A stretch of DNA of 32,376 nt from the IMG/VR virus record IMGVR_UViG_3300029526_000003, positions 1 through 32,376 of that record; one strand, given 5' to 3'. This document shows positions 1-32,376 of the stretch, piece by piece (within the stretch, counting starts at the first letter, position 1; the number at the start of each line of letters is the position of its first letter). The notes under the pieces are model-generated. The model searched no databases, was not told where the DNA came from, and saw nothing but the letters and a program-made list of their open reading frames with translations. Source of the DNA: a virus. A program made the position numbers and the translations under genes.

Positions 1-444
1 TATGAAAAGGTATTAGAGTTAAGAAAAATATTAGAATCTGTATCTGATAAGATTATTCCTGTATGGCATAAGAACAGAGGAATACAAGACTTCAAAGATA
101 TGTGTAAGAAATATCAAGGTAAGGTCGTAGCAATTACAGGATTCAAGAATGAAGATATTAAAGATGAACAATACATTATGTTCTTGAAATATGCAAAGAA
201 ATATAATTGCAAGGTCCATTGCCTTGGTATGACAAGAAAAAAGATATTAGATAAAGTCCCGTTTGATTATTGTGATTCTAGTTCATGGGTACAACAATCA
301 GTTTATGGGCGTATCAATGGATTAGGTAAAGTTTCAAGAGAAATGTCAAGGACAAATAGAGAACAAGTAATGATAGAGAATTATAAGCAATTTATGCAAA
401 TGCAAGAAAAATATGAACAAAAATGGAGGAACGTGAATAAATAG
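1..444 (+). CDS. dpdA: DpdA-like DNA-guanine transglycosylase (TGT fold), C-terminal part; 5' end cut by the window edge
   Basis: Frame 1 is open from nt 1 to TAG 442-444. HCLGMT and PFDYCDSSSW resemble the TGT/DpdA G-x-G segment and catalytic-Asp segment. The matching N-terminal half (IIDSGAHSF) lies at the right window edge. Confidence 0.6.
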   Translation, partial: YEKVLELRKILESVSDKIIPVWHKNRGIQDFKDMCKKYQGKVVAITGFKNEDIKDEQYIMFLKYAKKYNCKVHCLGMTRKKILDKVPFDYCDSSSWVQQSVYGRINGLGKVSREMSRTNREQVMIENYKQFMQMQEKYEQKWRNVNK

Positions 445-892
445 AAATAAGACGATAGCTTTTAATGCAGTAATGTGTGCATTGTATGTTGTAGCAACGA
501 CAATTAACCCAATCGGATATGGAGTATTTCAATTTAGGGTTAGTGAACTAATGACAGTGTTTCCTGTTCACTTCAAAAAAGCACGTATCGGATTGCTTTT
601 AGGAGTAGCAATAGCAAATGCAATGAGTCCTTTAGGCTTTATAGATGTATTTTGTGGGACATTAACGGCAGGATTATTGTATTACCTAATTGATAGACTA
701 CCGGTACACAATTACATCAAATACATTCTATATTCATTAGAAGTAGGATTAATTATTGGTTGGGAATTACAGTTGGTATATCATATGCCATTCTTATTAA
801 CATTCTTTACTACATTTATTCCGGAAATGATTCTATGTATTATCGGTGATTTATTAGCAAAGAAATTAAAGCATTATGTAAGTATTGATTAG
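437..892 (+). CDS. queT: QueT-like queuosine-precursor (preQ0/preQ1) transporter, ECF S-component type
   Basis: AFNAVMCALYVVATT...GVFQFRVSELMTVFP matches the QueT signature as I recall it, and the protein is multi-TM. The first ATG (473) has no SD and truncates TM1. GGAGG 425-429 plus 7 nt points to ATA 437, the first codon after in-frame TGA 434-436. Confidence 0.7.
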   Translation: MNRNKTIAFNAVMCALYVVATTINPIGYGVFQFRVSELMTVFPVHFKKARIGLLLGVAIANAMSPLGFIDVFCGTLTAGLLYYLIDRLPVHNYIKYILYSLEVGLIIGWELQLVYHMPFLLTFFTTFIPEMILCIIGDLLAKKLKHYVSID

Positions 893-905
893 AGGTGATA
901 AACAC

Positions 906-1274
906 ATGGCAAGAAAAAAGCTTATTAATCAAAAACAGTTTGAAGCTTTATGTGAAATTCAATGTACAAAAGATGAAATCTGTTCAGTGCTAGATGTATC
1001 AGACAAAACATTAGACAGATGGTGTAAAGAAACATATAAAACGTCATTCTCCGATATTTTCAGACAAAAAAGGCAAGGTGGGTGTGCAAGCCTTAGAGCA
1101 AAGCAGTGGAAACTAGCTTCAAAGAGTCCTGCTATGGCTATTTTCTTAGGTAAACAATTCTTAGGTCAAACGGATAAGGTAGAAACACATTTTGACGCTT
1201 CAGAAGTAAATGCAATTAATAAAGCTATGATTACAGATGTAGCAAAAGAAAGAAGAATTGAAGATTTTGAATAA
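906..1274 (+). CDS. terminase small subunit (HTH type)
   Basis: GAGGTG plus 7 nt precedes ATG 906. The N-terminal HTH-like segment (FEALCEIQCTKDEICSVLDVSDKTLDRWCK) and the position directly before terL are typical. The track's TTG 885 extension has no SD. Confidence 0.7.
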   Translation: MARKKLINQKQFEALCEIQCTKDEICSVLDVSDKTLDRWCKETYKTSFSDIFRQKRQGGCASLRAKQWKLASKSPAMAIFLGKQFLGQTDKVETHFDASEVNAINKAMITDVAKERRIEDFE

Positions 1275-2592
1275 GCCTGCGCCTTTCAATCAAAAGCAAT
1301 TAACTTATCTTAAAAAGACATTTAATTCATGGCTTAATGTATTAGAAGGTGGTAAGCGTGGAGGAAAGAACGTACTCAACACATACGCTTTCTGTATCGC
1401 TTTAGAAACACATCCGGATAAGTTCCATTTGATAGCAGGAACAGATACATCATCTGCACGTGTAAATATTGGAGATTGCAACGGATACGGATTGCAGAAC
1501 TATTTCGCTAACAGGTTCAAAGTAGGAAAGTATGAAGGTAAAGACTGCTACTACATCAATACAAAGGCGGGTGAAAAGGTTGTATTCTTTGCCGGTGGTG
1601 CTAAAAAAGGTTCAGAGAATGCAATACATGGTTATTCTTATGGAATGGCATACGTTACAGAAGCAAACCTTTGTTGCATAGAGTTTTTACAAGAAGTGAT
1701 GGATAGAACGATAGCGTCAAGCAATCGAAAGATATTTCATGATTTAAACCCAAAAGGCAAAAATCATTGGTATTATACAGATTTCTTACAGTATCATGAG
1801 GAGCAACAGAATAAAGATTCTACATATGGTTACAACTACGGGCATACCACCTTAGTTGACAATTATTCTTTAAGTGATGAGAAGATAATAACAGTCTTGA
1901 AATCATACGATAAGAATAGCGTTTACTACAAAAGGGACATAAAAGGACAAAGGGAAGAAGCCGAAGGACTTGTGTTCCCTTATTTTGCTAATGACTGCAA
2001 ACCTTACCTATTTAAATATCAGAGTCTAAAAGAAAAGATGAATGAAAAAGGAAAAAGGTTCAGTCATTTAATCATTGGAGTTGACTTTGGAGACAATGGC
2101 TCGAAATACTCGTGGCACTTAACAGGATTCACAAATGATTGGGATTATATGTGGGCACTTGATGAAGGAGACATGGCAAAGTCAAATGCAATAGACGCAA
2201 CAAAGTTCTGCAAAGCATTTGTAAGATTCTATAAGCGTTGTATTGAATGTTACGGGTATGTTGAGTGGATATTCTGCGATAGTGCTTCTAATACACTTAT
2301 AAACACGCTTAGAGCTTATTTTTACGCCGAAGGATTAGACGGTAGTATAATTGCACCGGTAAAGAAGAATGAGCTTACAGACCGTCCTATAACGGTTGAT
2401 AGCTTACTTGTTACAGGAAGATTGAAGATAGAAGAACATTGTAAGAACTTAATAAACGCATTGAGTGAATTAGTTTGGGATGAAAAGAAAGATATCCCAA
2501 AGGATGAGAACGTAAACAATATCAATGATGATTGGGATTCGTTCTGCTATACATTTATCACACATAGTGGATATATAGATTTAAGGAGGTAA
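1258..2592 (+). CDS. terminase large subunit (PBSX/Terminase_3-like)
   Basis: 444 aa with a Walker-A-like GGKRGGKN near the N-terminus. The TTG start overlaps the terS end. Followed by the portal gene. Confidence 0.8.
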   Translation: MKILNKPAPFNQKQLTYLKKTFNSWLNVLEGGKRGGKNVLNTYAFCIALETHPDKFHLIAGTDTSSARVNIGDCNGYGLQNYFANRFKVGKYEGKDCYYINTKAGEKVVFFAGGAKKGSENAIHGYSYGMAYVTEANLCCIEFLQEVMDRTIASSNRKIFHDLNPKGKNHWYYTDFLQYHEEQQNKDSTYGYNYGHTTLVDNYSLSDEKIITVLKSYDKNSVYYKRDIKGQREEAEGLVFPYFANDCKPYLFKYQSLKEKMNEKGKRFSHLIIGVDFGDNGSKYSWHLTGFTNDWDYMWALDEGDMAKSNAIDATKFCKAFVRFYKRCIECYGYVEWIFCDSASNTLINTLRAYFYAEGLDGSIIAPVKKNELTDRPITVDSLLVTGRLKIEEHCKNLINALSELVWDEKKDIPKDENVNNINDDWDSFCYTFITHSGYIDLRR

Positions 2593-2595
2593 GAA

Positions 2596-3999
2596 ATAGA
2601 AACATCTAACATACGTAATCCGTGGTTTCAGAATTACCTAAACAATAGAGGGTATTTTGTAGATACAAACGCAATTGAAATTATTGAATTGTGTAATAAG
2701 TGGTATACAAATACCGAAACAGAATTTCATACGGCATACACCTTGAATAATGAGGAATACACATTGGACAAAACAGACTTTGCAAAGCGTTTGTGCGAGG
2801 ATGACGCAAACCTTATTGAAATCCTAGATATAAACGCTACAGAGGATAGCGTTACAAATGATATTATTTCAGACATTCTAAACAAGAATAGATTTGATGT
2901 AATGTATAGGAAACAAGTTGAGCAAATGTCTGCAAACGGTACGGTAGGAGCTTATGTGACGGTATCAAATGCCGAAATTTATGAAGATGGTTCATTTAGT
3001 GGAGGAGAAATCAGAATTAATTATTGTGATTCAATGAATATCCTTCCGTTAACTGTTATCAATGACGAAATTGTGGAAGTTGCTTTCGTTGGGGTAAATT
3101 ACGAAAAACTAAAAAAAGTATATGTCATGGTCATGTTCTTAAAAGGACAAGACGAAAGATATATTGCAGAAACACATTATTTTAAGGAAACAGGCGAAGA
3201 AATAAAAGACCGTGCTCAGATTGTTCAATTAGATGTGGTTAAGCCGTTTGCAATTATGAGAAACGCAAAGGTAAACAACTTACAAATGCAAGGGTACGGC
3301 TTACCTAAAATTTGGAGCGCAATCGCTCCGCTAAAAACAATTGACTTAACAATGACAATGTGGAACAGAGATTTATTGAAATCAGATAAAATCGTTCTTG
3401 TGAATGAAGCATTAATGCAGAAAGACGAGAATGGAAAGATTAAAATGAATCCACAAATGAAAAAGATATTCGTTCAGTTAGGTAGAGACAAGTTACCGGA
3501 AGAAAAAGCTTTATGGCAAGAATATAATCCAACAGTTAGAACGGCAGAAGTTGTTCAATCGCTAGAAACGGCGTTAAGTATCTTATCAATGATGTTTGGA
3601 TTTGGTACAAAAAAATACACGTTTGAAAGTGGAAGGATTGTCACTGCTACCGAATATATTGGTGAGAATCAAGACGCAATGAAAGAAGTTAACTCACAAC
3701 GTAAAGAATCTACTGCATATATTCAAGACATTATTCAAGCAATAGCGTACTTCTATGAATTAACGCAAGGCAGAAAACTTAATATTAATTCATTAGACAT
3801 TGCTATTGATTATGACGATACATATGTCGAGGATAAACAAAGCACGGCACAAGCGTTAAGGAATGACGCATTAACATTTGATATTCCAAGATTAAAAATC
3901 ATGTACTTTATGAAACAATACGGTTTCACAGAAGAAGAAGCAACGGAGTTATTAAATGAAGAAATTCAAGATGATGGAGAGGGGGATGACGAAGAATAG
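2596..3999 (+). CDS. portal protein (SPP1 gp6-like)
   Basis: Size, position after terL and an acidic C-terminus fit a portal. AAGGAGG 2583-2589 plus 6 nt gives ATA 2596. There are 31 in-frame sense codons with no ATG/GTG/TTG before the SD-less TTG 2689. Confidence 0.8.
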   Translation: METSNIRNPWFQNYLNNRGYFVDTNAIEIIELCNKWYTNTETEFHTAYTLNNEEYTLDKTDFAKRLCEDDANLIEILDINATEDSVTNDIISDILNKNRFDVMYRKQVEQMSANGTVGAYVTVSNAEIYEDGSFSGGEIRINYCDSMNILPLTVINDEIVEVAFVGVNYEKLKKVYVMVMFLKGQDERYIAETHYFKETGEEIKDRAQIVQLDVVKPFAIMRNAKVNNLQMQGYGLPKIWSAIAPLKTIDLTMTMWNRDLLKSDKIVLVNEALMQKDENGKIKMNPQMKKIFVQLGRDKLPEEKALWQEYNPTVRTAEVVQSLETALSILSMMFGFGTKKYTFESGRIVTATEYIGENQDAMKEVNSQRKESTAYIQDIIQAIAYFYELTQGRKLNINSLDIAIDYDDTYVEDKQSTAQALRNDALTFDIPRLKIMYFMKQYGFTEEEATELLNEEIQDDGEGDDEE

Positions 4000-4769
4000 C
4001 AACTACATATTTTCCATTCGTCTCAAGAAATGGCGATAGATTAGTATTATATGACGCTTTCAGAAAGCTATTCTCAAGCTACTTTACAAATGGAGTGTTC
4101 GTAGATGATTCTAGTTCAGACCATTTAAGAGTTGAGAAAGCTCAAGGCTTAACATTAACAGTTAAGGCAGGACGAGCGAATATTAATGGAGCATTCTATT
4201 GGCAGAAAGATGACGAAACCATCACACTAGAAAAGAATACTGCAACTAAAAGCTACAACATCATTCTTAGATTGAATGACAATGACTCATACAGAAATAT
4301 TACATTAGTAGCAAGTGATATCAATGATGGAATAACAAGAAGTGATTCTATTTATGATTTAGTATTAGCTACGGTTACAGTAACAGGTAATGCAAGCGAA
4401 ATTAAAGGTTCAGATATTACTGATACAAGATTAGATTCTACGCGTTGTGGAGCAGTTACGAGCGCTATTAAGAGCGTGCAATCGTTGGATTTATTTACTC
4501 AAATCACTGAGCTATTCAAAGAAATTAAGGCTCAGAATGAATCTGAAATGAATGCAAATAGAACAGAGTTCAACGATTGGTTTGAAACTGTAAAAGATAC
4601 ATTGGATGAGAATACGGCAGGTAAGTTATCGAACAGAATTTCAAATATTGAAAAGATGATTATGGAGAACCATTTCACCACAATTCTATTAACGGAAGAT
4701 GGAACGCTAGTAGATGAGAATGGTCATGAGATTCTAGCGGATTGGAAATATAAAGTAAAGGAGGAATAG
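3996..4769 (+). CDS. phage structural, fiber-like protein (YFPF...GDR N-terminal family)
   Basis: The N-terminus (I/M)ATTYFPFVSRNGDRLVLYDAFRKLFSSYFTNGVF is typical of a Firmicutes phage fiber/structural family. It is only encoded if translation starts at ATA 3996, which overlaps the portal TAG (ATAG). The track start GTG 4095 removes 33 conserved codons. Confidence 0.65.
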   Translation: MATTYFPFVSRNGDRLVLYDAFRKLFSSYFTNGVFVDDSSSDHLRVEKAQGLTLTVKAGRANINGAFYWQKDDETITLEKNTATKSYNIILRLNDNDSYRNITLVASDINDGITRSDSIYDLVLATVTVTGNASEIKGSDITDTRLDSTRCGAVTSAIKSVQSLDLFTQITELFKEIKAQNESEMNANRTEFNDWFETVKDTLDENTAGKLSNRISNIEKMIMENHFTTILLTEDGTLVDENGHEILADWKYKVKEE

Positions 4770-4772
4770 AGA

Positions 4773-5690
4773 ATGGCAGGAAGACAAGTTACAGAATTAG
4801 ATACATTGCCTAGCTTCGCGGATACAAGTTTATTACCCGTACATAATGGAGCAGGATTAAAAAAAGGAACATTATCACAGTTATCAAACTATATAGGAAC
4901 TAAATTTAGTAACCCAAATTTATTGATTAATCCTGATTTTAAAATCAATCAGAGAGGGCAAAGCACATACACCGCAGAAAATACTGTAACTTATACAGTA
5001 GACAGATGGAAAGCTTGGCACGTTACAGTTAATATAAACGAAAAAGGATATATTAATATTGCAAATAATGAACACCAAGATGAAGGGATACTTAGGCAAC
5101 AATTAGAGACCGCAATTGATGGGCCTTCTACATTATCATGCTATGTAGAATCAGTAAGTGGGACGGTAAAATTAGAAGTACCCAAAAGTAGTTCAAAAAT
5201 AATTTTGAAGCAAGGATTAAACATTCTTCATACAGATGATAATGTAGATTCCTTTAAAATCACACTTGTTCGAGGCAGTAATGTGACTTTAAAGTGGGCT
5301 AAATTAGAGAAAGGTTCAATTGCCACGGCATTTGTAGAGCCTAATATGGCAGAAGAGATAACTAAGTGTAAGCGTTATTTTCAAGTATTAAATGTATTTG
5401 AAGGGTTTGTTGGTTCAGTATCATATTGGAATTTATATACGAAATTTTATGTCGGTGCTATGCGTACAACATCACCAACAATTACCGCTAATGTATCATC
5501 CGCAACAATTAATTTAAGTGGAGATAACACGGACAGAAAATTACAACTAGGCAATATCATTACACCGACAATGTATTTAAACGAATTAATAATCACGCAC
5601 AAGTCTGCAACAAATTTTGGATATAGCGCATTTAGTGCTTGTATATTTAGAAGTGCTATCATTTATAATGTAGACGCAGAAATCTATTAG
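4773..5690 (+). CDS. tail-fiber / receptor-binding-like protein
   Basis: AAGGAGGA SD plus ATG. The N-terminus TELDTLPSFADTSLLPVHNG..KKGTLSQLSNYI and NLLINPDFKINQRG are motifs common in phage fiber/RBP proteins. Confidence 0.6.
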   Translation: MAGRQVTELDTLPSFADTSLLPVHNGAGLKKGTLSQLSNYIGTKFSNPNLLINPDFKINQRGQSTYTAENTVTYTVDRWKAWHVTVNINEKGYINIANNEHQDEGILRQQLETAIDGPSTLSCYVESVSGTVKLEVPKSSSKIILKQGLNILHTDDNVDSFKITLVRGSNVTLKWAKLEKGSIATAFVEPNMAEEITKCKRYFQVLNVFEGFVGSVSYWNLYTKFYVGAMRTTSPTITANVSSATINLSGDNTDRKLQLGNIITPTMYLNELIITHKSATNFGYSAFSACIFRSAIIYNVDAEIY

Positions 5691-5699
5691 GAGGAAGCT

Positions 5700-6044
5700 A
5701 TGAACGAATATAAAGTATACGTATCCTTGTCAAACGGATACATCACATCTATTAATTCAGAAATCTTCTTATCACAAGAAGAAATTGACACAATGACAGA
5801 GATTGATAAGGGGCAAGGCGATAAATACGCTCATGCTCAAAGCCAATACCTAGAAAAAGGATTAGTTGATGAACAAGGTCGATACAATTATAAATTTGTA
5901 GAAGGTAAAGTAATTGAGGTTGCAGAAGCAGAAAAGCCTACAATTGAAGAACCAAAAGCAGTACCAACCGAGCAAGAGAAGATTAATGCACAATTAATGT
6001 TACAAATTGCACAGTTAAAAGCTCAAATGAATGGGGTGAAGTAG
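5700..6044 (+). CDS. XkdW-like small fiber-associated protein
   Basis: TAGGAGGAAG SD plus ATG. About 114 aa, located directly upstream of an XkdX-like ORF as in PBSX-type fiber modules. Confidence 0.5.
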   Translation: MNEYKVYVSLSNGYITSINSEIFLSQEEIDTMTEIDKGQGDKYAHAQSQYLEKGLVDEQGRYNYKFVEGKVIEVAEAEKPTIEEPKAVPTEQEKINAQLMLQIAQLKAQMNGVK

Positions 6045-6045
6045 T

Positions 6046-6165
6046 ATGAGTTATGAATTAATCAAATCGTATTATGAATTAGGCTTATTTACAAAGAATG
6101 ATTTAGAAATCTTTGCTTCTATCGGTTGGATTACAGAAGCTCAGAGAAAAGAATTAATCAAATAG
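6046..6165 (+). CDS. XkdX-family small protein
   Basis: 39 aa, MSYELIKSYYELGLFTKNDLEIFASIGWITEAQRKELIK, matches the XkdX pattern (..Y....G.yt..d...fV..g.IT..e...I). Below the ORF-track length cutoff. Confidence 0.6.
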   Translation: MSYELIKSYYELGLFTKNDLEIFASIGWITEAQRKELIK

Positions 6166-6181
6166 GCTTTAGAAACGTTTT

Positions 6182-6204
6182 AAAGGGCATTTAAGCCCTT
6201 TTTC
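6182..6204 (+). terminator. intrinsic terminator after the fiber-like module
   Basis: AAAGGGC-atttaa-GCCCTTT hairpin followed by a T run. Confidence 0.6.
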
Positions 6205-6221
6205 TATATGGGGGTATATAA

Positions 6222-7406
6222 ATGTTAAGTGAAGAAGAACAAAGAGAACAAGAGCGTAAAAAAAGGCAAGAAGAAAGGAAGCAAGAACGCCTACAAAAGC
6301 AAATTGAGAAAAGAAGAAAGCTTGAAGAAAGAGAAAGAAGAAGTGTAAAGCGTGCTAGTGTATTTGAATTAGGCATGATGATATTCGTATCTAATAAAAT
6401 TCGTGAAGTGCTAGAAAAAAGTACCGAAGAAAATGCAAATTTTAATACGATATTGGCAAAATCACTCGTAGATTTGCGTAAATTCACAAAAAAAGAATCA
6501 AAAAGTCTAAAAAAAGATGTAATTAAGGAATCTAAAAAGGACTTTGAAGAAAATAAGCAAGGAACATTAGAGTTGATTCAAGAAGCAACCAAAAAAAAGA
6601 TGGATAGAAACCTTGCAAAACATATTGCTTATGTAAATCCACAAAAAGATACTGCAAAGCGTTGGAAGAAATACATCAAATCAAGTACAAACACGTATGC
6701 AATCGGTAAAGATAAACTACCGGTATTCTTTACGAAGGTAGTTCAAGAAGAAGTTAAGAATGTAGTAGGTGGTAAATCCACAATTGATGATTCTTGTAGA
6801 AAAGCTATTTCAAAGTTAGCAAATAGTGGCGTAAAGATTGTGGAATATGATACAGGCGTTAAAAGAAATGTGGATGTATGGGTAAGGCAACAAATGCAGT
6901 ACGCAGAAAAGGAATCATCACAAGAAATTAACAATAAATGCGCTAAAAATATGGGAGTTACTGTATTCGAGTTTGACGCTCACGCAAACGCACGTCCAAG
7001 CCATAAGAAGTGGCAAGGAAAACGATATGATACGCAAGGGAAACTATATCCTAGCTTGTACGAATTAACACATGGAGAAGAAAAAGATTATGGATGTCGA
7101 CATTTTGCTCAACCGGTTTGGGATGTTGATATGCCTTACGCCTACACAAAAGAGCAGTTAAAGAATATTGATACCAAACCTTTCACATTCCAAGGAAAAG
7201 AATATGAAGGATATGAAGCTAGGCAGTATCAGAGGGAACTAGAAAGAAACATCAGAGCATTAAAAAGGGAAGTAATCTTATTGGACAATCAAGGATTAGG
7301 CAGTACAGAAGCCAAAATCAAGCTAAAACACGCAAATGCAGTATATAAAGCTTTCAGTTCTGAAATGGGAGATAGAGTTCACAACGATAGGCTTAGAATC
7401 GGCTAA
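6222..7406 (+). CDS. minor head morphogenesis protein (SPP1 gp7 / Mu F family)
   Basis: GGGGGT SD plus ATG. Lys/Glu-rich N-terminus and the C-terminal motif HANARPSHKKWQGKRY are typical of the gp7/MuF family. Confidence 0.7.
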   Translation: MLSEEEQREQERKKRQEERKQERLQKQIEKRRKLEERERRSVKRASVFELGMMIFVSNKIREVLEKSTEENANFNTILAKSLVDLRKFTKKESKSLKKDVIKESKKDFEENKQGTLELIQEATKKKMDRNLAKHIAYVNPQKDTAKRWKKYIKSSTNTYAIGKDKLPVFFTKVVQEEVKNVVGGKSTIDDSCRKAISKLANSGVKIVEYDTGVKRNVDVWVRQQMQYAEKESSQEINNKCAKNMGVTVFEFDAHANARPSHKKWQGKRYDTQGKLYPSLYELTHGEEKDYGCRHFAQPVWDVDMPYAYTKEQLKNIDTKPFTFQGKEYEGYEARQYQRELERNIRALKREVILLDNQGLGSTEAKIKLKHANAVYKAFSSEMGDRVHNDRLRIG

Positions 7407-7502
7407 AACGCTCACATTGTGAGCTATTATTCAAGCTAAAATATAGTTAGCCAAAGCCATACCGGAGAAGATTCGGTTTATAAATAACTTTAGGAGGGCA
7501 AA

Positions 7503-8087
7503 ATGAAAAACATTATTGAAATTTTAAAAGAATCAAACATTGAATTAACCAAAGAACAAGAGGACTCAATTACAAAGCTAGTAAATGACAACTATAAGAC
7601 GATTGCAGAGTTCGACAAGCAAAAAGAAAAGCTATCTTTAGCAGAGAATAATGCAAAGGAAATTCAAACAAAGTTTGATAATTTCAAAAAAAGCTATGAT
7701 GGGGTTGATGTAGAAGAATTGAAGAATAAAATCAATACATTGACGAATGATATTGATACCCAAAAGACTACATACGAAGCTCAGATTAGCAAAATGAATC
7801 TTGATTCTGTATTAAGTGCAAAAGCTAAAGAATACGGATGTAAAGATTTCGATTTAGCAAAATCACAATTCAATTATGATGATTTGCTTAAATCAAAAGA
7901 CCAAACAAATGATATTGACAAAGCTTTCAAAACTTTGAAAGAAAATAAGCCAATCTTATTTGAAGAAACACAAACTGAGCCTACTGTAAAAGGAAATATT
8001 GTTGGAAACAGTGGGCAAGGATCAAACCCAAACGCCGAAGATTTATTATTACGACAAGTAATGGGTTTAACTACAGAAAAGAAATAA
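7503..8087 (+). CDS. scaffolding protein
   Basis: TAGGAGGG SD plus ATG. Coiled-coil-rich 194 aa protein immediately upstream of the capsid gene. Confidence 0.65.
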   Translation: MKNIIEILKESNIELTKEQEDSITKLVNDNYKTIAEFDKQKEKLSLAENNAKEIQTKFDNFKKSYDGVDVEELKNKINTLTNDIDTQKTTYEAQISKMNLDSVLSAKAKEYGCKDFDLAKSQFNYDDLLKSKDQTNDIDKAFKTLKENKPILFEETQTEPTVKGNIVGNSGQGSNPNAEDLLLRQVMGLTTEKK

Positions 8088-8101
8088 GGAGGATTTAATT
8101 A

Positions 8102-8971
8102 ATACCAAATCAAATTGCATTAGCTAAAACGTATGTCTCAAATCTTGATGAGGTATATAAGTTAGCTTCAGTTACAGGTGATTTAAACGCAGACGCTACA
8201 ATGGTACGAGCCGGAGCAAATGCAAAAGAAATCATCTATCCACAAATTTCAGTCAAAGGTTTAGGAAACTACGACAGAAATAGTGGATATACATCAAATT
8301 CAGTTAAATTGGAATGGAAGACTGCTACATTTGATTACGATAGAGGAACAAAAATTGCGGTAGATACACAAGATAACGCAGAATCAATGAATATTGCGTT
8401 CGGTATGGCAGGAGCGGAATTAATGCGTACAAAAGTTGCACCGGAAGCAGACGCTTACACATTCGCTAAAATTGCTGGGACAACAGGAATCACAAAGGTT
8501 TCAGAAGACTACACAAGTGCAGAAGAGTTCTTAAGTGCATTGCTAAAAGCCATTACTAAGATGGATGAGGATGAGGTTCCCGGTGAACAACGTATCTTGT
8601 ATTCAACACCTACATTATTAAATAGCGTTAAGGCGTTGGATACATACAAATCACGTGAAGCTTTACAAGGATTCGCAAAAGTCGTTCCTGTACCATCAAC
8701 ACGTTTCTACACAAAGATTAAATTGTTAAGCGGAACAAGTACAGAAACAGACGGTGGATTTGCGAAAGCAGAAGATGGACACGCAATCAATTTCTTGATT
8801 GTTCATAAACCTGCCGTTATGAAATGGGATAAACACACTGTTTCAAATGTAATTCCGGCAAGCAATAACATTGAATCAGATTCAGATGTATTGAAATATC
8901 GCAAGTATGGAATTGTTGATGTATACGCAAATAAGGTAGCAGGTATCTATTTATCTGCTAGTGCAGAGTAA
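8102..8971 (+). CDS. major capsid protein
   Basis: AAGGAGG 8086-8092 plus 9 nt gives ATA 8102. The N-terminus (I/M)PNQIALAKTYVSNLDEVYKLASVT resembles Sfi11-type capsid N-termini. The first ATG (8201) lies 33 codons downstream and has no SD. Confidence 0.8.
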   Translation: MPNQIALAKTYVSNLDEVYKLASVTGDLNADATMVRAGANAKEIIYPQISVKGLGNYDRNSGYTSNSVKLEWKTATFDYDRGTKIAVDTQDNAESMNIAFGMAGAELMRTKVAPEADAYTFAKIAGTTGITKVSEDYTSAEEFLSALLKAITKMDEDEVPGEQRILYSTPTLLNSVKALDTYKSREALQGFAKVVPVPSTRFYTKIKLLSGTSTETDGGFAKAEDGHAINFLIVHKPAVMKWDKHTVSNVIPASNNIESDSDVLKYRKYGIVDVYANKVAGIYLSASAE

Positions 8972-9060
8972 TGGCAGTGGAAATCGGATGGGGTTATCCT
9001 TCTAAAAAAGGTAAAACTCAAACGAAAAAAGAGGGAACTAAACCCAAAAAAGAAAAATAG
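8971..9060 (+). CDS. small basic peptide (29 aa), hypothetical
   Basis: The ATG overlaps the capsid stop (TAATG). Lys-rich MAVEIGWGYPSKKGKTQTKKEGTKPKKEK. No family recognised. Confidence 0.3.
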   Translation: MAVEIGWGYPSKKGKTQTKKEGTKPKKEK

Positions 9061-9079
9061 CATTAAAGGGGGTTGTAAA

Positions 9080-9427
9080 ATGAACAATATCTTAGATTGG
9101 GAATATTACAATTCCCATTTTCCTAAATTCGATGAAAATCAATTCAATCAGTATTCTTACAAAGCCGAAGCAATGGTATTGAAGTATGTGAATGTTGATT
9201 CTATTAATGAACAGAATGAAAGTACTTTAAAAGATTGCATTTGTGATGTCTTAAACAATGTAATCTTTCAAGATTCAATTGATGGTGTATCAAGTATCTC
9301 AAACGGTGGATATTCCAAAAGCTTCATAAACACTACACACTCAGACAGAAGAAACACGCTTGAGGATATTATAGCCTTTTGGCTAGGCGATACAGATTTA
9401 ATGAAAGAAAGATGGATTGCATTATGA
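9080..9427 (+). CDS. head-tail connector/adaptor protein (putative)
   Basis: AAAGGGGG SD plus ATG. Size and position after the capsid gene fit. Confidence 0.55.
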   Translation: MNNILDWEYYNSHFPKFDENQFNQYSYKAEAMVLKYVNVDSINEQNESTLKDCICDVLNNVIFQDSIDGVSSISNGGYSKSFINTTHSDRRNTLEDIIAFWLGDTDLMKERWIAL

Positions 9428-9843
9428 TAGGATTCTTTGAAGATTCAATTACACTTGTTAATCACTACTACGATACATTGACGAGAGAAGATAGATTTCA
9501 AGCTTCTATACTTGATAAATGTATGTGGAGACAATCAACTGTTAGAACTGCAAACGGTAATATTCTGAGCATAGCCACATCCACAAATATTACCATTCTA
9601 TATCGTGAGGGATATGTTGAACCTTACGCATATGCGAAACTTTCAAATGATGAGAAGCAAAAGCATTTCACGTTAAATACAGATAAAACGGATTTCGTAT
9701 TCTTTGGAGAAGTTGAAGAGGATTTATCTAGTATTAAAGCAATAAATGAAGCTAAAAAGAAATACAAATGGACAACGATTCAAAGCGTAACAGATTGTAC
9801 GAATGTCGATATGTTGAAGCATTGGGAGGTTGTCGGTCAATAG
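9424..9843 (+). CDS. head closure / minor capsid protein (putative)
   Basis: ATGA start-stop overlap with the upstream gene. The track start 9379 is an in-frame extension inside the previous CDS. Confidence 0.55.
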   Translation: MIGFFEDSITLVNHYYDTLTREDRFQASILDKCMWRQSTVRTANGNILSIATSTNITILYREGYVEPYAYAKLSNDEKQKHFTLNTDKTDFVFFGEVEEDLSSIKAINEAKKKYKWTTIQSVTDCTNVDMLKHWEVVGQ

Positions 9844-10202
9844 GAATGAAAGTTAAACTTGATGTTGAATCAATTTCCCAAATTAAACAATCAAGAGGAC
9901 TTGAAGAACGTGGACGAGTTCAACAAATGATTGATTCTGAAGTCATTAGGCTTATGACCCCTTATACGCCTAGAGACACAGGAGCATTGATTAACTCGGC
10001 TACACGATTAACACAAATCGGTAGTGGATTAGTAAAGCAAGGTGGACCAAGTGCCCCATACGCAAGACGTTGGTATTACAACAAAGAGGAAGTTGAATTC
10101 GTTGGTGGCAAAGTAGACCATTGGTTTGATAAAGCTATGCGAAACGGAGGAGCAAAAGAAATCTTGAAAGAAGTACAAGAAATGATAGGAGACGGAGAAT
10201 GA
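9840..10202 (+). CDS. HK97 gp10-like head-tail joining / minor capsid protein
   Basis: PYTPRDTGALINS...APYARRWYY is typical of this family. GGGAGG 9824-9829 plus 10 nt gives ATA 9840, overlapping the upstream TAG (ATAG). The alternative ATG 9846 lies 16 nt from the SD. Confidence 0.6.
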   Translation: MGMKVKLDVESISQIKQSRGLEERGRVQQMIDSEVIRLMTPYTPRDTGALINSATRLTQIGSGLVKQGGPSAPYARRWYYNKEEVEFVGGKVDHWFDKAMRNGGAKEILKEVQEMIGDGE

Positions 10203-10618
10203 CAGTATCAAAAGCATTGATTCAGTGGCTTTATGGCTATGGAAATATACAGATAGATGAACGTATTGAAACGGATGTTTTAGCGCAACAAGCTATCTCT
10301 TATGCATTGTATAAAGAACCTAATGCAATTGTAGATACATACATTGACGGCTCTCAAATGCGTACTGAATACTACACGTTTCTAGCTCGTAGGAATACAC
10401 AAATTGAATCAGAAAGGCAAGACAACAATGCATTTCTAGAAGAATTAGAAAATTGGATTGACGAAAAGAATTTAAATGGAGAATTGCCACAACTAGACGG
10501 AAACAGATATTGCGATGATGTTTCCGTTTCAAGTGGTTTATATCTATACACAAATGAGGATAGCCAAGCAGTATATGCGTTAACTATTCAAATTAAATAC
10601 AGAAAGGAGCTTAATTAA
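10199..10618 (+). CDS. tail completion / head-tail joining protein (putative)
   Basis: ATGA overlap with the upstream gene; position directly before the major tail gene. Confidence 0.55.
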   Translation: MTVSKALIQWLYGYGNIQIDERIETDVLAQQAISYALYKEPNAIVDTYIDGSQMRTEYYTFLARRNTQIESERQDNNAFLEELENWIDEKNLNGELPQLDGNRYCDDVSVSSGLYLYTNEDSQAVYALTIQIKYRKELN

Positions 10619-11106
10619 TAGCAACTACAGGAACTGAAGTAAGCACAGGACAAACAGTCAAGAAGTATATGATTGGATTGTTCTTGGAAATGGGAGCAGG
10701 TTATAAGCGAGTTAAGAAATCAACAACTTTAGACATTTCGTTTAACAGTGAAACTGAAACTTATGATTTTATTGCGGATAAGAATCCAACTGAATCGTTA
10801 AAGAGTTATTCACCTCAGATTTCGCAAGATTTAACAATGATTAAAGGCGAAGATGATTTTGAATACATTTATGAACAAATGATGAAATCCGTTCCAAACA
10901 ACGAAGAAGTAAATACAAAAGCTTTACTTGTATTCATGTTTGATGGAGATAAGACAGAAGGGTATAAAGCGTGGGAAGTTGACGCTAAATTAATCTTTGA
11001 TACGTTAAGCGGTGTCGATTCCAAAATCAATTTTAACATTAACTTTGCGAGCGATATTCGTGTTGGCGTTGCAAAGGTATCGGATGGTAATGTAACATTT
11101 TCTTAA
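10618..11106 (+). CDS. major tail protein
   Basis: AAAGGAG 10603-10609 plus 8 nt gives ATA 10618, overlapping the upstream TAA (TAATA). 17 sense codons precede the first ATG (10669). Position before the chaperones and tape measure fits. Confidence 0.65.
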   Translation: MATTGTEVSTGQTVKKYMIGLFLEMGAGYKRVKKSTTLDISFNSETETYDFIADKNPTESLKSYSPQISQDLTMIKGEDDFEYIYEQMMKSVPNNEEVNTKALLVFMFDGDKTEGYKAWEVDAKLIFDTLSGVDSKINFNINFASDIRVGVAKVSDGNVTFS

Positions 11107-11139
11107 CCATCAAAAGCATAAAGAAAGAAGAGGTAAATC

Positions 11140-11502
11140 ATGAATAGAATCACGTATGAAGGGAAACAGTATGAAATCCCACCTAAAACAATTGAGGTAT
11201 TAAAAGCAGAGGACGCTTGTAATGCATTTCACGCAACACATGAAGAAGCATATCGAGCTAAATTCGACTATCTAAAAACAGTATTGACAGATGAACAGAT
11301 TGAAAGCATGTTAGGTAGCGTAGATATTGAACAAGTTGATTTGATGGAAGTATTGTATATTGTCAATTTGATTGATGATGAATATTCAAAGAAAACGGTT
11401 GAACAGTTAGAAAAGAAATTAAAAACAACATTCGGAACAAATGGAATGAAGCAATTTCTTGACGCAAGCAAAACTGTTTCTAGCATTTCGGCGAAGAAAT
11501 GA
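11140..11502 (+). CDS. tail assembly chaperone
   Basis: AGAGGT SD plus ATG. About 120 aa, acidic, upstream of the tape measure gene. Confidence 0.6.
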   Translation: MNRITYEGKQYEIPPKTIEVLKAEDACNAFHATHEEAYRAKFDYLKTVLTDEQIESMLGSVDIEQVDLMEVLYIVNLIDDEYSKKTVEQLEKKLKTTFGTNGMKQFLDASKTVSSISAKK

Positions 11503-12062
11503 TTGATTTACGCATAAAAGGCTTGCCAAATAGCATTCAGTCGCTAGATGGCGAGCCTATTTTATTAAATACAGACTTTCGCTTGTGGATAAGATTCTAT
11601 GAAGAATTAGAACGATTTAACAATCATGTTGTTGATGAAGTAGATTGTTCTTATTTATTCGCAGATGAACCACCTATCATAGATGAGCATATTTTAAAAG
11701 AGCTAGAGCAATTCCTACACAACCCTTCTAGCACGCCTAGAAGTGATTCTACAGGCGTTAAGACATTGGATTATGTAAAAGATGGGGAATATATTTATTC
11801 GGCTTTTATGCAACTTTACGGCATTGATTTAACGGAATGTGATATGCATTGGCATAAGTTTCTAGCATTGGCGAATAATATAGTTGGTGATTCAACTTTA
11901 TGGGGATATGCAAAAGGTGTTAGAGGGTATGAAAAGCCTTCAAAGAATGATACACAGGATAAAGCATATCAAAGAGCAAAAGAAGCGTGGTCTTTCCCAA
12001 TCGAATTAACAATAGAGGAACAAGAAATGAAAGATGAATTTGATTCATATTTTGATGTTTAG
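11499..12062 (+). CDS. Gp15-like tail assembly protein
   Basis: ATGA overlap with the upstream gene. The N-terminal LNTDFRLWIRF.. segment resembles the Phage_Gp15 family. Position before the tape measure fits. Confidence 0.55.
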   Translation: MIDLRIKGLPNSIQSLDGEPILLNTDFRLWIRFYEELERFNNHVVDEVDCSYLFADEPPIIDEHILKELEQFLHNPSSTPRSDSTGVKTLDYVKDGEYIYSAFMQLYGIDLTECDMHWHKFLALANNIVGDSTLWGYAKGVRGYEKPSKNDTQDKAYQRAKEAWSFPIELTIEEQEMKDEFDSYFDV

Positions 12063-12082
12063 AAAAGGAGGTGGAACATTGA

Positions 12083-14662
12083 ATATCAGACGGAACATTA
12101 AAGTTTGATACAAAGATAGACACAAGTGGTCTAGAGAATGGTATTAAATCTGTAAAGGTTGTATCAAGTGAAGCCACAAATGCTATCAAAGACACTTCAA
12201 AAGCAATCGACAAGTTAGGTTCTGATGGTTCAAAAGCACCGCCAAAGATTACAGATGAATTAAGAAAGCTAAATAGCGAACAAAAGAATACACAAACAGA
12301 AACGCAAGAAACAGGTTCTAAATTTGATGTATTTAAGCAAGTAGGTAACAGTGCGTTAGAATCAATTCAAGGTGGATTTGACGGACTGTTAGGAAAGATT
12401 CAGAATATTAGTCCGGAAGCTACTGCAATTACTGAAACATTAACAGGATTAGGCGTAGGAGGTGTTGTTGGTGTCACTGCCGTAGCAGGAGCTATTGGTG
12501 GAATGGCATTAGCAATTAAGACAGGTGTTAATCAAGCTATGGAACTAGATGACGCTATGGCGAAATTCCAAGCTCAAACAGGTGCTTCAAGCAATGAAAT
12601 GAATAAATTTAAAAACATTGCTCGTGATGTTTGGTCAAACAATTTCGGCGAAGATATTTCAGATGTAGCCGATATGATGGGTCGTGTAAAGCAACAAATG
12701 CAAGGCATAAGTGATGTCGATTTAAAGAATGTTACAGAAGACTTGATTACATTAAGAGACGTTTACGGCATGGATGAAAATGAGACTCTTAGAGGTGCGA
12801 AGCAATTAATGGAACAGTTCGGAATTAGTTCCGAAAAAGCTTTTGACCTTATGGCAAAAGGTGCTCAGAATGGTTTGAATTATTCCGGTGAATTAGGAGA
12901 TAATATCGCAGAATACGCAGGTAAATTCAAGCAAGCAGGATATTCGGCAGAAGAATATTTACAAACTATTACAAATGGTGTAAAAAGTGGTTCTTATAAC
13001 CTTGATAAAGCGCATGACGCAGTAAATGAAATTACTACAAGAATGTCAGACGGAACTATCGAAAAATCATTAGATAGTTTCAATGATAAGACAAAAGAAG
13101 TTTTCCAAGCATATAAAGAAGGTGGCGCAACACAAAAAGATGTTCAAGACGCAATCATCCAAGATATTAAGGAAACAACAAATCAACAAGAAGCATTAAA
13201 CAAAGCAAGTATTGCATTCGGCACAATGGGAGAAGATTTCAACCTTAAGTTTATTACATCTTTATCATCTGTAGGGGATGAATATAACAATGTAGCCGGA
13301 ACAATGGATAAGGTTAAGGCTATCGCAAACGGTGGCTTAAAGAACGCTTTAAGTGGTTTAGGACGTGCATTTCTTGATTCATTTACTCCAATAGGCGAAC
13401 TTATTACTCCTATTCTTTCCGGTATCATTGTATTAATTACATTAGCTATACAAGATATTCAACAAGGGTTTGCCAAAGTCGGTGAAGTTATTTCAAGCGT
13501 ATTTGGTAGCATTGATACAAGTGGAATCACTAATATCGTTAGACAAGTTTCCGAAGTATTAGCTCCTGCTTTTGATAAGGTAAAAGAAGCGATTGACAAG
13601 ATGAAAGTTGCACTTGAACCTATCGCAAAGGATATATTAAGCAAGATTATTGAAGTGATTCAAAATATTGTGAATCAAGCCCAAAAGATTCTAAGTGTGG
13701 TAGGCCCACCGATTCTAGCAATCATTAAGAAGATTATTCAAACGGTAGTTGGAATGATTCCTGTAATAACATCTATTCTTAAAGTAGTTGGAAGTGTGGT
13801 AAGTGGTATCATCTCATTTATTAATACAGTAATTTCTATTGTAGGAACTGCGATTGCAACAATACTAGGATTTATCATGCCTATTGTTCAAATTGTAGCT
13901 ACAATCGTAGCGAATATTTGGTCTGTTATATTAGCAGTTGTTCAGAATATTTGGAGCAAAGTGAGCGAATTAGTTACTGCGATTATTGATTTTGTGAACA
14001 ATGTGTTTAAGACTGTTTCAGATGTAGTAGGCAATATTTGGAGTAAGATTCAAGATTCCATGAACAAGGTAAGAGACAAGGTTCAAGGCGTTGTCGACAA
14101 TATTAATAAATATTTCAATAATGTTAAGGATACCGTTTCGGATGTATTCAATGGTATTTGGTCTAAAGTTCAAGGTGTAATGGATAATGTAGGGAATAAA
14201 ATTTCAAATGTTCTACAAGGAATACAGAATTCATGGAATGGCTTGACAGGGTTTGTAAGTGGCGTATTTGGTGGAATTGAAGGAGCGGTTAGTTCATTAG
14301 TTGGAAGTGTAAAAGGAATGGTAAATGGTGTTATCGGTGGCATTAACGGTGCAATCGGTATCATCAATAAGATTCCTGGAGTTCACATTGGAAAGATTCC
14401 AAGACTAGAGCGTGGTGGTGTATTGAAGCGCGGACAAATTGGTTTGTTGGAAGGTAATGGAGCGGAAGCCGTCGTACCTTTAGAAAAAAATAAAGCGTGG
14501 ATTCGTGCCGTAGCTAAAGATATGGCTCAGATTATGCCTAGTGTAACAACAAATAACAATGGACAGACAATTAACTTCTATTCTAAGACATCTAGTCCGG
14601 ATGAAATCGCTAGAATGTTACGTATGCAAGCAAGATATGGATATGGAGGTGTAGTTCAATAG
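12083..14662 (+). CDS. tail tape measure protein
   Basis: AAAGGAGGTGG 12064-12074 plus 8 nt gives ATA 12083, the first codon after in-frame TGA. The N-terminus (I/M)SDGTLKFDTKIDTSGLENGIKS is a classic TMP start. 140 sense codons with no canonical start precede ATG 12503. Hydrophobic core and NIWSK-type repeats are present. Confidence 0.85.
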   Translation: MSDGTLKFDTKIDTSGLENGIKSVKVVSSEATNAIKDTSKAIDKLGSDGSKAPPKITDELRKLNSEQKNTQTETQETGSKFDVFKQVGNSALESIQGGFDGLLGKIQNISPEATAITETLTGLGVGGVVGVTAVAGAIGGMALAIKTGVNQAMELDDAMAKFQAQTGASSNEMNKFKNIARDVWSNNFGEDISDVADMMGRVKQQMQGISDVDLKNVTEDLITLRDVYGMDENETLRGAKQLMEQFGISSEKAFDLMAKGAQNGLNYSGELGDNIAEYAGKFKQAGYSAEEYLQTITNGVKSGSYNLDKAHDAVNEITTRMSDGTIEKSLDSFNDKTKEVFQAYKEGGATQKDVQDAIIQDIKETTNQQEALNKASIAFGTMGEDFNLKFITSLSSVGDEYNNVAGTMDKVKAIANGGLKNALSGLGRAFLDSFTPIGELITPILSGIIVLITLAIQDIQQGFAKVGEVISSVFGSIDTSGITNIVRQVSEVLAPAFDKVKEAIDKMKVALEPIAKDILSKIIEVIQNIVNQAQKILSVVGPPILAIIKKIIQTVVGMIPVITSILKVVGSVVSGIISFINTVISIVGTAIATILGFIMPIVQIVATIVANIWSVILAVVQNIWSKVSELVTAIIDFVNNVFKTVSDVVGNIWSKIQDSMNKVRDKVQGVVDNINKYFNNVKDTVSDVFNGIWSKVQGVMDNVGNKISNVLQGIQNSWNGLTGFVSGVFGGIEGAVSSLVGSVKGMVNGVIGGINGAIGIINKIPGVHIGKIPRLERGGVLKRGQIGLLEGNGAEAVVPLEKNKAWIRAVAKDMAQIMPSVTTNNNGQTINFYSKTSSPDEIARMLRMQARYGYGGVVQ

Positions 14663-15531
14663 ACATTAAACAAGTTAGAGTCATTGTTAGAAGAGATGAC
14701 GGAGAAGAATTTGAAATCGACAACCAAAAAAGATGGAGGATTCCTTCAAGTAGTGGTTTAGATGGATTTGATTATGTAGCACCTTCATATACAACACAAG
14801 ACAATGCATTTGGAAATGGTGCTAGATTAATCGGTTCACGTATTCCAACGAAAGAAAGAAGTGTGAAAGCTATCTTTAAGGGCTCACTAGAAGAAAAAAG
14901 AGAAGAAAGGGAGAAGCTACGGCGCTTCTTCCAATATTCTCATGTCTTTGATGTAATAGTTGAGTATATGGGAGAAAAAAAGTATTGCAGAGGTAGACTA
15001 TATGCGTATAGCTTACCAACTGCTAATATTTACAAAGAATTAGAACTTAACTTTACAATTCTATGCACACAACCTTTATTGCTTTCATTTGATGATTTCG
15101 CAAGGAATATCGCAGAAATTGGCGAAGGTTTAGCGTTCAATTTTGAAATACCGGAAACAGGCGTAAACTTTGGAACATTTACATTCGCTAGAGAAATCTA
15201 CATTGATAATCAAGGTGATACAGAAACATACTGTAGAGCCGTTATTGAAGCGTTTGGAGAGGTTACAAATCCCAAACTATTCAATAAAGATAAATATATT
15301 CGTGTATTAGATACGCTACACAATGGTGATGTATTAGAAATTGATTTAGTTTCTGAGCCTATCTCGATTAAAAAGAATGGTGTGAATTGTATCGGAAAAG
15401 TTGACAGAACATCATCATTAAATGATATGACGATTCAGTTGGGCGAGAACATCATAGGATATACGGCAGACAATGGAGATACAAATCTAGCTTGTACGGT
15501 TTATTATAATGAAAGGTATTTAGGGTTATAG
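14659..15531 (+). CDS. distal tail protein (Dit)
   Basis: GGAGGTG 14645-14651 plus 7 nt gives ATA 14659, overlapping the TMP TAG (ATAG). 68 sense codons precede the track's GTG 14863. Position after the TMP fits. Confidence 0.7.
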   Translation: MDIKQVRVIVRRDDGEEFEIDNQKRWRIPSSSGLDGFDYVAPSYTTQDNAFGNGARLIGSRIPTKERSVKAIFKGSLEEKREEREKLRRFFQYSHVFDVIVEYMGEKKYCRGRLYAYSLPTANIYKELELNFTILCTQPLLLSFDDFARNIAEIGEGLAFNFEIPETGVNFGTFTFAREIYIDNQGDTETYCRAVIEAFGEVTNPKLFNKDKYIRVLDTLHNGDVLEIDLVSEPISIKKNGVNCIGKVDRTSSLNDMTIQLGENIIGYTADNGDTNLACTVYYNERYLGL

Positions 15532-15532
15532 T

Positions 15533-16546
15533 ATGTCTTATTTCGGATTAGATAAAGATTTCAATATCGTTACACATCTAGCACCTTATAACGTGCAGTG
15601 GAATAGGCGATATTATGAAACAGGCGATTTCGAGATTTATATTGATATAGGGCAGTATTCGAGCGATATCAAATACATTTATTCAACAGAGGATAAAGAG
15701 TTAGGAATCGTTGATATACCACATTATTCCGTTTCAAATAACACGAAACAAATATTGCTAAAAGGTTCTTTCTTTGAAAAGATTCTAGCAGATGATTGTA
15801 TTTATCCTACATTCTCAAGTAGCGGAAAGATTGTTGATGTAGTCAAAAAGTTATTAGACAAGTATTGCTCATGGAAAATGGGGTATAGATATGATGAATC
15901 CATTACCGATAGAGTAGATTTTCAAGAAACAGGAGCGAACCTTGACGAGAAGCTTTATGAGTTGTTATATCCGTTAGAATTGTCTTTTCGTATAGAATAT
16001 GACTATGTATCAAGTACGTTCACATTCGTGTTATATCGTGGCCGTGACTTAACTCAGAACAATGTAGATGGAAACAACTTTGTTACCTTTTCTACAGAGT
16101 TTGGAAACATTGAAGAACCGGATGTTATGATTGATTCTAGTAAATACAAGAACTATGCAATCGTTTGTGGTGAAGGACAGTCAGAAGAACGTATATACGT
16201 TGAATATGACGCTAGAATAGATAAGAATGAGCGAATTAAGAAATTGTTCGTAGACGCACGTTCTGAGCGCATGGGGGACGATATTACACTTGAGGATTAC
16301 AAGAAAGCATTGATTCAAAAAGGGATTGAAAAACTAGCAGATTGTCAAATTGAAGAGAATGTAAATTTCGGATTAAATACGGATTCATACGAATACAAGG
16401 TTGATTTTGATTTAGGTGATAAGGTGGATGTTATAGTAGCAGATATTGGACTAGTAATGACGGCTAGAATTAGAAATATATTCGAAGTCATTAAGAGTGG
16501 ATACAGAACCCTAGAATTAGAGGTTGATAATTTAAAAATCATGTAA
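15533..16546 (+). CDS. tail-tip protein (Sipho_Gp37-like)
   Basis: 337 aa following Dit. The N-terminus (FNIV...YNVQWNRRYYETGDFEIYI) resembles the ReqiPepy6 Gp37-like family as I recall it. Confidence 0.55.
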   Translation: MSYFGLDKDFNIVTHLAPYNVQWNRRYYETGDFEIYIDIGQYSSDIKYIYSTEDKELGIVDIPHYSVSNNTKQILLKGSFFEKILADDCIYPTFSSSGKIVDVVKKLLDKYCSWKMGYRYDESITDRVDFQETGANLDEKLYELLYPLELSFRIEYDYVSSTFTFVLYRGRDLTQNNVDGNNFVTFSTEFGNIEEPDVMIDSSKYKNYAIVCGEGQSEERIYVEYDARIDKNERIKKLFVDARSERMGDDITLEDYKKALIQKGIEKLADCQIEENVNFGLNTDSYEYKVDFDLGDKVDVIVADIGLVMTARIRNIFEVIKSGYRTLELEVDNLKIM

Positions 16547-16559
16547 AGGAGTGAATTTA

Positions 16560-17069
16560 ATGAAAAAGAAAGATGATGGAGGATTTAAGCAAATAGCAAG
16601 AAGTATGTATTTTCTAGACAAAATGAATGCAATAGGTGGTGTAGCCGTAGCCGTATTGACATACGTATTAGGTGAACATTGGTATTTATTCGCATTCTTC
16701 TTATTCATGAACGTTGTTGATTACATTACAGGGTGTATGAAATCGGCTATCGCTCACAAGCTAAACAGTAATAAAGGATGGATTGGAGTCCTGAAAAAGC
16801 TAGGATATTGGATTATGATTGTGGTTGCGTTCGCATTCAGTGTATTCTTGGTGGAAATTGGAGAAATGTTAGGAATTGATTTCCGTGTAACTACATTATT
16901 AGGTTGGTTTGTGCTAGCTTCTCTATGTATTAATGAGGTGCGTAGTATTATTGAGAACCTTGTACAATGTGGATATAGCGTCCCTAGCGTGTTAACTAAA
17001 GGATTAGAAGTAGCAGATAAACTCATTAACGAAGAACAAGACAATGACGACTCAAGTACCTTGGAATAA
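16560..17069 (+). CDS. holin (Phage_holin_4_1 / TcdE-like)
   Basis: AAGGAG plus 8 nt gives ATG 16560. Three to four TM helices, DYITG and INEVRSIIENL..G..VP motifs. Confidence 0.75.
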   Translation: MKKKDDGGFKQIARSMYFLDKMNAIGGVAVAVLTYVLGEHWYLFAFFLFMNVVDYITGCMKSAIAHKLNSNKGWIGVLKKLGYWIMIVVAFAFSVFLVEIGEMLGIDFRVTTLLGWFVLASLCINEVRSIIENLVQCGYSVPSVLTKGLEVADKLINEEQDNDDSSTLE

Positions 17070-17202
17070 GATTATTCTCGAAGAATTCATTAACTTAGCA
17101 TTATTAACTAAAGATGAAGAAATGAAAACGTCTAGCGATTTTCAAGAAGAAAGAGAAATGGTAAGAGATAAATTAAGAGAAATGTTCTCAGTATATCAGT
17201 GA
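17044..17202 (+). CDS. small hypothetical protein (52 aa) overlapping the holin 3' end
   Basis: ATG ORF MTTQVPWNKIILEEFINLALLTKDEE... ending just before a strong terminator. No clear SD. Confidence 0.3.
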   Translation: MTTQVPWNKIILEEFINLALLTKDEEMKTSSDFQEEREMVRDKLREMFSVYQ

Positions 17203-17209
17203 TAAAAAA

Positions 17210-17251
17210 CCTCTTTTATGTGCTATAATTGGTACATAAAGGAGGATTTTT
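17210..17251 (+). terminator. strong intrinsic terminator between holin and endolysin
   Basis: 14-bp stem CCTCTTTTATGTGC / GTACATAAAGGAGG (2 G:U pairs), 8-nt loop, then ATTTTT. Confidence 0.7.
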
Positions 17252-17347
17252 AATAAATTATATTGTCTGATTCAGATAAAGAAAAGTTAGTCGAAACTAG
17301 AAATGAAATTCAAGATTTCTTAGTTAAAAAATTAGGAGGTATAATTC

Positions 17348-17452
17348 ATGGAAGAAAAAGAAGTGAAATTTGAAGAATTATCAGAAGAAGCTCAATCAGA
17401 GTTGAGTAACGGGAAAGAAGAAGGTGAAGATGAATATCATACTCAAGCTTAA
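17348..17452 (+). CDS. small acidic peptide (34 aa), hypothetical
   Basis: TAGGAGGT SD plus 6 nt plus ATG. MEEKEVKFEELSEEAQSELSNGKEEGEDEYHTQA. Its 3' end overlaps the proposed endolysin start by 19 nt. Confidence 0.4.
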   Translation: MEEKEVKFEELSEEAQSELSNGKEEGEDEYHTQA

Positions 17453-18531
17453 CAAATAAATATATTCCTGCTAGTGCAGATAACTATATGCGAGGACGTG
17501 GTGGATATAAAGTATGTAAAATTACACCACACCACATGGCGTGTCAGTGGAGTGCCGAAAGATGTGCTCAATCATTCCAAGTAAGTGGAAGAATGGCTAG
17601 TGCAAACTATTGTATCGGGTCAGATGGTACGATTGTTGCGAATGTCGACGAAGAAAACAGAGCGTGGACATCATCAAACTACTACAACGATTGCCAATCT
17701 ATCACAATTGAAGTTGCAAATGAAACGTGTGCGCCTAATTGGACTATCTCAACTAAAGCATGGAATGCATTGGTAAATTTATGTGTTGATATTTGTAAGA
17801 GATACGGATTTAGATTAAATTACACAGGAAACGCAAATGGAAGTTTGACAGAGCATAGAATGTTTGCAAGTACAAGTTGCCCAGGTCCTTTCTTACACGA
17901 TAGAATGCCTCAATTAGCACAAGAAGTAAATGCTAGATTAGATGGTCAGACTGTAGCACCAAGCGCTCCTAGCACTCCAAGCGCTCCAAGTGGTGAAAAG
18001 TATTCAGTCGGTACACCTATCTGCACAAATACACTAAGCGTTAACTGTTACGGAACTTCTAAAATCTTAAAAGGAGATTGGAGTGGTTCAATTGGCAGAG
18101 TCATTAAAGGCTCTAAATATCCATATCGTGTTGATCGTAATGGGGTGGCGATTGGATGGACAAATGATGCGGGTATTGATACAGACCCTCACACACCAGT
18201 AGGCGCTACACAGTCTAGTGCAGAAGCTATTGACCAAATCTTGCACGAAGGCAGTTATGTTACTTCTGTACATATGAAAATAGGAAATCAAGGCTTGAAG
18301 AAAATTGGCGATGATTTATGTTGCTATCTATCAAAACTGGGTGGTTGGTTTCCAATTCGTATGGTAGACAAAGTACCTAATTCAGACGGATATAATGACA
18401 ATGTATTGCATACCACAAATGCAGTTGTCTATGTAACTAGAATAAGAGTTGATGCGGTTAATGTTCAAAAGAATATTGTTAAAATTGGCGGTATTTGGGT
18501 TGACCCAACACCATTAACAGAAATTGCGTAA
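17434..18531 (+). CDS. endolysin: N-acetylmuramoyl-L-alanine amidase (Amidase_2/PGRP) with a C-terminal cell-wall-binding region
   Basis: Motifs KITPHHMA, ASANYCIGSDG, NRAWTS, SITIEV and EHRMFASTSCPG, an APSAPSTPSAPS linker and an SH3-like C-terminus. AAGGTGA 17421-17427 plus 6 nt gives ATA 17434, the first codon after TGA. ATG 17488 has no SD and removes NKYIPASADNY, which aligns to PlyG-type N-termini. Confidence 0.8.
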   Translation: MSYSSLTNKYIPASADNYMRGRGGYKVCKITPHHMACQWSAERCAQSFQVSGRMASANYCIGSDGTIVANVDEENRAWTSSNYYNDCQSITIEVANETCAPNWTISTKAWNALVNLCVDICKRYGFRLNYTGNANGSLTEHRMFASTSCPGPFLHDRMPQLAQEVNARLDGQTVAPSAPSTPSAPSGEKYSVGTPICTNTLSVNCYGTSKILKGDWSGSIGRVIKGSKYPYRVDRNGVAIGWTNDAGIDTDPHTPVGATQSSAEAIDQILHEGSYVTSVHMKIGNQGLKKIGDDLCCYLSKLGGWFPIRMVDKVPNSDGYNDNVLHTTNAVVYVTRIRVDAVNVQKNIVKIGGIWVDPTPLTEIA

Positions 18532-18659
18532 AGTATAAAAATAACACATATAAGTGTCAAAATTGTACAAAATGTGCAAAAATTACAATTAAATATCAAT
18601 AAAAGTGTCATAATTTAAAAAAATGACACAAATCCTTCAACTATTTTTTGTATATTTTT

Positions 18660-18690
18660 AGCCTATGAACTTAATCATAGGCTATTTTTT
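18660..18690 (+). terminator. intrinsic terminator downstream of the endolysin
   Basis: AGCCTATGA-acttaa-TCATAGGCT hairpin followed by ATTTTTT. Confidence 0.7.
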
Positions 18691-18691
18691 A

Positions 18692-18787
18692 TTTTCTTAA
18701 AAAAGTTCTTTACATGTACATACATGTATGTTATACTATATATGTACTTAATAAAGTACACAGGAGGAAACAGAAATGACAAAAGAA
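18692..18787 (+). repeat. promoter/operator/5'-UTR repeat, copy 1 (copy 2 at 19634-19721)
   Basis: Near-identical blocks AAAGTTCTTTACATGTACATACATGTATGTTA and TATATGTACTTA..AAGTACACAGGAGGAAACAGAAATGACAAAA occur in both copies. Confidence 0.85.
18709..18737 (+). promoter_or_regulatory. sigma-A type promoter P1 of moron cassette 1
   Basis: TTTACA, 17 nt, TATACT. The spacer holds two TACATGTA palindromes. GTACTT-aata-AAGTAC inverted repeat lies downstream. Confidence 0.6.
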
Positions 18788-19105
18788 CAATTGATGAATT
18801 ACAAGGAATTTGGAGAACACACTGATTTCGTTAAAAAAGCAGATGAATTGAACACTAGCGGAGATTTATACTACTATGATAAAAGAGGAATCAGAACTAC
18901 AGATATCAACGATTGCCTAGATATGATTGAATGGAAAGGTGATGTAGGATATTTAGAAGGGTGTATCGTGATTGAAGTACATCACATTTATGGATATGTC
19001 GATACGATTGATGTACCATGTGAAATTTGTGTTGAAGGATGGGACGAAGAAGAAAGTGTATTCGATATGGAGTCATATACAATTAAAGATGTTGAAGAAT
19101 GGTAA
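18776..19105 (+). CDS. small acidic hypothetical protein (109 aa)
   Basis: AGGAGGAAA SD plus ATG; acidic C-terminus; moron position. Confidence 0.6.
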   Translation: MTKEQLMNYKEFGEHTDFVKKADELNTSGDLYYYDKRGIRTTDINDCLDMIEWKGDVGYLEGCIVIEVHHIYGYVDTIDVPCEICVEGWDEEESVFDMESYTIKDVEEW

Positions 19106-19140
19106 ATATCATAAATTGAATGATTTAGGAGGAATAAGAA

Positions 19141-19434
19141 ATGAAAATTAATAATATTGAGGTAGTTGGAAATAAATTTGCGTATGATGGATGTCATAAA
19201 ATATACATCATTGAAGACGAACAAGATGAGCAGAAAGCTATTGATTGTGGATATGAAATCATGAATATCTCTGATTTGATTGATACATATCGATATAGTT
19301 GCGAACTTAGATTTGTACGAAATTGGAAGCTTGATAAGCTATATGTTGGGCAGTATGAATATGCAACATTTGAAGATAATGGGAATACATTTGAATTTGC
19401 AAATGAATTTGATGAAGATGATGAATGGTATTAG
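19141..19434 (+). CDS. small acidic hypothetical protein (97 aa)
   Basis: TAGGAGGAA SD plus ATG; FAYDGCHKIYIIEDE motif; very acidic C-terminus (EFDEDDEWY). Confidence 0.6.
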   Translation: MKINNIEVVGNKFAYDGCHKIYIIEDEQDEQKAIDCGYEIMNISDLIDTYRYSCELRFVRNWKLDKLYVGQYEYATFEDNGNTFEFANEFDEDDEWY

Positions 19435-19446
19435 GAGGAATGGTAA

Positions 19447-19629
19447 ATGGCTTCAGAAGCAAAATTAAAAGCTAACGAAAAATACATCAAAGCAAATACA
19501 AAGACAATTTGTGTTCGCTTGAACTACAATACAGATAAAGACATCATGAATAAATTAGATGAAGTTGATTCTAAAATGGGGTACATAAAAGAATTAATCC
19601 GAAAAGATTTGCAGACTAAAAAAAAATAG
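19447..19629 (+). CDS. small basic protein, possibly ribbon-helix-helix DNA-binding
   Basis: TAGGAGGAA SD plus ATG. 60 aa; the pattern KYIKANTKTICVRLNYNTDKDIMNKL..GYIKELIRKDL resembles CopG/Arc-like proteins. Confidence 0.5.
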   Translation: MASEAKLKANEKYIKANTKTICVRLNYNTDKDIMNKLDEVDSKMGYIKELIRKDLQTKKK

Positions 19630-19638
19630 TCTGTTTTC
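19612..19638 (+). terminator. intrinsic terminator of cassette 1
   Basis: CAGACTA-A8-TAGTCTG hairpin plus TTTTC; overlaps the stop codon. Confidence 0.55.
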
Positions 19639-19721
19639 TTTAAAAGTTCTTTACATGTACATACATGTATGTTAATATATGTACTTAAAGTACACAGGAG
19701 GAAACAGAAATGACAAAACAA
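19634..19721 (+). repeat. promoter/operator/5'-UTR repeat, copy 2
   Basis: See copy 1; differs by small indels around the -10 element and in the GTACTT/AAGTAC spacer. Confidence 0.85.
19650..19678 (+). promoter_or_regulatory. sigma-A type promoter P2 of moron cassette 2
   Basis: TTTACA, 17 nt (same TACATGTA palindromes), TAATAT. Confidence 0.6.
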
Positions 19722-19889
19722 GAAATGGAAAAATTAAAAAACTTTGAAAGAAATATTAAGAAAATGGGAAACAAAGAGATAGTAATCATTCACAGTGGGT
19801 TAAATCGTAAAAGTATTACAAATCCCACAGAACTAAACGAAGCAGAATTGAAAATGGTAAAAAAAGAATTGTTAACAAGAATGAAATAA
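19710..19889 (+). CDS. small hypothetical protein (59 aa)
   Basis: Same AGGAGGAAACAGAA-ATG leader as 18776. MTKQEMEKLKNFERNIKKMGNKEIV... Below the track cutoff. Confidence 0.55.
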   Translation: MTKQEMEKLKNFERNIKKMGNKEIVIIHSGLNRKSITNPTELNEAELKMVKKELLTRMK

Positions 19890-19914
19890 GCGTACAAATG
19901 ATGTACGCTTTTTT
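19889..19914 (+). terminator. intrinsic terminator of cassette 2
   Basis: AGCGTACA-aatga-TGTACGCT hairpin plus TTTTT. Confidence 0.7.
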
Positions 19915-19915
19915 A

Positions 19916-19939
19916 TTGGCATATTTTTTGGCATATTTT
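19916..19939 (+). repeat. tandem TTGGCATATTTT x2 (candidate integrase arm-type sites, left)
   Basis: Two exact adjacent 12-mers; the same motif recurs at 20067-20089. Confidence 0.6.
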
Positions 19940-20066
19940 ATAACGAAAAATATATTACAAACCATTACGAATTATTACAAAATATTACATAAATAATATT
20001 TAGATTATGTATCTGTAATTATGGTATAATATATAAAAACCTATATATAAAGCATATATAAGAATA

Positions 20067-20089
20067 TTGGCATATTTTTGGCATATTCT
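20067..20089 (+). repeat. tandem TTGGCATATT(T/C)T x2 (candidate integrase arm-type sites, right)
   Basis: Direct repeats of the motif at 19916-19939, immediately upstream of int. Confidence 0.6.
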
Positions 20090-20154
20090 TTCATGAATTA
20101 TGGCTTTTTTTTATCCTTTTTCTTGTGTATGATGTAGAAAAAGAGGTGCAAGAA

Positions 20155-21252
20155 ATGGCAGTAAAAAAAGATGAAATAACAGGTAAATGGATGTATTACG
20201 GCTCGTACAAATTGAATGGAAAAACCAAACAATATAAGAAGCGTGGTTTTGAAAAAAAGAAGGACGCAATAAAAGCGGAGATTATCTTCAAAGAGAATTT
20301 AAAAGAACCAAATGCAACTATCACATTCAATGAATTATCTTATCAATATCAAGTATACTCTGAAAAGAGAATTAAAGAAAGCTCATACTTGACGCAAAGA
20401 GCTATATTGAAACTTTGGGAAGATAGATTGGGAGAATGTGAAATAAGAAAGATTACAACAAGTGAAGTTGAATCTGTAATAAATGAATTGTTGGAATCAA
20501 TGTCTTTTTCTACAATGGTAAATTGCTATGCAAAATTCAGAGCGGTTCTTAACTATGCAGTAAGACAAGGATATATTCAAGCGAATCCATGTAATAAGAT
20601 TGATTTGAAGAAAGATCCAAACGAAAAGAAAAAAGAAATGAAGTATTGGACAGTAGAACAGTTCAACAAATTTATTGTAAATGAAGAAAAAGAAGTATTT
20701 CATTTGTTGTTCACAAATCAATTCTACATGGGCATGAGAATAGGCGAAGCGTTGGCTCTGCAATGGAAAGATGTTGACCTTATTAATAATACTATAAAGA
20801 TAAGTAAAACGTGGTCAAACGCGCTGCGCAAGGCTACAACGCCTAAGACAAATAACAGTTATAGAACGATTACTATGCCACAATTCTTAGTGGATGAGTA
20901 CAAGATATTTAAAGAGCAGATACACGCAAATGCAGATGATTATATTTTCGGAACTACACTACCGTTCTATGTCAATAGGGTACAAGATGAATTGAAACGT
21001 GTAATCAGACTAACGAATATCAAGTTACAAAAGGATGAGCAGATACCTATTATTAGAACACATGATTTAAGGCACTCCTGCGCAAGTTATATGATTAATA
21101 ATATGGTAACAAATGGAACAGTGAATTTCTCGGTGTATGACATTGCGAAAAGATTAGGTGATAACCTTGATACAGTGCTATCAGTATACGCTCATTGGCT
21201 ACCTCAAGCCGATAAAGGTATTGTACAATTTATGGAAAAGAATGCCGAATAA
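20155..21252 (+). CDS. int: tyrosine recombinase / phage integrase
   Basis: AAGAGGTG SD plus ATG 20155. N-terminal SAM-like domain. Catalytic region MRIGEALAL, HDLRHSCASYMI and LSVYAH (R..H-x-x-R..Y). Confidence 0.85.
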   Translation: MAVKKDEITGKWMYYGSYKLNGKTKQYKKRGFEKKKDAIKAEIIFKENLKEPNATITFNELSYQYQVYSEKRIKESSYLTQRAILKLWEDRLGECEIRKITTSEVESVINELLESMSFSTMVNCYAKFRAVLNYAVRQGYIQANPCNKIDLKKDPNEKKKEMKYWTVEQFNKFIVNEEKEVFHLLFTNQFYMGMRIGEALALQWKDVDLINNTIKISKTWSNALRKATTPKTNNSYRTITMPQFLVDEYKIFKEQIHANADDYIFGTTLPFYVNRVQDELKRVIRLTNIKLQKDEQIPIIRTHDLRHSCASYMINNMVTNGTVNFSVYDIAKRLGDNLDTVLSVYAHWLPQADKGIVQFMEKNAE

Positions 21253-21284
21253 TCCCTTTTAAAAGGGTATAGGAGGTATTTATT

Positions 21285-21413
21285 ATGAACAAGGAAGAAT
21301 TTGTGGAGTTAATTGAAAGGATGATGAATGAGTTGGACGAAAAACAAGTTAAAAAGGTGTATGATTATACTCAAAGAATTTGGATAAATTCCACAGAGAA
21401 AAAGAGCGATTAA
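21285..21413 (+). CDS. small hypothetical protein (42 aa)
   Basis: TAGGAGGT SD plus ATG. MNKEEFVELIERMMNELDEKQVKKVYDYTQRIW...; ends at a bidirectional terminator. Confidence 0.45.
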   Translation: MNKEEFVELIERMMNELDEKQVKKVYDYTQRIWINSTEKKSD

Positions 21414-21426
21414 TTTCGCTCTTTTT
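21401..21426. terminator. bidirectional terminator between convergent genes
   Basis: AAAGAGCGA-ttaatt-TCGCTCTTT hairpin flanked by A and T runs. Confidence 0.65.
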
Positions 21427-22033
21427 ATTGCAATGTAACTGAATTAACTGTTATAGGGTGAGAATGCATTCTATCCCAATTTATTCTTACGTCAAAGTTG
21501 TATACTTGACCATTTGATTCGGCTTGAGATTTAACTGTAAATATATCTTCTGCTCGTCTATAATACCATTCTGTATAATCAGAAAATGTACATTGAGAAC
21601 CTACCTTTTCATTAACTGCATTTTGAACAGTATCGACAAGAAATTCTCTATCAGAATCAACTATATATTGGTCGGGTATTTTTCTATATACTTCTCCATT
21701 TTTGTATAGAATATAATCATCTTGAGTAACTAACTTAACTTTTCCTTTTTTAATTGTAGTTGTGTAGTAATTTTCATATAAGTAGCATGTAGTGATTACA
21801 TTACCTTCGTGTCCTGTTACTGTCACAAGGCTTTTTTTAACGCCGAGTTTTTTCATCACTTTATATAAAGCTTTCATATCTTTTTTTGAGATTTTATATT
21901 TTTTTAAATCTTTTGCAGTAGTTTCATATTGTATATTATTATCAAAACCATATACATTTACAGGCATAAATAATCCTAAACATAATATAAATGCAATGAC
22001 GATTGAATATCGTCTTTTTTTATTAATTTTCAT
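21425..22033 (-). CDS. secreted hypothetical protein (signal peptide), lysogeny module
   Basis: N-terminal KKRRYSIVIAFILCLGLFMPVNVYG signal-like segment. Co-oriented with the repressor gene and overlapping its 3' end. Confidence 0.6.
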   Translation of the reverse strand: MKINKKRRYSIVIAFILCLGLFMPVNVYGFDNNIQYETTAKDLKKYKISKKDMKALYKVMKKLGVKKSLVTVTGHEGNVITTCYLYENYYTTTIKKGKVKLVTQDDYILYKNGEVYRKIPDQYIVDSDREFLVDTVQNAVNEKVGSQCTFSDYTEWYYRRAEDIFTVKSQAESNGQVYNFDVRINWDRMHSHPITVNSVTLQ

Positions 22034-22394
22034 TGTCTAATTCCTTAATGATTCCATAAATGAAATCTAATAACCTTTCTTTTGTTTCTTCGCTTGATTT
22101 TAAGTAAGCCTTAATTAATGGCTTTTGGTTTGGGTTGATTTGGTATTCTTCTATGAGTTCGTCAATCGTGTTATCCGGCAATTCTAGAAACATATTGCCT
22201 TTACCCTCAGTTAGCCAAAAGTAATCAACATTATATTCTTTACAGATTAATTTGATTGTTTGGTCACTAGGATTGTTTACACCTTTTTCAAGGTGGTTAA
22301 CACTGCTTCGAGTTATACCAATCTTCTTTCCGAATTTCTCCATGCTTAGGTTCAAGTTAGACCTAATCGCATATATTCTTTCTCCGATTGTCAA
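22023..22394 (-). CDS. XRE-family HTH repressor (CI-like)
   Basis: (M)TIGERIYAIRSNLNLSMEKFGKKIGITRSSVNHLEKG is a classic HTH_3 domain. TTG start 9 nt after GGAGG. Divergent from the early operon. Confidence 0.8.
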   Translation of the reverse strand: MTIGERIYAIRSNLNLSMEKFGKKIGITRSSVNHLEKGVNNPSDQTIKLICKEYNVDYFWLTEGKGNMFLELPDNTIDELIEEYQINPNQKPLIKAYLKSSEETKERLLDFIYGIIKELDNEN

Positions 22395-22411
22395 AGTACA
22401 AAACCTCCTTC

Positions 22412-22447
22412 ATATACATGATATCATGTGAAAAAAAAAATGTATAT
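22412..22447. promoter_or_regulatory. operator-like palindromes in the immunity region
   Basis: 14-bp perfect palindrome ACATGATATCATGT (22416-22429), nested in the inverted repeat ATATACAT...ATGTATAT; an A10 tract lies between. Confidence 0.5.
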
Positions 22448-22465
22448 CAAAGTTACAAAAAATAC

Positions 22466-22494
22466 TTTACAAAGTAGAGTTAATTTACTATAAT
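22466..22494 (+). promoter_or_regulatory. early rightward promoter (PR-like)
   Basis: TTTACA, 17 nt, TATAAT: near-consensus. Confidence 0.7.
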
Positions 22495-22551
22495 GTGTAT
22501 GTAAGTTACAAAACAACACAAAACAACACAAAAAAATGGAGGACACAAGAA

Positions 22552-22818
22552 ATGACAAACGAAGAAATTATCCAAAACACAAAGAAAACATTAGGAATGG
22601 GAGAATTTGAACCATTGCACACTTTCCAAAAATGGAAAGAAATGGGATTCAAAGTTAAGAAAGGTGAGCATGCAGTAACTTGTACAAAGTTATGGAAACC
22701 TAAAGCAAATAAATACACAGACACAAACGGAGAAGAAAAAGTTGAAAACAATTTCTTCTTAGCAAAAGCTTACTTATTCAAGTTTAATCAAGTTGAAAGA
22801 ATAGCTACTACAAATTAG
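22552..22818 (+). CDS. ArdC-N-like (DUF1738-like) small protein, first early gene
   Basis: TGGAGGA SD plus ATG 22552. TFQKWKEMGFKVKKGEHAV...LFKFNQVE resembles the C-terminal half of the ArdC N-terminal ssDNA-binding domain. Confidence 0.45.
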   Translation: MTNEEIIQNTKKTLGMGEFEPLHTFQKWKEMGFKVKKGEHAVTCTKLWKPKANKYTDTNGEEKVENNFFLAKAYLFKFNQVERIATTN

Positions 22819-23022
22819 TCGAAATAAGCCGAAAAGCTTATCTGCTAGAGATGACCTACTAGCACTGATGATGACAGGTCAAAAAGAAAGATGGTGAAAC
22901 AATACTAGACAAGAGAATTTTTGAAGCCTTAGGCGAGCTACAAAAGAAAGGCTATGAGCTTTCAGAGTTTCATCAAGGATATATCGCTTGTATCTTAGAT
23001 GAATCGAAAAGAGGTGAGAAAA

Positions 23023-23202
23023 ATGACTAGAACATATTTCGTAACCTTCGACGTAACTGCAAATGTTACGTTCGAAGTTGAAGCACATGATGAAGTTGAA
23101 GCAAAAGAAATTGCTAATCGATTAAATGTTAGAGATTTACAAGAGGTAAACGAAATTAATACTTGTGAATCTAGAATGGAGGTGTACGCAAGTGATTATT
23201 GA
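23023..23202 (+). CDS. hypothetical protein (59 aa)
   Basis: AGAGGTGAG SD plus ATG 23023. The track start 22999 lacks an SD. Confidence 0.55.
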   Translation: MTRTYFVTFDVTANVTFEVEAHDEVEAKEIANRLNVRDLQEVNEINTCESRMEVYASDY

Positions 23203-23446
23203 TTACAAATCATATTTAAATAAAGACGATTTGGTAAAGGTGTTTGATATGAGCAAATATTCAAAAGAACACCAAAGACACCAATCAAGCAAGATTATGA
23301 AAGCAGTAAAAGAGTTTTATAAAGAAGAAACAGGTACTGCTTGGGAAGATACATTTGTATATAGAAATGTTAATCAGAATGTAATTCCGACAGAATATTT
23401 CTTGAAGTGTTGCCCCGAAGCCAGAAAATCATTTAGAAGGAGCTAG
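23192..23446 (+). CDS. hypothetical protein
   Basis: GGAGGTG 23178-23184 plus 7 nt gives GTG 23192. The track start 23165 lies inside the SD region. Confidence 0.55.
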   Translation: MIIDYKSYLNKDDLVKVFDMSKYSKEHQRHQSSKIMKAVKEFYKEETGTAWEDTFVYRNVNQNVIPTEYFLKCCPEARKSFRRS

Positions 23447-23448
23447 TT

Positions 23449-23679
23449 ATGCAAGATATAAGAATGAATGCAATACAAGAGGATGAAATGGATTTAAGCA
23501 TTTATCCATTTAATCCAAAACGAATACATTTAAGCAAAGAAGAAAAAGAGATACGCAGAGAAATGGCGTATCAAAAAATAATCACAACAGGAATTAACAT
23601 TATGTTATTCGCAACAATCGTGATTCTACTTATTTCAATAGCTTGTTTAGGTAAGTCGTATGCAATGTTATTTCTATAA
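23449..23679 (+). CDS. small membrane-anchored hypothetical protein
   Basis: GAAGGAG SD plus ATG; C-terminal TM helix. Confidence 0.55.
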   Translation: MQDIRMNAIQEDEMDLSIYPFNPKRIHLSKEEKEIRREMAYQKIITTGINIMLFATIVILLISIACLGKSYAMLFL

Positions 23680-23777
23680 AAAAGAGGTGCGCACTCGACA
23701 AAGCACGCACACACAAGAAATGACGTTCTTAATTTAAGAACACATACATTATAGCAGATTAAAAGGAGAAACGGAAG

Positions 23778-24419
23778 ATGGAAGAAAAGAAATCAGTATT
23801 TGAAACATTGAATAGTATTAATGTTCAAGACAAAGTGGAATCTAAAAATGGATTAAGTTATTTATCTTGGGCATTTGCATGGGGTGAGGTTAAAAAGAAA
23901 TATCCAAACGCACAATATAAGATTTATGAACGTGGAACAGATTTCGGCCCTATCAATTACTTTACAGATGGTCACACTGCTTGGGTTAAGACAAGTGTAA
24001 CCATTGAGGGACTAGAACACATTGAAGAATTACCTGTAATGGATTACAAGAATAAATCAATCACACTTGATAAATTAACTTCATTTGATGTAAATAAAGC
24101 GATTCAAAGAAGCTTAACAAAAGCAATCGCTCGTCATGGTTTAGGTTTATACATTTATGCAGGTGAAGATTTACCGGAGGAAGATAAGAAAAAAGAACTT
24201 GAACCAAAAGAAGAAACTGTTAAGAAATTTATTTCACTTCAAACTGAAATGAATGAATTAGGAATTGACTTTAGAGAACAATATGCAAGTTGGATTCTTA
24301 AACATTCACAATGTGAATCACAAGATTTACAGAAGTTAAACGAACCTCAGTTGCAATCCACAATTAAAGCTTATGGAACATTAATTAAAGGCTATAAAGA
24401 AAAGATTGCGAGGGCATAG
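23778..24419 (+). CDS. single-strand annealing protein (Rad52-like / DUF1071, Sak-type)
   Basis: LSYLSWAFAWGEVKKKYP...PVMDYKNK...NKAIQRSLTKAIARHGLGLYIYAGEDLP matches the DUF1071/Sak pattern. Confidence 0.65.
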   Translation: MEEKKSVFETLNSINVQDKVESKNGLSYLSWAFAWGEVKKKYPNAQYKIYERGTDFGPINYFTDGHTAWVKTSVTIEGLEHIEELPVMDYKNKSITLDKLTSFDVNKAIQRSLTKAIARHGLGLYIYAGEDLPEEDKKKELEPKEETVKKFISLQTEMNELGIDFREQYASWILKHSQCESQDLQKLNEPQLQSTIKAYGTLIKGYKEKIARA

Positions 24420-24421
24420 AA

Positions 24422-24715
24422 ATAAAGAAACGAGATAAGTCAATCTTACAAAAAGACATGTCTAAATGCTACATATGCGGTTCAACTTTAGATTTACATA
24501 CACATGAAATTTACTTTGGAACTGCTAACAGAAAGAAATCAATTGAGCATGGTTGTTATGTAAGATTATGTGCTAGACATCACAACATGAGCAGTGAAGG
24601 AGTACATTTCAATCACAAATTAGACATGAAGCTTAAAAAGGAATGCCAACAGGCATTTGAAGAAGAACACACAAGAAATGAATTTATGAAGATATTTCAT
24701 AAGAATTATTTGTAG
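24422..24715 (+). CDS. Cys/His-rich (HNH/zinc-finger-like) phage protein
   Basis: CYICGS...HTHEIYFG...LCARHH motifs. GAGGG 24410-14 plus 7 nt gives ATA 24422, with an in-frame ATA 24416 that overlaps the SSAP TAG. ATG 24458 lacks an SD and removes KKRDKSILQKD. Confidence 0.55.
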   Translation: MKKRDKSILQKDMSKCYICGSTLDLHTHEIYFGTANRKKSIEHGCYVRLCARHHNMSSEGVHFNHKLDMKLKKECQQAFEEEHTRNEFMKIFHKNYL

Positions 24716-24724
24716 GAGGTAAAT

Positions 24725-24955
24725 ATGCATTCATACAATGTTATCACGAATCAAGAATCATACCCTAGAGAAGTCTATTATTCTCAAGCTAAAAGGATTG
24801 AAGAGCTTGAAAACTATATTATGGATGAAAACTTTAATCCGTATCAAGATTCATGGACGGATGTAAAGAAAATGGAAGAATTGGGAATCACAGAAGAACA
24901 AAAGCAATTGTTCAGACTTCAGAAATTTGAAGAAATGGAGCGAATTCCATTTTGA
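24725..24955 (+). CDS. hypothetical protein
   Basis: TAGGAGGT SD plus ATG. Confidence 0.6.
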   Translation: MHSYNVITNQESYPREVYYSQAKRIEELENYIMDENFNPYQDSWTDVKKMEELGITEEQKQLFRLQKFEEMERIPF

Positions 24956-25491
24956 AAACAAAGTTGATTGGCAATTACTTAAGGAAATCTAGAAATGAGG
25001 ATGGAAACCTAGAAATAACATTTGAATTAACTGAGCCAATATACGAATCATACGCTCAGACGCTCGAAAAAGGGGCATATAGCGTGATTATAGATTCAGT
25101 TAAACATTTACGCACGAACGAACAAAATCGGCTTATGTGGCATTTAATAAAGGAAATATGTAGTAATGAAAACGCAAGCTATAACGATACGTGGGATATG
25201 TACTGCGAATTTCTGAGAATGGCAAAACAGAAGTATACATATGTTTCAGTTTTGAAAGATGGTGTTGATTCGTTGGCTCAAGCTCATGGAGTTAGGGCAG
25301 TTCAAATATTGGGTACTGAGATAAGAGACAATGGAAATGAATTTGTGAATTGTAGATTGTTTCTAGGTAGTTCACAAATGGATACAAAGCAAATGGGAGT
25401 ATTAATTGACTGCATACTGGATTATGCAGAACAATTAGGAATCAATACCAAATATTATTTAGATAAAGGAATCAAGGGGGAAGAAAAATAA
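24952..25491 (+). CDS. ninB: NinB/Orf-like recombination mediator
   Basis: RTNEQNRLMWHLIKEI and LGSSQMDTKQMGVLIDCILDYAEQLGI parallel lambda NinB (RSLDQNRKLWA...; GQSTSRM..EFAELLE..). TTG start overlaps the upstream TGA. Confidence 0.55.
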   Translation: MKTKLIGNYLRKSRNEDGNLEITFELTEPIYESYAQTLEKGAYSVIIDSVKHLRTNEQNRLMWHLIKEICSNENASYNDTWDMYCEFLRMAKQKYTYVSVLKDGVDSLAQAHGVRAVQILGTEIRDNGNEFVNCRLFLGSSQMDTKQMGVLIDCILDYAEQLGINTKYYLDKGIKGEEK

Positions 25492-25856
25492 AGTTTGTAA
25501 TAAAAGGAAAACTAGATGGATTGAATGAATACGTAAACGCTTGTCGTGCAAATCGCTATAAAGGAGCAGAAATGAAGAAAAAGAATGAGCGATTAGTTAT
25601 GGCTTATATCTTACAGGCAGTAAACTTTGGTGAAATTTACGAAGTTAAGAACTACCCAATTAAATTAAATATCAATTGGTATGAACCGAATTCAAGGCGT
25701 GATGTTGATAACGTAACATTTGCAACTAAATTCATTCAAGATTCATTAGTTAGAACAGGAATTTTAGAGGATGATTCAAGGAAATACATTAATCAAGTGA
25801 ATCATTCAGTATTTACAGATAAGGAGAATCCAAGAATAGAGGTAGAGATTTTATGA
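25488..25856 (+). CDS. rusA: RusA-family Holliday junction resolvase
   Basis: (I/M)KFVIKGKLDGLNEYVNACRANRYKGAEMKKK...RRDVDNV..KFIQDSLV..GILEDD. GGGGG 25476-80 plus 7 nt gives ATA 25488, overlapping the ninB TAA (ATAA). The track's TTG 25521 removes the conserved N-terminal strand. Confidence 0.7.
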   Translation: MKFVIKGKLDGLNEYVNACRANRYKGAEMKKKNERLVMAYILQAVNFGEIYEVKNYPIKLNINWYEPNSRRDVDNVTFATKFIQDSLVRTGILEDDSRKYINQVNHSVFTDKENPRIEVEIL

Positions 25857-26236
25857 GAGAGAAAGAAATGGCAGTAAACGTAGCAAAGCAAATTTACTTT
25901 GATGAATTCAACTTGTTTTATCAAATTGTAGAAAGAAGCAAAGGAGATACAAATTCAAAGGATGTATTTAATGAAGCGTGTACAGTTCATGATATTACCG
26001 AAATGTTTATTTACAGATTAACAGGATGTAATGGTTTAAATGAATGCATAAGCTATACAAAAGATGGATTGAACAAAGAAAGATTGATAGCAATATACAT
26101 GGTATTAGAAGAAGATGGCGGACATTTCAATGATGAGCAATTAAAATGCTATATAGAATACACCGACAAGATTATTGATGAAATCCTAAAGCAAGTCGTA
26201 GTACTTGGTGGAGGTGAGCAAAATAGCAGTAATTAG
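25853..26236 (+). CDS. hypothetical protein
   Basis: ATGA overlap with the rusA stop. Confidence 0.55.
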   Translation: MREKEMAVNVAKQIYFDEFNLFYQIVERSKGDTNSKDVFNEACTVHDITEMFIYRLTGCNGLNECISYTKDGLNKERLIAIYMVLEEDGGHFNDEQLKCYIEYTDKIIDEILKQVVVLGGGEQNSSN

Positions 26237-26963
26237 AGTTATTAAGAACAAAAACTATACAGTGATGAGCAATACACATTTAAAAGATAAACGCTTATCA
26301 CTAAAAGCAATAGGCTTATTAAGTGTTGTTCTTGGTTTACCGGAAGATTGGCATTATACAGTAAATGGATTAGTTGGAATTGTAAAAGATGGGAAAGATT
26401 CTGTTGAAAGTGCAATTAAGGAATTAAAAAAGAATGGATATTTAAGAGTAGAGAAGATATATCCGAACGCAAATAGCAATAGAATTCAATATCAATATAC
26501 ATTCTTTGAGAATCCTCAAGAGGTGGATTTTCAACCCCTTGAAAATCAAGGTATTGAAAAGCAAGGTGTTGAAACTCAAGTACTTGAAAACCCCTACACT
26601 TATAAAGATACTAATAAACCAAATACTAATAAATTAAATACTAATACACAAAGTAAACACAAATATGGTGAATATCAACACGTTCTATTAACAGATAAAG
26701 AACACACACACCTATTAGATTTATATGGTGATTCATTAGATGAACATATAAAGATATTAGATGAGTACATTGAAACGAGTGGAAAGAAATACAAGAACCA
26801 TTCACTAGTGATTCAGAAATGGGTACATGATGAATGGATGAAAAGAAATAAAGATAAGCCTATCACGCTTGATTCAAAGTTTTATGCAGAGCAGAACACA
26901 AAGACGGATAAAGAAGTACAAGATGAATTTAATAGGCTTAGAGCACAATTATTTGGTGCATAG
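26223..26963 (+). CDS. replication initiator / replisome organizer (wHTH N-terminus, DnaD-like C-terminus)
   Basis: NYTVMSNTHLKDKRLSLKAIGLLSVVLGLPEDWHYTVNGL..ELKKNGYL is typical of this family. GGAGG 26210-14 plus 8 nt gives ATA 26223. The upstream TTG 26205, GTG 26208 and GTG 26214 either lack an SD or lie inside it. Confidence 0.65.
   Translation: MAVIRVIKNKNYTVMSNTHLKDKRLSLKAIGLLSVVLGLPEDWHYTVNGLVGIVKDGKDSVESAIKELKKNGYLRVEKIYPNANSNRIQYQYTFFENPQEVDFQPLENQGIEKQGVETQVLENPYTYKDTNKPNTNKLNTNTQSKHKYGEYQHVLLTDKEHTHLLDLYGDSLDEHIKILDEYIETSGKKYKNHSLVIQKWVHDEWMKRNKDKPITLDSKFYAEQNTKTDKEVQDEFNRLRAQLFGA
26538..26597 (+). repeat. four tandem 15-bp repeats NTTGAAAANCAAGGT (iteron-like)
   Basis: CTTGAAAATCAAGGT / ATTGAAAAGCAAGGT / GTTGAAACTCAAGTA / CTTGAAAACCCC. 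Each has a CTTGA..TCAAG dyad. They lie inside the linker of the replication gene. Confidence 0.7.
26608..26652 (+). repeat. three tandem 15-bp repeats ATACTAATA(A/C)A..
   Basis: ATACTAATAAACCAA / ATACTAATAAATTAA / ATACTAATACACAAA, AT-rich, adjacent to the first repeat set. Confidence 0.7.
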
Positions 26964-26976
26964 AAAGGATGATTAA

Positions 26977-27234
26977 ATGATTAATTGGATTTGTGGAGCT
27001 ATATGTGGAAGTGGTGCAACACTTCTTCTATATAGCCTAATGGTAGGAAAAAGGATTCAAGAAGAACAAGATAAAGCGACTAAATGTATCTTCAAGTATG
27101 AAGAATACAGAAGAAGAATCAGAACACTTGAATATCAAAATAAAGAGCTAGAAAAAAGAATCGTAGAATTACAAACAAAATATGGTGAAGTCGTAAGCGT
27201 CGAATATTATTCGGATTTTGATGAGGTGAAATAG
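26977..27234 (+). CDS. membrane-anchored coiled-coil hypothetical protein
   Basis: AAAGGATGA SD plus ATG; N-terminal TM helix. Confidence 0.55.
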   Translation: MINWICGAICGSGATLLLYSLMVGKRIQEEQDKATKCIFKYEEYRRRIRTLEYQNKELEKRIVELQTKYGEVVSVEYYSDFDEVK

Positions 27235-27744
27235 ATGGATTACTTAAAGCCAAAAAAAGAAGAAAAATGTAATAAATGCAAATATGAATATTTATCAGAA
27301 TGTGAACATCCTTGTATCGTGTGCAGATGGAAAGTTAAAGAGAGAGGTTTAGCTTTTTTTGGAAAGTTGAGTTATTTCGAACCTAAAGAAGAAAAAAATG
27401 ATGATGAAATCGACATGGTCAATCATCCTCAACATTACAACAGAGATGGAGCAATGGAGTGTATTGATGAAATGATAGCAGTATTTGGAAAAGATATTGT
27501 CGCTTGTTTCTGCTTGTGCAATGTATGGAAATATAGATACAGAGCTTCAGATAAAGGACATGAAGAGGACTTATCTAAATCTGACTATTATATGGCTAAG
27601 TATAAAGAATTAATTACTGGACGCAGTGTATTAGGCTTTGAAAGTGTTATGGAACTTGAAGAATTAGAAGATATTGTAAAAGAAAAATTAAATAAATTGT
27701 ATTTAGAAAGAGAGATTAAAAAACATGACAATCAAAGAATTTGA
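27235..27744 (+). CDS. DUF3310-domain protein
   Basis: NHPQHYN...ECIDEM...CNVWKYRYRASDKG..EDLSKSDYY matches the DUF3310 pattern. Confidence 0.6.
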   Translation: MDYLKPKKEEKCNKCKYEYLSECEHPCIVCRWKVKERGLAFFGKLSYFEPKEEKNDDEIDMVNHPQHYNRDGAMECIDEMIAVFGKDIVACFCLCNVWKYRYRASDKGHEEDLSKSDYYMAKYKELITGRSVLGFESVMELEELEDIVKEKLNKLYLEREIKKHDNQRI

Positions 27745-28240
27745 ATTGATTAAAGAAATGTTACATAAGCAAGCAGAATTAGATAAATCAATCATGAGCG
27801 CATATGGATTAACTGAGATTGATGAAGAAAATTTAAGAATGGCTATTTTGGATGAAGTAGGAGAATTAACACACGAGCTTAAAGGAGATTGGTGTTGGTG
27901 GAAAAAGACTCAAGCACCTGTTGACGATAAAAAAGTTTTAGGCGAGTTAGTTGATGTTTGGCATTTCGTATTAAGCTATCAGAATCATTTCAATGGTGGT
28001 GAAAATGGAATTTTAAATGCTTTAATGTTCATAAGAAATTCAGATAATATATTCAAGCTTTTAATAACTAATGAATATAAGTTAAGTGAAACATTGTCTG
28101 ATTTAGCTACATGGAATATTCATAAAATGGAAAGATTAATTGCAATCTCAGAATACTTAGATTTCACAATTGAGCAAGTATATGAAGCTTATTGTGGAAA
28201 GAATAAAATCAACTATCAAAGACTAGAAAGTGGGTACTAG
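27725..28240 (+). CDS. all-alpha NTP pyrophosphohydrolase (dimeric dUTPase / MazG-like)
   Basis: AILDEVGELTHELKGDWCWWKK....LGELVDVWHFVLS matches the dimeric dUTPase_2 pattern. Confidence 0.55.
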   Translation: MTIKEFELIKEMLHKQAELDKSIMSAYGLTEIDEENLRMAILDEVGELTHELKGDWCWWKKTQAPVDDKKVLGELVDVWHFVLSYQNHFNGGENGILNALMFIRNSDNIFKLLITNEYKLSETLSDLATWNIHKMERLIAISEYLDFTIEQVYEAYCGKNKINYQRLESGY

Positions 28241-28242
28241 GC

Positions 28243-28479
28243 ATGTGGATTAGAAGCCAAGATGGAAAAATTTTAATGGATTGCGACTTTTTCGCAATTG
28301 AAGAACACGGCGTTAAATATGCAGTGATTACATTAAGTGGCAAAAGTGGTATAAGCGTTAATCTAGGTACATATACTACTAAATATAAAGCTTTAGCAGT
28401 TTTAAACGATATTCAAGAATGGTACGAATGTTCGTATGGTGAAACATTCCAAATGCCACAAGATGAGGAGGATTTTTAA
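28243..28479 (+). CDS. hypothetical protein
   Basis: ATG ORF, tightly packed in the operon. Confidence 0.55.
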   Translation: MWIRSQDGKILMDCDFFAIEEHGVKYAVITLSGKSGISVNLGTYTTKYKALAVLNDIQEWYECSYGETFQMPQDEEDF

Positions 28480-28850
28480 TGGAAAGTTTTGTGCAAATGT
28501 CATTGAGAGAATATGACATATTAAAATTTAATAGCGAGAACTTAAAAAGAGAGATAAAAGAGGAACAAGAATCACATAATGAAGATGTTGCACAAGCAAA
28601 AAAAGAAATAAATGATTTAGCCGAAAAAATAGACCGGTATAAGCAATACATTCTAGAACTCAATTGTAGATTTTTAGATGTTGATAGATATTCACTAGAG
28701 CACTATTTAGATATAGATTCATGGAATTATGGAATGAATTATAAAGATGATTTATTGAATCTAGGGTTCACAAAACAAGATATGGATGGATTTATAGCCG
28801 ATAAATATGAAGAATTAGTGAAGCGGAAAGAAGATGAAGACGATGATTAA
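28479..28850 (+). CDS. hypothetical coiled-coil protein
   Basis: TAATG overlap with the upstream gene. Confidence 0.55.
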   Translation: MESFVQMSLREYDILKFNSENLKREIKEEQESHNEDVAQAKKEINDLAEKIDRYKQYILELNCRFLDVDRYSLEHYLDIDSWNYGMNYKDDLLNLGFTKQDMDGFIADKYEELVKRKEDEDDD

Positions 28851-29052
28851 ATTTTGTCCTGATTTAACTTCAAAAGAAGAAGTTGTACCAATTACGATTG
28901 GCACAGGAACATTCACAAGACCAGTACTACATAAATGCTTACAAAATAAATGTGTAGCGTATAAGCTTGGCAAATGTTTAAAATACGATAATTGTACGGA
29001 ATATTGCTTAGAAAAAGTTGATGAAAGGATAAAGAATAAAAATGACAGATAA
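28834..29052 (+). CDS. Cys-rich hypothetical protein
   Basis: ATG ORF overlapping both neighbours. Confidence 0.5.
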   Translation: MKTMIKFCPDLTSKEEVVPITIGTGTFTRPVLHKCLQNKCVAYKLGKCLKYDNCTEYCLEKVDERIKNKNDR

Positions 29053-29275
29053 AGAATTATTAGAAAAAAACAGATTCACAGAAGAAGAGTATAAAAAAAA
29101 GGTTAAAGAACAATTCAGACAAATGCTTGAGGATAATTCAAAAAAAGAACAAGAATTACTTATGAAGAAACTGAGAAAAAAGCAAAACGCAAGTTTGAGA
29201 AAGCTTAAAAGAATGGTGCAAATCAAAAAAGAAACTGATGAATTTGTTAAAAAGCTAAAGGAGCAAGAACAATGA
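29042..29275 (+). CDS. Lys/Glu-rich hypothetical protein
   Basis: ATG ORF in the operon. Confidence 0.5.
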   Translation: MTDKELLEKNRFTEEEYKKKVKEQFRQMLEDNSKKEQELLMKKLRKKQNASLRKLKRMVQIKKETDEFVKKLKEQEQ

Positions 29276-29514
29276 TTAAAACAAGGATTGAAGAAAGAAT
29301 TGATGCATTAATTAAAGTGTATGAAGGATACATTGATGAGAACAACCAAAGTATCAAAAAACACAAAAATCTTTTAATCGAGAAATTGGACGATGTACGT
29401 TATGAATATCTTAAATTATATGTCGAAACGATTGAAATATATAGAAGAGAAAATGAATTGTTTGAAATGTTTATTGAATCGTTAAAATATGCAAAGACAG
29501 GAGAAAGAAAATGA
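29272..29514 (+). CDS. hypothetical protein
   Basis: ATGA overlap with the upstream gene. Confidence 0.55.
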   Translation: MIKTRIEERIDALIKVYEGYIDENNQSIKKHKNLLIEKLDDVRYEYLKLYVETIEIYRRENELFEMFIESLKYAKTGERK

Positions 29515-29735
29515 AAGCAAAAGAAATGTTTGAAGCACTAGGATATGAATATTATGAAGGCGAATACTCAATTCGTTATATAGCAAATTGTGATATGGAT
29601 GATGATTATATTAGCATTGGCTTTGGGTTATTATCACACACATTCTACGCTCAGCACAACTGTAATCCGAATGACATTACCATAGATGAATTCAAAGCGA
29701 TCCAACAACAAATGAGAGAATTGGGGTGGATTTAA
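29511..29735 (+). CDS. hypothetical protein
   Basis: ATGA overlap with the upstream gene. Confidence 0.55.
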   Translation: MKAKEMFEALGYEYYEGEYSIRYIANCDMDDDYISIGFGLLSHTFYAQHNCNPNDITIDEFKAIQQQMRELGWI

Positions 29736-30247
29736 TGAAAACAAAACAAGAATATATAGATGCTTTAGTATGTATTACAAAAGAATATTACAGTACTGTT
29801 AGGTCAACGGAAGAAGCTAACAAATTTAAAAGTTATGAACGTTTATTCAAAGAATTGGTAGATGAGCATTTTGAAGAAAAGCAAGAAACTAATTTCGAGC
29901 ATTACAAGGATGAAATCATAGAAAATTCCGACTACTGTTTTGCACTAGCCGACGGAAAGCTTTGTCAATGCAGTGATGTTAGTTGTAGCGAGTGTGGATT
30001 TAGTACAGGATATGGATGCAGTGAAAAGATTAAAGAATGGTTAAATAAACCATATGAAAAGCCAAAATATAAGCTAACGCAATTTGAGTATGATTTGTTA
30101 AACGCGCATAAAGATTATAAAACGTATAATAACATTGCAAATCAAATACATTTGTTTAAAATGCGTGAAAAGGGATATTTTAAAGACGTTGATACAAATA
30201 TTTCAATTCGTGAAATCTTAGACAATTGCGAGGTAATTAAAAGATAG
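29735..30247 (+). CDS. Cys-rich hypothetical protein
   Basis: GGGGTGGA SD plus ATG 29735 (TAATG overlap). The track start 29726 is an unsupported extension. Confidence 0.55.
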   Translation: MKTKQEYIDALVCITKEYYSTVRSTEEANKFKSYERLFKELVDEHFEEKQETNFEHYKDEIIENSDYCFALADGKLCQCSDVSCSECGFSTGYGCSEKIKEWLNKPYEKPKYKLTQFEYDLLNAHKDYKTYNNIANQIHLFKMREKGYFKDVDTNISIREILDNCEVIKR

Positions 30248-30261
30248 AAAAGAGGTAGAAA

Positions 30262-30747
30262 ATGATTAATGTAGCAGTAATAGCAGGACACTTAACTAAA
30301 GACGTTGAGTTATCAAAAACACAAAGCGGAAATAGCGTAGCAAAGTTTACAGTAGCAGTAAATGGATACAATGATACTACAGATTTTATTAATTGCGTAG
30401 CATGGAATAAATTAGCGGATATTGTAAATATGTATTGCAATAAAGGTGATTTAGTTACAGTAGAAGGAAGAATCAGTGTTAGAAATTATGATAACCAACA
30501 AGGGCAAAGAATATATATCACTGAAGTTGTAGCTAGTAACGTGCAATTACCGCCTAAAAGCGTTTCTAATGGGAAAAATTACAATCCTAATGTAAATACA
30601 TATCAACAACCTAATCAAGCAAATAACAACACTTACGGAGCGCAAAACACGTATGTGCAACCTAATTTGACACAACAAATTGCACAACAAGAATACAATG
30701 ATGGAAGTAATTTAGATATTGCTTCAGATGATTTACCTTTTAAGTAA
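30262..30747 (+). CDS. ssb: single-stranded DNA-binding protein
   Basis: OB-fold N-terminus (MINVAVIAGHLTKDVEL...FINCVAWNKLA...VEGRI), Gln/Asn-rich linker and acidic DDLPF tail. Confidence 0.85.
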   Translation: MINVAVIAGHLTKDVELSKTQSGNSVAKFTVAVNGYNDTTDFINCVAWNKLADIVNMYCNKGDLVTVEGRISVRNYDNQQGQRIYITEVVASNVQLPPKSVSNGKNYNPNVNTYQQPNQANNNTYGAQNTYVQPNLTQQIAQQEYNDGSNLDIASDDLPFK

Positions 30748-30787
30748 TTCTATAGCTTGACGAACTATAGAATAAAATTGTCAAAAA

Positions 30788-30997
30788 ATGGAGGTGACGC
30801 AAATAGAAATGAATTATGAAGAAAGGATTAAAGATTTAATTTCTAAAAACAATAAACTAGGAAGGGCAAATATTAAGCTTAATCAGACTTTAAAAGAAAG
30901 AAATGAGACCATTCATAATCAAACACATGAAATTAATAAATTAAAGAATAAAGTTGGCGAATTAGAAGATAAATTAATGAGGATGTATACATCATGA
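30788..30997 (+). CDS. coiled-coil hypothetical protein; start ambiguous
   Basis: ATG 30788 has no SD. The internal GGAGGTG 30790-96 would serve in-frame ATA 30803 (6 nt) or ATG 30809 (12 nt). Confidence 0.5.
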   Translation: MEVTQIEMNYEERIKDLISKNNKLGRANIKLNQTLKERNETIHNQTHEINKLKNKVGELEDKLMRMYTS

Positions 30998-31320
30998 GTA
31001 CATATGAAGATGTAAAACGACACTTCTTGTGTGAATGCCAATCGTACACATATTATGAGCAGAAGATAGCAGAGCTACAAAGGGATGAAGCAATTTATCC
31101 TTTAAAAGCCGAGCTATTCTTAGCTCATGCAGATTATGCAAGAAGAATGAATTATGTAAAAGACAAATTAAGCCAACTTGATGATACAACTCGAACAATG
31201 ATTGAGTATAGATATATAAAGGGATTCAGTGCAGAAAAAACATCTAATATTGTGGGTTATGCAAGAGAAGAAATCCCAAGAAAGATAAACAAGAATTTAA
31301 AGAAAGTGCTCACAATGTGA
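30994..31320 (+). CDS. late transcription regulator (sigma-70 region-4 / RinA-ArpU-like)
   Basis: The C-terminal MIEYRYIKGFSAEKTSNIVGYAREEIPRKINKNLKKV is a region-4-like HTH. It is the last gene before the packaging module. Confidence 0.55.
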   Translation: MSTYEDVKRHFLCECQSYTYYEQKIAELQRDEAIYPLKAELFLAHADYARRMNYVKDKLSQLDDTTRTMIEYRYIKGFSAEKTSNIVGYAREEIPRKINKNLKKVLTM

Positions 31321-31329
31321 GCACTTTTT
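31306..31329 (+). terminator. intrinsic terminator
   Basis: GTGCTCAC-aat-GTGAGCAC hairpin plus TTTTT; overlaps the regulator's stop codon. Confidence 0.7.
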
Positions 31330-31346
31330 CATGTAATAATTATTTT

Positions 31347-31422
31347 AGCAGGATAGAGCAGTAGTAGCTCACTAGTCTTATTAGCTAGAGGTCGAATGGT
31401 GCAAATCCTTCTCCTGCAACCA
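31347..31422 (+). tRNA. non-canonical tRNA, anticodon UAU (reads AUA), with an initiator-tRNA-like scaffold and encoded CCA
   Basis: Hand-folded cloverleaf, listed 5' to 3'. Acceptor stem AGCAGGA/TCCTGCA with an A1xA72 mismatch. TA at positions 8-9. D arm GAGC-AGTAGTA-GCTC, then A. Anticodon arm CTAGT-CTTATTA-GCTAG. Variable loop AGGTC. T arm GAA(T)GG-TGCAAAT-CCTTC. Discriminator A, then CCA. Total 76 nt. Confidence 0.7.
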
Positions 31423-31504
31423 TGATTACAAAGCCTATCAGTAAGTCCTTCCCAAATTAGATGTTAAATACCAACAATGGCATATTATTAGGCTTTGATA
31501 TATT

Positions 31505-31529
31505 ACCGAGCGTTTGTCTCGGTTCTTTT
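31505..31529 (+). terminator. intrinsic terminator downstream of the tRNA
   Basis: ACCGAG-cgtttgt-CTCGGT hairpin plus TCTTTT. Confidence 0.6.
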
Positions 31530-31556
31530 AATAATAAGGAGGAGAATGAGGAATAA

Positions 31557-32060
31557 ATGGAGATTATAAAATTAAAAATCAATGACATTACACCTTACGA
31601 AAAGAACGCAAAGATTCATACTGAAGCACAGATTGAACAAATCAAGAAATCTATTCAAGAATTTGGTATGAATGACCCAATCGCAGTATGGGGGGGGAAC
31701 AATACCATAGTTGAAGGGCATGGACGATTAGAAGCATTAAAGCAATTAGGCTATACATCAGTTGACTGTATCAGACTAGACAATTTGACAGATGAAGAAA
31801 GAAAAGCTTATACACTTGCTCATAATAAAATCAATATGAATACAGGATTCGACATTGATTTATTAGATGAAGAATTAGACAGTATCGAAGATATTGATAT
31901 GTCTGATTTTGGTTTTACTGAACAAGATATTGATTGGGATAATGTAGAAGATTTAAGTGATGATTCTTATGAAGAACCTCAACATGAAATGTGGAAATGC
32001 CCTCAGTGTGGACACGTAGATAGAAAAGAACACTTTAAAGGAGTTCGTGACAATGAATAA
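31557..32060 (+). CDS. ParB-like nuclease-domain (ParB/Srx) protein with a C-terminal CxxC zinc ribbon
   Basis: AAGGAGGAG SD plus ATG. Motifs PYEKNAKIHTEAQIEQIKKSI..FG..DPI and IVEGHGRLEA. C-terminal WKCPQCGH. Confidence 0.7.
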   Translation: MEIIKLKINDITPYEKNAKIHTEAQIEQIKKSIQEFGMNDPIAVWGGNNTIVEGHGRLEALKQLGYTSVDCIRLDNLTDEERKAYTLAHNKINMNTGFDIDLLDEELDSIEDIDMSDFGFTEQDIDWDNVEDLSDDSYEEPQHEMWKCPQCGHVDRKEHFKGVRDNE

Positions 32061-32072
32061 AACTACACCTAA

Positions 32073-32376
32073 TTGAAAATATTTCTAAGCGCATTAGAGG
32101 TGCAACGAGGTAAGAAATCATTATGTAGAATCTTAGTCGAGCAAGGCATTCAAATGAAATATAACCTTATGTCTTATTACTACCTAAGAAAGAATTTAAA
32201 TGACGCATATTTCATAAAAGAGAACAGTCAATTAGTAATAATAGACAGTGGAGCGCATAGTTTCCAAAAGGGTGCGAAAGTTGATTGGGTAGAATATACC
32301 AAGCAATACGCAGAATTTATAAAAGAATTTGATGAGGACAAGGTTGTAGGATATTTTGAAATGGATGTAGACAACA
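32073..32376 (+). CDS. dpdA: DpdA-like DNA-guanine transglycosylase, N-terminal part; 3' end cut by the window edge
   Basis: Open from 32073 to the window end. (M)KIFLSA...LMSYYYL...VIIDSGAHSF resembles the TGT/DpdA DSGGFQ substrate-Asp motif. The start is uncertain (TTG 32073, ATA 32079, GTG 32100 or ATG 32154) and no clear SD is present. Confidence 0.55.
   Translation, partial: MKIFLSALEVQRGKKSLCRILVEQGIQMKYNLMSYYYLRKNLNDAYFIKENSQLVIIDSGAHSFQKGAKVDWVEYTKQYAEFIKEFDEDKVVGYFEMDVDN

Follow-up and report, generated by a model that had tools for sequence, protein, structure and literature searches.

In animal mitochondria, a set of genes starts with AUA, and one tRNA-Met, whose CAU anticodon is modified, reads AUG as well as AUA, both in initiation and in elongation. 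Mycoplasma mobile reads AUA with an elongator tRNA-Ile(UAU); this tRNA and those of lactic acid bacteria are elongators with a paired 1:72 position and A37. Non-AUG starts of mitochondria are also mentioned elsewhere (PMC11775629). The native initiator supports initiation at AUA at 0.1–1% of the level at AUG (PMC11744186). Initiators with a changed anticodon start at the codon that matches it and retain formylation, and in engineered initiators amino acid identity follows the new anticodon (10.1101/2024.07.29.605542, 10.1101/2021.05.25.445580, PMC11744186). The unpaired 1:72 position is the major determinant of formylation (PMC9976931), and G30-C40 is the sole essential pair among the three G-C pairs of the anticodon stem (PMC5389676). 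Pairing between base 37 of the initiator and the base at -1 has been demonstrated experimentally, including for A37U, which shifts the preference to the complementary -1 base (Hollerer & Jeschek 2023, PMC10018350). No published natural precedent for a private start codon with a matching phage tRNA was found in the literature.

The DNA analysed here (the window, 32,376 nucleotides) is that of a temperate gut phage whose host is Holdemanella. About a quarter of its genes (13 of 53), and close to half of those within the structural module, start with ATA, among them the genes for portal, major capsid, major tail, tape measure, Dit, endolysin, RusA and the replication initiator (Table 1). A phage-encoded initiator tRNA that decodes AAUA start sites is, with good confidence, the best reading of the data.

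Table 1. ATA-start genes, the holin gene and elements around the tRNA gene, with positions in the window.
Feature	Position	Strand	Start codon; SD motif and spacing	ATA in relatives	Remarks
QueT-family transporter gene	437..892	+	ATA; GGAGG + 7 nt	5/5	
Portal gene	2596..3999	+	ATA; AAGGAGG + 6 nt	45/45	phrog_533 portal
Head protein gene	3996..4769	+	ATA	44/44	phrog_1220; ATA overlaps portal stop (ATAG)
Major capsid gene	8102..8971	+	ATA; AAGGAGG + 9 nt		phrog_422
Minor capsid / head completion gene	9840..10202	+	ATA	35/35	ATA overlaps preceding stop
Probable major tail gene	10618..11106	+	ATA; AAAGGAG + 8 nt		
Tape measure gene	12083..14662	+	ATA; AAAGGAGGTGG + 8 nt	32/32	ATA is first codon after stop
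Dit (distal tail protein) gene	14659..15531	+	ATA	28/28	phrog_33; ATA overlaps tape measure stop (ATAG)
Holin gene	16560..17069	+	ATG in window		Pfam Phage_holin_4_1
Endolysin (Amidase_2) gene	17434..18531	+	ATA		Pfam match; ATA is first codon after stop
Small ORF, 42 aa	22902..23030	+	SD-backed ATA; SD -10.8 kcal/mol	5/5	Without canonical start
Early gene, product not assigned	24422..24715	+	ATA; GAGGG + 7 nt	6/6	
RusA resolvase gene	25488..25856	+	ATA	7/7	ATA overlaps preceding stop (ATAA)
Replication initiator gene	26223..26963	+	ATA; GGAGGTGA + 8 nt		
Hairpin + T-run	31303..31327	+			Just upstream of tRNA, closes early operon; conserved in clade
Candidate extended -10 promoter (TG-n-AATAAT)	31332..31340	+			Read from sequence; ends 6 nt before tRNA 5' end
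Initiator-type tRNA, anticodon UAU	31347..31422	+			Rfam tRNA model, 48.8 bits
Terminator-like hairpin + T-run	31505..31532	+			Downstream of tRNA, before ParB/packaging genes; kept in most relatives

A preliminary description of this DNA had proposed ATA starts at 12 sites, and its coordinates, its SD motifs with their spacings and its counts of extra codons were all reproduced exactly, as were the position of ATA directly after an in-frame stop at 437, 12083 and 17434 and the 12-mer ATAGCAACTACA common to starts 3996 and 10618. Its claim that the extra codons encode family-typical N-termini also held: homologue and profile matches reach the ATA-defined N-termini, and homologues do not begin at the downstream canonical starts. 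Capsid residues 3-288 match positions 3-294 of the phrog_422 profile, and annotated capsid homologues align from residue 1 of the ATA-started protein; residues 3-187 of the endolysin match profile positions 3-174, and residues 3-143 of the replication initiator match 7-146. The profile match of the head protein at 3996 begins at residue 3, position 1 of Pfam QueT aligns with residue 7 of the protein started at 437, and the matches to tape measure profiles begin at residue 7, with 140 codons lying between ATA 12083 and the first canonical start. For RusA, profile position 20 aligns with residue 23, and a full-length Pfam RusA protein results only with the ATA start; an automatic gene call shortens the portal protein to 411 aa. 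Two product labels fared less well: the protein at 3996 had been called fiber-like and is a head protein, and the label HNH-like for the product of 24422 found no match in a Pfam search.

Individual sites call for some remarks. The start at 22902 is a 13th ATA start, beyond the 12 first described. That at 9840 is slightly ambiguous, with an ATG two codons downstream, but the SD spacing is better at the ATA, which is the codon kept in relatives. At 26223 an in-frame TTG lies upstream, but it has no SD. A further ATA, at 17017, is probably not a start; its SD is weak and G occupies -1.

These ATA codons are shared by 28-45 related contigs, which come from a wide range of samples and assemblers (smaller sets of 5-7 relatives at 437, 22902, 24422 and 25488). 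The queT start recurs in prophage L206, that of rusA in Holdemanella prophages, and that of the replication initiator in prophages L197, L199 and L201-L203. At the same aligned codon, the capsid start is ATA in 40 of 40 clade members versus ATG in 68 of 68 more distant orthologues. In eight gene families, a given start is ATG in some members and ATA in others; ATA outnumbers ATG by 30 relatives to one for major tail and by 24 to two at the holin codon. A census of SD-backed starts in the close clade gave 274 ATA versus 316 ATG, with decoy codons at 55 (AAA), 22 (GAA), 5 (AAT), 3 (ATT) and 1 (ATC); in more distant relatives, the SD-backed ATA count is at decoy level. Among internal in-frame ATA codons, only two of 127 have a strong SD upstream. 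Judged by this sequence evidence, the ATA codons are true start codons and not sequencing errors.

The UAU initiator-like tRNA noted at 31347 in the preliminary description is real by Rfam (gathering score 29, with position 1:72 marked unpaired by the model), though an ARAGORN run over the window did not call it. It has the hallmarks of an initiator (A1xA72 unpaired, G2-C71, C3-G70, A73, A11:U24 and G30-C40), an encoded CCA, U37, the T-loop UGCAAAU and a one-base T-stem bulge. In the alignment, 94.8% of the cells are paired, with compensatory changes in 10 pairs; position 1:72 is unpaired in all 11 sequences, and G30-C40 is invariant. Of the three canonical G-C pairs of the anticodon stem, the main variant has only one and the GC-stem variant two; 31:39 is U-G. 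The elbow is atypical, with the T-stem bulge, G55 and a D-loop without GG, and the fold energy is no better than that of shuffled sequence (z = -0.96). A promoter of its own seems to precede the tRNA: TG and (A/G)ATAAT of the candidate -10 element are conserved in the clade alignment, and a promoter scan did not call the element at 31332..31340. The hairpin upstream of it reads as a stem followed by TTTTT on the + strand; a terminator scan calls this stem on the - strand only.

The tRNA was found at no fewer than 36 IMG/VR loci and at 41 metagenome loci. It shares a contig with ATA starts in 21 of 22 near-complete clade genomes, and ATA-start enrichment is restricted to lineages carrying it; one of these, L141/L161, is independent (TerL only 48% identical), has a C1xA72 tRNA and shows seven ATA versus two ATG starts. 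The proposed tie between real ATA starts and the tRNA is thus supported by conservation, ATG/ATA switching, co-occurrence and initiator elements. Sister phages carry CAU versions of the tRNA adjoining the same packaging/head module, the same backbone with CAU occurs on >120 phage contigs, and the deposited phage tRNAs closest to this one carry the annotation tRNA-Met. In sister phage L055, an elongator-type tRNA-Ile(tat) pairs G1 with C72 and has a Y11:R24 D-stem. A UAU anticodon is by itself no predictor of ATA starts: phages with a UAU tRNA but A37 (L133, L139/L193 and L158/L196) had none in the short stretches examined.

All three ATA-using lineages have U37, versus A37 in 76 of 78 CAU relatives. 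A precedes 23 of 25 ATA starts versus 57 of 114 ATG starts (p = 8e-5), and at site 906 a change from ATG to ATA goes with A in place of C at -1. A fourth base pair, between U37 and A(-1), is likely. The preliminary description had not remarked on this match.

We propose that a phage-borne gene of the tRNA-fMet type gave rise to the phage initiator tRNA when the anticodon changed from CAU to UAU, which would pair fully with AUA; U37 and the A preceding the start probably form a fourth pair, so that the actual start signal would be SD + AAUA. The ATA-start genes should depend on the phage tRNA, because the host initiator, with its CAU anticodon, is very inefficient at AUA. The link between tRNA and ATA is correlative, and the phage tRNA is presumably what initiates at these codons; it would be formylated and inactive in elongation. 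Charging may not be efficient with any synthetase, because the UAU anticodon removes the MetRS determinant C34 and U37 precludes t6A37, a strong IleRS determinant in bacteria. Isoleucine is the likeliest amino acid; if it is carried, the proteins may begin with formyl-Ile.

It is very unlikely that the tRNA serves as an ordinary elongator, a tRNA-Ile(UAU) that boosts the reading of internal AUA codons, while the host initiator tRNA(CAU) reads the ATA starts, inefficiently or through relaxed IF3 proofreading. Codon compensation is the classical explanation of phage tRNAs, the phage has 139 internal ATA codons, ARAGORN labels one variant of the tRNA as tRNA-Ile(tat), and tRNA-Ile(UAU) accepted by the cognate IleRS exists in some Bacillota, as cited in PMC9976931 (refs 44 and 45 therein). 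However, every variant has 1:72 unpaired, and according to work cited in the same source (ref 404), a single change restoring this pair turns the E. coli initiator into an elongator. A11:U24 is likewise an initiator feature, U37 in place of A37/t6A37 speaks against an IleRS-type elongator identity, and the closest relatives fall among tRNA-Met and CAU initiator types. Of the Ile codons, the phage uses ATA least (19.7%), and the ~10 host genes flanking a Holdemanella prophage have ATG starts only. The strict A(-1) fits U37 of the phage tRNA and not A37 of a normal initiator, and the low level at which the native initiator uses AUA is, on this analysis, too low for the major capsid protein. That the codons are an artefact of true ATG, through sequencing, base modification or assembly, is effectively refuted. 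A-ATA is the context common to all ATA starts, and modified DNA is conceivable given QueT in the phage and a DNA glycosyltransferase in relatives, but the sequence has no shortage of AATG (360 copies) and contains 204 internal ATG codons along with 37 ATG starts, dozens of independent assemblies from different projects and assemblers have ATA at the same codons, and ATA goes with the matching tRNA and with A at -1.

Another proposal concerns purpose rather than mechanism and is compatible with decoding of AAUA by a phage initiator. It holds that the tRNA mainly replaces the host initiator, U34 reading AUA and, by wobble, AUG, as a counter-defence against host nucleases that cut tRNA-fMet or alongside a phage-driven shut-off of host initiation, and that the ATA starts are a by-product, largely neutral, of G-to-A drift that such a tRNA makes tolerable; we consider it improbable. 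Sister phages carry CAU initiator-type tRNAs without a change of start codons, so that carrying an initiator would be valuable in itself. VapC-type toxins cut initiator tRNA, and phage tRNAs tend toward nuclease-evading changes in the anticodon loop (PMC10264068); IF3 allows G/U wobble at the last base of the start codon (PMC11744186). Close relatives interchange ATG and ATA, and the genome is AT-rich (33% GC). Against this proposal, ATA is near-invariant at specific genes in 28-45 relatives while surrounding sites vary and A(-1) is maintained, which suggests selection rather than drift; ATA starts are also enriched in the late module (9 of 22 genes versus 4 of 31; p = 0.026), and a search of the genome for a nuclease or shut-off candidate found none.

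Decoding of AAUA by a phage initiator might serve as a timing switch, a lysogeny safety lock or a counter-defence. A timing or lysogeny switch is favoured by the late-module enrichment and by the canonical starts of the lysogeny module repressor, the integrase and the secreted accessory (moron) protein; it is weakened because ATA also heads three early genes and the tRNA apparently has its own promoter.

Compared with bacterial tRNA-fMet (E. coli metZWV/metY), the phage tRNA shares the unpaired 1:72, G2-C71, C3-G70, A73 and CCA, the GAGC/GCUC D-stem with A11:U24, the AGGUC variable loop and G30-C40. It differs in having UAU instead of CAU, U37 instead of A37, one or two of the three anticodon-stem G-C pairs, A1xA72 instead of C1xA72 (which the relative L141 has), a bulged T-stem, G at 55 and a D-loop without GG, and in being phage-encoded. 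Unlike in animal mitochondria, AUA would be served by a separate, dedicated tRNA with a genuine UAU anticodon, beside a normal host AUG system. In Lactobacillus plantarum and other lactic acid bacteria, an elongator tRNA-Ile likewise has a UAU anticodon that reads AUA, as cited in PMC9976931 (refs 44 and 45 therein), but the phage tRNA has initiator features. Other phage tRNAs (PMC10264068) are likewise phage-carried genes with anticodon-loop changes relative to their cellular counterparts; they are elongators that keep their decoding identity, whereas here an initiator with altered decoding goes with altered phage start codons. Like the engineered orthogonal initiators (amber CUA, i-tRNA(AAC), phiX174 biocontainment with TAG starts; 10.1101/2024.07.29.605542, 10.1101/2021.05.25.445580, PMC11744186), the phage combines a changed anticodon with matching start codons, and essential capsid genes made tRNA-dependent there have their proposed counterpart here. 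In contrast to those systems, that of the phage is natural and evolved, its tRNA is phage-carried and not supplied by the host, and it uses a sense codon, AUA, with an apparent fourth pairing position. Complementarity of base 37 and -1 favours initiation also in quadruplet pairing (PMC10018350; Esposito et al. 2003 as cited there). The effect in E. coli is modest (~23% for U at -1, PMC10018350) compared with the apparent near-requirement for A(-1) here, which is perhaps due to the weakness of the three A-U pairs of AUA:UAU.

The preliminary description had proposed ATA start codons for at least 12 genes of this phage and listed 12, and its coordinates, Shine-Dalgarno (SD) motifs, spacings and counts of extra codons were each found correct on re-examination. 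When starts in the window were ranked by duplex energy with the 3′ end of the 16S rRNA, the best ones comprised 37 ATG, 12–13 ATA, 2 TTG and 1 GTG codons, and the SD energies at the ATA sites (−7 to −17 kcal/mol) were equal to or better than those at ATG starts. Upstream of internal in-frame ATA codons a strong SD was present in only 2 of 127 cases. In a census of the close clade that included decoy codons, ATA was picked 274 times and ATG 316 times, as compared with 55 times for AAA, 22 for GAA, 5 for AAT, 3 for ATT and once for ATC; in distant relatives, ATA was down at the level of the decoys. Thus, judged by the internal codons and by the census, chance does not explain the ATA starts. A context-wide conversion of G to A was also considered and ruled out, as the window contains AATG 360 times and 204 internal ATG codons beside its 37 ATG starts.

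The notion that homologues cover the segment between the ATA and the downstream canonical start was borne out, as profile matches extended to the ATA-defined N-termini. Residues 3–288 of the capsid protein translated from ATA aligned with profile positions 3–294, the matches of endolysin and replication initiator each began at residue 3, Pfam position 1 of QueT fell on residue 7, and RusA was complete relative to Pfam only when ATA was used as the start. Likewise, the annotated capsid proteins of other phages aligned to that of the window from residue 1. The capsid start was ATA in every close IMG/VR relative (92–98% amino acid identity, at least five sample series), irrespective of whether the second codon was CCA, GCA or GCG. 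In contrast, all 68 more distant capsid orthologues (45–66% identity), some of them from prophages within genomes of Lachnospiraceae and Oscillospiraceae, carried ATG at exactly the aligned codon. This comparison of ATG and ATA across tiers rests on the capsid, the other modules being too diverged or mosaic.

Positions of ATA starts and associated features in the window, start codons in relatives, and products of automatic gene calling
Feature	Position	Start in window	Start in relatives	Automatic gene call
QueT-family transporter for queuosine precursors	437–892	ATA		
TerS	906	ATG	ATA in two relatives	
Portal	2596	ATA	ATA in 45/45	411 aa
Head protein (phrog_1220)	3996	ATA	ATA in 44/44	
Gene at 4773	4773	ATG	ATA in two relatives	
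Major capsid	8102	ATA	ATA in all of about 35	256 aa, no Pfam hit on record
gp10-like protein	9840	ATA	ATA in 35/35	
Major tail	10618	ATA	ATA in 30, ATG in 1, gapped in 2	
Tape measure	12083	ATA	ATA in 32/32	719 aa
Dit	14659	ATA	ATA in 28/28	222 aa
Holin		ATG	ATA in 24 relatives	
Endolysin	17434	ATA		
Thirteenth ATA start	22902	ATA		
Early gene labelled HNH-like in the preliminary description	24422	ATA		
RusA	25488	ATA		
Replication initiator	26223	ATA		
Early genes with ATA starts			ATA in 3–7 relatives each	
Initiator-type tRNA (UAU)	31347–31422 (+)			
Conserved non-coding stretch 3′ of the tRNA	31423–31500			

ATG and ATA were found to replace each other at one and the same start (holin, TerS, the gene at 4773, major tail), and clade-wide more than one type of start codon occupied the same start in eight gene families. 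Given this interchange among close relatives, ATA behaves, as far as sequence comparison can tell, as a start codon. SD spacing, open frame, N-terminal homology, conservation and interchange with ATG all had at the ATA sites the form expected of start codons, so the proposal that these codons are true starts has gained support. As to start-codon usage, the clade with ATA starts (loci L001–L033) contained 1 GTG and no TTG among about 600 start calls, and GTG and TTG together made up about 20% of the canonical starts in the sister tier (L034–L079); ATA seems to stand in for the usual minor start codons in the ATA lineage. The 12-mer ATAGCAACTACA, common to the starts at 3996 and 10618, was not kept as such in relatives, most of which read ATAGCAACTCAA or ATAACAACT... 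at 10618; the two starts probably share it by chance, owing to similar N-termini (Ala-Thr-Thr).

The tRNA was matched by Rfam RF00005 at 31347–31419 with 48.8 bits (gathering score 29). Its anticodon loop, CUUAUUA, yields the anticodon UAU in the Rfam model, and UAU was present in all 36+41 loci. Because the fold energy did not differ significantly from that of shuffled sequences (z = −0.96), covariation was used as structural support. In an alignment of 11 sequences (six UAU variants, four CAU tRNAs of sister phages and the verified tRNA-fMet of E. coli), 94.8% of the cloverleaf cells were paired, compared with about 45% when the partners were slid, and compensatory changes occurred at 10 pairs. 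In a common variant, the anticodon stem CUAGU/GCUAG with A26 is replaced by UCGGU/GCCGA with G26, which amounts to three double compensatory changes; its stem is close to the canonical initiator stem UCGGG/CCCGA.

An unpaired position 1:72 is the major determinant for the formylase, aided by A73, G2-C71, C3-G70 and G4-C69, and A11:U24 (R11:Y24) is a named feature of initiators (PMC9976931). In the phage tRNA, 1:72 was flagged as non-pairing by the Rfam model; it is A1xA72 in the window, C1xA72 in the L141/L161 lineage, and unpaired in 11 of the 11 aligned sequences. A73, G2-C71 and C3-G70 were present and invariant, with 4:69 being A-U, not G-C, and the D-stem GAGC/GCUC with A11:U24 was invariant in all 11 sequences. 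The three anticodon-stem pairs 29:41, 30:40 and 31:39, all G-C by the usual criterion, are A-U, G-C and U-G in the window, G-C, G-C and U-G in the GC-stem variant, and A-U, G-C and C-G in the L014 variant, leaving G30-C40 as the sole invariant anticodon-stem pair of the alignment. Of these three pairs G30-C40 alone is essential, and natural initiators with au/GC/gu are known (PMC5389676). The phage tRNA fits the published identity rules for initiators; it appears initiator-like in its working, yet is no canonical tRNA-fMet, carrying UAU instead of CAU. Nor did it resemble an elongator tRNA-Ile(UAU), since 1:72 is unpaired, the D-stem contains A11:U24, position 37 is U and the nearest database matches are tRNA-Met. 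A separate tRNA-Ile(tat) of elongator type, with G1-C72 and a Y11:R24 D-stem, does occur in a phage of the sister tier whose capsid gene starts with ATG (L055, 987–1058), and it is unlike the tRNA of the window.

The elbow of the window-type tRNA is unusual, with the D-loop AGUAGUA (lacking GG), the T-loop UGCAAAU (G55) and a one-base bulge in the T-stem, whereas close relatives (L140, L156, L188) have the canonical AGUGGUG and UUCAAAU and an unbulged T-stem. The changes of G18 to A and of U55 to G go hand in hand, which suggests a covarying tertiary pair. ARAGORN called no tRNA in the window, probably due to this elbow, but does call the L014 variant.

The tRNA gene was far more conserved than the coding DNA flanking it and sits between two terminator-like hairpins. 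A conserved TG-n-(A/G)ATAAT directly 5′ of it may represent an extended −10 promoter. The non-coding DNA just 3′ of it (TGATTACAAAGCCTATCAGTAAGTCC...) was also well conserved in the majority of the clade, and a terminator-like hairpin comes after it.

Sister phages with an ATG capsid start carry CAU tRNAs of the same architecture, adjoining packaging and head genes; these tRNAs have A37, GGG/CCC stems and a mismatch such as U1xU72. More than 120 IMG/VR contigs, among the matches listed, combined the acceptor and D-arm backbone of the phage tRNA with CAU; in 78 CAU relatives examined, 1:72 was mostly unpaired, and A73 and A37 were present in 68 and 76, respectively. The closest tRNAs of deposited phage genomes are annotated as tRNA-Met. 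On this comparative evidence, the UAU tRNA therefore descends from an initiator-type tRNA that was carried by phages.

That SD-backed ATA starts and the tRNA go together, as the preliminary description had implied, was corroborated by a survey of relatives: of the 22 clade genomes with an ATA capsid start that are near-complete (at least 31 kb), 21 had the tRNA on the same contig. Other clade contigs do not extend over the place of the tRNA, or have a mosaic upstream module (L004). Pattern scans uncovered further lineages of initiator-type UAU tRNAs, and every lineage with U37, that is, the window type, a type with canonical T-arm (L140, L156, L168, L188, L191) and an independent C1xA72 type (L141/L161), had multiple SD-backed ATA starts. 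In L141/L161, where TerL is only 48% identical, 7 ATA versus 2 ATG starts were counted. Initiator-like UAU tRNAs with A37 occur on other phage or metagenome contigs, namely L133, L139/L193, L158/L196 and L165 (1:72 being U-A, CxU, CxA or AxA); no ATA starts were seen in these lineages, which are represented by short stretches only, so there were none to score for the T at −1 predicted for this type. The tRNA-specific pattern had no match in GTDB representative genomes, and no initiator-type tRNAs with AAU or GAU anticodon were found in IMG/VR. Four IMG/VR loci of high GC content (0.59–0.61; L148, L149, L152, L153) contain initiator-type phage tRNAs with the anticodon CAC (GUG) or CAG (CUG), C1xA72 or G1xA72, A11:U24 and G30-C40, with an AACCA end in L148, L149 and L152 and U37 in L149 and L153. 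From these tRNAs, retargeted phage initiators may be a wider phenomenon.

The base preceding the start codon pointed to a fourth base pair. In the window, A occupied position −1 at 13/13 ATA starts but only 22/35 ATG starts (p = 0.01); clade-wide, counting each gene family once, the figures were 23/25 and 57/114, respectively (p = 8e-5), the two ATA starts without A at −1 probably being false start calls. At position 906, −1 is C in the ATG version and A in both ATA versions; at 4773, it is C, T or A in ATG versions and only A in ATA versions. Position 37 of the tRNA, which lies opposite mRNA position −1, is U in the UAU tRNAs of the ATA lineage and A in 97% of the CAU relatives. Compensatory mutations in E. 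coli, including A37U, have demonstrated that complementarity between positions 37 and −1 raises initiation (PMC10018350). We infer that the start signal is AAUA, read by 3′-U37 U36 A35 U34-5′; the 37/−1 pair may offset three weak A-U pairs and the weakened anticodon stem.

The window is a complete temperate siphovirus-type genome of about 32.4 kb, probably circular, from the human gut metagenome ERR1190869. Two ENA assemblies of it (32,503 bp at k=119 and 32,511 bp at k=127) both correspond to a genome of about 32,384 bp without the terminal k-mer overlap. Early and replication genes are followed by the tRNA, ParB-N and QueT, then by TerS, TerL, portal, head, tail and tape-measure genes, then by Dit, tail proteins, holin and endolysin, and finally by the integrase and a CI-like repressor (minus strand), after which the early genes begin again. 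GC content along the window is 30–36%. Megablast of the structural region against deposited phages gave no match, hence the phage has no cultured close relatives among them. The clade is common in gut metagenomes, judging by the conserved protein encoded just 5′ of the tRNA, for which the assembly collection lists 141 indexed blocks. Short near-palindromic or palindromic sites are strongly avoided in the window (CAGC 1 versus 65 expected, GCTG 2 versus 35, GATC 4 versus 94; CCAGG-type and GGCC sites are likewise low), which looks like restriction-site avoidance. QueT, together with a TET-associated glycosyltransferase (PF20691) between ParB and terminase in one relative (L205, 11129–11890), hints that bases of DNA or tRNA are modified in the clade; neither could be linked to the ATA system.

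The host was identified through integrase homologues (about 82% identity) on contigs of 46–97 kb. In L197–L200 the integrase abuts chromosomal aroA, aroC, aroB, tyrA, a YitT-family gene, an HD-domain gene and a Ser/Thr kinase gene, and products of flank genes were identical to proteins of Holdemanella or H. biformis (NCBI, UniRef), a genus of the Erysipelotrichaceae (Bacillota). The host flank has a GC content of 32.6%, and its about 10 genes all have an SD-backed ATG start, whereas RusA and the replication initiator of the adjoining prophage start with ATA; at the phage rate, the chance of 0/10 ATA starts in the flank is 0.06. On a single contig (L206), this kinase gene occurs along with the integrase and early genes, the tRNA(UAU), and ATA starts at QueT, portal, RusA and replication initiator.

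How could such starts be read? The native initiator reads AUA at 0.1–1% of AUG (PMC11744186), on account of which the major capsid gene cannot plausibly rely on the host initiator; an ATG-to-ATA exchange in rpoS lowers RpoS (PMC12864459). Engineered initiators with new anticodons do initiate at the matching codon (10.1101/2024.07.29.605542, 10.1101/2021.05.25.445580, PMC11744186); the altered anticodon decides which amino acid they carry (fGln for CUA, Val for AAC), formylation is retained, and the latter is independent of the attached amino acid (PMC9976931). The phage tRNA lacks the MetRS determinant C34. It can also not carry t6A37, a strong IleRS determinant in bacteria, because its position 37 is U; some Bacillota IleRS enzymes do accept UAU. 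In the proposed mechanism, the four-base signal AAUA would be read through U34-A35-U36-U37, and proteins from ATA starts would probably begin with formyl-isoleucine, not formyl-methionine.

What purpose this serves can be argued in more than one way. ATA starts were richer in the late module (9/22 versus 4/31, p = 0.026, with n being small), and canonical starts are used by the integrase and a secreted accessory (moron) protein, each with ATG, and by the CI-like repressor, whose TTG has a strong SD. This fits the lock on lytic functions envisaged in the preliminary description. Against a lock speaks that three early genes also start with ATA, and that the tRNA may have its own promoter. Alternatively, the phage might do without the host initiator and so counter nucleases that cleave tRNA-fMet, but no accessory translation factor or nuclease was found in its genome: formyltransferase, aminoacyl-tRNA synthetase, initiation factor, deformylase and tRNA nuclease were all absent from the annotated genes, many small early genes being unannotated. 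The ATA starts could also be the result of near-neutral drift after the tRNA had been acquired. Overall, we consider it an evenly balanced proposition that these temperate Holdemanella gut phages possess a natural orthogonal initiation channel, in which a non-CAU phage initiator reads AAUA, probably starting proteins with formyl-isoleucine, and without which capsid, tail, lysis and replication genes would be untranslatable, be it as a lock or timer or to free the phage from the host initiator; the same principle may hold more widely, in view of the CAC and CAG initiator-type tRNAs of high-GC phages.

In public assemblies of the same genome (L144–L146, L154), the genes with ATA starts were cut short by automatic gene calling, and the gene lists, confined to protein genes, lack the tRNA. 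About a quarter of the genes of these phages, which are common in the human gut, are thereby shortened or overlooked by standard gene callers, which is why annotation pipelines should allow ATA starts when the tRNA is present.

Non-AUG starts are normally read by the CAU initiator tRNA via mismatches, and no natural initiator tRNA with an anticodon other than CAU is known to us. In the literature, neither a natural non-CAU initiator tRNA nor a phage ATA-start system was found, only engineered orthogonal initiators. Initiator tRNAs and phage-encoded tRNAs are known as such; the new side would be the retargeted decoding with a matched gene set, that is, a natural initiator with a different anticodon and matched start codons, which would break the CAU rule. 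This raises the questions whether a virus can set up a start codon of its own by which its translation is gated or favoured, whether natural proteins start with an amino acid other than methionine, and how strong a fourth pair between positions 37 and −1 can be. The tRNA and its start signal also constitute a ready-made part, reusable for engineering of Bacillota. If true, the system would be the first evolved counterpart of synthetic orthogonal initiation systems: phiX174 depends on an amber initiator when its capsid genes are given TAG starts, and the phage tRNA with its ATA starts would be the natural analogue of both the engineered orthogonal initiators and this phiX174 biocontainment.

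Follow-up and report, generated by a model that had tools for sequence, protein, structure and literature searches.

The 32,376-nucleotide stretch of DNA analyzed here (the window) carries, at the head of the packaging operon, a cassette of three genes in the order ParB-like protein, DpdA, and QueT. We consider it probable (roughly 0.7) that this cassette serves to import a 7-deazaguanine base through QueT and to insert it into the phage DNA by DpdA, with the ParB-like protein aiding the process. We read the window as the full circle, bar 8 nt, of the genome of a temperate gut siphovirus infecting Bacillota (~32.4 kb, 33% G+C). The features of the cassette and its surroundings are as follows.

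30994..31320, plus strand: small regulator-like protein, 108 aa (phrog_36 transcriptional regulator, weak, E = 8e-4)
~31303-31335: hairpin GTGCTCACAATGTGAGCAC and T-run, 3' of the 108-aa regulator-like gene (5747-5771 in sibling contig L004)
31477..31530, plus strand: promoter-like hexamers ATGGCA-16-TATATT with TG, then hairpin ACCGAGCGTTTGTCTCGGT and a T-rich tail
31557..32060, plus strand: ParB-like protein, 167 aa (phrog_620, TIGR00180)
32073..32376, plus strand: N-terminal part of DpdA (residues 1-101 and 1 nt), TTG start, IIDSGAHSF inside
1..444, plus strand: C-terminal part of DpdA (residues 105-251 and stop), HCLGMT and PFDYCDSSSW inside
425..430, plus strand: GGAGGA, Shine-Dalgarno sequence for QueT, inside the 3' end of DpdA, with a 6-nt spacer to ATA 437
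437..892, plus strand: QueT, ECF-type S-component for queuosine precursors (PF06177)
906..1274, plus strand: terminase small subunit (phrog_309, phrog_606; gene call of 122 aa in L004)
1258..2592, plus strand: terminase large subunit (PF03237 and PF04466 in L004; phrog_2)

The DpdA gene lies across the two ends of the window. The circular genome is 32,384 bp long, and the 8 nt TCTTAGGC are absent from the window where the circle was cut open; owing to this loss, a direct join of the window ends leaves the DpdA reading frame shifted. In the sibling contigs L004, L005, L008, and L009, TCTTAGGC is present between the last and first bases of the window (the counterpart in L007 is TCTTAGGT), and the protein junction reads ...MDVDN-ILG-YEKVL..., residues 102–104 (ILG) being encoded across the missing nucleotides between 32376 and 1. 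A simple circular join was rejected, as it breaks the frame and the sibling contigs supply the missing 8 nt. A megablast search with both window ends against GenBank phages gave zero matches. The gap is a trimming gap, and the gene itself is unbroken. The earlier note was right in taking the two halves as parts of one real gene, although they do not join in frame without the 8 nt. Reassembled DpdA comprises 251 aa and is intact in four sibling contigs (the gene call in L004, 6598–7272, is intact with 224 aa). Its start is TTG 32073 (MKIFLSALE...) and not ATG 32154, homologs keeping the MKIFLSALE N-terminus; no Shine-Dalgarno sequence is found near this TTG.

The three TGT-type motifs noticed earlier are indeed present in the claimed order: IIDSGAHSF at 32238–32264, HCLGMT at 217–234, and PFDYCDSSSW at 259–288. 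DpdA matched phrog_887 over residues 1–245 (E = 4.8e-39). A tblastn search of 2.3 Gb matched the DpdA proteins of phiFN37, BCD7, BcepGomr, and CAjan/Seurat with E values of 1e-17 to 1e-6 (9e-8 for BcepGomr and 1e-6 for CAjan/Seurat), and phmmer on a local set gave 1e-10 to 6e-11 against validated phage DpdA (1e-10 for CAjan). In CAjan, deletion of dpdA abolishes dPreQ0 (PMC7544227). Among 22 homologs, reaching the DpdA proteins of CAjan, BcepGomr, BCD7, and Dp-1, every sequence has D58, S59, H127, P191, and D196, and conservation reaches 90% or more at H177, G180, T182, and S197; where other DpdAs have an HG dipeptide, the window protein has HC. The AF2 model of a protein 98% identical to the window DpdA (P0001; pLDDT 92.2) is an 8-stranded barrel, in which D58, D98, H127, H177, and D196 are located at the C-terminal ends of b3, b4, b5, b7, and b8, respectively, according to the DSSP string of the model. 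A Foldseek search against BFVD matched phage 'queuine tRNA-ribosyltransferases', including Vibrio nt-1 DpdA2. The family is large: clustering leaves 1,665 related proteins at the 90% level and 1,604 representatives at the 50% level. Pfam/NCBIfam matches to DUF3843, Lin-15B, and a lipoprotein family were discarded as sub-threshold noise, and no Pfam domain was found in the C-terminal 500 aa of BCD7 'DpdA' (757 aa). These comparisons support the assignment of the window gene as a phage DpdA-type 7-deazaguanine DNA transglycosylase, its activity being predicted.

A direct link between this DpdA and TGT was not recovered by the Pfam, PDB, Foldseek, and hhalign comparisons. The profile check proposed earlier turned out negative for PF01702, the Pfam TGT family (no match at E ≤ 1), and positive for phrog_887; the Pfam TGT model likewise misses CAjan and Dp-1 DpdA. 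Sequence searches of the PDB, using the single DpdA and the 22-sequence profile, gave no credible match (surfactant protein A and U2AF, at E > 0.3, are chance matches), and the deposited bDpdA chain was not retrieved with the profile. Foldseek against the PDB returned no TGT in the top 50 and generic TIM barrels with TM of 0.4–0.55, an outcome that we counted neither for nor against TGT ancestry. Alignment of the DpdA family profile by hhalign with E. coli Tgt, a query sequence confirmed against PDB TGT at 884 bits, covered 16 columns at the DSG motif alone (E = 0.09). The tRNA-TGT zinc site is missing as had been claimed: the window DpdA has no CxCxxC...H motif, its five cysteines being C18, C139, C174, C178, and C195. 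This loss had been described as a pattern shared with bacterial DpdA; the bacterial enzyme (bDpdA), however, has a zinc site (PMC10164549), and the loss is a trait of the short, phage-type DpdA. The window protein, with 251 aa and no zinc motif, differs from the bDpdA pattern of ~400 aa, Ins1, 2, 3, and 8, and zinc. The Actinobacteria loci L085, L086, L090, and L094 were rejected as bacterial dpd islands, their DpdAs being of the short phage type.

The gene that follows encodes a QueT-like membrane protein, as the earlier reading had it. The match to PF06177 (E = 7.2e-28; 98.1 bits against a cut-off of 33.7) covers profile positions 1–140 of 141, and phrog_27044 gave an E value of 1.4e-28. QueT has 151 aa from ATA 437 and 139 aa from ATG 473. 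ATA 437, from which QueT overlaps the DpdA stop by the 8 nt previously stated, is a plausible start: ATG 473 has no upstream site comparable to GGAGGA at 425–430, and ATA 437 lies 1–5 codons from the ATG of homologs and is kept in three sibling contigs. In a crude Kyte-Doolittle scan, hydrophobic segments appeared at ~5–30, 50–85, and 117–142, and the first membrane helix is complete only with the ATA start, half of it being missing with ATG 473. The non-canonical ATA start, or else an N-terminal truncation of the protein, could result in low or no expression. The transport role of QueT is a prediction only, for cellular QueT as well (PMC5699537).

That a ParB-like gene precedes DpdA was also confirmed, with matches to phrog_620 (E = 2.7e-52), TIGR04285 (1.6e-7), and TIGR00180 (E = 1.8e-6); Pfam ParB_N (PF02195) scored 21.3 bits, under its 26.3 cut-off, and PDB ParB/Noc chains gave E values of about 0.01. 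In the protein, an N-terminal ParB domain (ParB/Srx), which contains GHGRLEA, a ParB box-II-like GxxRxxA motif, is followed by an acidic linker and, at the C-terminus, by the zinc-knuckle-like motif CPQCGH...H. Bacterial DpdA requires the ParB-fold ATPase DpdB, a protein of about 370–400 aa with a DGQQR motif, a DndB-type domain, and a C-terminal helical domain (PMC10164549). The suggestion that the window protein is the DpdB counterpart by family did not hold, since it has 167 aa, GHGR instead of DGQQR, and no DndB family among its Pfam/NCBIfam matches. We regard its role as a DpdA partner as plausible but unproven.

Upstream of the cassette, the hairpin GTGCTCACAATGTGAGCAC and its T-run mark the boundary of the early/replication region. 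The promoter-like hexamers and the hairpin ACCGAGCGTTTGTCTCGGT (31477–31523 in this region corresponds to 5921–5967 in L004), followed directly after the T-rich tail by the ParB ribosome-binding site AAGGAGGAG, may form a putative regulated leader of the cassette. An Rfam search around the cassette, up to E ≤ 10, found neither a preQ1 riboswitch nor any other family. A phage tRNA-like gene with the anticodon UAU and a 1:72 mismatch adjoins the cassette; it was rejected as an initiator for the ATA start of QueT, its anticodon stem lacking the three G-C pairs of initiators.

The gene order was examined in 53 IMG/VR loci with 47–99% identity. The ParB-like gene immediately precedes DpdA in 49 of 51 related loci, even at 28–40% ParB identity, and lies no more than 2.5 kb from it in 49 of 51 close and 25 of 34 distant loci. 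The distant loci with ParB beside DpdA include ones bearing queCDE/folE (L065, L079, L081–84, L091, L099, L114, and L119–122); the order is reversed in L071, and ParB is downstream of DpdA in L082–84, L091, and L099. A precursor transporter follows DpdA in 49 of 50 loci. YhhQ/Vut_1 (41 loci) and QueT (8 loci) are unrelated families sharing this slot, and their interchange suggests that transport of this substrate class is tied to DpdA. Fused gene calls, DpdA-QueT (P0127) and DpdA-YhhQ (P0226), exist but may be frameshift or gene-calling artefacts. ATGA stop/start overlaps of ParB and DpdA occur in many relatives. No ParB::DpdA Rosetta-stone fusion was found among 150 representatives; in L044, there is only a truncated ParB(1-64)::DpdA(37-) ORF. 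Prophage copies are present in Lentilactobacillus, Lactobacillus, Lachnospiraceae, and Eubacteriales; the Lentilactobacillus senioris YQ005 prophage (L068), for instance, has the order ParB-DpdA-QueT.

Precursor synthesis genes are missing from this arrangement. As the earlier note had stated, no queC/D/E or folE is present in the phage: tblastn and a maximum-sensitivity HMM search of all ORFs in the genome were empty, and a weak tblastn match of Dp-1 QueE at 16202–16408 was rejected because it falls in a Sipho_Gp37 tail protein. Within ±4 kb, QueC/D/E/FolE were found in none of the 53 related loci. A DpdA homologous to that of CAjan, a QueT importer, and the absence of a de novo pathway together imply salvage of the precursor, and this reading of the genes, put forward earlier, is well supported by the transporter and synthesis-gene counts. 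Streptococcus pneumoniae and Clostridium are among the hosts that lack preQ0 synthesis (PMC6884629).

On this basis, we propose the following mechanism. QueT would act as a substrate-capture subunit that plugs into the ECF energizing module of the host and would take up preQ1 and/or preQ0, as a 7-deazaguanine base, from the surrounding medium. DpdA, a minimal TIM barrel of 251 aa, would then remove guanine from the phage DNA, double-stranded and already replicated, and put the imported base in its place; the reaction would be the double displacement, similar to that of TGT, that is established for DpdA. The ParB-like protein, which would be translated just ahead of DpdA with translational coupling in most relatives, is probably a factor that binds to DNA or is loaded on it, possibly with nucleotide dependence, and may help DpdA to reach its sites; such a role would parallel those of DpdB with bacterial DpdA and of ParB domains fused to phage methylases. 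The packaged, modified DNA would be resistant to restriction in the next host. The comparisons show the identities of the genes, the lack of a synthesis pathway, and a strictly kept ParB-DpdA-transporter order in which two transporter families interchange; we infer the DNA modification, the identity of the base, late expression, the dependence on host ECF, and the cooperation of ParB with DpdA.

Several other explanations bear on the enzyme itself. It is hardly credible that the split gene encodes an unrelated TIM-barrel enzyme with a coincidental resemblance to the TGT motifs. The lack of a Pfam TGT match, the generic TIM barrels as the sole outcome of the PDB sequence and fold searches, and the non-significant hhalign result would be in line with such an enzyme, but Pfam is equally negative for CAjan and Dp-1 DpdA, and the sequence homology to validated phage DpdAs, the obligatory linkage to a queuosine-precursor transporter, and the linkage to queC/D/E/folE in distant relatives argue against it. 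Modification of tRNA, by which the enzyme would boost queuosine-type modification with imported precursor as an auxiliary metabolic function, is very improbable: the barrel, with its 251 aa, has neither the TGT zinc subdomain nor the tRNA-holding insertions, all of the experimentally tested phage DpdA family members modify DNA (PMC6884629, PMC7544227), and the linkage of DpdA to the packaging genes and a DNA-binding ParB-like protein is tight. The database label 'queuine tRNA-ribosyltransferase' and the adjoining tRNA-like gene would suit a tRNA target, but the anticodon of the latter, UAU, is not a GUN target of queuosine. We think it distinctly unlikely, too, that the cassette yields little or no DNA modification through scarcity of the precursor or poor expression or truncation of QueT. 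Such an outcome would fit the unmodified DNA of phage Orion and the trace modification in phage 7-11 (PMC6884629), the ATA start of QueT or the loss of half of its first membrane helix, and the DpdA TTG start without a nearby Shine-Dalgarno sequence. On the other hand, the three ORFs are intact and conserved in the four sibling contigs and the 1,665 related proteins (90% clustering), the residues at the catalytic positions of DpdA are all kept, and no transporter is reported for Orion and 7-11, whereas its retention here in 49 of 50 loci points to selection for precursor supply.

The part played by the ParB-like protein is less certain. It is possible, though less likely than not, that this protein is not a partner: its gene may be a fixed member of the packaging region, or the protein may bind or cleave DNA on its own, with a variable 'DNA-modification island' inserted between ParB and the small terminase; DpdA and QueT would still work as proposed. 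ParB homologs with 59–84% identity occur without DpdA (L106, L128, L130, and the methylase fusions), and very close cousins with near-identical TerS/TerL keep ParB with other cargo in the slot: an ABC-type ATPase and a GNAT acetyltransferase in L106, a Dam-like methylase and a SAM synthetase in L128, and neither DpdA nor a transporter in L130. DpdA is present in only 14 of the 59 ParB-seeded loci, the hallmarks of DpdB are missing, and the DpdA of phage 9g needs no partner to insert preQ0 in E. coli (PMC6884629), indicating that a ParB partner is not generally required. A partnership is favored by the 49 of 51 DpdA loci with ParB directly upstream even at 28–40% ParB identity, and by the adjacency of the two genes far from the terminase (phiFN37), in reversed order (L071), or with ParB downstream (L082–84, L091, and L099). 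The ParB ORF exceeds 300 aa in 24 of the 59 ParB-seeded loci; the one examined, that of L107 (405 aa), is fused in a single polypeptide with an N6/N4 DNA methylase, indicating that the ParB domain does act together with DNA-modifying enzymes. We tentatively raise, as a rather unlikely extension of the partner role, that the ParB-like protein is a general nucleotide-dependent DNA-loading adaptor that temperate Bacillota phages encode ahead of varied late DNA-modifying enzymes, a phage counterpart of DpdB. Its partners would be DpdA here and, in other phages, an ATPase-GNAT protein or N6/N4 methylases, whether separate or fused, and a large clade of gut phages would hypermodify its DNA solely with queuosine precursors scavenged from the microbiome, using an S-component on the host ECF motor.

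DpdA-dependent 7-deazaguanine modification of DNA is an established anti-restriction strategy of phages, in which the phages possessing only DpdA are a loose end: the two analyzed were unmodified or modified in trace amounts, and the survey revealed no transporter pattern. The clade of the window is a cleaner case: an importer accompanies DpdA almost without exception, and synthesis genes never do. Human-gut and related metagenomes commonly contain this clade, and prophages occur in culturable lactobacilli. If the module is active, restriction resistance would hinge on an exogenous micronutrient of the queuosine economy of host and animal, and a phage-encoded ECF S-component would parasitize the transporter motor of the host; the two proteins of 167 and 251 aa would offer a tractable minimal system in which to study the need of DNA transglycosylases for a helper with a ParB fold. 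Should the adaptor role and scavenging be true, phage anti-restriction would depend on the preQ1/preQ0/queuine pool of the gut. If inactive, the module is merely another annotated DpdA cassette.

Comparison with known systems places the cassette among close precedents. A phage QueT beside DpdA, which the earlier note pointed out, is not new: the pair is already found in Dp-1 (gp6/gp7), CAjan encodes YhhQ, and phiFN37 shares the layout. Both transporters adjoining phage DpdA (Dp-1 and CAjan) and phages possessing only DpdA have already been published. In Streptococcus phage Dp-1, which contains dPreQ1 in its DNA (PMC6884629), QueT (gp6; 33% identical to the window QueT) directly adjoins DpdA (gp7) with overlapping frames, as in the window, and the host is also a Firmicute. 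Dp-1 differs in encoding FolE, QueD, QueE, QueC, and a QueF-like enzyme as well, its own synthesis genes making the transporter accessory; in the order QueT then DpdA, with no ParB-like gene beside DpdA; and in being virulent with a 56.5-kb genome and a DpdA of 311 aa that is about 21–25% identical. Escherichia phage CAjan (Queuovirinae) has a homologous DpdA and a phage-encoded preQ0 transporter, YhhQ (PMC7544227), but possesses the full de novo pathway, yhhQ being dispensable (PMC7544227), and has no ParB-like neighbor; its DpdA of 306 aa is 27% identical. Fusobacterium phage phiFN37 (OR492271) agrees with the window in layout and logic: a ParB-like protein (47% identical), DpdA (37% identical), and a transporter follow one another with no queCDE/folE nearby, though the transporter is of the YhhQ/Vut_1 family and an extra DUF6884 gene is present. 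This cluster and the terminase are 7 kb apart, and the genome, of 85 kb, has two further ParB paralogs; the record is annotated only automatically, and we found no published study of the module.

The DpdA-DpdB system of Salmonella Montevideo resembles the cassette in that a TGT-like transglycosylase inserts preQ0 and a ParB-fold partner is encoded adjacent to it (PMC10164549), and some bacterial dpd clusters embed yhhQ (PMC10164549, PMC5699537). Its bDpdA, however, has about 400 aa, four insertions, and a structural zinc site, and its DpdB, a DndB-like ATPase, has the DGQQR motif as well as a helical domain at the C-terminus. The whole system belongs to a restriction-modification island (DpdC-K), whereas the window proteins are minimal, with a ParB of the classical GxxRxxA type. 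The phages possessing only DpdA share with the window a DpdA without any preQ0 or G+ synthesis gene (PMC6884629), for which the authors proposed a host-made or imported precursor (PMC6884629). Of the two analyzed, Orion was unmodified and 7-11 carried about 50 modifications per 10^6 nt (PMC6884629), and in the published survey YhhQ homologs did not correlate with any phage group (PMC6884629); in the window clade, by contrast, the transporter is near-obligatory (49 of 50 loci), and so is the ParB-like gene. The phage fusions of a ParB domain with a DNA methyltransferase (phrog_498; L107–L113) have a ParB N-terminal domain 59–64% identical to that of the window and occupy the same site ahead of the terminase, joined to a DNA-modifying enzyme. 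There, the partner is a covalently fused, SAM-using N6/N4 methylase, and in the window it is a separate transglycosylase. Judged from its genes, the cassette most likely represents a known anti-restriction system in a compact form that relies on salvage alone.

Three co-oriented genes lie at the ends of the window, as the earlier note had described. They and the other principal genes of the genome are as follows.

31557-32060 (+): ParB-like ORF
32073-32376 and 1-444 (+): split gene (DpdA), leaving the window at the 3' end and continuing from base 1
ending at 892 (+): membrane-protein ORF (QueT)
906-1274: small terminase, downstream of the module
1258-2592: large terminase, downstream of the module
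20125-21249: tyrosine integrase

When base 32376 is joined directly to base 1, the halves of the split gene fall in different frames. Contigs crossing the junction were sought with the ParB protein in public assemblies and with the last 27 bases in an IMG/VR scan. Five were found, and all five carry 8 extra bases (TCTTAGGC in four and TCTTAGGT in the fifth), which restore the sequence ...MDVDN-ILG-YEKVL...; the homologs of other phages have exactly three residues at this position. In addition, ENA contig k127_44175, from a k=127 assembly, is 32,511 bp long (32,384 + 127), a length consistent with a 32,384-bp circle, the 32,376 of the window plus 8. We infer that the window is the whole circular genome of the phage, minus a few bases lost by trimming, and that the split gene is intact. 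With the gene boundaries corrected, the observation of the earlier note is confirmed. The genes outside the module are those of a temperate siphovirus, in which the tyrosine integrase, a Sak-like annealing protein, a replication initiator, SSB, and a small regulator precede the module and the structural genes.

The N-termini of the DpdA homologs read MK(I/V)FLSA(L/I)E, and the equivalent in the window begins at TTG 32073, 12 nt past the ParB stop; many relatives have an ATGA overlap of the ParB stop and the DpdA ATG. Because the homolog start matches this TTG, DpdA has 251 residues and not the 224 counted from ATG 32154. QueT likely starts at a rare codon, ATA 437 (start region 425-475, +). 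The frame is open from there, with a strong GGAGGA 6 nt before it, and the QueT homologs of four loci (L051, L052, L058, and L104) and of phage Dp-1 have an ATG within 1-5 codons of this position. The ATA is kept in three sibling contigs despite synonymous changes nearby. ATG 473 has no ribosome-binding site before it and lies six residues downstream of the Pfam QueT profile start, and its use would cost half of the first hydrophobic helix. Given the ATA start, the previously proposed 8-nt overlap of DpdA and QueT is correct.

Upstream of the module, a tRNA-like gene at 31347-31422 (+) scored 48.8 bits against Rfam RF00005, with no call by ARAGORN. From its anticodon loop, CUUAUUA, the anticodon is read as UAU, for the Ile codon AUA. 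Position 37 is U, pair 1:72 is an A:A mismatch, and the CCA is encoded; sibling and cousin contigs (L004, L005, L010, L011, L104, and L115) contain exact copies. ATA makes up 18% of the Ile codons in 16 long ORFs. At 31477-31530 (+), a G+C-rich hairpin of 6 bp with a T-rich tail adjoins a promoter-like site on its downstream side and directly precedes the ribosome-binding site of ParB. The segment resembles a regulated leader or attenuator; it matched no Rfam family, and neither a preQ1 riboswitch nor any other Rfam family was found around the module.

There is good support for assigning the split gene to the phage DpdA family. The full protein matched phrog_887, 'queuine tRNA-ribosyltransferase', over residues 1-245 in PHROGs (E = 4.8e-39), and tblastn against 50,697 phage records matched 72, including phiFN37 (37% identity), BCD7, BcepGomr, and the Seuratvirus group containing CAjan, in which deletion of dpdA abolishes all preQ0 in the DNA (PMC7544227). 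Pfam and NCBIfam gave no credible match; the silence of the Pfam TGT model is uninformative because it also misses the CAjan, Dp-1, phiFN37, and BCD7 proteins. In a 22-sequence alignment spanning phiFN37, BCD7, BcepGomr, and CAjan-type phages, D58, S59, H127, P191, and D196 are invariant, and H177, G180, T182, and S197 reach 90% conservation or more. The three motifs (IIDSGAHSF, HCLGMT, and PFDYCDSSSW) behind the earlier DpdA-type reading, which the PHROG and CAjan-group matches bear out, are among the conserved positions, along with two further motifs. A confident AlphaFold2 model (pLDDT 92.2, pTM 0.90) of P0001, 98% identical to the window DpdA, has eight strands, with the conserved acidic and His residues at the C-terminal ends of strands 3, 4, 5, 7, and 8. 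In TIM barrels, active sites lie at C-terminal strand ends. Foldseek against predicted viral structures found phage 'queuine tRNA-ribosyltransferases' of Arthrobacter, Mycobacterium, Microbacterium, Dinoroseobacter, and Sulfolobales viruses, and the Vibrio nt-1 protein that serves as the DpdA2 reference.

The searches did not directly connect the protein to TGT or to the bacterial DpdA of known structure: PDB sequence and profile searches were empty, Foldseek against PDB returned only generic TIM barrels (TM 0.4-0.55), and the hhalign alignment with E. coli Tgt was confined to IDSGAHSF opposite LTDSGGFQVF (E = 0.09). For the TGT ancestry of DpdA we rely on published work. As had been noticed, the protein has no zinc motif, but the zinc-less pattern cannot be extended to bacterial DpdA; CxCx2Cx22H is present in the bacterial crystal structure and is common to that whole family (PMC10164549). 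It is the short phage DpdAs that have lost the zinc subdomain.

The membrane protein was rightly recognized as QueT: it scored 98.1 bits against a Pfam cut-off of 33.7 bits, covers the whole model, and is 33% identical to the annotated QueT of Dp-1. The absence of queC, queD, queE, and folE from the genome was likewise upheld by tblastn with two seeds per gene and by HMM searches of every ORF of at least 40 aa at maximum sensitivity, all below 10 bits. A single weak QueE match, inside a Sipho_Gp37 tail protein, was rejected. QueT is a predicted preQ1/preQ0 transporter only, and YhhQ is reported to be preQ0-specific (PMC5699537); the inserted base could be preQ1 or preQ0.

We put the probability that the module directs 7-deazaguanine modification of the phage DNA from an imported precursor at 0.7. 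This interpretation, already that of the earlier note, is supported by homology and unusually clean synteny. The family numbers 1,665 proteins at E ≤ 1e-5 (90%-identity clusters), mostly of 245-265 aa and without a Pfam domain; 50% clustering gave 1,604 representatives at E ≤ 1e-3, 623 of these at E ≤ 1e-10. The ORFs of 53 IMG/VR loci with 47-99% DpdA identity were scored with HMMs made in-house. A ParB-like gene is directly upstream of DpdA in 49 of the 51 loci having upstream DNA, the exceptions being a truncated ParB::DpdA ORF and a locus with one gene between. Downstream, 49 of 50 loci carry a transporter, YhhQ/Vut_1 (PF02592) in 41 and QueT in 8, and preQ0 synthesis genes occur within 4 kb in none of the 53. 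Since two unrelated transporter families of the same substrate class alternate in one slot, import appears functionally tied to this DpdA, and we regard the alternation as the strongest argument for that tie. In 34 more distant loci taken from genomes (hosts including Lentilactobacillus senioris, Lactobacillus, Lachnospiraceae, Eubacteriales, and other Clostridia), a ParB-like gene lies within 2.5 kb of DpdA in 25, queC/D/E/folE occur in 17, and a transporter in 12; the ParB-DpdA pair thus persists whatever the precursor route. GenBank phage phiFN37 has ParB, DpdA, DUF6884, and YhhQ, 7 kb from the terminase.

Several loci depart from this arrangement. In L044 (3752-4648, an IMG isolate-genome prophage), ParB residues 1-64 are joined to DpdA residues 37-251 in a single ORF, which seems to have arisen by deletion and not as a designed fusion. 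In some cousins, a phiFN37-type DpdA and QueT are separated by a conserved ORF of 100-106 aa (L104 4378-4677; L124 5112-5429), which contains a CxCPxGK motif and has no Pfam or PHROG match. In L124, an additional C-terminal region is also fused to a QueC-like domain, suggesting that such phages may import intermediates other than preQ0 and finish them. L076-L078 (Clostridia/Oscillospiraceae MAG contigs) have ParB, DpdA, an intervening ORF, and QueC, followed by YhhQ in L077 and L078, and lack QueD, QueE, and FolE; this pairing of a lone QueC with a transporter hints that the salvaged compound is CDG, or a different substrate of QueC, and not preQ0. The database entries P0127 (440 aa), P0226 (465 aa), and BFVD A0A6G5XZE9 (449 aa) are called as DpdA-QueT or DpdA-YhhQ fusions, which may be genuine or may be frameshift or gene-calling errors. 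The DpdA homologs P0210, P0261, and P0128 have two to five tandem 'M(K/N)(I/V)(F/Y)L(S/A)G...' first-strand segments before the barrel.

Whether the ParB-like protein is a true functional partner of DpdA is about an even call. As a control, 59 loci were seeded with the ParB protein, and only 14 contain DpdA; set against the 49 of 51 DpdA loci with ParB, this indicates a one-sided dependence, in which the DpdA clade nearly always has ParB and ParB is independent of DpdA. The ParB ORF exceeds 300 aa in 24 of the 59; the one long ORF examined (L107) is an N6/N4 DNA methylase fusion followed by a SAM synthetase. The remaining loci have a separate methylase (L118 and L128), an ABC-type ATPase with a GNAT acetyltransferase (L106), or nothing recognizable, and the terminases of L106 and L130 are near-identical to those of the window phage. 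ParB could be a generic helper for late DNA-modifying enzymes, as the methylase fusions and the requirement of bacterial DpdA for the ParB-fold ATPase DpdB in insertion (PMC10164549) would suggest; however, in E. coli the DpdA of phage 9g inserts preQ0 by itself (PMC6884629), which speaks against a strict requirement. Alternatively, ParB may be a fixed gene beside a variable cargo slot.

The cousins' cargo between ParB and the small terminase (L106 3501-4573, L107 2992-5403, L128 3468-5179, and L118 1905-2882) comprises, in L106, the ATPase and acetyltransferase, together phrog_11143 (function unknown), and elsewhere a ParB::N6/N4-methylase fusion or separate methylase and then a SAM-synthetase-like gene; the slot appears to behave as a variable DNA-modification island. 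The ParB protein has a GxxRxxA motif (GHGRLEA) and a C-terminal CxxCGH...H knuckle, which is also present in cousins with a methylase downstream. It may work like DpdB. By sequence, however, it is outside the DpdB family, with which the earlier note had compared it: the DGQQR motif, the DndB-type domain, and the size of DpdB are all missing.

In the literature outside subscription journals, we found no description of the ParB-DpdA-transporter cassette as a unit, nor of how common it is among Bacillota phages of the gut or of the interchange of YhhQ and QueT. Its elements have precedents. Hutinet et al. (2019) defined a 'DpdA-only' phage group and proposed host-made or imported precursor for it; among these phages, no modification was detected in Orion, and 7-11 had about 50 per 10^6 nt (PMC6884629). 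In a paper on mycobacteriophage, the ORF upstream of DpdA was proposed as a possible DpdB homolog (PMC6392294), and the presence of yhhQ inside bacterial dpd clusters was pointed out in a 2016 review (PMC5699537). CAjan carries yhhQ, which is dispensable (PMC7544227). Dp-1, with dPreQ1 in its DNA, has QueT beside DpdA like the window phage but, unlike it, encodes a full preQ1 pathway. The cassette is thus a salvage-only, minimal variant of a known system, valuable mainly as an abundant, experimentally tractable test case.
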